NCBI GenBank assembly: GCA_030390025.1
Contig: JASTWF010000048.1
Location: forward strand, 1,612,001 to 1,676,000
Length of the DNA: 64,000 nucleotides
Origin: Squalus acanthias
Taxonomy: Eukaryota
Direction: 5' to 3'
Shown here: positions 1 through 64,000 of the stretch, one piece after another
How positions within the stretch are numbered: the stretch's first letter is position 1
Layout of the letters: every line of letters begins with the position of its first letter
Notes under the pieces: generated by a model
What the model was told of the DNA's origin: nothing
Databases searched by the model: none
Seen by the model: only the letters and a program-made list of their open reading frames with translations
Program-made: the position numbers and the translations under genes

Positions 1-865
1 AGAGCCGCATCAGACCAGACGGGCCGAATGGCCTCCTTCAGTGCTGCAGGATTCTATGATTCTTGGAAAAACGGAACGTTGCTGGGAAAAATGCTCTCCT
101 GTTTCAGGCAGTGCAGGTTTGAGTTCCTATGTGCTGAGCGAGAATTCAAGGGTTAAATACTTTGCAGAAATGAATTCGCAGATTCTTTGAAAAACACATC
201 AAAAGGCGCCTAGAGTATGTTAGAGAAGTGGGTAAACGGTTTTCAACAGATTCTGAAACCGCAGTTAGGATGCAGGTGTCCGGGAGACAAACATATCTGA
301 AGATGCCTCTCGCCTTCGCACAGTGTGAACCATCTGTTAGAATTGCAAGGTTTCTAACATTAACTATTTCCTAATTGTATGCGGTCTTCTCCTTAGAGCA
401 GAGAATGTAAGGCGCAGCTTTACCAGAATGGCACCAGGAATGAGCGACTCCAGTTTACTGGAGACGCGGGAGAAGCTGGTGTTGTTCTGTCTGCAGCACG
501 CAATCTGGTTCTTAAATGAAGATAATGTCTTAAAAGAACGACATTCAGTCCGTTGATACATCAAATTTTAATTAATTAAAATCAATTTGNNNNNNNNNNN
601 NNNNNNNNNNNNNNNNNNNNNNNNNNNNNNNNNNNNNNNNNNNNNNNNNNNNNNNNNNNNNNNNNNNNNNNNNNNNNNNNNNNNNNNNNNNNNNNNNNNN
701 NNNNNNNNNNNNNNNNNNNNNNNNNNNNNNNNNNNNNNNNNNNNNNNNNNNNNNNNNNNNNNNNNNNNNNNNNNNNNNNNNNNNNNNNNNNNNNNNNNNN
801 NNNNNNNNNNNNNNNNNNTCTATCTATCATTAGAACTGGTTAGGCGGTAGTGTCTGAGACGGGCG

Positions 866-904
866 GGTTTTTGTAGCACGGTTCAGTCTGAATGTGTCTC
901 TGTG
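866..904 (-). promoter_or_regulatory. 23-RSS of V1
   Basis: CACAGAG-23 bp-ACAAAAACC. Confidence 0.92.
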
Positions 905-2007
905 CATCACTGCAGGCACAGAAATACCGCGCCGTGTCGTTCGGCCGCACCATCGATATCTTCAGATCGAAGGAGTTATCTGCAGTTTTCTTGGCCCAAA
1001 ATCTCTCCGTGATGCCCTCCGACCTGGTCGGGTCACCTCCATGCACCGCATACAAGAGGTCCTGGAGACCCAGGCCCGGGAGCTGACGGTACCAGTACAT
1101 ATAAGCATCAGTGCCGCGTTGGGTACACGGGATAGTTACAGACTCGCCCTCTCTCACCGACACATACTCCCGGGACTGCACTATCTTCTGAGACCCGCCA
1201 ACTCCTGGAAGGAAAAAAGAAGTGAACAGCCAAGAAAGACAGTTATTTCCCCCGAAATTATACCCACTAACCTGTTTAATTATTAGCTGTTATTTGACTG
1301 ATGTTCCCTATTGCCGCGCACTCTAGCTTTTCATTTCAATCGATGTACTTTCTGTATTTTCACATTAATCTAATTGAGCTGACCAAAGGATTGGATAGGC
1401 TAGATAGGGAGAAATGATTTCCTCTATCTACCCTATGAGCCCCCTGTTCCTATGCTCCTTAACAGACACATTCTACCGGTTCGACCGCACGACATTCTTG
1501 TTTTAGACGATTTGGCAAAACAAAATTAATAGTCAAAAGCCGCAGGCACTTGTAGTTAGACAGGAGCCAATAGGTTTAGTGGGGCTGTCCTTATAATATG
1601 GATTGGCGTGGAAATGTCACTCACTGGTTCAACTATTATAGAAGAATCCCTGTTAACTAAATGTCTATGCCGACCTTATTTAACACAATTGATCTCCTTT
1701 AAGTGTCACTAAACAGATATAGTCTACTTGCTCCAACAATCCTGTTCTCTTCCTTTCCTTTGTTCTTTCTTTCGTTTCAGCTATTTTTTTCGGTCTTTCT
1801 TTTTTCTTTCTATCTTTCTATCCATCTTTTTATCTCATCCATCCATTCATTCTTTATCTTTTTGTTGAAAATTAAAAATAGTTTTGTATGCTCTTTAATA
1901 CATTCTTATTCCGAAAGCTAAAGGCCTCCATGTGACACCGGGCTTTCGCTTTACTTACCCGCCAATAGGAACAGCGGCAACGTGATGGACAGGAAGCAAG
2001 TCCGCAT
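905..2007 (-). CDS. TRBV: TCR beta-type V segment V1 (family A); leader exon 1959-2007, V exon 905-1204; appears intact
   Basis: Leader MRTCFLSITLPLFLLA with GTAAGT donor; polypyrimidine/CAG acceptor; V domain QKIVQS...PC...WYRQ...DTARYFCACSD; 23-RSS follows. Confidence 0.88.
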
Positions 2008-2329
2008 GGTCCGGGACAGAGTGTCTGTGACCGGGAGCTCCTCGACCAACAAGCTGTTCAGAGACTGGTGCAATGAGACTGTGGTGTGCAAGATCCGAAC
2101 TGGCGCGTGTAAACGGCAACGTTCTCTATCGTTCATAAGAAAACATTGACCATACAATGCACTGCCCCTCCCTCTATGACTGGCAGCCCCGCCCCTCACT
2201 CGATGATTGATAGCACCGTCCGTCCTCTATATTTGACTGCCGCGTCATATTTCCCTGAATGACAGCCCCTCCCCACCGTCTCCAGTGAACAACCCGGCCC
2301 CTCGCGCTCTGATTGGCAGGAAGTAGAAC

Positions 2330-3190
2330 AGATGGGAACCTGGAGTTGCAAAGGGGACACAGAGATAAAGTGAGCGGGCAAAGCAATGGAAGAAGGAACA
2401 GTGGAAGAAGTGGACAAGTGCGAGGTCATCCACTTGGGATCTTAGAAAGATAGATCAGAGTATTTTCTAAATGGTGTGAAGCTAGAAATTTCGGTAAGCA
2501 GGGGTATTTAACTGCCCAGGTAAACAAATCACTAAATGCCGGTAGACAGGGAAAAAAGGAATCAAAAAGGCTAAAGGGATGTTGTCCTTTATCTCAAGGC
2601 GTCTGGAATATAAACGGCAGGAAGTTATTCTTCTGTCATGTAGAGAATTGGTCAGACCCCATCTGGAGTACTGAGTTCAATTCTGGGTACCGCACCTCAG
2701 GAATGATATATTAGACTTGGAGGGGATGCAGCGCAGATTCACCAGACTGATACCCGGGACTGAGAGGGTTTAATTGTGAGGAAGGATTGCAAAACGTGGC
2801 CTATATTACTTTGAATCAAGAAGATCAGTGCTGAACTGATTGAGTTTTGTAAATGTTGAAACAATTTGATAGGGTAGATGGAGACAAACTATTTCCTCTG
2901 GTGGGGGAGTCCAGAACTAGGTGGAACAGCCTTAAAGTTAGAGTTAGGCGGTTCAGGCATTGTGTCAAAAATCACCTGTTCACACAATGGTAGTGAAAAT
3001 GTGGAAAGATCTCCTCCCCGAATCTTTTAAGGCTGAGGGTCAATTGGAGCTTTCATGACTGTGATTGATAGATATTTGTTGTGTAAGTGTATCGTGTTTC
3101 ATGCAGCAAATGGGATTAGAAAGAATGAAGATACACATCAACCATGATCTCCTTGGCTGGCATTGCAGTCTCGAGGGGCTGAATGGGCTC
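2330..3190 (+). mobile_element. Decayed CR1-type LINE 3' fragment; copies of such fragments lie upstream of nearly every V
   Basis: Degenerate RT C-terminal motifs (KCEVIH, RPHLEY, QRRFTR) and 3' end GCTGAATGGCCTCC-like; boundaries approximate. Confidence 0.7.
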
Positions 3191-3885
3191 CTCCTGTTAC
3201 AGTGTAACAGGCTTTTGTGGCTGAATGGGCCTACTCCTGTACCTGTGTACACGGTCCCAAAGGGGCTCAAGGACTACTCCTGTTCATATGTAACAGGCTG
3301 AGCTGGACTGAATGACCTCCTTCTATTCCACTTTAAACCGTATTACAAGCAAACGTGCAGTTCATGGTACTAGAGCGCCATCTATAGTCTCCGTGGAGAA
3401 AGTCAACACACTGTCAGTGTGTAAAATCCCGACAGTCTATTTACATCCTTTGCTTCTTTCTATCATTCTTTCCTTGTTTCTAACATAATTTGTTTTCCTT
3501 CTTTCTTCCTTCCTTCCTTTCTGTCTTTCTTCTTCCTTCCTTCCTTCCTTCCTTTCTCTCTTTCTTCTTTCTTTCATCTTTCTTACATTCTGTCTTTCAT
3601 TCTTTCTATCATTCTTTCTTTTCTGCCTTGTTTCTATCTGTGTATCATTCTTTCTTTCTATCATTCTATCTTTCTTTCTATCTTCCTTTCGTTCTATCGC
3701 TATTCACTCCATAAAACTTAATCTTTCATTACAACTTTCTCAGTGCCTTTTTTCTCTTTTTCTCACTTTTACTGGAACCCGCTTCTTGATCTGGTCAAAA
3801 GCATGTTCGCTCTGCTAAAATTAAACGAACAGTACTCAGCACAGAACGGTTTTATCTCAAACAGGTGTTTCCTGCCGCCTTTGGG

Positions 3886-3924
3886 GTTTTTTGTTCAGCT
3901 CCTCCATGTCTCTGAGTCACTGTG
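3886..3924 (-). promoter_or_regulatory. 23-RSS of V2
   Basis: CACAGTG-23-ACAAAAAAC. Confidence 0.92.
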
Positions 3925-4430
3925 CAGACTCCAGGCGCAGTAATAAACGGCCGAGGGATTCGCCCGCAGGCTGGAGGACTTCAGGTTGAACTCTTTGTCA
4001 TTCGGTCGCTCGGCGGTGAAACCGTCCACCATCCCCTCTGGATTCACAATATTGGTACCCCCGGAGATAAACATGGATTGCGGCCCCTTCCCCGGGTCCT
4101 GTCTGTACCAGTACATGTAACTGCTACTGGCACCCTCCAAGTTGCACTTTAGATCGACACCCTCCCCAGCAAATTTGGAGACAGCGGCGGGAATCTGGCG
4201 GATAGTCTGCGAGTTCGCGTCTGAGAAAGAGACAGGGAGAGGAGAAGATTAGTAAACAGGGGCATTCTGGGTTGTGGGGAAAGAAAGAAGTAAAGGACGA
4301 GAGAAAGAGAGAAAGAAGTAAACAACGAAGGAAAGAAATAAATAGTAACGAATGGTTATTAACAAAGATTATTGTGTGAAAAAAATCACTTACATTGAAA
4401 TACAATTATGAAACTCAGTAACAGATACAT
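3925..4430 (-). CDS. TRBV: V2 (family B, TRBV30-like); leader 4394-4430, V exon 3925-4220; intact
   Basis: Leader MYLLLSFIIVFQ/GTAAGT; exon ANSQTIRQ...KCNLEG...WYRQ...YYCAWSL, 296 bp in frame. Confidence 0.88.
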
Positions 4431-4759
4431 CTTTAACTTGAAGATTTACTTTTAGAAATGAAACCAGCGAAAACAAGAGCGTTGCGTCTTGTGAGGATGC
4501 AACACGTTCTTTTCAAATCACTCAGGAAACATTGACGAGCGTAAGGAAGTGATTCAGGCCCACCCCCCATCTGTGACTGACAACACCGCTCCTCCACTCA
4601 CAGGCTGGTTGACAGCCCCGCCCCTCCCAGGCTGATTGACAGACACGCCCTCACTCCGTGAAATAATATCCCGCCCCCATACTGATTGACAGTCCAGCCC
4701 CTCCCTCTCTGTTTGGCAGTAAGTGGAGCAAACGGGAGCAGGTTTCAAAGTTGACCTAA

Positions 4760-5610
4760 ACAGCTGACGTGAATGAGAAAAAAACAGCGGCAGGTAGAGT
4801 TTAACGTGGAACGTGGGCATGTATGAGGTCATCCAATGGGGGCCTGAGGAAGAAACATCTGAGTATTTTCTAACTGATGAGAAGCTGGAAACTGTCGAGG
4901 AGCAAAGAAATTTAGTTGGCCAAGTAGACAAATCACTAAAAGCCAGGATAGAGGTGCAAAAAGGAATCAAAGAGATTAATGCAATGTTGCCCTTTATGTC
5001 AAGGAGGCTGGAATACAAACGGGAGGTAGTTATGCTTCAGTTGGGCAGAGCCCCGGTTAGACTCCATCTGGCAAACTAGGTACAGTTCTGGGGAACGCAC
5101 CTCAGGAAGGACGTTTTGTCCTTGGAGGGAGTGCAAGGCAGATTCACCAGAATGATACCAGGGCTTAGTGGGTTAAATTATGAAGACAGGTTGTATAGAA
5201 CAGCCTTGTCTGCCCTTGCGTATAAAAGATTGAGGGGTGAACTGATTCAGTCTTTTAATGTGAAAAGAAATTGATAGGGTAGATCGAATGAAAGTATGTC
5301 CACTGGTGGCGGAGTCCAGAACAAGGAGGCATAACTTAACAATGAGAGCTAAGCCTTTCAGGCGTGAGGGCAGGAAGCACTTCTTCACACAAAGGGCAGT
5401 GAGAATCTTCAACTCTCTGCCCGAAAACGATGTGCGTGCCGGCGGTCAATTGGAGATTTCTAGACCGAAATTGACAGATTTTTTTCTTGGTAAGCAGATC
5501 AAGAGATAGGAAGACAAAGCGGGTCGATGGATTTAATATATGATCCAGCTCGATCCAATTGAATGACGAAGTAGGCTTGGAGAGCTGAATGGCCTCCTCC
5601 TGTTCCTGTG
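4760..5610 (+). mobile_element. Decayed CR1-type LINE 3' fragment
   Basis: ORFs 4813-5079 and 5288-5509 are remnants of the CR1 RT C-terminus. Confidence 0.7.
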
Positions 5611-5635
5611 TTTCTGTAAACCATGTTCCAGACAC

Positions 5636-6801
5636 AGGGGTCAGTGCTGGGTCCCCAACTCTTTACAATCTATATTAACGATTTGGAGGAAGGGACCAAG
5701 TGTAACATATCAAAATTTGCAGATGATACAAAGATGGGAGGGAAAGTAGTGAGTGAGGAGGACATAAAAAACCTGCAAGGGGACATAGACAGGCTAAGTA
5801 AGTGGGCAGAGATTTGGCAGATGGAATACAACACTGGAAAGTGTGAGGTGATGCACTTTGGCAGGAAAAATCCTAGAGCAATTTATTATCTTAATGGCAA
5901 GAAACTGGAGAGTACTGAAGTGCAAAGGGATCTGGGGGTCCTGGTGCACGAAACTCAAAAGGTTAGTATGCAGGTGCAGCAAGTGATTAAGAAGGCAAAT
6001 GGAATGTTGGCTTTCATTGCTAGGGGGATAGAATATAAAAATAGGGAGGTATTGCTTCAGTTGTACAAGGTATTGGTGAGACCGCACCTGGAATACTGCG
6101 TACAGTTTTGGTGTCCTTACTTAAGGAAAGACATCCTTGCTCTCGAGGCAGTGCAAAAAAGGTTCACTCGGTTAATCCCGGGGATGAGGGGGTGGTCATA
6201 TGAGGAGAGGTTGGGTAGATTGGGACTCTACTCATTGGAGTTCAGAAGAATGAGAGGCGATCTTATTGAAACATATAAGATTGTGAAGGGGTTGGATCGG
6301 GTGGATGCGGGGAGGATGTTCCCGATGACGGGTGAGACGAGAACTAGGGGACATAGTCTTAGAATAAGGGGCTGCTCTTTCAAAACTGAGATGAGGAGGA
6401 ACTACTTCACTCAGAGGGTGGTAGGTCCATGGAATATGCTGCCACAAAAAGCTGTAGAAGCTACAACATTAATTAAATTTAAAACAGAAATAGACAGTTT
6501 CCTAGAAGTAAAGGGCATTAAGGGTTACGGGGAGCGGGCAGGAATTTGGACATGAGTCTAGGTTCGGATCGGTCATGGCCCTGTGGGTAGTGGAGCGGGC
6601 CCAGGGACTGTGTAGCCTGATTCTGCTCCTATTTCGTGTGTGCAATTCTGTTAGATGCAGGAGATGGTTCTGTGATAGATAGTAGATTGGCGGTTAGGAT
6701 CAGATCAGCCATGATCTTATTGAATGGCGGAGCAGGCTCGAGGGGCCGATTGGCCTACTCCTGCTCCTATTTCTTATGTTCTTATGTTCTTATGTTCTTA
6801 T
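5636..6801 (+). mobile_element. Young 5'-truncated CR1-clade LINE with intact RT C-terminal ORF (5623-6555)
   Basis: QGSVLGPQLFTIYINDL...FADDTK motifs, uninterrupted 310 aa, (TTCTTATG)n tail; absent from paralogous site near 46650. Confidence 0.92.
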
Positions 6802-7701
6802 GATGTGTTTCATGGTCCTGCAGCGCCCTCTGCTGTCAATGTGGAGAAACAGAGCGTCAGTCGACCAAAACCCACCCGTGTGTNNNNNNNNNNNNNNNNN
6901 NNNNNNNNNNNNNNNNNNNNNNNNNNNNNNNNNNNNNNNNNNNNNNNNNNNNNNNNNNNNNNNNNNNNNNNNNNNNNNNNNNNNNNNNNNNNNNNNNNNN
7001 NNNNNNNNNNNNNNNNNNNNNNNNNNNNNNNNNNNNNNNNNNNNNNNNNNNNNNNNNNNNNNNNTTCCTTTTCTCTTTGTCTTTCTTTCTGTCTTTCAAT
7101 TTCTCTCAACCTTTCACTCTCTCTTTCATTCCTTATTTCTTTCTTTCCTTCTTTCTTTCTTCCTTTCTTTCTTTCGTTCTTTCTTTCTCTATCCTTTACT
7201 TTTTCTTTCTCTATCATTATATTGTTCTATCTTTCTTTACTTCCATCTTTATTTCCTTCTTTCCTTTCTTTCTTTTTGCATTGATTATTTTCATTTGTTT
7301 TGCTCAGAGCCAACTACACCTACCATTTAAAGCCAGTGACCTCGGCTGACTGAATGTGCTCAACACTTCAAACAGGGCAGGTTGATGTTGTGTCCGATCA
7401 GCATGATCTTCTTTTCCTTTCACCCGCCATGTGCTTATCTAGCTTCCCCTTAACTGCAACTGTGTCATTCGTCTCCACTACTCCCTGTGGTAGCGAGTTC
7501 AACTTCTCGCCATTCTCTGGGTAAAGAACTTTCTCCTGAATTCCCTATTTGGACTTATTAGTGACTATCTTATATTTATGACCCCGAGCTTTTGTCTTCC
7601 TCACAAGTGGAAGCATCTTCCCTACATTTATCCTATCGCACGCCTTTCATAATTTTCGCTATCAGGTCATCCCTCAGTCTTTTCTTTTCTAGAGAAAGCA
7701 G

Positions 7702-8030
7702 CCTTCCACGGATATTGTCTGTGCCGGAACATGTTAGGGTTACTGACAGACTTCACAGAGCATTTCAGGTCCACACGCTCCCGAGGTAATTTGGAGACAG
7801 CGGCGGGAGTCTGGCGGATACTCTGTGAGCTCACATCTGGGAAAGAGACGGGCAGAGAAAGAGGTCAGTAAACTGGGTCATTCGGGCAATGGGGAAAGGG
7901 AGCAGGAGCTAAAGAAAGAAAGAGAGATAGATAGAAAGAAATAAAGTAAATGGAGGTTGTCACCAATAATTATTGTTTGAAAATCTCTCTTCAGGTGGAT
8001 CAAGTTCAGCAGACACAGTAACAGATAAAT
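7702..8030 (-). pseudogene. V3 (family B) 3'-truncated pseudogene
   Basis: Exon from 7836 reads DVSSQSIRQ...KCSV...MFRHRQYPWK then joins LINE sequence; no RSS; Trp lost; leader ATG mutated to ATT and donor mutated. Confidence 0.85.
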
Positions 8031-8214
8031 CTTTTATTTTAATGTTTAATTCTAATGAGGGAAGGAGCGAGAGCAGGAGCATTGAGTGTTGCGAAGAGAC
8101 AAAGCGCTCTTTTCAAAGCATTGAGAAAAACATGAAGAGCGTAAGGAAGCAATAGAAGGACGGTTACACCCTCTTACTCAAGTACAAACAATCGGAACCG
8201 ACGTGTTTGCCAAT

Positions 8215-8645
8215 GTCTCCCCCTTTCTCTCTCTGTCTTTTAATATCACTCTCTTTTTCTCTCTCGCTGTTCATCCGGCTCTCTATCTGCATCTCTCCCT
8301 GTCTGGCTTTGTATGTTTTGTCTCTCTCGCTCTATGTCTCTCTGTACATGTGTGTGTCTCTCTATGTCTGTCTTTCTGTGTATCTCCCTCTTGTCTCTCT
8401 GTCTATCTCTCTCTCTGTCTCACTTTATCTCCTGTCTCTCGCTCTCTGTCTCTCTTTCTCTCTGTCTCTCTTTCACTTGCTTTCTCTCGATCTCTGTCTC
8501 TCTCTTTCCTCTCTCTGTCTCTCTTTCGTCTCTCTGTCTCTCTTTCATTCGCTTTCTCTCTCTCTTTGTCTCTCTCTTTCCTCTCTGTCTCTGTCTCTGT
8601 CACTCCCTCACTCACAAACTCTCTCTCTCTCGCTTTTTCTCTCTA
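8215..8645. repeat. (CT)n/(CTGT)n-rich microsatellite
   Basis: Low-complexity tract; paralogs at about 35195-35300 and 47925-48395/50397-50500. Confidence 0.9.
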
Positions 8646-9040
8646 CTAAAGCAAACTGAATTGAAAGATAAACGTGGGCTTACCAGAGCTGATCTCCAGA
8701 CTCAGACGGTGGAACAGGAGTGAGAGACACGCGGTCCCACACACTTCCATCAACCTCCGTTCCTCCTGACTCTTCTACAAGTGCACGGATTGGTTACTCG
8801 TTGCAGGGCGGGGATGACGTATGATGTCAGACGTCGACGCCTCACTATCTTGTCCCAAGTCATTTAATGCGTGGAGGGCAGAGTTGGGAATAGGGGATGC
8901 GAGGTGAGGGAGAGGATGGCGTAGGAAAGTAAAGAGGAGAGGAGTGGAAGGAGTGAAGGAGAAATCAAGCACTGAACTAAAAGCTAGTGCTGCTACCTGG
9001 TGGCGGAAAATGAGCACTGAGCTCCCATTCATCCGCTGCA

Positions 9041-9079
9041 GGGTTTTGCAGCTGGGGAGCCGCATTCTCAAACGCTGTG
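9041..9079 (-). promoter_or_regulatory. 23-RSS of V4
   Basis: CACAGCG-23-GCAAAACCC. Confidence 0.85.
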
Positions 9080-9989
9080 CGGTACTACAAGCACAGTAAT
9101 AGACAGCGGTGTGAGACGGAGAGGCGGCGCTCAGTTCCAAAGTAAACAGCGTAGTGCTGATTCTTTCGGCCTTAAAAAGACTCTGCCGTGTAGCTCGTAA
9201 CAGGACCTGCTCCAGCAGAATAGAACAGAGCTTCTAGTGCCCGGTCGGGTTGTTGTCTGTACCAGAACATTACGGGACGGCCAGTATTCGTCAGCGTGCA
9301 TCTGAGCGTGGTCGACTCTCCTGCTCCAATCGATAGGACAGAAGGCGACTGATCCACGTACGAGGCGAGTATTCCTGTGGAGCGTTACATTGATTAGTTA
9401 CTTATTTTTGTCAATAATTGATTCGAGCGCGGGCTACAGAGAAAGAGAACTTCCATTCATAAAGCTGCATTCACGAGCAGAGAAAGTCACAAATCTCTTT
9501 ACAACCAATGAAGTACTGATTAAAGTGTAGTCATTGTTGTAATGAAGGAAAGGAGATAGACAATTTGAGCACAGCAAGCTCCCACATACTGCATTGAAAT
9601 AAATGTTTTTTGGTGTTTGTTGTGGAATTAATGTTGGCACAGGACACCGGCGACAACTTCGCTGCTCTTCCTTCAATAGTGCCCTGAGATCATTTACATC
9701 CACCTGAGAGAGCAGCTCTGTTTAAAGCCTTATCCGAAAGATGGCACTTCCGAAAGTGCAGCACTCCCTCAGCGCTGGTCCCGGGAGTATCAGCATAGAT
9801 TTTGTGCTCAAGTCTCAGGAGTAAGACTGAAACCCATAACCTCTGATTCCGAGGCAAGGTTTCTACCAGCTGAACACGAGCTGACATTATAGTACATTAT
9901 TCCACAAAGACCTCTGCATAAGTTTGTTAATCTGACTTACGTGGGATCAGCGTCACCATCAACATTAGATAATGAGCTTCATGAAACAT
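9080..9989 (-). pseudogene. V4 (family C), frameshifted; leader 9941-9989, V exon 9080-9374
   Basis: Exon is 295 bp versus 294 in paralogs; extra base in homopolymer at about 9174-9178 gives TAA; leader MFHEAHYLMLMVTLIP intact. Confidence 0.8.
9447..9890 (-). mobile_element. Deu-domain SINE (AmnSINE1/SacSINE1-like) in family-C leader intron; paralogs about 15520-15975, 36095-36550, 55170-55612
   Basis: Recognisable Deu-domain text on - strand (GTGCCATCTTTCGGAT..., GGGAGCTTGCTGTGC..., AGTACTTCATTGG); identified from memory of the consensus, not by search. Confidence 0.7.
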
Positions 9990-10099
9990 GATTTATTCAT
10001 TCGACACTGGCTCGCTGTGTGATCGGGTGTAGCTGAATTCCACGTTTAAAGGCAGTTTCTCTGTTGAATCTGATTAAACACGAAGCATCCGGTTGGAAA

Positions 10100-10122
10100 T
10101 GTCACTCGTACGTCACTTCCTG
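10100..10122 (-). promoter_or_regulatory. V-beta decamer/CRE-like plus ETS promoter element of family C; also 16186-16209, 36761-36785, 55832-55855
   Basis: CAGGAAGTGACGTACGAGTGAC about 120 bp upstream of the ATG, TTTAAA TATA-like box near 10045; resembles the conserved TCR V-beta promoter decamer AGTGAYRTCA. Confidence 0.65.
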
Positions 10123-10282
10123 TGTAACCCACGCTCCATCCCATTCGTTCGGTAGTTTAGCAAATTCACAGAACCGGACAGCACAGAAGGTTAAGGAGAG
10201 AACTAATAGAGTTGTTCAAAATTAAGAAGGGTTTTGATAGACTTGATAGGGAGAAACGATATCGACTGGCAGGAAATCGTTA

Positions 10283-10445
10283 TGATGCGGAGATGCCGGT
10301 GTTGGACTGGGGTGGACAAAATTGAGAGGTCGCACAACACCAGGCTGTATCTCCTCACTTCACCTGACGAAGGAGTTGTAACTCCGAAAGCTTGTGATTT
10401 AAAATAAAACTGTTGGACTATAGCCTGGTGTTGTGCGACCTCTCA
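10283..10445. mobile_element. Miniature Penelope-like insertion (pseudo-LTR only, inverted ends) with 12-bp TSD
   Basis: TSD AGGAAATCGTTA at 10271-10282 and 10446-10457; inverted repeat 10322-10346/10422-10446; same terminus as the 20553 element; empty site near 36930. Confidence 0.85.
10360..10397 (+). ncRNA. Minimal type-I hammerhead ribozyme-like motif
   Basis: UCAC-CUGACGA-A-GGAGUU/AACUCC-GAAA-GCUU-GUGA. Confidence 0.7.
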
Positions 10446-12026
10446 AGGAAATCGTTAACCAGAGGGCACAGATTTAAGATAATGGGCAAAAGAACCAGCG
10501 GGGAGATGAGGAAATATAAATGTTATTAAACAGAGAGTTTTCATGATCTGGAATGTATTGCCTGAACGGGCAGTGGAAACAGATTCAATAATAACTTTCA
10601 AAAGTGAATTAGATATAAACTTGAAAAAGAAAGAGAACACAGGTCTATGGGGAATGAGCAGGATAGCGGGACTAAATTAATAGGAGCGACCAAAACTAAG
10701 GGTCACAAATATAAAATAAACACTGATAAATCCTACAGAGAATTCAGGAGTAATATCTTTACCCAAAGTTAGCTGGGAATGTAGAACTTGATACCACATG
10801 TAGTGGTAGAGGGAAGTAGCATAAATGTATTTAATCGGAAGTTAGATATGTATTTGAGGGAGGAAGGAATAGAAGGATATGATGATGGGGTGGTCGAAGA
10901 GGGGTGGGATGAAACCCGAGGGTATCTCGTTGGGTAGGTCTTTCAAAGAGTCGGCACAGGCTCGATGGGCCGAATGGCCTCCTTCGTGCTGTACGATTTT
11001 ATGCTTCTATAAGACACGCAACATTGTTGGGACAAAGTGCTATCCTGTTTCAGGCAGTCCTGTTTTCAGCTCCTGTGTGCTGAACGAGAATTCAAGGGTT
11101 ACATTTTTTTACTGGGTTGAATTCGCAGAATCATTGAGAAACACATCAAAAGGTCCCTAGAGCCTGATAGAGAAGCGGCTAAACGGTTGTGAACAGATGC
11201 TGAAACCGCCGTCATGAGGCAGGTGTCCCGGTGACAAACGTATCTGGAGGCGCATCTCGACTTTGCACAGTGTAATAGTGCGGTGACACGTTTAGGGATT
11301 CTAAGATTAACAATTTCCTATTGGGATGAGACAGTTCAACTTAGAGCAGAGAAGTTTAAGGGGAGTTTTGGTAGATGTTTTCAAAATCATGAAGGTTTTG
11401 ATGGAGTAATTAAGGGGAAATTGTCTCCAGTGGCCGCAGGGTCGGTAACAAGAGGAGGCAGATAAAAGGTGATTGACAGAAGAACCAGAGGGGGAGATGA
11501 GGAGAATGTGTTTACTCTGCGAGTTGTTATGATCTGGAATGCACGATCTGAAAGGGCGCGGGAAGAAGGTTCAACAGTAACTTTCAAAAGTGAATTGGAT
11601 AAAATCTTGAGGGGAAAATTTACAGGGCTATGCGGAAAGAGAAGGAGGTCTGGGACTAATCGGACAGCTCTTTCAAAGAGCCGGCAGTCACAATGGGCCG
11701 ACTGGAATCCATCTGTGCTCCATCTGTAGTGCATCATTCTAAGTTTCTATGATAATCAGCGCATCTCTGGTTACTACCGCAATCCGACAAATCGGGGAGG
11801 GTTCTGCACCCCCTCTGCTGAGGTGATCCTGGGAATTATTCAGAGGAATAATCGCGAGGTACGTGTGACTCCTTCCCATTTTCCTTTGTCCGCTCTTTCA
11901 ACTCTGCTGTTAACCAATTTAAATCTCCGCCTCAAGTATCTTAAGGGAAAGGACATCCACACCATTAATACAGCATGCTTATTGAATAATAATCAATTGA
12001 ATTCATCAAAGGTGACCGAGAGTAAG

Positions 12027-12062
<36 letters not shown>

Positions 12063-13806
12063 ATCAGAGAGAGAGATCAATAGAGAGATAGATATGTTCT
12101 CTCTCTCCCGATCTATCTATCAACAGTATTGGTTANNNNNNNNNNNNNNNNNNNNNNNNNNNNNNNNNNNNNNNNNNNNNNNNNNNNNNNNNNNNNNNNN
12201 NNNNNNNNNNNNNNNNNNNNNNNNNNNNNNNNNNNNNNNNNNNNNNNNNNNNNNNNNNNNNNNNNNNNNNNNNNNNNNNNNNNNNNNNNNNNNNNNNNNN
12301 NNNNNNNNNNNNNNNNNNNNNNNNNNNNNNNNNNNNNNNNNNNNNNNNNNNNNNNNNNNNNNNNNNNNNNNNNNNNNNNNNNNNNNNNNNNNNNNNNNNN
12401 NNNNNNNNNNNNNNNNNNNNNNNNNNNNNNNNNNNNNNNNNNNNNNNNNNNNNNNNNNNNNNNNNNNNNNNNNNNNNNNNNNNNNNNNNNNNNNNNNNNN
12501 NNNNNNNNNNNNNNNNNNNGATGGACGGACGGGCTGACAGATAGGGCTCAGATGTTTAAATTATGAAGGCAGGCTGAGGATTAATTGCAACTTTCAAGGT
12601 ATCTAGGTAGATGGAGCAAAGGTGAGTAGATGGAGTTGAGACACACATCAACCATTATCTAATTGAATGGGAGTCCAGGTTCGAGGGTCTCAATTGCCTC
12701 CTCTTTTTCCTAGGTAACAGGCTCGAGTAGTTACCCGGCCTTCTCCTGTCGCTGTGTAACTGGTATCGATTGCCATATTTTGCACATCCTGCTCTTACTT
12801 AACAGGCTAGAGGAATGTATGACCTCTTCCTGTTCCTGTTAAACAGGCGCAATGGGATTGAATGGCCTCCGCTTAATCCTGTCTTCAGAGCAAATCATAT
12901 GTAATTAACGGAGTGTTTCGTGGTCCTAGAGCGCCATCTCCTGGCCCCGGGGAGAACGCAAACACGGGTTTCAGTGTGTAAAATCCACCAGTCTTTTTAT
13001 TTTAGTTCCTTCTTTATATCTTCCTCTCATTCTTTCTACCATTCTTCTAGTCTTTCTTTCGTTCTCTCTTTCTTTCAATCCTTTTTTTCTTTCTTGATAT
13101 CTATTACTTTTTTTCTATCCATCTACCTTTCATTCTATCATTCTGCAGTGCATCTAACTTAATCTTTCTTTGCACCTTCTTCGGTTCCTTTATATCTAAT
13201 GGTCATAGAGGTAGGTTTTAAGGAGCGTCTTAAAGGACGATAGAGAGGTAGCGAGGCGGAGATTTTTAGCGAGGGAATTCCAGTGCTTAGGGCCGAGGCA
13301 ACAGAAGGCACAGCCACCAGTGGTTGAGCGATTATTGTCAGGGATGCTAAGGAGGGCAGAAATCGAGGAGCGCAGATATCTCGGGCGGTTGTGGGGCAAA
13401 AGGAAATTACAGAGATAGGGAGGGCCGAGGTCATGGAGGCATTTGTAAACAACGATAAGAATTTTGAAATCGAGGCGCTGCTTAACCAGAAGCCAATCTT
13501 GAAGATCTCTATCAGGTCACCCCTCAGCCTTCTCCTTTCTAGAGAAAAGAGATCCAGCCTGTTCAGCCTTTCATAACTTCTCAGTTCTGGTATCATTCTT
13601 GTTATTCCTGATTTTCAGCTTCTTCAGTGCCTCTGCATCTACTCTCTCTCGTTAAATCAAACCCGTCTCCTCTTCTTCTCAAAAGCACGGTCTTTCTCCA
13701 AAATAAACCAAACAGGACGCAGCACCGCGCGGTTTTATATTAAACAGTTGTTTCTTGCCGCCTTTCGAGTATTTTTTGTGCACCTCCATCTCTCTGAGTC
13801 ACTGTG

Positions 13807-13991
13807 AAGACTCCAGGTGCAGTAATACACGGTCGAGTCATTCGCCCGCAGGCTGGTGGACTTCAGGTTGAAGTTGTACTCATTCGGTCGCTCGGCGGCA
13901 AAACCATCCACCGCCCCCTCTGCAGTTACACTTTGTACAGTTAGGGACATAAACATCAACTGCGGCTCCTTCGCTGGATATGAGTTCACGT
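13807..13991 (-). pseudogene. V5 (family B) internally deleted pseudogene
   Basis: VNS fused directly to YPAKEPQLMF (about 110 bp lost incl. first Cys and Trp); acceptor AG mutated to AA; leader deleted; heptamer 13800-13806 with degenerate nonamer. Confidence 0.85.
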
Positions 13992-15117
13992 TTGAGAAAG
14001 AGTCGGGGAGGAGGTCAATAAACCGGAACATTCGTGGCAATGGAGAAAGAAAGAAAGAAAGAAATAGAGACAGAAATAAAGAATGAAAGAAGAGAAACGA
14101 AAGAAAGAATATAAGGAAGAAAACGTAAAGAAAGGTCATTAGCAGGAATTATTTTTTGAAATAGTCCCTTATGTGACAGACTACGTAGACTAGACTTGTA
14201 GTCCATTGAGTATAGAAGATTGAGCAGTGATCCTACTGAGGTGTTTAAAATGTTAAAAGTATTGGAGACTGGAGATAGAGAGAAGGTATTCCCTCTGGTA
14301 CGGGTCTGTCCAGAACTAGGGGCCATCAGCTGAGCATTAAAGCGAGGCCGAACAAGAGTCATATCGGGAGGCACCTCTTGACACAAAGGATAATGAAAAT
14401 CTGTAGTTCTCTCGCCCAAAGTGCTGTTGAGGCCAGAGGTCAACTGGAGATTTTGTTCGGTAAAGGTATCATGGGTTATGGAACCAGCTGGAGTTTTGGT
14501 TCCGATACTGAACACCACACTTTCGGAAGTATGTGAAGCCTTTAGAGAGGGTGCAGAAAAGATTTAATAAATGGTACCAGGGACAAGGGTCTTCAGTCAC
14601 ATTCAGAGACTAGAGTAGATGGGATTGTTCTCCTTCGGGCGGAGATGATTAAGGGGGCATTTAATGGAAGTGTTCAAAATCATGAAGTGTTTTGTTGGAG
14701 TAAATCAGGAGAAACTGTATTCAGTGGCAGTAGCGTCGGTCACCAGTGGGCACAAATTTAAGCAACGGATAAGGGTAAAATGATTTTTTTTTAAATTGTA
14801 GAGCGAGCTGTTCTGGTTTGGAATGCACTGCCCGAATGGGTGGAGGAAGCAAATTCAATAATAACTTTCCAAAGGCAATTGGATACACACTTGAAGTGCG
14901 ACGTTTACTGGACTGTGGGGCAAAGGCACGGGAATAGGACTAATTGGATAGCTCTTTGAAAGCCCCGGTACAGGAAGGTGGGGCAGAAAGACCTCCTTCC
15001 GTGCTGTATCAGTCTATGATTCTATGACATGGTGGCAGAATATTTGCACGGAAATAAGGTCTAGTGCTGCCACCAGGCGGCGGGAAATCAGCATTTAACT
15101 CCCATTCATCCGCTGCA

Positions 15118-15156
15118 GGTTTTTGTAGCTGGGGTGCCGCTTTCTCAAACGCTGTG
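15118..15156 (-). promoter_or_regulatory. 23-RSS of V6
   Basis: CACAGCG-23-ACAAAAACC. Confidence 0.92.
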
Positions 15157-16075
15157 CGATACTACAAGCACAGTAATAGACAGCGGTGTGAGACGGAGAG
15201 GCGTCACTCAGTTCCAAAGTAAACAGCGTAGTGCTGCTTCTTTCTGCCTTAAAAGATTCGGTCGTGTATTTCGTAACAGCACCTGCTGCAGCAGAAAAGA
15301 AAAGAGCTTCTAATGCCCGGTCGGGTTGTTGTCTGTACCAGTACATTTGTGAATAAGCAGTATTCGTCAGCGTACATCTGAGCGTGTTCGACTCTCCTGC
15401 TCCAATCGATAGGACAGAAGGCGACTGCTCCACGTACGAGGCGAGTATTCCTGTCGAAAGCAACATCGATTAGTTTCATATTTTCGTTAATTATTTAGGG
15501 CGCAGACTACAGAAACAACGAACTTCCATTCATAAAGCGCCACTCACGACCTCAGAAAGTCACAAAGCAGAATACAATCAATGAAGTACCGATTAAAGTG
15601 TAGTCACTGATGTAATGAAGGAAAGGAGACAGCAAATTTCAGCACAGCAAGCTCCCACATTCTGCATTGAAATAAATGACCAGTACATCTGGTTTTTGGT
15701 GTTTATTGTGTTGTTCATGTTGGCCCAGATCACCGGCGGCAACTTCGCTGCACCTCTTCCAATAGTGCACTGGGATCGTATACGTCCACCTGAGAGGGCA
15801 GCTCGGTTTAACGCCTTATCTGAAAGATGGCACCTCCGATAGTGCAGCACTCCCTCAGCGCTGGTGTCAGGAGTATCAGCATAGATTTTATGCTCAAGTC
15901 TCAGGAGTAAGACTCCAACCCAAAACCTTTGATTCAGAGGAATGTTTTCTACCAGCTAAACAACAGCTAACATTATAATACTTTAAACTGCATGAATCTC
16001 TGCATAAGTTTGTTAATTTGACTTACGTGGGATCAGTGTCACCATCAACGTTAGATAATAAGCTCCATGAAACAT
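15157..16075 (-). CDS. TRBV: V6 (family C); leader 16027-16075, V exon 15157-15450; intact
   Basis: MFHGAYYLTLMVTLIP + RILASYVEQSP...LRC...WYRQ...HTAVYYCACSI. Confidence 0.88.
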
Positions 16076-18335
16076 GATTTATTTATTCGACACTGGCTCG
16101 CTGGGTGATCGAGTATTGCTCAATCCCACTTTTAAAGCCGGTTTGTCTGTTCGAGCTGATTAAATACGAAGCTTCCGGTTGTAATTGTCATTGAAACGTC
16201 ACTTCCTGCGCAACCCACGCTCCATTCCATTCCTTCGGTAGTTCAGCAACGTCATAGAATCGTACAGCACAGAAGGTTAAGGAGAGAACTAATAGAGGTG
16301 TTCAAAATTACGAATGGTTTTGACAGAGTTGATAGGGAGAGACTATATCCACTGGCAGGAGGGACCTTAACCAGAGGGCACAGATTTAAGATAATTAGCA
16401 GTCGAACCAACGGGGAGATGAGGGGACATAAATGTTATTACAGACAGTTGTCATGATCTGGAATGCATTGCCTGAAATTGCGGTGGAAGCAGATTCAATA
16501 ATAACTTCCCAAAAGGGAATTGGATATAAACTCGATAAGGAAAAAAAAAAGGCTATGGGGAGAGAGCAGAGGAGTGAGACTCAATGAATAAGAGGGACCA
16601 AAACTAGGGACGTTATGAGATATACACTAATTAATCCAATAGGGAATTCAGGAGAAACATCTTTATCCAAAGTGTGGTGAGAATGTGGAACTTGCTAACA
16701 CGTGGAGTGGTTGAGCCAAATAGCATCGTTGCATTTAAGGGGAAGCTAGAAAGTACATGAGAGAGAAAGTAATAGAAGGTTATGTTAATGGTTGTATTGA
16801 AGAGGGATATGACGAAGCCCGGGGGGTTAAATTGGATAGGTCTTCAAAAGAGCCGGATCGGACCCGCTGTGTCGAATGGCCTCCTTCAGTGCTGTCGGAT
16901 TCTGATTCTAGGAAAAACGGAAAGTTGCAGGGAAAAAATGTTCTCCTGTTACATGCCGTGCAGGTTTCAGTTCCTATGTGCTGAACGAGAATTCAAGGGT
17001 TAAATTTATTGCTGGGCTGAATTCGCAGATTCTTTGAAAAGCACATCAAAAGGCGCTTCGAGTCTGATAGAGAACTGTTTAAACGGTTTTCAACAGATTC
17101 TGAAACTGCCTTCATGAGACAGGTGTCCCGGATACAAACATATCTGAAGATGCGTCTCGCATTCGCACAGTGTGCAACATCGGTGAGATGTTTAAGGGCT
17201 CTAACATTAACTGTTTCCTAATTGTATGGGGTGTTCTCCTTAGAGCAGAGAAGGTTAGGCCTAGATTTACCAGAATGGTACCAGGGATGAGGGACTTCAG
17301 TTTTGTGGAGAGACTGGAGAAGCCGGGATTGTACTCTCTACAGCAGTGAAGGTTAAGGGGAGATTTAATATAATTAGTCAAAACGATGAAGGATTTTGAT
17401 AGAGTAAATACGGAGAAACTGTTTCCACTGGCAGAAGGTTCGGTAACCAGAGGTCACAGGTTAAAAATAAGTGGAAAGAGAAGCAGAGGGCGAGATAAGT
17501 AGAATTCTTATACTCAGCACGTTATGTTCTGGAATGCACTGCTTGGAAGTGTGGTGGAAACAGATTCAAGATAGACTGGTTTGATAGCTCTTTCACAGAG
17601 CCAGCACAGACTGGATGTGTCGAATGGCCTCCTGTTGTGTTGTATAATCGGAGAAAATGCGGTTAGATAGATGGAAGATACGCATCACCCATGATCTAAT
17701 TGGCTAGCAGAGCAGAGTCGAGAGGTTGAATGTCCCCCTCTTGTTCCGATGCAACAGGCGCGAGTGGCTGTGTGGGGCTCCTCTAGTTATTGTGTAACAG
17801 GCTCGTGTGGCTGAATGGGCCTACTTCTGTACCTGTGTATACGGTCTCGAGGAGGCTTAATTGCCTTCCCCTGTTCCTATGTAACAGGCGCAAGGGGACT
17901 GAATGGTCTCCTTCTGTTCCATATTAAACAATATTACAAGCAACCGTGTGGTTCATGCACCTAGAGTGACCTCTTCAGTCTCTGTGGAGAAAGAAAACAC
18001 AGTGTCAGTGTGTGAAAGCACGACAGTCTTTTTACTTCATTTCCTTCTTTTTATCTTAGTTTCTTCTTCCTTTCTTTCTGTCTTTCTGTCTTCCTTTCTC
18101 GCTGGTTTCTTTCTTTACAACATTCTTTCTTTCTATCTTACTTTCGTTCTATCGCTTTTCACTATATTTATTTCATTCTTTCCAGCTTCTCAGTGCCTTT
18201 TTTAATCTAATTTCTCACTTTTATTCTAGCCCGTCTATTCTTCTTGTCAAACACTCGTTCGCTGTGCAAAATAAACCCAACGCGACGCGGCACCGAGCGG
18301 TTTTATCTTAAACAGGTGTTTTCTGCCGCCTTTGG

Positions 18336-18374
18336 GGTTTTTGTTGAGCTCCTCCATCTCAATGAGTCAATGTG
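18336..18374 (-). promoter_or_regulatory. 23-RSS of V7
   Basis: CACATTG-23-ACAAAAACC. Confidence 0.88.
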
Positions 18375-18864
18375 CAGACTCCAGGCGCAATAATACACGG
18401 CCGAGTTATTCGCTCGCAGGCTGGAGGACTTCAGGTTGAACTCGTTGTCATTTGGTCGCTCAGCGGCAAAACCGTCCACCGTCCCCTCTGCAGTGACACG
18501 TTGTACAGTTAGGGAGATAAACATCAACTGCGGCTCATTCCCTGGATATTGTCTATACCAGTACATGTAAGGGTTACTTGCTCCCTCCACAGAGCATTTC
18601 AGTTCCATTTCATCACCAGGAATTTTGGAGACAGCGGCGGGAGTCTGGCGGATGCTCTGCGAGTTCACATCTGGGAACGAGACAGGGAGAGGAGGACGTC
18701 ATTAAACAGGGACTACCGGTCACCGGAAAAAGAAAGAATACGGAATGAAAGAAAGAATAAAGACAGAAAGAAAGAAAACGTAAAGAAAGGCTATTAACAA
18801 GAATTAATTTTTGAAATAGGTCCTTACAGGGAAAGAATATCATTAGACCCAGTAACATATACAT
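18375..18864 (-). CDS. TRBV: V7 (family B); leader 18828-18864, V exon 18375-18670; intact
   Basis: MYMLLGLMIFFP + VNSQSIRQ...KCSVEGASNPYMYWYRQ...YYCAWSL. Confidence 0.87.
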
Positions 18865-20646
18865 TTTTTGCTGGAAGCTTTTCTCTTAACAATGAAAAGA
18901 GCGAGAACAGGAGAGTTGTGTCTTGTGAGGTTCCAACCCGCTCTATTCAAATCATTGAGGAAAGCATGAAGAGCGTGAGGAAGTGATGCAGGTTTGGACT
19001 GTCCAACCCCTACCTCCCTGATTGACAGCCCCGCCTCTCCCTCTCTGATTGGCAGGCCAGCTACTCCCTCTCTGATTGGCAGAAATTAGAGCAGCCGGGA
19101 GCTGAATGTTGCAATGGGGACACAGACGGATTAAATGAACGAGCAAAACAGAGGTAGATGGAGCTAAATGTGGGCAATGTGAGATCATCCACTGCCAACC
19201 TAAGAAAGAGAGATCAGAAAATTTGCTGAATGGTGAAAAGCTGGGAACTGTGGAGGTGCAAAGGGAATTAGGTTTCAAGCTTCACAAATCGCTCTCGGCC
19301 AGTAGACAGGTACAAAAATCAAAAAGGCTAATGGAATGTTGGTCTTTATCTCAAGGGTGCTGGAATACAGAGGAGAGAAAGATAAGCTTCAGTTGTACAG
19401 AGACCTTGTCAGACTCCATCTGGAACAAGACTTTCAGTTCTGGGCAACAAACTTCAGGAAGGATATATTGGCGTTGGAGGGAGAGCAGCAAAGATTCACC
19501 AGAAAGATACCGGGGCTTAGAGAATTAATATATGAGGACAGATTACATAGACTAGGCTTGTATTCCATTGAGTACAGAAGATTGAGCAGTGATCCTACTG
19601 AGGTGTTGAAAATGTTAAAAATATTGGAGACTGTAGATAGAGAGAAGGTATTCCCTCTGGTGAGGGGCAGTCCAGAACTAGGGGACATCAAATGAGCTTT
19701 AAAGCGAGTCCGATCAAGGGTCATATCTGGAGGCCCCACTTGACACAAAAGAAAATGAAAATCTGCAGTTCTCTCGCCCATAGTGCTGTTGAGGGAGAGC
19801 TCAACTGGAGATTTAAAAACTTAGAATTCGGTTATCTAAGGGTATGAAGGGTTAAGGAATCAATGTGGGTAAGTGGAGTTAAGATTCAGATCAGCCATGA
19901 TATGATTGAACGGCGGTTCAGCTCATGGGCCTGAATGGCCTCCTCCTGCAACGAATAAACCATGTTCCAGGCACTGGTTGGTTTCATGGTCCTGGAGCGC
20001 CCTCTGCTGCCCCTGTGGAGATTTAAAACACCGCGCCAGTGGACAAAAGCAACACGCCATCAGTGGAGAAAAACCCAACAATCGTTTAATTTACTTTCTT
20101 TCATCCATTCATTATTTCTATCTTTATTTCGTTTTTGCATTTGTTAATATTCTATTTTTGGGGGTCTGAACCAGTTTCCCCTGCCCCTGAATGCGCTTGC
20201 ACTCGGCTAACTGAATGTGCTCAAAAATTTAGCACAGGATGGGTTGATATTGCACACTGTCAGCATTACTTTCCATTCATTTCTCCATCATATGCTTATC
20301 TCCCTTAACTGCTTCTCTGCTTTTCACTTCAACTATTCCTTGTGGTAGCGAGATCCGCATCCTCACCACTCTCTGGGAAAAAAGATTCTCCTGAATCCCC
20401 TAATGGATTTATTAGTGACTATCTCATATATAAGGCCACTAGCTTTGATCATCCACATAAATGAAACTATCTTCTCTACGTCTATCCTATAGAATCCCTT
20501 CCATCATTATAAAGACCTCAATCAGGTCATCCCTCGGTCTTCTCTTCTCTAGTGGTCATGATGCGGAGGTGCCGGTGTTGGACTGGGGTGGACAACAATG
20601 AGAAGTCGCAGAACACCAGGTTATAGTCCAACAGTTTTATTTAAAA

Positions 20647-20684
20647 TTACGAGCTTTCGGAGCTGTTGCCCCTTCGTCAGGTAA
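20647..20684 (-). ncRNA. Hammerhead ribozyme-like motif in the PLE 3' pseudo-LTR
   Basis: UUAC-CUGACGA-A-GGGGC/GCUCC-GAAA-GCUC-GUAA. Confidence 0.7.
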
Positions 20685-22315
20685 AGGTACAGTGAGGGAA
20701 TCTATTACACAGTATATATACACAGAGAGCAATTTGTCTGCAGAGATAGAATCTTTTAGGGAGGCATTAAATCAAAGACACATCAGAGTAGAGCTAAGAC
20801 AATGAGGTGGGTCACAGGGGGTCCAACGTGTCAAATGCTGCCGTCTGCAGTTGAGCTTTTAACTTTGTTTTTGGTTTTTTTTGGGGGGGGGTGGATTTTG
20901 GTGTTTTTTTTAATAAAAACTGGAAAGACAGACAACGATGTCGAGTCACGTTCTGTAGCGTGACATGAACCCGAGATCCCTATTGAGGCCGTCCTCAAGG
21001 GTGCGGAACTTGGCTATCAATTTCTGCTCGATGATTTTGCGTTGTCGTGTGTCTCGAAGGCCGCCTTGGAGAACACTAACCCGCAGATCCGTGGCTGAAT
21101 GTCCTTGACTGCTGAAGTGTTCCCCGACTGGGAGGAAGCAATCCTGCCTGGCGATTGTTGCGCGGTGTCCGTTCATATGTTGTCACAGTGTCTGCATGGT
21201 CTCGCCGATGTACCATGCTCCGGGGCAACCTTTCCTGCAATGTATGAGGTAGACAACGCTGGCCGAGTCACATGAGTATGTACCATGTACCTGGTGGGTA
21301 GTGTCCTCACGTGTGATGATGGTATCTGTGTTGATGATCTGGCATGTCTTGCAGAGCTTGCCGTGGCAGGGTTGTGTGGTGTCGTGGTCGCTGTTCTCCT
21401 GACAGCTGGGTAATTTGCTGCGTACGATGGTACTTTGGAGGTTAGGCGGCTGCTTGAAGGCGAGTAGTGGAGGCGTGGGGATGGCCTTAGCGAGGTGTTC
21501 GTCGTCATCGATGACATGTTGAAGGCTGCGAAGAACATGGCGTAGTTTCTCCGCTCCGGGGAAGTACTGGACGACGTAGGGTACTCTGTTGGTTGTGTCC
21601 CGTGTTCGCCTTCTGAGGAGGTCTATGCGGTTTTTCGCTGTGGCCCGTCGGAACTGTCAATCGACGAGTCGAGCATCATATCCCGTTCTTACGAGGGCGT
21701 ATTTCAGTGTCCGTAGGTCTCCATCGCGTTCCTCCACGTCTGAGCAGATCCTGTGTATTCGCAGGGCTTGTCCATAGGGGATGGCTTCTTTAACGTTGTT
21801 AGGGTGGAAGCTGGAGAAGTGGAGCATCGTGAGCTTGTCCGTGGGCTTGCGGTAGAGTGAAGTGCTGAGGTGTCCGTCTTTGATGGAGATTCGTGTGTCC
21901 AAGAATGAAACCGCTTCTGAGGAGTAGTCCATGGTGAGTTTGATGGTGGGTTGGAACCTGTTGATGTTATCGTGTAGTCCTTTCAGTGATCCTTCGCCGT
22001 GGGTCCAAAGAAAGAAGATGTCGTCGATGTATCTGGTGTACAGCGTTGGTTGGAGGTCCTGTGCAGCGAAGAAGTCTTGCTCGAACTTGTGCATGAAGAT
22101 GTTGGCGTATTGGGGTGCGAATTTGATCCCCATGGCTGTTCCGTGTGTTTTTGTAAAAAAACTGGTGCTCGAAGGTGAAGACATTGTGGTCAAGGATGAA
22201 GCGGGTGAGTTGTAGGATGGCGTCTGGAGATTTGCTATTGTTGGTGTTGCGAACTGAGGCTGTCGCAGCGATGCCTGTGTATATACACTGTGTAATAGAT
22301 TCCCTCACTGTACCT

Positions 22316-22353
22316 TTACCTGACGAAGGGGCAACTGCTCCGAAAGCTCGTAA
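22316..22353 (+). ncRNA. Hammerhead ribozyme-like motif in the inverted PLE pseudo-LTR
   Basis: UUAC-CUGACGA-A-GGGGCA/UGCUCC-GAAA-GCUC-GUAA. Confidence 0.7.
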
Positions 22354-22518
22354 TTTTAAATAAAACTGTTGGACTATAACCTGGAGTTGTGCGACTTCTC
22401 ATTTTTCTCTTCTCTAGAGCATCGAGCCCCAGCCTGTTCAGCCTTTCCTGACAGTTATAACTTCTCAGTTCTGGTGTCATCCTTGTAAATATTTATTTTC
22501 ACCTCCTCCAGTGCTCTG

Positions 22519-22806
22519 CACATCACACTTCAGTTCCACTCCATCCCCGGGAAATCTGGAGAAAGCGGCGGGAGTCTGGCGGATAGTTTTCGAGTTCACG
22601 TCTGGGAAATAGACAGTGAGTGAGGAGGACGTCAGTAAATTGGGATATTCGGGGAAATGCAGCAGGAAACAAAAGGAAGTATGGAAACAGAGAAAGAAAG
22701 AGTTAAAGAAAGAAGGAAAGATGGAAAGAAATAGTAAAATAATAATTGTTGCTTTTAAAATTCCCTTACGGTGAAACAAGATCATCAGACCCAGTAACAG
22801 ATACAT
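22519..22806 (-). pseudogene. V8 (family B) 3'-truncated pseudogene; leader 22770-22806
   Basis: Exon from 22601 VNSKTIRQ...LKCDV ends right after the first Cys; no RSS. Confidence 0.85.
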
Positions 22807-23744
22807 CTTTTATTTTAAGCTGTCCTCTCAATAATTCATGGAACCAGAGCAGGAGCGTTGTATGTTGTGAGGAGCAAATCCGCTCTTCAGAAATCATTGA
22901 ACAAAACATAAAGAGCATAAGCAAGTGTTGCAGGTTTGGACAACCACGCCCCGCCCCCCTCTGCTTCACAGCCCCGACTCTCCCTCTCTGATTGACAGCC
23001 CCACCCCTCCCTCTCTGAGAGGCAGTGAGTAGAGCAGATGGGAGCTGGAATTTGCAAAGGGGCAGAGAAAGATTACGTGAATGAGAAAAGCAGTGACACT
23101 GACAGATGGAGTTTAATGTGGGCAAGCGTGAGATCATCCTCTGTGCACCTAAGTATGATAAAGCGGAATATTGTCCAAGTGGCGATCAGCTAAAAACAGT
23201 GCAAGCTGGGAACAGTGGAAGTTTAATGGAATACTGGCTTTTATCTCAAAGGGGGCAGGAAGTTATCTTTCAGTTGTATAACGCTCTAGTCAGACTCTGT
23301 CTGGAGTACTTCGTGCACTTCTGGACTTCTGGGCAATGCATATCAGGTAGGATATATTAGTCTTGAAGTGCATGTCCGCATATTCACCAGAATGATACCG
23401 GGGCGAAAATGCTTATATTATGAGGACAGGTTGTATAAACTTGGCTTTATTCCCTTCAGTGTAGAAGTTTAAGAGGAGATCTTAGTGAGGTGTTTGAGAC
23501 TGTTCAAATAATTAAAGAGGGTAGATTGAGAGAAACTATTCCCTCAGGTGAGGGAAGTCCAGAACAAGGGGACATGACCTCAAAATTAAGCTAAGACATT
23601 CAGCGAATATGTCTGGAAGCACTTCTTCACACAAAGGGTGCTGGAAATCTGGAATTCTCTCTCAATTGACTATTGAGGCAAAGGAGATTTCAATACGTAG
23701 ATAGACAGATTAATATTAAGTAAGGGTATCAAGCGTTACGGAAC

Positions 23745-24760
23745 CAACAGTAGCAATAAAAGGGTCATCTTCGGGTTGGCAGGCTGTAACTAGTGGGGTA
23801 CCACAAGGATCAGTACTTGGGCCTCCTCTATTTACAATCCAAATCAATGACTTAGATGAGCGGGCCCAGTGTAATATATCCAAGTTTGCTGACGATACAA
23901 GACTCGGTGTTAAAGTAACTTGTGAGGAGGACGCAAAGAGGCTGCAAATGGATACAGTCAGGGAGAGTAAGTGGGCAAGATCTTGGAAGATGGAATATAA
24001 TGTGGAGTTAAACACTTTGGTAGGAAAAATAGAAAGGCAGAGTATTTTTCAAATGGTGAGAGATTGGGAAATGTTGTTGTTCAGAGGGACCTGGGTGTCC
24101 TTGTACACGAATCACAGAAAGTTATCCTGCAGGTACAGAAAGCAATTAGGAAAGCAAATGGTACATTGGCCATTATTACAAGAGGATTTGAGTGTAAGGG
24201 TAAAGACGTCTTACTGCAATTATATAGGGACTTGGTGAGGCCACACCTAAATTCCTGTTTACAGTTTTCGTCTCCTTACCTAACGAAGAATGCACTTACA
24301 TTAGAGGGAGTGCAACGAAGGGTCACTAGACTGATTCCTGGGCTGTGGGGATTGTCATATGAGGAGAGATTGAGTAGACCAAGCCTATATTTCCTAGAAT
24401 TTAGAAGAATGAGAGGTGACTTCATTGAAACACGTAAATACTTAGGAGGTTTGGCAGGATGTTTCCCCTGGTTCGGGGAGTCCTGAAACAGGAGTTGCAG
24501 TATCACAATAAGGGGTCGGCCATTTCGGACTGAGAAATTTGAAAGGGCTGTGATTCTTCGGAATTCACCAACCCAGAGGGCTGTGGATGCTCAGTCCTTG
24601 AATATAATCAAAACAGAGATCGGTAGATTTCCTGCATATTTTGGAAATCAAGAGAAATGGGGATAGGGCGCCATATGGAGTTGAGGTAGAAGATCAGCCA
24701 CGGTCTTATTGAACGGTGGAGCAGACTCGAAGGGCTGAATGGCCTACGCTTGTTACTATT
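23745..24760 (+). mobile_element. Degenerate CR1-type LINE RT fragment; paralog about 28545-29520
   Basis: TSGVPQGSVLGP...FADDT remnants; ORF 24064-24486. Confidence 0.8.
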
Positions 24761-24764
24761 CCAG

Positions 24765-25200
24765 GTACGGTACCGTAGTGCTACTGTTACTAGACTAGTA
24801 ATGTAGAATGGCTGAACTAATGATCTGGAGACATGAGTTTAAATCCCATGTGGAAATTTAAATTCAATTAAAATAAATCTAAAATTAAAAGCTAGCATGG
24901 TGGCTAAGAAACTAATAGATTGTTGTAAAAACCCATCTGGTTCACTAAGGTCCCTTAGGGAAGGAAATCTGCCGTCCTTACCTGGTCTGGCTGGCAGATA
25001 CATCAATCCAAACCCACAGCAATGTGGTTGACTCTTTAACAGCCCTCTGAAATGTACTAAACCGCTACAAAGAAGTATACTTGCTGTGGGAGTACCATCA
25101 GCACACGGACTGCAGCGGATCAAGAAGGGGGTCACCGCCACCTTCTCAAGGGCAGTTAGGGATGCGCAATAAATGCTGGCCTTGCCATGAACGAAAAACA
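24765..25200 (+). mobile_element. tRNA-headed SINE sharing its 3' tail with the neighbouring LINE family
   Basis: B-box-like GAGTTTAAATCCC; tail ...CAGTTAGGGATGCGCAATAAATGCTGGCCTTGCC matches LINE ends near 26500 and 62200. Confidence 0.6.
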
Positions 25201-25861
25201 AATTCTTATGTTATTAAGTTCAACGTGAGTAAATTGAGTTAAGATACAGATCAGCCAAGATCTGGTTCAACGGCGGAGGGGCTCCAGGTGGCTGAATCTC
25301 CGTCTTCTGTTCCTGTTCAACAATGTTACAGGCACTGGTGGGTTTCATGGTCTTATAGCGCCCTCTATTGTCGCTTTGGAGAAATGAAGCACATTGCACG
25401 TGTACGAAGACCACAAGAATCTTTGTACTTTCTTTCTTTTTTCTTTCCTTCATTCTGTCATTTATTCTTTCATACTGTCTTTTTATCTCCATTCTTTCTT
25501 ATTTGCGTTTGATAATTTTATTTGTTTTCGTCAGAACAAGTTTGACCCTTGCACTCTGCGAACTGAATATTCTCAACACTTAAGCTTAGGATGGTTTGAT
25601 GTTGTAACCGATCACCTTCAAATCATTTCTCTATCATGCACTTATTTACCTTCCCCTTAACTGCATCTAAGATATTCGACTCAAACACTCCGTGTGGTAC
25701 CCAATCTCTGGTTAAAGAAATTTTTTCCTGAATTCCCGACTGGATTTATTAGTGACAAGCTTATATTTATGGACCCTGGTTTTGGTCTCACACACAAGTG
25801 GAAGAGGAAAAGTAGGGGCCATAAATATAACTACATATACAATCTGAAACATCTTCATAAT

Positions 25862-26570
25862 TTTACCATCGCCGAATCCCCCACCAACAATATCCTGGGG
25901 GTCACCATTGACCAGAAACTTAAATGCACCTGCCATATAAATACTGCGGCAACAAGAGCAGGTCAGAGGCTGGGTATTCTGCAGCGAGTGTCTCACATCC
26001 TGACTCCGCAAAGCCTTTCCACCATCTACAAGGCACAAATGAGGAGTGTGATGTAATACTCTCCACTTGCCTGGATGAGTGCAGCTCCAACAACACTCAA
26101 GAAGCTCGACACCATTCAGGGCAAAGCAGCCCGTTTGACTGGCACCCCATCCACCACCTTAAACATTTACTTCGTCCACCACCGGCGCACCGTGGCTGCA
26201 GTGTGTACCATCTACAAGATGCACTGCAGCAACTCGCCAAGGCTTCTTCGGCAGCACCACCCAAACCCGCGACCTCTTCCACCTAGAAGTACAAGGGCAA
26301 TAGGCGCATGGGAACACCGACACCTCCAAGTTCCGCTCCAAGTCACACACCATCCTGACTTTGAAATATATTGCCGTTCGTACATCGTCGCTGGGTCAAA
26401 ATCCTTGGAAATCCCTCCCGAACAGCACTGTGGGAGCACCTTCACCACACGGACTGCTGCGGTTCAAGAAGGCGGCACACCAGCACCTTCTAAACGGCAA
26501 GTAGGAATGGGCAATAAATGCTGGCCGTGCCAGCGACGCCCACATCCCATAAACGAATAAATAAATAAAC
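25862..26570 (+). mobile_element. LINE (CR1/L2 group, second family) 3' fragment
   Basis: ILGVTIDQKL..HIN...LGILQR..IYKAQ RT C-terminus; AATAAATAAAT tail. Confidence 0.8.
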
Positions 26571-26868
26571 GCTCTGAAATCGCTTCATAATTTTAAAGAC
26601 CTCTATCAGGTCAGTTCTTGAACTTCGCTTTTCTAGAGAAAGTATTCTCAGCCTTTTCAGCATTTCGTGATAGTTATATCCTCTCAGTTCTGGTATCTTT
26701 CTTGTTAATCTTTATTTGCAAATTCTCCAGTGCCTCTATATCTAATCTCTCACTTTAACTCTAAACGTCTCCACTTCTTGTCAAAAGCACGTTCGCTTTG
26801 CAAAATAAGCCCAACAGCACACAGCACCGCGTTATTTCATCATCACAGGTGTTTCCTGCCGCCTTTGG

Positions 26869-26907
26869 GGTTTTTGTTCAGCTCCTCCATCTCTCTGAGT
26901 CACTGTG
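26869..26907 (-). promoter_or_regulatory. 23-RSS of V9
   Basis: CACAGTG-23-ACAAAAACC (consensus). Confidence 0.93.
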
Positions 26908-27504
26908 AAGACTCCAGGCGCAGTAATATTCGGCCGAGTGATTCGCCTGCAGGCTGAAGGACTTCAGGTTAAACTCGATGGCATTCGGTCGCTCGGCGGC
27001 AAAACCGTCCACCGTCCCCTCTGGATCCACCCAATTGGTACCAAAGGAGTAAAACATCAACTGCGGCTCCTTCCCCGGGTATTGTCTGTACCAGGACATG
27101 CGATCGCTACTGTCCCCCTCCGCATCGCACTTCAGTTCCACTCCATCCTCGGGAAATCTGGAGACAGCGGCGGGAGTCTGGCGGATAGTTTTCGAGTTCA
27201 CGTCTGGGAAAGAGACAGGGAGAGAGGAGGAGGTCAGTAAAGTGGTACAGTCGGGGAAATGCAGCAGGAAAGAAAGGAAGGTATGGACACAGAGCAAGAT
27301 GGAGATAAAGGAAGAAGGAAAGAAAGAAAGAGAGAAAGAAAGAAAGAAGCAATGAAAGAAAGAAAGATAGAGAGAAAAAAAAGAAGGAATGAAAGAAAGC
27401 AATAAAGCAAAAAGAAAGAGTAAAGGAAGGTTAGTAACAATAATTGTTGCTTTTAAATCGCCCTTACGGTGAAACAAGATCATCAGACACAATAACAGAT
27501 ACAT
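26908..27504 (-). CDS. TRBV: V9 (family B); leader 27468-27504, V exon 26908-27203; intact
   Basis: MYLLLCLMILFH + VNSKTIRQ...KCDAEG...WYRQ...EYYCAWSL. Confidence 0.87.
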
Positions 27505-27619
27505 CTTTTCTTTTAAGCTGTCGTCTCAATAACTTCAGGATCGAGAACAGGAGCGTTGTGTGTTGTGATGAACCAATCCCCGCTTCTGAAATCATTGAGA
27601 AAAACATGAAGAGCATAAG

Positions 27620-27830
27620 CAAGTGATGCAGGTTTGAACAACCCCGCCCCTTCCTCTCTTATTGGCAGCCCCACCCCTCCCTTTCTGATTGGGAGCCACG
27701 CCCCTCCCTCTTTGATTGACAGCCCCGCCCCTCTCACTCTTATTGACAGACTCGCCATTCCCTCTCTGATTGGGAGCCACGCCCCTCCCTCTTTGATTGA
27801 CAGCCCCGCCCCTCCATCTCTGAGAGGCAG
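27620..27830. promoter_or_regulatory. Tandem 27-30-bp TGATTG(A/G)CAG + GC-box promoter repeat of V9
   Basis: About six units of CTCTGATTGRCAGCCCCGCCCCTCC starting about 120 bp upstream of the ATG; shorter arrays at other family A/B promoters. Confidence 0.7.
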
Positions 27831-30514
27831 TGTGTCGAGGAGATGGGAGATGGAAGTTACAAAGGACCACTGACAAATTACGTGAATGAGCAAAGCAGTG
27901 GCACTGGTAGATGGAGTTTAGTCTGAGCAAGCGTGAGATCATCCCCTGTGCACCTAAGAATGATAGATCGGAATATTTTCCATGTGGGGATCAGCTAGGA
28001 ACAGTGGAAGCCGAATGGAATACTGGCTTTTATCACAAAGGGGGCAGGAAGGTATCTTTCAGTTGTATAACGCTCCGGTCAGACTCTGTCTGGAGAACTG
28101 CGTGCACTTCTGGACTTCTGGACAATGCATATCAGGAAGGAAATATTAGCCTTGAAGTGGGTGTAGGCATATTCACCAGAATGATTGGAGCAAAAAATCT
28201 TAAATTATGAGAACAGGTTGTATAAACTTGGGTTTATTCCCTTAAGTATAGAAGATTAAGAGATGATCTTATTGAGGTGTTTGATAATGTTAAAAAAATT
28301 CGAGAGTATAGTTTGAGAGCAACTATTCCCTCAGGTGAGGGAAGTCCAGAACAAGGGGGCATAACCTCAAAATTAGAGCTAGGCCGTTCAGCTTACATGT
28401 CTGGAAGCAGTTATCACACAAAGGGTAGTGGAAACCTGGAATTCTCTCTCCCAGTTGACTGCTGAGGCTAGGGATTAACAGGAGATTTCAATACTTAGAT
28501 AGACAGATTATTGTTTAGTAAGGTTATCAAGTATTACGGAACCAACAGTAGGAATTAGCGGGTCATCTTCGGGTTGGCAGGCGATAACTAGTGGGCAACC
28601 ACAAGGATCAGTGATTGGGCCTCCTCTATTTACATTCTAAATCAATGACTTAAGTGAGGGGGCCCAGTGTAATGTATCCAAGTTTGCTGACGATACAAAG
28701 CTAGGTGGCAAAGTAACGTGTGAGGAGGACGCAAAGTGACTGCAAAGGGATACAGAGAGGCATAATAAGTGGGCAAGATCATGGAAGATGGAACATAATG
28801 TGGAGTTAACCACTTTGGTCGGAAAAAAATAAAAACAGAGTACTTTTTTATATGGTGAGAGATTGAGAAATGTGGATATTCATAGGGACCTGGCTGTCCT
28901 TGTACGCGAATCACAGAAAGTTAACAAGCAGGTACAGCAAGCCATTATGAAAGCAAATGGTACGTTTGCCTTTATTAGAAGAGGATTTGATTATAAGGGT
29001 AAAGAAGTCCTACTGCAATTATATAGGCCCATGGTGAGACCACACCTGGATTCCTGTTTACATTTTCCCTCTCCTTACCTAAGGAAGGATATACTTGCAT
29101 TAGAGCGAGAGCCAACGAAGGCTCACTAGACTGATTCCTGGGATGAGGGGTTATCGTATGAGGAGAGATTGAGTAGACTCGGCCTATATTTCCTAGAATT
29201 TAGAAGAATGAGGGCTGATCTCATTGAAACCTGGCTGGGTACTCTATAACTAGGGGTCACAGTCTCAGGATGTGTTCTTCAATTTAGGACTCAGATGAGG
29301 AGATATTTGAAAGGGTTGTGAATCTTTGGAATTCACCCTCCTAGAGTGTTGTGGATAATCAGTCGTTGAGTATAATCGAGAAAGATCGATAGATGTGTTG
29401 ATACTAAGAGAATCAAGGGATATGGAGATAGGGCGGGATATGGAGTTGAGGTAGAAGATCAGCCATGATATTATTGAATGGAGGAGCAGGCTCGAAGGGC
29501 TGAATGGCCGAAACATTTTACTATTTCTTCTGCTCATATGTTCAACGTGGATAAATTAAGATACAGATCAGCCATGATCTGGTTGAACAGCGGAGTGTCT
29601 CGATGTGGCTGAATGTCCGCCTTCTGTCCCTATTAAACCATGTTACAGGCGCTGGTGGGTTTCTTGGTCAAAGAGCGCCCTCTATTGTCCATGTGGAGAA
29701 AGAAAGAACATTGCGAGTGTGTTTGAACCCAAGAATCTTTGTACTTTCTTTCTTTCTTTCTTGCTTGTTTTCTTTATTTATTGCCTTCTTTCTGTCATTC
29801 ATTCCTTCATTCTGTCTTGCCTTCTCTCTTTCTATCTTATTTGAATTTCACATTTTTATTTGTTTTGGTCAGAACCAGTTTTACCCACGAAAACCTTGTC
29901 CTCTGCTAACTGAATGTGCTCATCAACATCACCTTCTCTTCCTTTCTCTCTCACGCGATTATCTAGCTTCCCCTTAACTGCATCAATGGTATTCGCCTCA
30001 GCCACTCTCTGTGGTCGTGAGTTCCGTATTCTCTCCACTGTCTGTGTAAAGAAATTTCTCCTGAATTCCCTACTGGATTTATTAGTGACTAACTAATATT
30101 TATGGCCCTTAGTTTCGGTCTTCCCCACAAGTGGTAGGCCAAAAATCAGGGCCTTAAATATAACTAAATGTAAACTGTGAAACCCCTTCATAATTTTCTA
30201 AACCTCTATCAAGTCATTTCTTTGTTTTCCCATTTTCTAGAGAAAGGAGCCCCAGCCGGTTCAGTCTTTCCTGACATATATAACCTCTCAATTCTGGTGT
30301 CAATCCTTGTTAATCTTTCTTTGCACCATCTCCAGTGCGTCTACAGCTAATCTCTCACTTTAAATCTAACGCCTCTCATCTTCCTGTCAGAAGCACGTTC
30401 GCTCTGTAAAATAAACCCAACAAGACGCAGCACCGCGCGGCTTTATCATCAACAGGTGTTTCCTGCCGCCTTCGGGGTTTTTGTTGAGCTCCTCCATCTC
30501 TCTGATTCACCGCG

Positions 30515-31027
30515 AAGACGCCAGGTGCAGTAATACACGGCCAAGTGATTCGCTCGCAGGCTGGAGGACTTCAGGTTGAACTCGTTGACATTCGGTCGCT
30601 CGTCGGTAAAATTGTACACCGTCCCGTCCGGATTCACGTGATTGGAAACCGTGGAGTAAAACATCAACTGCCGCTCCTTCCACGGGTATTGTCTGTACCA
30701 GTAAATAGTAAGGGTACTGGTGCCCCTCACATCGCACTTCAGTTCCACTCCATCCCCGGGAAATCTGGAGACAGCGGCGGGAGTCTGGCTTTGTCTGCGA
30801 GCTCACGTCTGGGAAAGAGACAGGGAGAGAGGAGGAGGTCAATAAACAGGGCCATTCGGGGAAATGCAGCAGGAAAGAAAGGAAGTATGGAAAGTAAGAA
30901 ATCAAGAAAGAATGAAAGAAAGAAAAAAGATAGATAGAAAACTTAAAGAAATTAAATTAATAAGAATTTATTTTTGAAATATTTCCTTACAGTGAAACAA
31001 GATCATTAGCCCCAGTAACAGATACAT
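30515..31027 (-). pseudogene. V10 (family B) pseudogene; leader 30991-31027, V exon 30515-30808
   Basis: 2-bp deletion near exon start (294 vs 296 bp); heptamer mutated to CGCGGTG (30508-30514); nonamer 30476-30484 intact. Confidence 0.85.
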
Positions 31028-32946
31028 CTTTTACTGGAAGCTTCTGTCTTAATAATGAAAGGAGCGAGAACAGGAGAGTTGTGTCTTGTGAGGATCCAAC
31101 CCGTTCTTTTCAAATCATTGAGCAAAACATGAGGAGCATAAGGAAGTCACGGAGGTTTGGACAGCCCCGCACCTCCCTCTCTGATTGACAGTCCCGCCCT
31201 TCCCTCTCTGATTGGCAGCCCAGCTACTCCCTCTCCGATTGGCAGTAATTAGACCAGACGGGAGATGAATGTTGCAATGGGGACACAGGCGGATTAAATG
31301 AACGAGCAAAACCGAGGTAGGGGGAGCTTAATGTGGGCAAGTGTGAGATGATCCACCGGCAACCTAAGAAAGAGAGATCAGAAAATGTGCTAAATGGTGA
31401 AATGCTAGGAACTGTGGAGGTACAAAGTGATTTAGGCCTCAAGCTACACAAATCGGTCTAGGCCAGTAGACAGATAAAAAAATCAAAAAGGCTACTGGAA
31501 TGTTGGCCTTTTTATGTATGGTGCTGGAATACAGAAGTGAGAAAGATATGCTTCAGTTGTACAGAGTCCTGGTCAGACTACATCTGCAACAGGACGTTGA
31601 GTTCTGGGCAACACACTTCAGGAAGGATATATTGGCCTTGGAGGGAGTGCAATGCAGATTCACCAGAAAGATACCGGGGCCGAGAGGGTTAATTTAAGAG
31701 GACAGACTACATGGAGTAGGCTCGTATTCCATTGAGTATAAAAGATTGAGCAGTGATCCTACTGAGGTGTTTTAAATGTTAAAAGTATTCGAGACTGATA
31801 GAGAGAAGGTATTCCCTCTGGTGAGGGGCAGTCCAGAACTGGGGACCATCAGCTGAGCATTAAAGCGAGGCCGATCAAGGGTCATATCTGGAGGCACCTC
31901 TTGACACAAACGAAAATGAAAATCTGCAATTCTCTCGCACAAAGTGCTGTTGAGGCCAGAGTTCAACTGGAGATTTCAAAATTGGATTTTTGTTGGATAA
32001 GGGTATCTAGGGTGAGAGAACAATGTGGATAAATGAGGTTGATGGACAATTGGAGCTTTCAAGACTGGGATTGATAGATATGTGTTGTGTAAGTGTATCG
32101 AGGTCCATGGAGCAAATGCGGTTCGATAGAATGAAGATACAGATCAATCATGATCGCATTGGCTGGCTCAGCAGTCTCGAGGTCTGAATGGCCTCCTCGT
32201 GTTGCTATGTAGTAGTCTCGAGGGCTGAATGGCCTCCTCTTGTTGCTATGTAACTGGCTCGACCGGCTGAATGCCCTCCTCCTGTTCCTGTGTAACAGGC
32301 TCGTGTGGCTGAATGAGCCTACTACTGTACCTGTGTACACGGTCCCAAGGGGGGCTTAATCGCCTTCTTCTGTTCCACTGTAACAGGATGAACGGGACTG
32401 AATGACCTCCTCCTATTCCATATTAAACCATATTACAAGCAACTGTGTGTTTCATGATCCTAGAGCGCCCCCTTTAGTCTCTGCAAAGAAAGAAAACACA
32501 GTGTCAGTGTGTAAAAGCTCGGCAGTCTATTTACATCCTTTCTTTCTTTCTATCTTCCTTTCTATCTTTCTTTCCCTGTATCTTACATTTTTTTCTTCCC
32601 TTCTATCTTCCTTCCTTTCTGTCTTTCTTCTTTCTTTCATCTTTCTTATTTTCTGTCTTTCTTTCTTTCCATCATCCTTTCTTTTCTGCATTGTTTCATT
32701 CTTTCTATCATTCTTTCTTTCTATCTTCCTTTTTTTCTTCCACTTTTCTTTCGTTCTATCGTTCTTCACTACATCTAACTTCATCTTTCTTTGCAACTTT
32801 TCAAGCGCCTTTTTTGTCTTTTTCTCAGTTTTATTCTAACCCGTCACTTGATCTTGTCAAAAGCACGTTCGCTCTGCACAAGAGTAAATCAACAGGTCTC
32901 AGCGCAGCGCGGTTTTATCTCAAACAGGTGTTTCTTGCCGCTTTGG

Positions 32947-32985
32947 GGTTTTTGTTGAGCTCCTCCATCTCTCTGAGTCACTGTG
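32947..32985 (-). promoter_or_regulatory. 23-RSS of V11
   Basis: CACAGTG-23-ACAAAAACC. Confidence 0.93.
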
Positions 32986-33486
32986 AAGACTCCAGGCGCA
33001 GTAATACACGGCCGAGTGATTCGCCCGCAGGCTGGAGGACTTCAGGTTGAACTCGTTGCCATTCGGTCGCTCGGCGGTAAAACCGTCCACCGTCCCCTCT
33101 GGATTCACGCTTTGTACAACTGAGGAGTAAAACATCAACTGCGGCCCCTTCCCCGGGTCCTGTCTGTACCACGACATGGTACCGCTATTGGCGCCCTCCA
33201 CGGCGCACTTTACTTCGACTCCCTCCCCAGCAAATTTGGAGACAGTGGCTGAAATCTGGCGGATAGTCTGCGAGTTCACATCTGACAAAGAGACAGTGAG
33301 AGGAGGATGACAGTAATCAGAGGCAATCTGGGTTCTGGGGAAAGAAATAAGTAAAGAACGAAAGAGAGATTGAAGGAAATAACGAAGAAAAGAAAGAAAT
33401 AGTAAAGAAAGGTTATTAATAAAGATTATTGTGTGTAAAAATCACTTACATTGAAATAGGATTATGAAACTCAGTAACAGATACAT
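32986..33486 (-). CDS. TRBV: V11 (family B); leader 33450-33486, V exon 32986-33281; intact
   Basis: MYLLLSFIILFQ + VNSQTIRQ...KCAVEG...WYRQ...YYCAWSL. Confidence 0.88.
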
Positions 33487-33954
33487 CTTTAACTTGAAGA
33501 TTTACTTTTAAAAATAAAATCAGCGAAAACAAGTGCGTTGAGTCTTGTGAGGATCCAACCCGCTCTTTTCAAATCATTGAGGAAACCATGAGCAGCGGAA
33601 GGAAGTGACGCATGCCCCTCGCTCTCTGATTGACAGCACAACTCCTTCACTCCCAGGCTGGGTCACAGACACGCCCCTCCTACGCTGATTGACAGACCCG
33701 CCCCTCACTCTCTGAGCAGATGGGAGCAGGAAGTTGCAAAGGTGACCTAAACAGATTATGTGAATGGGAAGGAAACAGCGGCAGGCAGAGTTTAACGTGG
33801 GCAAGTATCAGGTCAGCCACGGTGGTCCTAAGGAAGAAAGATCAGAGTATTTTGAACCTGGTGAGAAGATAGGAACTGTGAAGCAGCAAAGGCAATTGGT
33901 TCTTTAGGTACACAAATCACTAAAAGCCAGGAGACAGGTGCAAAAAGAAAGCTT

Positions 33955-34245
33955 TGCATTTAAGAAAGACTTGTATTGATATGGCGCCTTTCACGACCAC
34001 CGGCCGTCTCAACGTAATTTACAGCCAATGAAGTACTTTTGAAGTGGAGTCATTGTTGCAATGTGAGAAACGCGGCAGCCAATTTGCGCACAGCAAGCTC
34101 CCACAAGCAGTAATGTGATAATGACCAGATGACCTGTTTATGTTATGTTTGTTGAGGGATAAATGTTGGCCAGGACACCGGGATAACTCCCCCTACTCTT
34201 CGTCGTAATAGTGCGCCGGGATCTTTTACGGCCACATGAGAGCAT
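33955..34245 (-). mobile_element. Partial Deu-domain SINE nested in a CR1 fragment
   Basis: AAAGTACTTCATTGGCTGTAAA...GTGAAAGGCGCCATAT...AAGTCTTTCTT 3' end on - strand. Confidence 0.7.
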
Positions 34246-35691
34246 ACGCGAAATACAAAAGTGAGGAAGTTATGCTTCAGTTGTACAGAGCCCCGGTCAG
34301 ACTCTGGAACACTACGTTCAGTTCTGGGCACCGCACCTCTGAAAGGATACATTGACCTTGGAAGGAGAGCAACAAAGATTCACAAGAACGATACCGGGGC
34401 TTAGAAGGTTAAATTATGGGGGCAGGTTTCAAGACCAGCCTTGATTTCCTTGAGGGGTGAACTGATTTCGCTTTTTTTAATGTTGAAAGGAGATTATAGG
34501 ATAGAGAGATGGAGACTGATTCCTCTGGTGGGGGAGTCCAGAACAACGAGGCATAACCTTAAAATTAGTGCTAGGGTTTCAGGGGTGAGATTAGGAAGCA
34601 CGTCTTCATATAAAGGGTACTGGAAATCTTAACACTCTCCCACGAAAGGCTGTGGATGCTGGGGGCCAATCGATGATTTGAAGACTGATATTGATGGATT
34701 TCAGTCGGGTAAGGGTGTGGCGGAATTAGGAGTAAAGGCAGCTAGATGGAGTTAAGGAAGAGATCAAATATAATCTAGTTGAGTGGCGGAACGGGCTCGA
34801 AGGGCTGTATGGTCTCCTCCTGTTCCTTATTTCCTATTAAACCGTGTTCCAGTCACTGGTGTGTTTCGTGATCCTAGAGCGCCCCCTGCAGCACGTGTGG
34901 AGAAAGAACATGCAAAATCAGTGACAAAAACCCACGTCTACTTATTTGCGCTCTTTATCTCCTGATCTTTTTCTTTCATTCTATTGTCTTTCTTTCTCTA
35001 TCCCTTTCTTTTATTTTTTCGATCATTACTTCGTTCTTTCTTTCCATCTTTCTTTCAGTTCTTCATTAATTCTTGCTGACTGAATGTGCTCAACTCTTCA
35101 CCACAGGATGGGTTGATGTTGTAACTTATCTCTAATTTATGAACTCTAGTTTTGCTCTTACAAACAACAACAACAACTTGTAATTACATAGCACCTCTCT
35201 CTGTCTCTCTGTCTGTCTCTGTCTCTGTCTCTCCCTCTGTCTCATCCTCTCTCTCTATCTGTCTCCCTCACTCACTCTCAATCTCTCTTACTCTCACTCT
35301 TTTAAAACAAACTGCATTGAAAGGTAAACGTGCGCTGACCAGAACTGATCTCCAGACACAGACAGTGGAGCAGGAGTGAGAGATACGCGGTCCCACAGCC
35401 CCGCACTGCGATCACCGTCCGCTCCTCCTGATCCTTCAACAAATGCACGGATTGGTTACTTGTTGCAGGGCGGGGATGACGTTTCATTTCAGACGACAAC
35501 CCTCACCATCTGGTCCCCCAATCATTTAATGCGCGGACGGGAGAGGAGGGAATAGGGGATGCAACGGGTGGGAGAGGAAGGATGAGGGGAGTAGGGAGGA
35601 GAGGAGGGGAAGGAGTGAAGGAGATAGCAAGCACTGAACTTCCATCTAGTGCTGAGGAAATAATGCAATGAACGCCACTTCATCCGCTGCA

Positions 35692-35730
35692 GGTTTTTGT
35701 CGCGGGGGAGCCGCTTTCTCAAACGCTGTG
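35692..35730 (-). promoter_or_regulatory. 23-RSS of V12
   Basis: CACAGCG-23-ACAAAAACC. Confidence 0.92.
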
Positions 35731-36652
35731 CGGTACTACAAGCACAGTAATAGACAGCGGTGTGAGACGGAGACGCGGCGCTCAGTTCCAAAGTAAACAG
35801 CGTATTGCTGCTTCTTTCGGCTTTAAAAGACTCGGACGTGTAGTTCGTAACATCATCTGCTCTAGCAGAATAGAAAAGAGCTTCTAATGCCCGGTCGGGT
35901 TGTTGTCTGTACCAGTACATTCTTGGATAGCCAGTTTTCTTCAGCGTGCATCTGAGCGTGGTCGACACTCCTGCTCCAATCGATAGGATAGAAGGCGAAT
36001 GCACCACGTACGAGGCGAGTATTCCTGTCGAATGCAACATCGATTAGTTTCTTATTTTTGTCAATAATTGACTAGAGCGCGGATTACAGATAAAAAGTTC
36101 TTCCATTCATAAAGCGACATTCACGAGCTCAGAAAGTCACAAAGCTCTTTACAACCAATGAAGTACTGATTAAAGTGTAGTCATCGTTGTAATGTAGGAA
36201 AGGAGACAGCCAATTTGAGCACAGGAAGCTCCCACAAACTGCATTGAAATAAATGAATAGTCCATCTGTATTTTTGGTGTTTGTTGTGGGATTAATTTTG
36301 GCCCAGAAACCGGCGACAACTTCGCTGCTCTTCTTCCAATAGTGCCATGGGATCATTTACGTCCGTCTGAGAGGGCAGCTCAGTTTAACGCCTTACCTGA
36401 AAGATGGCACCTCCGATAGTGCAGCACTCCCTTAGTGCTGGTCTCGGGAGTGCCAGCATAGATTTTCTGCTCAAGTCTCAGGACTAAGACACGAACCCAA
36501 AACCTCTGATTCCGAGGCAAGGTTTCTACCAGCTGAACAAGAGCTGACATTATGATACATTATTCTACAAAGACCACTGCATAAGTTTGTTACTTAGACT
36601 TACGTGGGATCAGTGCCACCATCAACGTTAGATAATGAGCTTCATGAAACAT
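35731..36652 (-). CDS. TRBV: V12 (family C); leader 36604-36652, V exon 35731-36024; intact
   Basis: MFHEAHYLTLMVALIP + RILASYVVHSP...WYRQ...YYCACST. Confidence 0.86.
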
Positions 36653-39600
36653 GATTTATTCATTCGACACTGGCTCGCAGTGTGATCGGGTGTCGCTCAA
36701 TAACACGTTTAAAGGCAGTTTCTCTGTTGGATCTGATTAAACACGGCGCATCCGGTTGTAGTGCTCACTCTTACGTCACTTCCTGCGTCGCCCACGCTCC
36801 ATCCCATTCCTTCGGTAGTTCAGCAAATTCACAGAACCGTACAGCACAGAGGTTAAGGAGAGAAATAATAGAGATATTCAAAATTAAGAAGGGTTTTGAT
36901 AGACTTGATAGGGAGAAACGATATCGACTGGCAGGAGGGTCGTTAACCAGAGGGCACAGATTTAAGATAATGGGCAAAAGAACCAGCGGGGAGATGAGGA
37001 AACAGAAATGTTATTACACAGAAAGTTTTCATGATCTGGAATGCATTGCCTGAACGGGCAGTGGAAACAGATTCAACAATAACTTTCAAAAGGAAATTGG
37101 ATATCAACTTGAAAAAGAAAGAGAACACAGGTCTATGGGGAATGAGCAGGATAGCCGGACTAAATTGATAGGAGCGACCAAAACTAAGGATCACAAATAT
37201 AAGACAAACACTAATAAATCTAACAGAGAATTCAGGAGTAATATCTTTACCAAAGTGTGCTGCGAATGTAGAACTTGATACCATATGGAGTGGTTAACGG
37301 AAATAGCATAAATGCATTGAAGCGGAATTTAGGTAAGTATGTGAGGGAGGAAGGAATAGAAGGATAGGATGATGAGGTGGTCGATTGGGGTGGGATGAAA
37401 CCCGAGGGGGTCTCGTTGGGTAGATCTTTCAAAGAGACGGCACAGGCTCGAAGGGCCGAATGGCCTCCTTCTGTGCATGTACTATATTATGCTTCTAAAA
37501 GACACGCAACATTGTTGGGACAAAGTGCTTTCCTGTTTCAGGCAGTATTTCAGTTCCTGTGTGCTGAACGAGAATTCAAGGGTTAAATTTTTTACTGGGT
37601 TGAATTCGCAGAATCAGTGAGGAAGACATCAAAAGGCCCCTAGAGCCTGATAGAGAAGCGGCTAAACGGTTGTGAACAGATGCTGAAACCGCCGTCATGA
37701 GGCAGGTGTCCCGGTGACAAACGTATCTGGAGGCGCATCTCGACTTTGCACAGTGTAAAAGTTGGGTGACACGTTTAAGGGTTCTAAGATTAACAATGTC
37801 CTATTGGTATGAGCTAGTTCAACTTAGAGCAGAGAAGGTTAAGATAAGAATTGATAGAGGTGTTCAAAATCATTAAGGTTTTGATAGACTAATTAAGGGG
37901 AAATTGTTTCCAGTGGCCGCAGGTTCGGTAACCAGAGGAGTTGATTGACAGAAGAACCAGAGGGGGAGAGGAGGAGAATGTGCTTACTCTGCGAGTTTTC
38001 TGATCTGGAATGCACCGTCTGAAAGGGCGGTGGAAGAAGTTTCAATAGTAACTTACAAAAGTGAATTGGATAAAATCTTGAGGGGAACATTTACAGAGCT
38101 ATGGGGAAAGAGAAGGGGAGTGGGACTAATCGGACAGCTCTTTCAAAGAGCCAGCACAGGCAGAATGGACCGAATGGACTCCATCTGTGCTCCATCTGTG
38201 GTGAATCATTCTAAGGTTCTATGATAATCAGCGCATCTCTGGTCACTACCGCAATCCGACAAATTGGGGAGGTATCTGTACCCCCACTGCTGAGGTGATC
38301 CTGGGAATTATTCAGAGGAATAATCGGGAGGTACGCATGACTCCTTCCCATATTCCTCCGTTCGCTCTTTCAACTCTGGTATTAACCCATTGAACCCTCC
38401 GCCTCATCTACTTCTTATAATGTAGAGACTATCTTAAAGAAAAGGACATCCAAACCAGCAGTAGAGCATTTTTAATGAATAATAACAAATTGAATTCATC
38501 GANNNNNNNNNNNNNNNNNNNNNNNNNNNNNNNNNNNNNNNNNNNNNNNNNNNNNNNNNNNNNNNNNNNNNNNNNNNNNNNNNNNNNNNNNNNNNNNNNN
38601 NNNNNNNNNNNNNNNNNNNNNNNNNNNNNNNNNNNNNNNNNNNNNNNNNNNNNNNNNNNNNNNNNNNNNNNNNNNNNNNNNNNNNNNNNNNNNNNNNNNN
38701 NNNNNNNNNNNNNNNNNNNNNNNNNNNNNNNNNNNNNNNNNNNNNNNNNNNNNNNNNNNNNNNNNNNNNNNNNNNNNNNNNNNNNNNNNNNNNNNNNNNN
38801 TGTAGGGCTTAGATGGTTAAATTAAGAGGGCAGGCTGAGGATCAATTGGAACATTCAAGACTGAGATTGATAAATATTTGTTGGGTAAGGGTATCGAGAA
38901 ATATGGAGCTAAGTTGATTAGATGAAATTGAGACAAACATCAGCCATGATCTCATTGAATGGCAGGTCAGTCTCGAGGGGCTCAATGGCCTGCTCTTCTT
39001 CCTAGGTAACAGGCTCGAATATTTAGCCGGCCTTCTCCTGTAGCTGTGTAACAGGTTCGACTGCCATATTGCCAGATTGCCACTTCCTGCTCCTATGTAA
39101 CAGGCTAGAGGAATGAACGCTTCCTGTTCCTGCGTAACAGGTGCAAGGGGATTGAAAGATTTGTCTTAATCCTGTCTTCTGAGCAATACATATTCAATCA
39201 ACTGAATGATTCGTGGTCCCAGAGCGCCCTCTGCTGTCCCCGTGGAGACCGAAAACACTGTGTTCAGTGTGTAAAATCCACCAGTCTTATTATTTTAGTT
39301 CCTTCTTTATATTTTTCTCTCCTTCTTTCTGCCATTCCTTCAGTCTTTCTTTCATTCTCTCTTCGTTTCCTTCCTTGTTTTCTTTCTTGATATCTAATAC
39401 TTATTTTCTCTATATCTACCTTTCATTCCATCTTTCTCCAGTCCATCTAACTTAATCTTACTTTGCACCTTTTCCGTGGCCTTTATATCCATTGGTCAAA
39501 GAGATAGGTTTTAAAGAGCGTTTTGAAGGAATAAAGAGAGGTAGCGAGCCTGACAGGTTTAGGGGGGAAATGCAGAGTTTAGGGCCGAGGCAACAGAAGG

Positions 39601-40112
39601 CACAGCCACCGATGGTTGAGCGATTATAATCAGAGATGCTAAAGAGGGCAGAATTAGAGGAGCCCAGATATCTCGGGGGAGGGGGGTTATGGGGCTGAAG
39701 GGGATTTCAGAGACAGGGAGGAGCGAGGCCATGGAGGGATTTGAAAACAAGGATGATAATTTTGAAATCGAGGCGCTGCTTAACGGGGAGCCAATCTTGA
39801 AGAACTCTATCAGGTCGCCACTCAGCCTTCTCCTTTCTAGAGAAAAGAGACCCAGCCTGTTCAGCATTTCATTATAGTTTTAACTGCTCAGTTCTGCTAT
39901 CATTCTTTTATTCCTGATTTACAGCTTCTTCAGTGCATCTACATCTAATCTCTCATGTTAAATCAACCCCATCTCCTCTTCTTCTCAAAAGCACGCTCGC
40001 TGTCCAAAATAAACCAAAAAGGGCGTAGCAGCGCGCGGTTATTTCTTAAACAGGTGTTTCCTGCCGCCTTTCGGGTGTTTGTTGAGCTCCTCCATCTCTC
40101 TGAGTCACTGTG

Positions 40113-40742
40113 AAGACGCCAGGTGCAGTAATACACGGGCGAGTGATTCGCCCGCAGGCTGGTGGACTTCAGGTTCAAGATGTAGTCATTCGGTCGCTCG
40201 GCGGTAAAACCGTCCACCGTCCCCTCTGCAGTTAGACTTTGTGCAGTTAGGGAGATAAACATCAACTGCGGCTCCTTCGATGGATATTGTCGGTAACAGT
40301 ACATGTTAGGGGAACCTGCTCCCTCAACAGTGCATTTCAGTTCCACTCCATCCCGAGGAATTCTGGAGACAGCTGCGGGCGTCTGGCGGATAGTCTGTGA
40401 GTTTACGTCTGAGAAATAAAGGGAGAAGGTCAATAAACAGGANNNNNNNNNNNNNNNNNNNNNNNNNNNNNNNNNNNNNNNNNNNNNNNNNNNNNNNNNN
40501 NNNNNNNNNNNNNNNNNNNNNNNNNNNNNNNNNNNNNNNNNNNNNNNNNNNNNNNNNNNNNNNNNNNNNNNNNNNNNNNNNNNNNNNNNNNNNNNNNNNN
40601 NNNNNNNNNNNNNNNNNNNNNNNNNNNNNNNNNNNNNNNNNNNNNNNNNNNGAAAACGTAAAGAAGGGCTATTGACAAGAATGATTTTATTATATATTCT
40701 CTTACGGTGAAACAAGTTAATTATACCCAGTAACAGATACAT
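40113..40742 (-). pseudogene. V13 (family B), open frame but conserved Trp replaced by Cys and promoter deleted; leader 40706-40742, V exon 40113-40408
   Basis: MYCYRQ instead of MYWYRQ; RSS 40074-40112 CACAGTG-23-ACAAACACC; upstream sequence switches to LINE about 45 bp above the ATG. Confidence 0.72.
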
Positions 40743-41874
40743 CTTTTACTGGAAGCTTTTCCCTTAATAATGAAAGGAGCGAGAACAGTGCGAGGTCATC
40801 CACTTGGGATCAAAGAAAGATAGATCAGAGTATTTTCTAAATGGTGTTAAGCTAGGAATTTGGGAGGAGCAAGGGGATTTAACTGCTCATGTAAACAAAT
40901 CACTAAATGCCGATAGAAAGGGAAAAAAGGAATCAAAAAGGAATTGAAGGATATGCTAATGGGAGTACCTGAAGAGGGTTAGGACGAATCCGGTGGGGGT
41001 CAAATTGGATAGGTCTTTCAAAGAGCTGCAACAGACCAGACGGGCCGAATGGCCTCCTTCAGTGCTGTAGGATTCTATGATTCTTGGATAAACGGAATGT
41101 TGCTGGGAAAAATGCTCTCCTGTTTCAGGCAGTGCAGGTTTCAGTTGCGATGTGCTGAGCGAGAATTCAAAGGTTAAATTCTTGGCTGAGCTGAATTAGC
41201 AAATTCTTTGAAAAACACATCAAAAGGCGCCTAGAGTATGTTAGAGAAGCGGGTAAACGGTTTTCAACAGATTCTGAAACCGCCGTCATGCGGCAGGTGT
41301 CCCGGAGACAAACATATCTGAAGATGCATCTCGTCTTCACACAGTGTGAAACATCGGTGAGAATTGCAAGGGTTCTAACATTAACTATTTCCTAATTGTA
41401 TGGGGTGTTCTCCTTAGAGCAAAGAATGTAAGGCGGAGATTTACCAGAATGGTACCAGGGAGGAGCGACTCCAATTTGCTGGAGAGACTGGAGAAGCTGG
41501 TGTTGTTCTGTCTGCAGCACGCAATCTGGTTGTTAAATGACGATAATATCTTAAAAGAAAGACATTCAGTAAGTTGATACATCAAATTTTAATTAATTAA
41601 AAGCAATTTGNNNNNNNNNNNNNNNNNNNNNNNNNNNNNNNNNNNNNNNNNNNNNNNNNNNNNNNNNNNNNNNNNNNNNNNNNNNNNNNNNNNNNNNNNN
41701 NNNNNNNNNNNNNNNNNNNNNNNNNNNNNNNNNNNNNNNNNNNNNNNNNNNNNNNNNNNNNNNNNNNNNNNNNNNNNNNNNNNNNNNNNNNNNNNNNNNN
41801 NNNNNNNNNNNNNNNNNNNNNNNNNNNTCTATCTTTCATTAGAACTAGTTGGGGGTTGGTGTCTGAGACGGGCG

Positions 41875-41913
41875 GGTTTTTGTAGCACGGTTCAATCTGA
41901 GTGTGTTACTGTG
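41875..41913 (-). promoter_or_regulatory. 23-RSS of V14
   Basis: CACAGTA-23-ACAAAAACC. Confidence 0.92.
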
Positions 41914-43064
41914 CATCACCGCAGGCGCAGAAATACCGCGCCGTGTCGTTCGGCCGCACCATCGATATCTTCAGATCGAAGGAGTTATCTGCAGTTTTCT
42001 TGGCCCAAAATCTCTCCGTGATCCCCTCCGACCTGGTCGGGTCACCTTCATACATCGCATACAAGAGGTCCTGGAGTCCCAATCCCGGGAGCTGGCGGTA
42101 CCAGTACATATAAGCATCACTGCCGCGTTGGGTACACGGTATAGTCACAGACTCGCCATCTCTCACCGACACATACTCCCGGGACTGTACTATCTTCTGA
42201 GACCCGCCAACACCTGGAAGGCAAATAGGAATGAACAGCAAAGAGAGACAGTTATTTCCCCAGAAACAAGACACAATAACCTGTTTCATTATTTACTGTT
42301 CTGAGACTGATTTTCCCCTTTCACTCACACACTTGCTTTGCATTTCAATCGATGTACTTCCTCTATTTTAACATGAACCTAATTGAGCTGACCAAAGGAT
42401 TGCATAGGCTAGATAGGGCGAAATTATTTCCTCTGTCTACCCTATCACCCCGCTGTTCCTCTGCTCCTTAACATAAACATTCAACCTGCTCTACCGCGCG
42501 ACATTCTGGTTTTAGTCGATTTGCCAAAACCAGATTAATATTCAAAAGCCGCAGGCACTTGTAGTTAGACAGGAGCCAATAGGTTTAGTGGAGCTCTCCT
42601 TGTAATATGGATTGGCGTGGAAATGTCAGTCACTGGTTCAACTATTATAGAAGAATCCCTGTTAACTAAATGTGCATCCCGCCCTTATTGAACACAATTT
42701 ATCTCCTTTAAGTGTCACGAAACAGATATAGTCTACTTGCTCCAACAACCCTGTTCTCTTCCTTTCCTTTGTTCTTTCTTTCTTTTTAGCTATTTTCTTT
42801 CTGTCTTTCTTTTTTCTTTATTTCTGTCTTTCTTTCCATCTTTCCTTCGTTCTATCATTCTTTCTTAGTATCTTTCTTTATATCTTTTTATTTCATCCAT
42901 TCATTCTTTCTCTTTTTGTTGCAAATTAAAACTTGTTTTGTAGGCTCTTTAACTGAATCCTTCTCCAAAAGCCAAAGGCCTCCATGTGACACCGGGCTCT
43001 CGCTTTACTTACCCGCCAATAGGAACAGCGGCAACGTGCAGGACAGGAGGCAAGGCCGCATCAT
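41914..43064 (-). CDS. TRBV: V14 (family A); leader 43013-43061/64, V exon 41914-42213; intact
   Basis: (M)MRPCLLSCTLPLFLLA + GVGGSQKIVQS...YFCACGD; close paralog of V1. Confidence 0.88.
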
Positions 43065-44964
43065 ACGGGACAGAGGGTCTGAGACCGGGAGCCCCTCGAC
43101 CAACAAGCGATCCAGAGACTGGAGCAATGACACTGTGGTGTGCAAGGCCCGAACTGGCGCGTGTAAACGGCAACGTTCTCTATCATTCATAAGAAAACAT
43201 TGAACATACCGCCCCTCCATCTATGACTGGCAGCCCCGCCCCTCACTCGATGATTGATAGCCCCGTCCGCCCTCTATATTTAATTGCCCCGTCATATTTC
43301 TCTGATTGACAGCCCCTCCCCACCGGCTACAATGAAAAGCCCGGCCCCTCATTCTCTGATTGGCAGTAAGTAGATCAGCTGGGAACTGGGAGTTGCAATG
43401 GGACATAGAGATTAAGTGAGTGGGCAAAATAGTGGAAGAAGGAACAGTGGAACAAGTGGGGAAGTGCGAGGTCATCCACTTGGGATTGAAGAAAGATTTT
43501 CTAAATGGTGTTAAGCTAGGAATTTCGCAGGAGCATGGGGATTTAACTGCCCAGGTAAACAAATCACTAAATGCCGGTAGAAAGGGAAAAAAGGAATCAA
43601 AAAGGCTAAAGGGATGTTGTCCTTTATCTCAAGGGGTCTGGATTACAAACGGCAGGAAGTTATTCTTCTGTCGTACAGAGAATTGGTCAGAGCCCATCTG
43701 GAGTACTGAGTTCAATTCTGGGTACTGCACCTCAGGAAGGATATATTAGACTTGGAGGGGATGCAGCGCTGATTCATCTGCCTGATACCCGGGAATGAGA
43801 GGGTAAAATTATGAGGAAGGATTGCAAAACTTGGCCTATATTAACTTGAGTAAAGAAGATCAGTGCTGAACTGATTGAGTTTTGTAAATGTTAAAACAAG
43901 TTGATAGGGTAGATAGAGAGAAACTTTTTCCTCCGGTGGGGGAGTCCAGAACTAATTGGAAAAACTTTAAAGTTACAGTTAGGTCGTTCAGGCATTGTGT
44001 CAAAAATCACCTCTTCACACAATGGTAGTGGAAATGTGGAAAGCTCTCCTCCCAGAATCTTTTAAGGCTGAGGGTTAATTGGAGCTTTCAAGACTGTGAT
44101 TGATAGATATTTGTTGGGTAAGTGTGTCGAAGTTCATGGAGCAAATGCGGTTTGATAGAATGAAGATACACATCAACCATGATCTCATTGGCTGGCATTG
44201 CAGTCTCGAGGGGCTGAATGGCCTCCTCCTGTTACAGTGTAACAGGCTGGTTTGTCTGAATGGGCCTACTCCTGTACCTGTGTACACGGTCCCAAAGGAG
44301 CTTAAGGACTTCTCCTGTTCATATGTAACAGGCTGAGCGGGACTGAATGACCTCCTTCTATTCCACTTTAAATCGTATTGCAAGCAAACGTGCAGTTCAT
44401 GGTACTAGAGCGCCATCTTCAGTCTCCGTGGAGAAAGACAACACACCGTCCGTGTGTAAAATCCCGATAGTCTATTTACATCCTTTGCTTCTTTCTATCA
44501 TTCTTTCCTTGTTTCTCACGTGTTTTTCTTTTCTTCTTTCTTCCTTCCTTCCTTTCTGTCTTTCTTCTTTCTTCCTTCCGTCCTTTCTGTCTTTCTTCTT
44601 TCTTTCATCTTTCTTAAATTCTGTCTTTCTTTCATTCTTTCTTTCTTTCTATCATCCTTTCTTTTCTGCCTTGTTTCTATCTTTGTATCATTCTTTCTTT
44701 CTTTCTTTCTTTCTTTCTATCTTCCTTTCGTTCTATCGCTCTTCACTCCATGTAACTTAATCTTTCATTACAACTTTCTCAGTGCCTTTTTTCTCTTTTT
44801 CTCACTTTTATTGGAACCCGCTTCTTGATCTTGTCAAAAGCATGTTCGCTCTGCTTAAATTAAACCTAACAGGACTCAGCGCAGAGCGGTTTTATCTCAA
44901 ACAGATGTTTCCTGCCGCCTTTGGGGGTTTTTGTTCAGCTCCTCCAACTCTCTGAGTCACTGTG

Positions 44965-45469
44965 CAGACTTCAGGCGCAGTAATACACGGCCGAGTGATT
45001 CGCCCGCAGGCTGGAGGACTTCAGGTTGAACTCTTTGTCATTCGGTCGCTCGGCGGTGAAACCGTCCACCATCCCATCTGGATTCACAATATTGGTACCC
45101 GCGGAGATAAACATGGATTGCGGCCCCTTCCCCGGGTCCTGTCTGTACCAATACATGTAATTGCTACTGGCACCCTCCACGTTACACTTTAGTTCGACTG
45201 CCTCCCCAGCAAATTTGGAGGCAGCGGCGGGAATCTGGCTGATAGTCTGCGAGTTCGCGTCTGAGAAACACACAGGGAGAGGAGAAGATTAGTAATCAGG
45301 TGTATTCTGGTTTGTGGGGAAACAAAGAAGTAAAGATCGAGAGAAAGAGAGAATGAAGGAAACAACGAAGGAAAGAAAGAAATAGTAAAGAATGGTTATT
45401 AACAAAGATTATTGTGTGAAAAAATCACTTACATTGAAATACAATTATGAAACTCAGTAACAGATACAT
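44965..45469 (-). pseudogene. V15 (family B) with TGG>TGA stop in germline CDR3; leader 45433-45469, V exon 44965-45260
   Basis: YYCA*SL; otherwise intact paralog of V2 with consensus RSS 44926-44964. Confidence 0.8.
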
Positions 45470-47409
45470 CTTTAACTTGAAGATTTACTTTTAAAAATGA
45501 AACCAGCGAAACAACAGAGTTGAGTCTTGTGAGGATCAAACACGCTCTTTTCAAGTCATTCAGGAAACCATGAGAAGCGTAAGGAAGTGATTCAGGCCAC
45601 CCGCCCATCTCGGATTGACAACACCGCTCCTCCACTCCCAGGCTGGTTGACAGCCACGCCCCTCCCAGGCTGATTGACAGACCCGCCCTCACTGCGTGAA
45701 ACATAGTCCCGCCCCTCCCTCTCTGTTTGGCAGTAAGTCGAGCAAACGGCAGCAGGAGTTGCAAGGCTGACCTAAACAGCTTACGTGAATGAGAAAAAAA
45801 CAGCGGCAGGTAGAGTTTAACGTGGAACGTGGGCAAGTATGAGGTCATCCACTGGGGGCCTGAGGAAGAAACTTCAGAGTGTTTTCTAACTGATGAGCAG
45901 CTGGAAACTGTCGAGGAGCAAAGAAATTTAGTTGGCGAGGTACACAAATCACTAAAAGCCAGGATAGAGGTGCAAAAAGGAATCAAACAGATTAATGGAA
46001 TTGTGGCCTTTATGTCAAGGATGCTGGAATAAAAAGGGAGGAAGTTATGCTTCGATTGAACAGAGCCCCGGTCAGACTCCATCTGGCAAACTAGGTTCAG
46101 TTCTGGGGAATGCAACTCAGGCAGGACGTTTTGTCCTTGGAGGGAGTGCAAGGCAGATTCACCAGAATGATACCAGGGCTTAGAGGGGTAAATTATGCAG
46201 ACAGGTTGCATAGACTAGGCTTGTATGCCCTTGAGTATAGAAGATTGTGGGGTGAACTGATTTAGTCTTTTAATGTTAAAAGGTGTTGATAGGGTAGATA
46301 GAATGAAAGTATGTCCAATTGTGGCGGAGTCCAGAGCAACGGGACATAACTTTACAGTGAGAGCTAAGCCTTCCAGGTGTGAGTGCAGGAAGCACTTCTT
46401 TACAGAAAGGGCAGTGAGAATCTTGAACTCTCTCCCCGAAAACGATGTGGGTGCTGGCGGTTAATTGGAGATTTCTCGACCGACATTGACAGATTTTTTC
46501 TTGGGTTAATAAGCAGATCAAGAGATAGGGAGCAAAAGCGGGTAGATGGAGCTGAGATAAGTTCCAGCTAAGATCCAGCAGAATTACGAAGCAGGCTTGA
46601 AGAGCTGAATGGCCTCCTGTTCCTGTGTTCCTATTAAAGCATGTTCCCCAGGCACTGATGTGTTTGATTGTCCTAGAGCGCCCTCTGCTGTCATTGTGGA
46701 GATACAGAGCGTCAGTCGACAANNNNNNNNNNNNNNNNNNNNNNNNNNNNNNNNNNNNNNNNNNNNNNNNNNNNNNNNNNNNNNNNNNNNNNNNNNNNNN
46801 NNNNNNNNNNNNNNNNNNNNNNNNNNNNNNNNNNNNNNNNNNNNNNNNNNNNNNNNNNNNNNNNNNNNNNNNNNNNNNNNNNNNNNNNNNNCTTCTCATT
46901 ATATCGTTCTTTCCTTCTTTACTTGTATCTTTATTTGTCACTTTCTTTCTTTTTTCATACCTTCTTTTCTTTCCTTCTTTTTGCATTGATTATTTTCATT
47001 TGCTTTGCTCAGAGCCAAATTCACCTTCCATTTAAAGCCAGTGACCTCGGCTGAGTGAATGTCCTCAACACTTCAGACAGGAGAGGTTGATGTTGTGCCC
47101 GATCAGCATGATCTTCTATTCCTTTCACCCCTCATATGCTTATCTAGCTTCCCCTTAACTGCAACTATGTCATTCGTCTCCACTACTTCCTGTGTTAGCG
47201 AGTTCAACATTCTCGCCACACTCTGGGTAAAGAAACTTCTCCTGAATTCCATATTTGGATTTATTAGTGGCTATCTTACATTTATGACCCCGAGCTTTGG
47301 TCTTCCCCACAAGTGGAAACATCTTCCCTGCATTTATCCTATCGAACGCCTTTCATAATTTTCGCTATCAGCTCATGCCTTAGTCTTCTCTTTTCTAGAG
47401 AAAGCAGCC

Positions 47410-47735
47410 TTCCCCGGGTATTGTCTGTGCAAGCACATGTTATGGTTACTGACAGACTTCACAAAGCATTTCAGGCCCACACGCTCCCGAGGTAATTTGG
47501 AGACAGCGGCGGGAGTCTGGCGGATACTCTGGGAGTTCACATCTGGGAAAGAGACGGGGAGAGGAGGAGGTCAGTACACAGGGTCATTCGGGCAATGGGG
47601 AATGGGAGCAAGAGCGAAAGAAAGAAAGAAAGATAGAAAGAAAGAAATAAAGTAAATGGAGGTTGTTAGCAATAATTATTGTTTGAAAATTTCTCTTCAG
47701 TTGAAACAAGTACAGCAGACCCAGTAACATATATA
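47410..47735 (-). pseudogene. V16 (family B) 3'-truncated pseudogene, paralog of V3
   Basis: Same deletion junction (GAAAGCAGCC/TTCC) as V3; exon from 47542; leader ATG lost. Confidence 0.85.
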
Positions 47736-48286
47736 TCTTTTATTTCAATATGTACAGCTAATGAGGGAAGGAGCGACAGCAGGAGCTTTGAGTGTTGCGA
47801 GGAGACAAAGCGCTTTTTTCAAATCATTGAGAAAAATATGAAGAGCATAAGGAAGCAATAGAAGGACGGTAAACACCTTCTTTCTCCAGTTCAAAAAATC
47901 GGAATCGACGTGTTTCCTAATGTCTCCCCCTTTCTCTCTCTGTCTCTTAATCTCTCTCTCTCTCTCTCTCACTCTCTCTCTCTTTCTCTCTCGCTGTTCA
48001 TCCGGCTCTCTCTCTGCCTCTCTCCCTGTCTGGCTGTGTATGTTTCTGTCTCTCTCGCTTTATGTCTCTCTGTACATGTGTGTCACTCTCTATGTCTGTG
48101 TATGTGTGTGTCTCCCTCTTGTCTCTCTGTCTCTCTCTCTGTCTCACTCTCTCTCCTATCTCTCGATCCCTTCCTCTCTTTCTCGCTGTCGCTCTTTCAC
48201 TTGCTTTTTCTCTCTGTGTCTCTCTCTTTCCTCTCTCTGTCTCTCTCTTTCCTCTCTCTGTCTCTGTGTTTCACTTTCACTCGCTT

Positions 48287-48317
<31 letters not shown>

Positions 48318-48395
48318 TTCCCCTTTCTGTCGCTGTGTTTCTCTTTCACTCGCTATGTATCAATCTCTGTCTCTCTTTCAAATCTCTTTCGTCTC

Positions 48396-50396
48396 ATACA
48401 TAGATACATAGAAGATAGGAGCAGGAGTAGGCCATCCGGCCCTTCGAGCCTGCTCCGCCATTTAATGAGATCATGGCTGATCCTTCAATTCAGTATCCCG
48501 TCCCCGCCTTCTCTCCGTAACCCTTAACCCCTTTTGCCTGTAGAAATATATCTAATTCCCTCTTAAATATATTTAATGAGCTGGCGTACACTGCCCTCTG
48601 TGGCAATGAGTTCCACAGGTTCACCACTCTCTGAGTGAAGAAATTCCCCCTCATTTCTGTCCTAAATGGTTTAGCCCTTATCCTTAAATTATGTCCTCTA
48701 GTTCTGTTCTCACCCGCCAAGGGAAACATTCCTTCTGCATCTAATCTGTCTAGACCTGTCAGAATTTTATACACTTCTATGAGGTCCCCTCTCAATCTTC
48801 TAAACTCCAGTGTGTACATCCCTAAACTACATAGTCTCTCCTCATAGGTCAATCCCGCCATTCCTGGTATCAGCCTGGTGAATCGCCGCTGCACCCCCTC
48901 CATGGCAAGAACATCTTTCCTCAGATGAGGCGACCAAAACTGTACACAGTACTCGAGGTGTGGTCTCACCAGTGCCCTGTACAGCTGCAGCAAGGTATCC
49001 CTGTTCCTGTATTCCAACCCTTTTGCTATGAAGGCCAGCATACCGTTTGCCTTCTTGACCGCCTGTTGCACCTGCATGCTCGCCTTCAGTGACTGGTGTA
49101 CAAGAACACCCAGGTCTCTCTGTACTTCCCCCTCTCCCAATTTATTGCCATTTAAATAATAATTTGCCCTCCCGTTCCTGCACCCAAGGTGGATAACTTC
49201 GCACTTGTCCACATTATAGTGCATCTGCCATTTATCCGCCCAATCACCCAGTCTGTCCAAATCGCTCTGGAGCTTCCTGGTCTCCTCCTCTGAGCCCACC
49301 CCCCCTCCTAGTTTAGTGTCGTCTGCAAATTTGGAAATGCTGCATTCGACTCCCTGATCCAGGTCATTAATATAAATTGTGAACAGCTGGGGACCCAGGA
49401 CAGATCCCTGTGGTACCCCACTTGTTACTGCCTGCCATTCAGAAAATGAGCCGTTTATTCCAACTCTCTGTTTTCTATCTGACAGCCAGTTCTCTATCCA
49501 CGTCAATACTTTCCCCTTTATCCCATGAGCTTCAATTTTCCATGCTAATCTTTTATGTGGGACCTTATCGAAGGCCTTTTGGAAGTCCAGGTACACCACA
49601 TCTACTGGCTCTCCCCCATCTATTTTACCAGTTACTCCCTCAAAAAATTCCAATAGATTAGTCAAGCACGATTTACCCTTTGTAAATCCATGTTGACTCT
49701 GTCCTATCCTGTCCCCATTTGCTAAGTGCTCGGTTATTTCATCCTTAATGATGGACTCCAGCATTTTGCCCACAACTGATGTAAGGCTTACAGGTCTGTA
49801 ATTACCTGCTTTTTCCCTACCCCCCTTTTTGAATAGTGGGGTAACGTTAGCTACCCTCCAATCCATGGGCACTGTTCCCGAGTCTAATGAATTCTGAAAA
49901 ATCATGCTTAGTGCATCCGCTATCTCTAGGGCCACCTCCTTCAGTACCCTAGGATGCATGTTATCAGGCCCTGGGGATTTGTCCGCCTTCAATCCCTTTA
50001 GCTTCCTTAACACCATATCCTTAGAGATATTGATTTGCGTCAGTTCCTCCTTTGCCAATGTCCCTATTTTTCCCGATATCCCAGGGAGGTTTTTTGTGTC
50101 TTCCTTCGTAAAGACTGACCCAAAGTATGCATTTAGTTGGTCTGCCATTTCCTTATTTCCCATTATATATTCCCCCGTATCTGACTGCAATGGACCAACT
50201 TTGGTTTTCACCAGTCTTTTCCTCTTGATATACTTATAAAAGCTTTTGGAGTTAGTTTTTATATTTTCCGCCAGCTTGCTTTCGTAAGCTATTTTGCCCT
50301 TCTTGATTAAGCCCTTTGCCCTCCTTTGCTCTATCTTAAACTGTTCCCAATCTTCCGCTCTGGCGCGTTTTTTGGCTATTTTATACGCCCTATCTT
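48396..50396 (-). mobile_element. Young CR1-clade LINE, 5'-truncated, intact 636-aa RT ORF (48490-50400), inserted in a CT microsatellite
   Basis: KSPGPD, NYRPVSLTS, QHGF, YLDFQKAFD, GVPQGSVLGP, FADDTK; (TATGTATC)-like tail; absent from paralog at 8.2-8.6 kb. Confidence 0.94.
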
Positions 50397-50921
50397 TCAC
50401 TCGCTTTCTCTCTCTCTTTGTCTCCCTATTTCCTCTCTGTCTCTGTCTCTCACTCTCTCACTCCCTCACTCGCTAACTCTCTCTCTCTCTCGCGTTCTCT
50501 CTCTATTAAGTCAAACTGCATTGAAAGGTAAACGTGCGCTGAACAGAGCTGTTCTCCAGATTCAGACAGTGGAGCAGGAGTGAGAGATACGGGTTCCCAC
50601 AGGCCCGCACTTCCATCCCCCTCCACTCCTCCTGATTAAACCACAAGTGCACGGATTGGTTACTTGTTGCGGGGCGTGGATGACGTATAATGTCAGACTA
50701 CACGCCTCACCATCTTGTCCCCAGTCATTTAATGCGGGGAGGGCAGAGGAGGGAATAGGGGATGCGAGGGGCGGGAGACGAAGGAGTTGGAGAGAGGAGA
50801 GGAGGGGAAGGAGCGAAGTAGAAATCAAGCACTGAACTAATATCTAGTGCTGTCACCTGGTGGCGGTAAATGAGCACTGAACAGGTTTTGTAGCGGGGGA
50901 GCCGCTTTCTCAAACGCTGTG

Positions 50922-51063
50922 CGGTACTACAAGCACAGTAATAGACAGCGGTGTGAGACGGAGAGGCGGCTCTGAGTTCCAAAGTAAACAGCGTAGCGCT
51001 GCTTCTTTCGGCCTTAAAAGACTCGGTCGTGTATTTCGTAACAGCTCCTGCTCCAACAGAATA
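50922..51063 (-). CDS. TRBV: V17 (family C), 3' half only; 5' part lost in N-gap
   Basis: SVGAGAVTKYTTESFKAERS...HTAVYYCACST; RSS 50883-50921 CACAGCG-23-ACAAAACCT. Confidence 0.75.
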
Positions 51064-52603
51064 NNNNNNNNNNNNNNNNNNNNNNNNNNNNNNNNNNNNN
51101 NNNNNNNNNNNNNNNNNNNNNNNNNNNNNNNNNNNNNNNNNNNNNNNNNNNNNNNNNNNNNNNNNNNNNNNNNNNNNNNNNNNNNNNNNNNNNNNNNNNN
51201 NNNNNNNNNNNNNNNNNNNNNNNNNNNNNNNNNNNNNNNNNNNNNNNNNNNNNNNNNNNNNNNNNNNNNNNNNNNNNNNGTCGGATGAACGTACAGATAG
51301 GTCTTCGATGGTTAAATTAAGAGGTCAGGCTAAGAATCAATTGGAACTTTCAAGACTGAGATTGATAGGTTTTTGTTGCGTAAATGTATTGAGGAATATG
51401 GAGCAATGGTGATTAGTTTGAGATGAGACACACATTAGCCATGATATCATTGAATGGGAAGTCAGGCTCGAGGGGCTCAATGGCCTCCTCTTCTTCCTAG
51501 GTAACAGGCTCGCGTAGTTACCCGGCCTTCTCCGGTAGATGTGTACCTGGTTCTATTGCCATATTACCAGATTGTCACTGCCTGCTCCTATGTAACAGGC
51601 AAGAGGAATGTATGACCTCTTCCTTTTCCTGAGTAACAGGAGCAAGGGGATTGAATGGCTTCCTCTTCCTCCTGTCTTCGAGCAAAACATATTCAATCAA
51701 CTGAATGATTCGTGGTCCGAGAGTGCCCTCTGCTGTCCCAGTGGAGAACGAAAACACTGTGTTCAGTGTGTAATCTCCACCAGTCTTTTTATTTTAGTTC
51801 CTTCAATATATCTTTCTATCCTTCTTTCTGCCATTCTTTCAGTTTTTCGTTCGTTCTCTCTCCCTTTTTTTTCCTGGTTTTCTTTCTTGATATCTATTAC
51901 TATTTTTCTCACTATCTACATTTCATGTTATCATTCTGCAGTACATCTAACAATCTTTCTTTGCTTTTCTCTGTTCCCTTTATATACAATGATAAAAGAG
52001 GTAGGTTTTAAGGAGCGTTTTAATGTAGGAAAGAGAGGTAGCGAGGCGGACACGTTTAGTAAGGCAATTCCAGAGCTTAGGGCCGAGGCAACAGAAGGCA
52101 CGGCCACCGATGGTTGAGCGATATTATCAGGGATGCTAAGGAGGGCAGAATTAGAGGAGCACAGATATCTCGATGGCTTTTGGGGCTGAAGGAGATTACA
52201 GAGGTAGGGAGGGGCGAGGCCATGGAGGGATTTGAAAACAAGAATGAGAATTTTGAAATTGACGCGCTGCTTAACCGGGAGCCAATATTGAAGACCTCTA
52301 TCAGGTCACCACTCAGCCTTCTCCTTTCTAGAGAAAAGAGCCCCAGCCTGTTCAGACTTTCATGATAGTTATAACTTCTCAGTTCCTGTATCATTCTTGT
52401 TATTCCTGATTTTCAGCTCCTTCAGTGCCTTTACATCTAATCTCTAACGTTATATCAAACCCGTCTCCTCTTCTTCTCAAAAGCACCTTCGCTCTCCAAA
52501 ATATACCCAACAGGGCGGAGCAGCGACGGTTTTATCTTAAACAGGTGTTTCCTGCCGCTTTGGGGTTTTATTTTGAGCTCCTCCAGCTCTCTGATTCACT
52601 GTG

Positions 52604-53173
52604 AAGATTCCAGGCGCAGTAATACATGGCCGAGTGATTCGCCCGCAGGCTGGTGGACATCAGGTTGAAGTTGTAGTCATTCGGTCGCTCGGCGATAAAA
52701 CCATCCACCGCCCCCTCTGCAGTTAAACTTTGTACAGTTAGAGAGATAAATATAAACTGCGGCTCCTTCGCTGGATATTGTCTGCACCAGTACATGTTAG
52801 GGGAACCTGCTCCCTCAACAGTGCATTTCAGTTCCACTCCATCCCCAGGAATTCTGGAGAGAGCGGCGGGCGTCTGGCGGATAGTGTGTGAGTTCACGTC
52901 TGAGAAAGAGATGGGGAGGNNNNNNNNNNNNNNNNNNNNNNNNNNNNNNNNNNNNNNNNNNNNNNNNNNNNNNNNNNNNNNNNNNNNNNNNNNNNNNNNN
53001 NNNNNNNNNNNNNNNNNNNNNNNNNNNNNNNNNNNNNNNNNNNNNNNNNNNNNNNNNNNNNNNNNNNNNNNNNNNNNNNNNNNNNNNNNNNNNGAAAGGT
53101 TATTAACAGGAATTACTTTTTGAAACAGTCCCTTACGGTGACACAAGACAATTAGAACCAGCAACAGATACAT
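52604..53173 (-). CDS. TRBV: V18 (family B), open frame with degenerate nonamer; leader 53137-53173, V exon 52604-52899
   Basis: MYLLLVLIVLCH + VNSHTIRQ...WCRQ...YYCAWNL; RSS CACAGTG-23-AAATAAAAC (52565-52603). Confidence 0.75.
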
Positions 53174-54806
53174 ATTTTACTTGAAGCTTCTCTCTTAATA
53201 ATGAAAGGAGCGAGAACAGGAGAGTTGAATCTTGTGCGGATCCAACCCGCTCTATTCAAATCATTGAGGAAAACATGCACGGCATTATGAGGTGTTGCAG
53301 GTTTGACAACCCCGTCCCATCCTCACTGATTGGCAGCCCAGCTACTCCCTTTCCGACCGACATTAATAATAGCAGATGGGTGCTGGAATTTGCAAAGGGT
53401 ACATAGACAGATTAAATGAATGTCCAAAACAGAGATAGATGGAGTTTAATGTGGGCAAGGGTGATGTCATCCACTGTGACCCAAAGAAAGATAGTTTCGA
53501 GTATTTGCTAAATGGTGAGAAGCTGGGAACTGTGGAGGTGCAAAGGCATTTAGGTGTCAAGCTGCACAAATCGCTCTGGGTCAGTAGACAGGTGCTACAA
53601 TCAAAAAGTCTCATGGAATGTTGGCCTTTATCTCAAGGGTTCTGGAATACAGAGGAGAGAAAGTTATGCTTCAGTTGTACAGAGACCTGGTCAGACTCCA
53701 TCTGAAACAGAACGTTCAGTTCTGGGCAACACACTTCAGGAAGGACATATTGGCCTTGGAGGGAGTGCAGCGAAGATTCACCAGAATGATACCGGGGCTT
53801 AGACAGTTAACATATGAGAACAGATTACATAGACTAGGCTTGTATTCCATTGAGTAGATAAGATTGAGCAGTGATCCTACTGAGGTGTTGAAAATGTTAA
53901 AAGTATTGCAGACTGTAGATCGAGAGAAGGTATTTCCTCTGGTGAGGGGCAGTCCAGAACTCGGGGTCACCAGCTGGGCATTAAAGCGAGGCCGATCAAG
54001 TGTTATATCTGGAGGCACCTCTTGACACAAAGGATAATGAAAATCTGCAAATCTCTCGCCCAAAGTACTGTTGAGGCCAGAGCTCAACTGGAGATTTCAA
54101 AACTTCGATTTATGTTGTGGAAGGGTCTCATGAGTTTTGGAACCAGCCGGAGTTTTGGTTCCGATATTGAACACCACACTATCGGAAGTATATGAAGCCT
54201 TTAGAGGGGGCGCAGAGGAGATTTAATAAATGGTCCCAGGGACGAGGGTCTCCATTCAAATTGAGAGACTGGAGAAGAAGGGATTGTTCTCCTTATGGCG
54301 GAGATGATTAAGGGGGCATTTAATGGAACTGTTCAAAATCATGAAGGGTTTTGATAGAGTAAATCAGGAGAAACTGTATCCAGTGGCAGTAGCGTCGGTC
54401 ACCAGTCGGCAAAATTTAAGGAACGGATAAGGGTATGATGATGTTATTATTTATTGTACAGCGCGCTGTTATGGTTTGAAATGCACTGCCCGAATGGTTG
54501 GAGGAAGAAGATTCAATAATAACTTTCCAAAGGCAATTGGATACACTCTTGAAGCGGGACGTTTACTGGGCTATGAGGCAAAGACAGGGGAATAGGACTA
54601 ATTGGATAGCTCTTTGAAAGAGCCGGTACAGCAAGGAATGACCTCGTTCCGTGCTGTATCATTCTATGATTCTATGACATGTTGGCAGAGTATTTGCACG
54701 GAAATAAAGTCTAGTGCTGCCACCAGGCGGCGGGAAATGAGCACTGAATTCCCAGTCATCCGCTGCAGGATTTTGTAGCTGGGGAGCCGCTTTCTCAAAC
54801 GATGTG

Positions 54807-55722
54807 CGATACTACAAGCACAGTAATAGACAGCGGCGTGAGACGGAGAGGCGGCGCTCAGTTCCAAAGTAAACAGCGTATCGCTGCTTCTTTCTGGCTT
54901 AAAAGACTCGGTAGTGTACTTCGTAACAGCACCTGCTGCAGCAGAATAGAAAAGAGCTTCTAATGCCCGGTCGGGTTGTTGTCTGTACCAGTACATTGAG
55001 AGATAGCCAGTATTCGTCAGCGTACATCTGAGCCTGGTCGACTCTCCTGCTCCAATCGATAGGACCGAAGGCGATTGCTCCACGTACGAGGCGAGTATCC
55101 CTGTCGAATGCAACATCGATTAGTTTCTTATTTTTGTCAATCATTTAGAGCGCGGACTACTGAAAAAAAGAACTTCCATTGATAAAGCGCATTCACGACC
55201 ACAGAAAGTCACAAAGCTCTTTACAACCAATGAAGTACCGATTAAGGTGTAGTCATTGTTGTAATGTCGGAAAGGAAACAGCCAATTTCGGAAGAGCAGG
55301 TTCCCACATACTGCATTGAAATAAATGACCAGTACATCTGTATTTTGGTGTTTATTGTGGGGGTAATGTTGGCCCAGAACACCTGCGGCAAATTCGCTGC
55401 TCTTCATCATGGGATAATTTACGTCCACCTGAGAGGGCAGCTCGGTTTAACGCCTTCTCGGTAAGATGGCACCTCCGATAGTATATCACTCCCTCAGTGC
55501 TGGTCACGGGAGTGTCAGCATAGATTCTTTGCTCAAGTCTCAGGAGTTAGACTCGAACCCCAAAACTTTGATTCAGAGGCAGGTTTTCCACCAGCTAAAC
55601 AACAGCTAACATTATAATACATTAAACTATTAAACTACAAAGACCCCAGCATAAGTTTGTTACTTTGACTTACGTGGGATCAGTGCCACCATCAATGTTA
55701 GATAATGAGCTTCATGAAACAT
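54807..55722 (-). CDS. TRBV: V19 (family C); leader 55674-55722, V exon 54807-55100; open frame, weaker RSS
   Basis: SYVEQSP...YYCACSI; RSS 54768-54806 CACATCG-23-ACAAAATCC. Confidence 0.83.
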
Positions 55723-58230
55723 GATTTATTCATTCGACACTGGCTCGCTGTGTGATCGAGTAAAGCTCAATAACACGTTTAAAGGCAGTTTCTCTGTTCG
55801 ATCTGATTAAATGCAAAGCATCCGGCTGTAATTGTCACTCATACGTCACTTTCTGCGTCGCCAACGGTCCATCCCATTCCTTCGGGCGTTCAGCAACGTC
55901 ATAGAATCGTCCAGCACAGAAGGTTAAGAGGAGAACTAATACAGTTGTTCAAAATTAGGAATGGTTTTGACAGAGTTTTTAGGGAGAAACTATATCCACT
56001 GGCAGGAGGGACGTTAACCATAGGGCAGAGATTTAAGATAATTAGCAGTAGAACCAGCGGGGAGATGAGGGGACATAAATTTTATTGCAGACAGTTGTCC
56101 TGATCTGGAATGCATTGCCTGAAATGGCGGTGGAAGCAGATTCAACAATAAATTTCAAAAGGGAATTGGATATAAACTCGATAAGGAAAAAAAACTGGGC
56201 TATGGGGACAGAGCAGGGGAATGGGACTAAATGGATAAGAGGCACCAAAACTAGGCGCCTTATGAGATATAAACTAATCAATCCAAGAGGGAATTCAGGA
56301 GTAACCTCTTTACCCAAAGTGTGGTGAGAATGTGGAACTTGCTTCCAGATGGAGTGGTTGAGCCAAATAGCATCGTTGCATTTAAGGGGAAGCTAGAAAG
56401 TACATGAGAGAGAAAGTAATCGAAGGATAAGCTAAAGGGTGTATTGAAGAGGGGCAGGACGAAGCCCGGGGGGTCAATTGGATATGTCTTCAAAAGAGCC
56501 GGATCAGACCCGATGGACCGAATAGCCTCCTTCAGTGCTGGCGGTATCTGATTGTAGGAAATCGGAAAGTTGCTGGGGAAAATTATCTCCTGTTTGAGGC
56601 ACTGCAGGTTTGTGTTCCTCTGCGCTAATCGAGAATACAAGGGTTAAATTCATTTCTGGGCTTAATTCGCAGATTCTTTGAAAAGCACATCAAAAGGCGC
56701 CTAGACTCTCATAGAGAAGCGGGTAAACGGTTTTCAACAGATTATGAAACCGCTGTTAGGAGGCAGGTGTCCCGCTGACAAACATATCTGAAGATGCGTC
56801 TCCACTTCGCACACTTTGAAACATCAGTGAGATGTTTACGGGCTCTAACATTAACTATTTCCTAATTATATCGAGTGTTCTCCTTTTTACAGAGAGGGTG
56901 AGTGGGAGATTTGCCAGAATTGTACCAGGGATGAGCGACTCTCGTTAGATGGTGAGACTGGAGAAGCCGGGGGTTTTCTCCCTGTAGCAGTGAAGGTTAA
57001 AGGGAGATTTAATAGAAATAGTCAAAATGATAAAGGATTTTCATAGAGTAAATAAGGAGAAACTGTTTCCAGTGAAGAAGGTTCGGTCACCAGAGGTCAC
57101 AGATTAAGATAAATGGAAAGAGAACCAGAGGGCGAGATAAGTGGTAATCTTTAACTCAGCAAGTTATGTTTGGAATGCAATGTTTGGAAGTGTGGTGGAA
57201 GCCGATTCAATAGAGACTGATTTGATGGCTCTTTCACAGAGCCGGCACAGACTCGATGGGTCGAATGGCCTCCTGCTGTGTTTTACCATTCTATCATTCC
57301 ACGGTAATCAGCGCATCTCTCGTCACTATTGCAATAGCGCAAGTAACAGTAATCATTCACTGGTATAAACGGGAGTTGTGCGATACTGCTGACCATATAT
57401 TCCACCTTCCGCTCATTCAACTCTGCCGTTAACACATCTACACGACCACGCAATCTGGTTGTTAAAATGTCCATAATATCTTAAAATTACGATAATCAGC
57501 ACATTAATAAGCCATTTTTTAATTAATTACACTTGTTTGTAAANNNNNNNNNNNNNNNNNNNNNNNNNNNNNNNNNNNNNNNNNNNNNNNNNNNNNNNNN
57601 NNNNNNNNNNNNNNNNNNNNNNNNNNNNNNNNNNNNNNNNNNNNNNNNNNNNNNNNNNNNNNNNNNNNNNNNNNNNNNNNNNNNNNNNNNNNNNNNNNNN
57701 NNNNNNNNNNNNNNNNNNNNNNNNNNNNNNNNNNNNNNNNNNNNNNNNNNNNNNNNNNNNNNNNAAAGGTAGATAGATAGATAGCTAGATAGACAGATAG
57801 ATAGAAAGATAGAGAGNNNNNNNNNNNNNNNNNNNNNNNNNNNNNNNNNNNNNNNNNNNNNNNNNNNNNNNNNNNNNNNNNNNNNNNNNNNNNNNNNNNN
57901 NNNNNNNNNNNNNNNNNNNNNNNNNNNNNNNNNNNNNNNNNNNNNNNNNNNNNNNNNNNNNNNNNNNNNNNNNNNNNNNNNNNNNNNNNNNNNNNNNNNN
58001 NNNNNNNNNNNNNNNNNNNNNNNNNNNNNNNNNNNNNNNNNNNNNNNNNNNNNNNNNNNNNNNNNNNNNNNNNNNNNNNNNNNNNNNNNGAGAAAGATAG
58101 ATAAATACTCAGATAGATAGATAGATCTCATCATTCTCTCCCGGTCTATGTATCATTAGAACTGGTTAGGCGGTAGTGTCTGAGACGGGCGGGTTTTTGT
58201 TGCACGGTTCAGTCTGATTGTGTCTCTGAG

Positions 58231-58516
58231 CATCACTGCAGGCACAGAAATACCGCGCCGTGTCGTTCGGCCGCACCATTGATATCTTCAGCTCGAAGGA
58301 GTTATCTTCTTTTTTCTTGTCCCAAAATCGCTCCGTGATCCCGTCCGACCTGCTCGGGTCACCTCCCTCCACGGCCTGCAGGATGTGCTGGGGTCCCAGG
58401 CCAGGGGGCTGACGGTACCAGTACATGTAAGGAGCAGACCCGCGTTGGGTACACGGGATAGTCACAGACTCGCCCTATTTCACCGAGACATACTCCCGGG
58501 ACTGCACCATCTTCTG
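58231..58516 (-). pseudogene. V20 (family A) leaderless pseudogene
   Basis: QKMVQS...YFCACSD open, but acceptor, intron, leader and promoter are deleted (fused to LINE at 58517); heptamer mutated to CTCAGAG (58224-58230). Confidence 0.85.
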
Positions 58517-58996
58517 ATAGAGGATATCAGATACATTAGACTTGGATGGGATGTAGCGCATATTCACCAGACTGATACCCGGCTCTGAGATTGTTAAATT
58601 ATGAGGGATGATTGCAAAGCTTGGCCTATAATAACTTGAGTATTGCAGATTCAGTGCCGAACTGATTGAGTTTTCTAAATGTTAAAGTAAGTTGATAGGT
58701 TTGATAGAGATAAACTATTTCCTCTGGTGGGGGGGGTCCAGAACAAGGGGGACATAACCTTAAATTTAGAGTTAGGTCGTTCAGGCGTTGTTTCAAAAAT
58801 CACCTCTTCATACAATGGTAGTGGAAATGTGAAACTCTCTCCTCCCAGAACCTGTTGAGGCTGAGGGTCAATTGGAGCTTTCAAGCCTGTGATTGATAGA
58901 TATTTGTTGGGTAAGTGTATCGAATTTCATGGAACAAAATCCGTTAGATAGAATGAAGATACAAATCAAACATGATCTCATTGGCTGGCATAGCAG

Positions 58997-59280
58997 TTTC
59001 GAGGGGCTGAATGGCCTCCTCCTGTTCCTGTGTAACAGGCTCGAGGGGCTAAATGTCCTCCTCCATTTCCTGTGTAACAGGCTCGAGGGGTTAAATGGCC
59101 TCCTCCTGTTCCTATGTAACAGATTCGTTGGGGCTGAATGGCCACCTCCTGTTCCTGTGTAACAGGCTCGAGGGGCTGAATGGCCTATCCTGTTCCTGTG
59201 TATACGGTCCCGAGAATGCTTAATGGCCTTCTCCTGTTCCTATGTAACAGGCTCAAGGGGACTGAATGCCCTTCTGTTCC
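58997..59280 (+). repeat. About 40-bp tandem repeat derived from the CR1 3' end
   Basis: About 7 units of GTAACAGGCTCGAGGGGCTGAATGGCCTCCTCCTGTTCCT; related arrays near 3165, 12680, 17720, 32170, 38960, 44200, 51465. Confidence 0.85.
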
Positions 59281-59780
59281 ATATTAAACCATATTACAAG
59301 CTACCGTGTGGTTCATGGCCCTAGAGCGCCCTCTTCAGTCTCTGTGGAGAAAGAAAACACAGTGTCAGTGTGTAAAAGCCCGACAGACTTATTATTTAAT
59401 TTCCTTCTTTCTATCTTTCTTTTTTTCTTCCTGTGTATCTTTCTTTCTTTCTTTCTGTCTATCTTTCTTCCTTTTTTCTTCTTTTCAAAATTCTTTCTTT
59501 CTTTATATCATTCTTTCATTCACTCTTTCTCTCTTTTTCCGTTCATCCTGTCTTTCTTTACTTCTTCCTTTCTTTCTATCTTCCTTTCGTTCTATGGTTC
59601 TTCACTATATTTAATTAATCTTTCTTTGCAGCTTCGCAGTGCCTTTTTTAATCTAATTTGTCGCTTTTATTCCAGCCAGTCTGTTATTCTTGTCAAAAAC
59701 ACGTTCACTCTGCAAAATAAACCAAACAGGAAGAGGCACCGCGCTGTTTCAACATTAACAGGTGTGTCCTGCCGCTTTTG

Positions 59781-59819
59781 GGTTTTTGTTGAGCTCCTCC
59801 ATCTTTCTGAGTCACTGTG
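59781..59819 (-). promoter_or_regulatory. 23-RSS of V21
   Basis: CACAGTG-23-ACAAAAACC. Confidence 0.93.
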
Positions 59820-60335
59820 AAGACTCCAGGCGCAGTAATACACGGCCGAGTGATTCGCCTGCAGGCTGGAAGACTTCAGGTTGAACTCGTTGCCATTCGG
59901 TCGTTTGGCGGTGAAACCGTCCACCGTCCCCTCTGGATCCACGTGATTGGTAGTCTTGGAGTAAAACATCAACTGCGGCCCCTTCTCCGGGTCCTGTCTG
60001 TACCAATACATGTCACCGCTACTGGCGCCCTCCACAACGCACTTTAGTTCCACTCGCTGCCCAGGAATATTGGAGAGAGCGGTGGGAGTCTGGCGGACAC
60101 ACTCTGAGTTCACGCCTGGGAAAGAGATGGAGAGAGGATGTGGTCAGTAAACAGGGGCATTCTGGGTTGTGGGGAAAGAAAGAAGTAAAGAGCGAGAGAA
60201 AGAGAGAATGAAGGAAACAACGAAAGAAAGAAAGAAAGAAAAACGAAATACTAACGAAAGTTTATTAACAAAGATTATTGTGTGAAAAAATCACTTACTT
60301 TGAAATAAGATCATGAGACTCAGTAACAGATACAT
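59820..60335 (-). CDS. TRBV: V21 (family B); leader 60299-60335, V exon 59820-60115; intact
   Basis: MYLLLSLMILFQ + SVNSECVRQ...KCVVEG...WYRQ...YYCAWSL. Confidence 0.87.
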
Positions 60336-62159
60336 CTTTAACTTTAAGCTTTACTTTTAAAAGTGAAATCAGCAAAAACAAGAGCGTTGAGTTTTGTGAG
60401 GATCCAACCCGCTTTTTTCAAAGCGGAAGGAAGGGATGCAGGCCCCTCACTCTCTGATTGACAGCACCGCACCTCCACTCCCAGGCTAATTCACAGCCCC
60501 GCCCCTTCCCACGCTGATTGACAGACCCGCGCTCTCACTCTCTGCAACATAGTGCCGCCCCTCCCACGCTGATTGACAGTCCAGCGCCAACCTCTCTGCT
60601 TGGCAGGAAGTAAAGCAGACGGGAGCAGGAAGTTGCAAACTTGACCTAAGCAGCTTACGTGAATGAGAAAAAAACAGCGGCAGGTAGTGTTTATCGTGGA
60701 ACGTGGGCAAGTATGAGGTCATGCACTGGGGGCCTGAGGAAGAAACATCAGTGTATTTTCTAACTGATGAGAAGCTGGAAACTGTCGATGAGCAAAGAAA
60801 TTTAGTTGGCCAGGTAAATAAATCACTAAAAGCCAGGATAGAGTTGCAAAAAAGAATCAAACACATTGATGGAATGTTGGCCTTTATGTCAAGGAGGCTG
60901 GAATGCAAAAGGGAGGAAGTTATGCTTCAGTTGGACAGAGCTCTGGTCAGACTCCATCTGGTAAACTAGGTTCAGTTCTGGGGAACGCACCTCAGGAAGG
61001 ACGTTTTGTCCTTGGAGGGAGTGCAAGGTAGATTCACCAGAATGATACCAGGGCTTAGAGGGTTAAATTATGAAAACAGGTTGCATAGACTAGGCTTGTC
61101 TGCCCTTGAGTATAGAAGATTGAGGGGTGAACTGATTTAGTCTTTTAATGTTAAGAGGAGTTGACAGGGTAGATAGAATGAAAGTATGTCCAATGCTGGC
61201 GGAGTCCAGAACAATGGGGCATAACTTTACAGTGAGAGCTAAGCCTTGCAGGTGTGAGGGCAGGAAGCACTTCTTCACACAAAGGGCAGTGAGAATCTTC
61301 AACTCTCTACCCCAAAACGATGTGGGTGTTGGCGGATCAATTGGAGATTTCTAGACCGAGATTGATAGATTTTTTCTGGAGTAAGTAGATCAAGAGATAG
61401 TCAGAAAAAGTGGATTAATGGATTTAAGATAAGTTTCAGCTATGATCCAGTAGAATGTCGAAGCAGGCTTGAAGAGCTGAATCGCCTCCTGTGTTCCAGG
61501 CAACGAAGTGTTTCATGGTCCTGCACCGCCCTCTGCTGTCCCTGTGGGGCAACACAGCTTCCGTCGTCAAAAACCCAGCCGTCTGTTTACTTTCATTCTT
61601 TCGTTCTTTCTTTCGTTCTTTCGTTCCTTCTTTGTTTCATTCTTTCATTCTTTTTTCTTTCTGCCTTTCTTTCTCTATCCTTTTCGTTTTATTTCTCTTT
61701 GATTATATAGCTCTTTCCTTCGTTACCTGTATCTTTATTTCCCTCTTTCTCTCTTTTCCTAATGCCTTCTTTCCTTTCTTTCTTTTTGCATTAATTATTT
61801 TCGTTTGTTTTGCTCAGACCCAACTCCACCTACCTCTGAAATCCAGCGAACTCGGCTGCCTGAATGTGCTCAACACTTCAGACAGGACTTGTTGATGTTG
61901 TGACCCATCAACATATCCTTTTATTCCTTATTCCTTAATGTGTTGATGTAGATTCCCCTTAAATGCATCTATGCTACTCGTCTCAAGTATCCCTTTGGTA
62001 GCGAGTTCAATGTTCTCGCCATTCTCTGAGCAAAGAAGTTTCTCCTGAATTCCCTATTTGGATTTATTAGTGACTATCTTATATTTATGACACCGAGCTT
62101 TGGTCTTCCCCACATGTGGAAACATTTTCGATTCATCGATCCTATCGAAACACTTTCAT

Positions 62160-64000
62160 TTGTTTTTGGTTTTTTTATTCGTTTTTATGAGATCATGGCG
62201 TCGCTGGCAATACCAGCATTTATTGCCCATCCCTAGTTGCCCTTGCGATTGTGGTGGTGAGCCGCCTTCTTGAACCGCTGCAGTCCGTGTGGTGAAGGTA
62301 CTCCCACAGTGCTGTTAGGGAGGGAGTTCCAGGATTTTGACCCAGCGACGATGAAGAATCGGCGTCATATTTCTAAGTCAGGATGGTGTGTGACTCGGAG
62401 GGGAACTTAGAGGTGGTGGTGTTTACATGCGCCTGCTGCCCTTGTCCTTCCAAGTGGATGAGGTCGCGGGTTTGGTAGGTGCTGCCGAAGAAGCCTTGGC
62501 GAGAAGCTGCAGTGCATCTTGTAGACGGTACACACTGCAGCCACGTTGCGCCGGTGGTGGAGGGAGTGAATGTTTAAGGTGGAGGATGGGGTGCCGATCA
62601 AGCGGGGCTGCTTTGTCCTGGATGGTGTCGAGCTCCTTGAGTGTTGTTGGAGCTGCACTCATCCAGGCAAGTGGAGAGTATTCCATCACACTTCTTAATT
62701 GTGCCTTGTAGATGTTGGAAAGACGTTGGGGAGTCAGGAGGTGAGACACTCACGGCAGAATACCAGCCTCTGACCTGCTCTTGTTGCCGCAGTATATATG
62801 TGGCTGGTCCAGTTAAGGTTCTGGTTAATGGTTACACCCCAGGATGTTGATAGTGGGGTATTCGGCGATGGTAATGCCTTTAAATGTCAAGGGGAGGTGG
62901 TTAGACTCTGGCTTGTTGGAGATAGTCATTGTCTGGCACTTCTGTTGCGCGAATGTTACCTGCCACTTATCATCGCAAGCCTGAACATCGTTCAGGTCTT
63001 GTTGCATGCAGGCATGGACTGCTTCATTATCTGAGGAGTTGGGAATGTCGCTGAACACTGTGCAGTCAGCAGCGAACATCCCCATTTCTTACCTTATGTT
63101 GGAGGGAAGGTCATTGATGAAGCAGCTGAAGATGGTTGGGCCTAGGACACTGACCTGAGGAACTCCTGCAGCGATGTCCTGGGGCTTTGATGATTGATCT
63201 TCAAACACCATAACCATCTTCCTTTGTGCTAGGTATGACTCCAGCCAGTGGAGAGTTTTCCCCCTGATTCCCATTGACTTCAGTTTTACTAGGGCTCCTT
63301 GATGCCACACTCGGTCAAATGCTGCCTTGATGCCAAGGGCAGTCACTCTCACCTCACATCTGGAATTCAGCTCCTTTGTCCATGTTTGGACAAAAGCTGT
63401 AATGTGGTCTGGAGACGAGTGGTCATTTTGCGAAACCCAAACCGGGCATCAGTGAGCAGGTTATTGCTGAGTGAGTGCTGCTTCATAGCACTGTCGATGA
63501 CACCTTCCATCACTTTGCTGATGATTGAGAGTAGAGTGATGGGGCGGTAATTGTCCGGGTTGGATTTGTCCTGCTTTTTCTGGACAGGACATACCTGGGC
63601 AGTATTCCAGATTGTCGGATAGAAACCAGTGTTGTAGCTGTACTGGAACAGCTTGGCTAGAGGCGCGGCTAGTTCTGGAGCACAAGTCTTCAGCACGATA
63701 GCCGGGACGCTGCCGGGGCCCATAGCCTTTACTGTATCCAGTTCGCTCAGCCGTGCCTTGATATCACGTGGAGTGAATTGAATTGGCTTCTGTGATGGTG
63801 GGGACCTCGGGAGTAGGCCGATATGAATCATCCACTCGTCCCTTCTGACTGAAGTTAGTTGCAACAACTTCAGCCTTATCTTTAGCCATCACGTGCTGGG
63901 CTCCGCCATCATTGAGGATGGGGATATTCATGGAGCCTCCTCCTCCCGTTAAATGTTTAATGGTCCACCACTATTCACGACTGGATGTGGCAGGACTGCA
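62160..64000 (-). mobile_element. Degenerate LINE (same family as 25862-26570) running off the window
   Basis: Fragmented RT ORFs: KAMGP, NYRPITLLS, AAFDRVWH, GVPQVSVLGP, FAADCT; A-rich tail near 62160. Confidence 0.88.

What the first reader, a model, noticed from the sequence alone, without database searches (positions are those of the whole stretch)
3374..61538. Co-oriented CTCF-like site downstream of nearly every family-B V unit
Seen: 15 copies of AGCGCCMYCT(G/A/T)NNG-like sequence (on the - strand e.g. CAGCAGAGGGCGCT) at 3374, 6822, 12930, 17965, 19996, 25357, 29674, 32464, 34878, 39223, 44409, 46677, 51722, 59325 and 61525. All point the same way as V transcription and usually lie 0.35-1.5 kb beyond the RSS; the core looks better kept than the flanks. 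Known: this matches the CTCF core, and oriented V-associated CTCF elements steer cohesin loop extrusion and RAG scanning in mammalian Igh/Tcr loci. Inference: that architecture already exists in this (probably chondrichthyan) TCR locus, with the recombination centre and convergent sites at lower coordinates.
Basis: partly seen in the sequence, partly recalled or inferred. Interest (0 to 1): 0.85.

Follow-up and report, generated by a model that had tools for sequence, protein, structure and literature searches.

The report
Oriented CTCF-like sites behind V genes
A short DNA block with a CTCF-type binding motif recurs once per duplicated V-gene unit of a T-cell-receptor-like array, always pointing the same way, and its key letters are kept better than neighbouring DNA, which hints that the loop-anchoring layout known from mouse antibody genes is ancient.

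Summary
All 15 sites exist and lie on one strand. That strand puts the CTCF-forward motif on the - strand, the strand of every V gene in the window.

The 15 sites are not independent. They are paralogous copies of one ~85-bp block. The block belongs to a ~2.2-kb tandem unit made of a family-B V, a 5'-truncated LINE, the block and a TTTC microsatellite.

Only 10 of 15 are good CTCF matches. Four are weak and one has decayed. The five poor sites lie below the best-preserved family-B Vs.

Several tests point to constraint of the CTCF type:
- The 10- and 14-letter cores are the least-substituted windows of 224 aligned columns.
- Substitutions avoid the high-information positions of the motif (rho -0.58, p 0.009).
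- Simulated neutral decay keeps about 3 strong sites, against 10 observed.
- The core CpG survives in 13 of 15 copies.

The block is not part of the adjacent LINE. Family-C Vs carry a separate CTCF-like site 17-37 bp behind their RSS.

CTCF occupancy, looping and the position of D-J-C were not tested. The scan noted the same pattern in neighbouring windows of this genome.

The parts
3343..3426 (-). Block copy 1 (sub-family 1). Motif at 3374-3387, weak CTCF match (9.0 bits). It lies 494 bp below the RSS of the family-B V at 3874-4218.
6800..6870 (-). Block copy 2 (sub-family 3). Motif at 6822-6835, the best match (19.95 bits). It lies below the V-B relic at 7709-7834. A young LINE is nested 25 bp away, and an assembly gap starts at 6884.
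12902..12983 (-). Block copy 3 (sub-family 2). Motif at 12930-12943, 18.65 bits. It lies about 0.8 kb below the defective V-B at 13741-13980.
17934..18017 (-). Block copy 4 (sub-family 1). Motif at 17965-17978 has decayed (7.2 bits; the CpG is lost and matrix position 14 is changed). It lies 354 bp below the RSS of the intact V-B at 18306-18668.
19965..20048 (-). Block copy 5 (sub-family 3). Motif at 19996-20009, 17.5 bits. It lies 2.5 kb below the V-B relic at 22486-22599 and 1.3 kb above V-B 18306.
25326..25408 (-). Block copy 6 (sub-family 3). Motif at 25357-25370, 13.9 bits. It lies 1495 bp below the RSS of the V-B at 26845-27201.
29643..29722 (-). Block copy 7 (sub-family 3). Motif at 29674-29687, 16.8 bits. 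It lies about 0.8 kb below the V-B at 30452-30787, whose RSS heptamer is degenerate.
32433..32516 (-). Block copy 8 (sub-family 1). Motif at 32464-32477, weak (9.4 bits). It lies 466 bp below the RSS of the intact V-B at 32932-33279.
34846..34930 (-). Block copy 9 (sub-family 3). Motif at 34878-34891, 15.4 bits. It lies 0.8 kb below the family-C V at 35678-36040 and 1.6 kb above V-B 32932.
39194..39276 (-). Block copy 10 (sub-family 2). Motif at 39223-39236, 18.55 bits. It lies 834 bp below the RSS of the V-B at 40044-40406.
44378..44461 (-). Block copy 11 (sub-family 1). Motif at 44409-44422, weak (10.8 bits). It lies 500 bp below the RSS of the V-B at 44914-45258.
46648..46712 (-). Block copy 12 (sub-family 3). 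Motif at 46677-46690, 17.0 bits. It lies below the V-B relic at 47412-47540, and an assembly gap starts at 46723.
51693..51773 (-). Block copy 13 (sub-family 2). Motif at 51722-51735, 17.8 bits, with the CpG changed to TpG. It lies 825 bp below the RSS of the V-B at 52535-52897.
59294..59377 (-). Block copy 14 (sub-family 1). Motif at 59325-59338, weak (11.6 bits). It lies 439 bp below the RSS of the intact V-B at 59775-60113. This is the copy on which sequencing-run contigs were laid.
61493..61573 (-). Block copy 15 (sub-family 3). Motif at 61525-61538, 18.45 bits. It lies 1.4 kb above V-B 59775, with no V above it inside the window.
8988..9008 (-). Separate CTCF-like site 35 bp behind the RSS nonamer of the family-C V at 9021-9381 (17.0 bits on the - strand).
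15065..15085 (.). Near-palindromic CTCF-like site 35 bp behind the RSS of the family-C V at 15098-15466 (14.7 bits on the - strand, 17.65 on the + strand).
35637..35655 (-). Weak CTCF-like site (10.0 bits) 37 bp behind the RSS of the family-C V at 35678-36040.
50848..50868 (-). CTCF-like site 17 bp behind the RSS of the family-C V at 50884-51063 (19.3 bits on the - strand, 14.0 on the + strand).
54715..54735 (.). Near-palindromic CTCF-like site 35 bp behind the RSS of the family-C V at 54748-55116 (14.7 bits on the - strand, 17.65 on the + strand).

Best explanation
The 15 sites are paralogous copies of one ~85-bp non-coding block that sat just downstream of an ancestral family-B V gene. The block lay next to the 3' end of an old, oppositely oriented LINE insertion. 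It was multiplied together with the V gene and the LINE fragment by tandem duplication of a ~2.2-kb unit.

The block carries a CTCF-type core whose forward orientation matches V transcription. I think it most likely that this core has been kept by selection because CTCF binds it. As an oriented CTCF-binding element it would stall cohesin that extrudes the V array toward a downstream recombination centre. That would hold nearby V RSSs there longer and help fold the array, as V-region elements do in mouse Igh.

**Shown:** presence, orientation, paralogy, independence from the LINE, and CTCF-shaped constraint.
**Inferred:** CTCF binding, cohesin stalling, and any effect on V(D)J recombination.
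For: - **Motif and orientation.** Eleven exact matches on one strand against 0.02 expected. The 15-letter CTCF consensus at up to 2 mismatches gives 18 matches against 4.58 expected, with 0 of 100 shuffles reaching 18. Fifteen are on the - strand, and the 3 on the + strand are palindromic partners of - strand family-C sites.
- **Matrix scores.** Ten of 15 sites score at least 13.8 bits, and 14 of 15 at least 9.
- **No ascertainment bias.** The flank-only profile recovers exactly the 15 copies.
- **Constraint.** The 10-mer and 14-mer cores are the least-substituted windows of 224 columns.
- **Position-specific pattern.** High-information matrix positions 4, 5, 9, 10, 13 and 14 average 0.67 steps. 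The remaining 13 positions average 2.15, close to the flank level of 2.11. Spearman rho is -0.58, p 0.009. The changes seen at positions 11, 12 and 16 are those the matrix tolerates.
- **Neutral simulation.** On the flank tree it gives 3.2 strong sites against 10 observed (P 0.0014). At a lower assumed rate P is 0.013.
- **CpG.** The core CpG is kept in 13 of 15 copies. Six other candidate CpGs of the same alignment keep 3-8 of 15.
- **Not LINE-borne.**
  - A young LINE ends in its 8-mer repeats 25 bp before the block at 6822.
  - The other young LINE (48493-50400, - strand) has no motif behind its tail.
  - In four runs, 217-790 contigs leave the window inside a tail copy, at 59117, and continue into unrelated sequence.
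  - Contigs showing a variant number 96-104 at tail places, 16-18 in the block and 7-33 in the V-B unit (run X1).
- **Independent parallel.** All five family-C Vs have their own CTCF-like site 17-37 bp behind the RSS.
- **Background.** Skate TAD boundaries carry oriented CTCF motifs found with MA0139.1 (PMC10115646). Mouse V-region sites point toward D-J-C (PMC5859386).
Against: - All copies descend from one element and form three clades. Independent lineages are therefore few, and the statistics treat a small tree.
- The five sub-family-1 sites (3374, 17965, 32464, 44409, 59325) share derived changes at matrix positions 6 and 8. They score only 7.2-11.6 bits and miss the consensus at up to 2 mismatches. 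They lie below the five V-B exons that look most intact, while the best sites lie below V relics or defective Vs.
- The full 19-column window ranks only 34th of 206.
- In the 10-unit alignment the motif bins (0.77 identity) barely exceed their neighbours (0.67-0.75). They are below the V 3' end and RSS (0.83-0.92).
- Matrix position 4 (C in 88% of known sites) is A in 12 of 15 copies.
- About 15 bp outside the CTCF core are conserved as strongly and remain unexplained.
- The upstream CTCF module quoted in PMC12885311 is not evident by my reading of the block's - strand sequence against that consensus. No tool was run for this.
- The matrix was recalled from memory and not checked against JASPAR.
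- There are no occupancy, methylation or contact data.
Confidence: 0.5

Rival explanations
1. Passive passenger. The motif arose once by chance, or for an unrelated reason, in the spacer behind an ancestral family-B V. It was simply copied by tandem duplication. Its apparent conservation reflects the youth of the copies, gene conversion and alignment noise in the flanks. It has no function.
For: - All 15 copies are paralogous and are embedded in a ~2.2-kb duplicated unit together with a dead LINE fragment.
- In the 10-unit alignment the motif bins are only slightly above their neighbours.
- The 19-column window ranks 34th of 206.
- A whole clade of five copies carries a weakened motif, and one copy has decayed.
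- Site strength does not follow V integrity.
Against: - Flank-based neutral simulation gives P 0.0014-0.013 for 10 strong sites.
- Substitutions avoid exactly the high-information positions (rho -0.58, p 0.009). Neither gene conversion nor a young age predicts that.
- The seven long-branched sub-family-3 copies all keep at least 13.9 bits.
- The core CpG is kept in 13 of 15 copies, against 3-8 of 15 elsewhere in the alignment.
- Family-C Vs have evolved or kept a separate site.
Confidence: 0.25
2. The block is a regulatory element for a factor other than CTCF. It could be, for example, a V-downstream enhancer or a promoter of germline or antisense transcripts. The conserved 25-30 bp (GTTTCATGGTCCTAG plus the GC-rich half of the core) would then be the real target, and the resemblance to CTCF would be partial.
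For: - The lowest-substitution 19- and 30-column windows are shifted to one side of the CTCF core and include 13-20 bp outside it.
- The CCA half of the core varies, and matrix position 4 does not fit.
- Three copies read AGATGGCGC, which resembles a YY1 core. That consensus is recalled and was not tested.
- Conserved elements downstream of VH8 genes are reported at mouse Igh (PMC10390877, start of the abstract in the listing).
Against: - Positions 5, 9, 10, 13 and 15 of the CTCF matrix are invariant in 15 of 15 copies.
- The variable positions are the degenerate ones.
- The YY1-like reading fits only 3 of 15 copies.
- No other motif was identified.
Confidence: 0.15
3. The motif is transposon-borne. 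It would be part of the 3' end of the adjacent CR1-like LINE, or of a SINE sharing that tail, and would have been spread by retrotransposition, as B2 SINEs spread CTCF sites in mouse.
For: - Every block lies 45-77 bp 3' of a + strand LINE tail (GGCTGAATGGCCTCCT...).
- LINE RT fragments ending near the C-terminus precede nearly all sites.
- The LINE RT coding sequence itself carries a weak CTCF-like motif, on the opposite strand.
Against: - Young LINE copies end in 8-mer repeats without the block.
- Twelve other tail copies in the window are followed by unrelated sequence.
- In 4 runs, hundreds of contigs diverge from the window at the tail end, with no agreement in what follows (0.37-0.38).
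- Contig support for the block is on the scale of the V-B unit, not of the tail.
- The flank-only profile finds the block only in these 15 places.
Confidence: 0.05

Closest known systems
VH-associated CTCF-binding elements of the mouse and human Igh locus
   Same: - Many CTCF motifs lie in the V array, and over 98% share one orientation relative to V transcription.
- The sites travel with V-gene families.
- There are two positional classes: RSS-associated, and intergenic or upstream.
- The local motif is extended and locus-specific.
- The mouse core quoted in the paper, GACCAGCAGGGGGC, resembles the - strand core here (GACAGCAGAGGGCGC).

Source: PMC6746451, abstract and sections 7 and 16 read in full.
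   Different: - This is a TCR-type V array in what the scan takes to be a cartilaginous fish.
- The family-B block lies 354-1495 bp behind the RSS, not 17-19 bp. Only the family-C sites (17-37 bp) resemble the RSS-associated class.
- In mouse proximal VH genes, functional genes have the site and pseudogenes lack it (PMC7930373 passages). Here the strongest sites lie below relics.
- Binding is untested.
CTCF sites in the V parts of mouse Tcrb and Tcra/Tcrd
   Same: - The loci are TCR loci.
- In Tcrb all bound V-region sites point toward D-J-C. In Tcra/Tcrd 129 of 144 do.

Source: PMC5859386, abstract, Table 2 and orientation passages.
   Different: - The mouse TCR sites lie mostly at or upstream of V promoters, with only '2 near RSS' in Tcrb.
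- Here the block is linked to the RSS side of family-B Vs, although in a tandem array it is also 1.3-2.6 kb upstream of the next V.
- Which TCR locus this is was not resolved.
PAIR elements and V8E downstream elements of the distal mouse VH region
   Same: They are repeated intergenic regulatory modules, multiplied together with V-gene duplication units. They bind CTCF among other factors.

Sources: PMC7930373 passages; PMC10390877, start of the abstract in the listing only.
   Different: - PAIR elements are larger and bind PAX5 and E2A.
- They drive antisense transcription.
- Nothing of that kind was tested or seen here.
Transposon-borne CTCF sites (rodent B2 SINE type; recalled, from no call)
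   Same: A CTCF-like motif appears in many copies next to retroelement sequence.
   Different: The block is not part of the LINE and was multiplied by tandem DNA duplication, not by retrotransposition.

Membership tests
Vertebrate CTCF-binding element | Match to the CTCF core motif (15-letter consensus / MA0139.1) | tested here: met
   Ten of 15 sites have at most 2 mismatches to CCASYAGRKGGCRSY and score at least 13.8 bits. Four score 9.0-11.6, and one (17965) scores 7.2. Both the consensus and the matrix were recalled from memory, not fetched.
Vertebrate CTCF-binding element | Constraint that follows the information content of the motif | tested here: met
   Spearman rho is -0.58, p 0.009. 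High-information positions average 0.67 steps, against 2.15 for the rest. Position 4 is an exception.
Vertebrate CTCF-binding element | CTCF occupancy in vivo or in vitro (ChIP, CUT&RUN, EMSA) | not testable with these tools
   The 22 runs listed carry no library description (library '-'). Their kind is given as DNA?, ? or RNA?.
Vertebrate CTCF-binding element | Unmethylated core CpG | tested here: inconclusive
   The evidence is indirect only. The CpG is retained in 13 of 15 copies, against 3-8 of 15 at six other candidate CpGs.
V-associated CTCF elements of antigen-receptor loci (Igh type) | Uniform orientation relative to V transcription, pointing toward D-J-C | tested here: met
   All 15 blocks and all 5 family-C sites have a - strand match, and all V genes are on the - strand. 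Two family-C sites score higher on the + strand, being near-palindromes. The position of D-J-C is unknown.
V-associated CTCF elements of antigen-receptor loci (Igh type) | Fixed short distance from the RSS (17-19 bp in mouse) | tested here: not met
   The family-B block lies 354-1495 bp away. Family-C sites lie 17-37 bp away, close to the mouse rule.
V-associated CTCF elements of antigen-receptor loci (Igh type) | Present at functional Vs and absent or broken at pseudogenes | tested here: not met
   The five weakest sites lie below V-B exons that are open through their coding part (one, 44914, has a stop within the last two codons). The strongest lie below three V relics and the truncated V at 13741.
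V-associated CTCF elements of antigen-receptor loci (Igh type) | Convergent sites at the recombination-centre end; cohesin-dependent contacts | not testable with these tools
   D-J-C is not in the window. The scan's notes on this piece do not locate it.
Transposon-borne CTCF site | Motif lies inside the transposon and is found wherever the transposon is | tested here: not met
   - Young LINEs lack it.
- Twelve other tails in the window lack it.
- Contigs of 4 runs leave the window at the tail end.
- The flank-only profile finds no copies beyond the 15.

The most novel reading that the evidence does not exclude
The blocks, together with the RSS-proximal family-C sites, are CTCF-bound and selectively maintained. 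They form a co-oriented grid of loop-extrusion barriers across a megabase-scale TCR V array of a cartilaginous fish. [quoted passage not shown]
Probability: 0.35. Interest if true: 0.75.

Novelty: new member of a known kind. Interest (0 to 1): 0.55.

Why it matters
V-region CTCF elements and cohesin-driven RAG scanning have been worked out almost entirely in mouse Igh, Igk and Tcr loci. In the paper I read, evolutionary conservation is stated only for mice, rabbits, chimpanzees and humans (PMC6746451, section 16).

This array shows, from sequence alone, CTCF-shaped constraint on co-oriented V-linked sites. If it does come from a cartilaginous fish, the origin of that architecture becomes directly testable. 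The tests would be CTCF/RAD21 profiling and Hi-C of thymus in one species, read against V usage.

The array also offers natural variants for such a test. Strong, weak and decayed copies of the same element sit behind near-identical V genes.

My four literature searches found no paper on V-linked CTCF sites in cartilaginous fish.

Tried and rejected
- **LINE 3' tail as carrier of the motif: rejected.** This was my first reading, because every site follows a + strand RT C-terminal fragment and a LINE tail. reject it. The tool warns that contig depth is not copy number, so I rely on where contigs end and on counts of contigs.
- **Leader-like exon on the + strand (ATG ... GTAAAA): rejected.** The frame is broken by a stop in copy 3374, by my reading of the sequence. 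The listed ORFs are low-complexity run-ons.
- **Fossil RSS inside the block (CACAGTG / ACAAAAACC-like strings): rejected.** The spacers are 7 or 25 bp and the strings are not shared by the copies (my reading).
- **Splice-acceptor look on the - strand (pyrimidine tract plus CAG just before the core): noted only.** It was not pursued, and no RNA run holds the stretch.
- **Known RNA family: none.** No Rfam family reaches its gathering score anywhere in the window.
- **Upstream CTCF module (CAGCTGTTCC-like; PMC12885311): not evident.** This is my reading of the block's - strand sequence against that consensus. No tool was run, and I treat it as inconclusive.
- **Locus type: unresolved.** PDB searches give TCR beta V domains as the best single-chain TCR hits for families B and C, among many scFv constructs. 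The large protein search found no candidate, which says nothing, as the operators note.
- **Position of D-J-C: not found.** The scan's notes did not give it.

Full report
**What is there.**
- The four other listed places are one- or two-mismatch versions.
- Read on the - strand these are CAGCAGAGGGCGCT-type strings, which is the forward CTCF core.
- Six-frame ORFs and tblastn with window-derived queries show that every V exon lies on the - strand.
- The V exons fall into three families: A (843, 41855, 58169), B (ten full-length exons and three relics holding only residues 1-35/43) and C (five).
- Family B and C exons end in 23-spacer RSSs.
- Their closest single-chain relatives with solved structures are TCR beta V domains, among many antibody constructs.
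- I could not decide which TCR locus this is (one search was blank). The organism is coded in the sequencing-run tool.

**The sites are copies of one element.**
- Printing the flanks and aligning them shows an ~85-bp homologous block around every motif.
- On the + strand the block reads: a degenerate end of a LINE tail, then GTTTCATGGTCCTAG, the core, TC.C.GTGGAGAAAG, and then a TTTC-rich microsatellite that runs up to the family-B RSS.
- Upstream of each block lies a + strand CR1-like LINE fragment. On the far side of each family-B V, the same LINE starts again at about RT residue 392.
- The basic repeat is therefore V-B, truncated LINE, block. Its length is 2.0-2.4 kb where nothing else is inserted (coordinates).
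- Higher-order blocks of the type A-B-relic-C-B are also duplicated.
- A tree of the flanks gives three clades: sub-family 1 (3374, 17965, 32464, 44409, 59325), sub-family 2 (12930, 39223, 51722) and sub-family 3 (the other seven, on long branches).
- The number 15 is thus explained by tandem duplication and is no evidence of function in itself.
- A profile built from the flanks with the core cut out finds exactly the same 15 places at E up to 10. No copies with a destroyed core have been overlooked.

**How CTCF-like the sites are.**
- With the 15-letter consensus at up to 2 mismatches, the window has 18 matches against 4.58 expected, and 0 of 100 shuffles reach 18.
  - Ten of these are block sites, and five are - strand sites behind family-C RSSs.
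  - The three + strand matches are the palindromic other strand of family-C sites.
- I also used a count matrix recalled from memory as MA0139.1, which I did not verify. It gives 38 hits of at least 8 bits, 23 on the - strand and 15 on the + strand.
- The block sites score 19.95 to 13.86 bits for ten copies, 11.6-9.0 for four, and 7.2 for 17965.
- The five low scorers are exactly sub-family 1. They share T at matrix position 6, and four of the five share A at position 8 (3374 has T); 17965 has in addition lost the CpG and position 14.

**Is the core kept beyond descent?**
- Fitch counts on the flank tree give 0.8 steps per column for AGCGCCCTCT and 1.21 for the 14-mer. These are the lowest of all windows of those sizes among 224 well-occupied columns, whose mean is 2.11.
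- The 19-column matrix window (1.68) ranks only 34th of 206.
- The lowest 19- and 30-column windows are shifted onto the neighbouring GTTTCATGGTCCTAG.
- In an alignment of ten whole units the motif bins have 0.77 mean pairwise identity. Their neighbours have 0.67-0.75, and the V 3' end, the RSS and the first 60 bp behind it have 0.83-0.92.
- Inside the 19 columns, substitutions track the matrix.
  - Positions 5, 9, 10, 13 and 15 are invariant in 15 of 15 copies.
  - Positions 11, 12 and 16 vary only between the letters the matrix accepts.
  - High-information positions average 0.67 steps, against 2.15 for the rest.
  - Spearman rho is -0.58, p 0.009.
- Position 4 is the exception: it is A in 12 of 15 copies, where CTCF sites usually have C.
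- I simulated neutral change on the flank tree at the flank rate, starting from the consensus. It leaves 3.2 of 15 copies at or above 13.8 bits, against 10 observed (P 0.0014). At a rate of 1.5 steps per column P is 0.013.
- The core CpG is CG in 13 copies and TG in 2. Six other candidate ancestral CpGs in the same alignment keep CG in 3-8 of 15.
- These tests share one small tree and one alignment, so I read them as moderate evidence, not strong evidence.

**Is the motif transposon-borne?** I first thought so.
- Against that reading:
  - The youngest LINE (5635-6803) ends in four TTCTTATG repeats 25 bp before the block at 6822. It is itself nested behind an older tail at 5583.
  - The other young LINE (48493-50400, - strand) has its tail at 48441 and no motif behind it.
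  - Twelve further tail copies are followed by unrelated sequence.
- Contigs of four public runs were laid on 58900-60200.
  - Between 217 and 790 contigs per run leave the window at 59117, inside a tail copy. Their loose parts agree only at 0.37-0.38.
  - Contigs showing a variant number 96-104 at tail places, 16-18 in the block and 7-33 in the V-B part (run X1).
  - The summed word depth falls from 10^5-10^6 in tail bins to about 10^3 in the two block bins. V-B bins show 3x10^2 to 6x10^3. The tool warns that this is not copy number.
- The block therefore belongs to the V-B unit, not to the LINE family.
- A contig of a second organism (run X6) spans tail plus block, with 36 differences and 5 gaps over 59130-59386. 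I could not see its letters.

**A second class of site.**
- Each of the five family-C Vs has a CTCF-like, partly palindromic site 17-37 bp behind its nonamer.
- Four of these are strong and one (35637) is weak.
It resembles the mouse RSS-associated class at 17-19 bp (PMC6746451, section 7).
- All three family-A RSSs run into assembly gaps within about 45-105 bp.

**Points against a simple one-site-per-working-V model.**
- The five weakest sites lie below V-B exons that are open through the coding part (3874, 18306, 32932, 59775) or open up to a stop within the last two codons (44914).
- The strongest sites lie below three V relics, a truncated V (13741), a V with a degenerate heptamer (30452) and a V with Cys in place of the conserved Trp (40044).
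- Each of the five weak-site Vs does have a strong site 1.3-2.6 kb upstream (coordinates).
- In a tandem array 'downstream of one V' is also 'upstream of the next'.

**Assembly gaps.**
- No motif abuts an N run.
- The flanks of gaps 6884-7064 and 46723-46891 match the ungapped paralogue at 61298-61984 in the same order and strand. Both sides therefore belong to one unit.
- The distances from 6822 and 46677 to the next V relic cross a gap and are not reliable.
- Gaps 12136-12519 and 38503-38800 could not be checked this way. Gaps 40443-40651 and 41611-41827 were not tested.

**Comparison with what is known.**
- Mouse Igh has about 140 V-region CTCF sites, over 98% in one orientation relative to VH transcription. 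They are either 17-19 bp behind the RSS or upstream/intergenic. Conservation is stated for mouse, rabbit, chimpanzee and human (PMC6746451: abstract, sections 7 and 16).
- Mouse Tcrb and most Tcra/Tcrd V-region sites point toward D-J-C but sit mainly at promoters (PMC5859386, passages and Table 2).
- Mutating or repairing RSS-adjacent sites changes VH use, which is read as stalling of cohesin-driven RAG scanning (PMC7930373, passages).
- Skate TAD boundaries carry oriented CTCF motifs found with MA0139.1 at a threshold of 8 (PMC10115646, passages).
- Four searches gave no paper on V-linked CTCF sites in cartilaginous fish.
- The scan itself noted the same pattern in neighbouring windows of this genome (s1-889969, s1-890159, s1-889059, s1-888648). 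Those notes are unchecked and are not independent evidence.

**Verdict.**
- This is a real, oriented, V-linked and duplicated element, with sequence evidence for CTCF-type constraint.
- It is most likely a new member of the known class of V-region CTCF elements, in a lineage where none has been described.
- Binding and function are inferred, and the array includes weak and decayed copies.

Noticed in passing
window 10453, 14737, 16365, 36941, 57084 (+ strand): Five CTCF-like matrix hits (8.1-14.9 bits) lie on the + strand. All fall at the same place in + strand LINE RT fragments, within RT residues ~561-586. They are transposon-borne motifs pointing the opposite way to the V-linked ones.
   Followed up: partly
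window 32182-32400 and 59005-59300: The ~42-bp LINE 3' tail unit (GGCTGAATGGCCTCCT...) is tandemly repeated 5-7 times just beside sub-family-1 blocks. Tail matches number 44 on the + strand against 2 on the - strand, so nearly all LINE remains are antisense to the V genes.
   Followed up: partly
window 5583-6803: A young, 5'-truncated LINE ends in four TTCTTATG repeats. It is nested exactly between an older LINE tail and the block at 6822. This is consistent with insertion into the older element's tail.
   Followed up: partly
window 590-818, 41611-41827, 57544-58089: Every family-A V RSS is followed within about 45-105 bp by an assembly gap. Earlier notes (s1-888352, s1-888287) report CTCF minisatellites behind family-A RSSs elsewhere. 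Nothing can be seen here, and the gaps were left unfilled.
   Followed up: no
An Rfam search of the whole window at gathering scores returned no match.
   Followed up: partly
window 15065-15085 and 54715-54735: The family-C sites are near-palindromes and score higher on the + strand (17.65 bits) than on the - strand (14.7). Their orientation is therefore ambiguous, unlike that of the family-B blocks.
   Followed up: partly
window 7709-7834, 22486-22599, 47412-47540: Three family-B V relics keep only the first 35-43 residues of the V exon and have lost the 3' half together with the RSS. Each still has a strong block below it.
   Followed up: partly
window 59130-59386 (run X6, organism B): A contig from a run labelled as a different organism spans LINE tail plus block, at about 86% likeness. 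The arrangement may therefore be shared with a related species.
   Followed up: no
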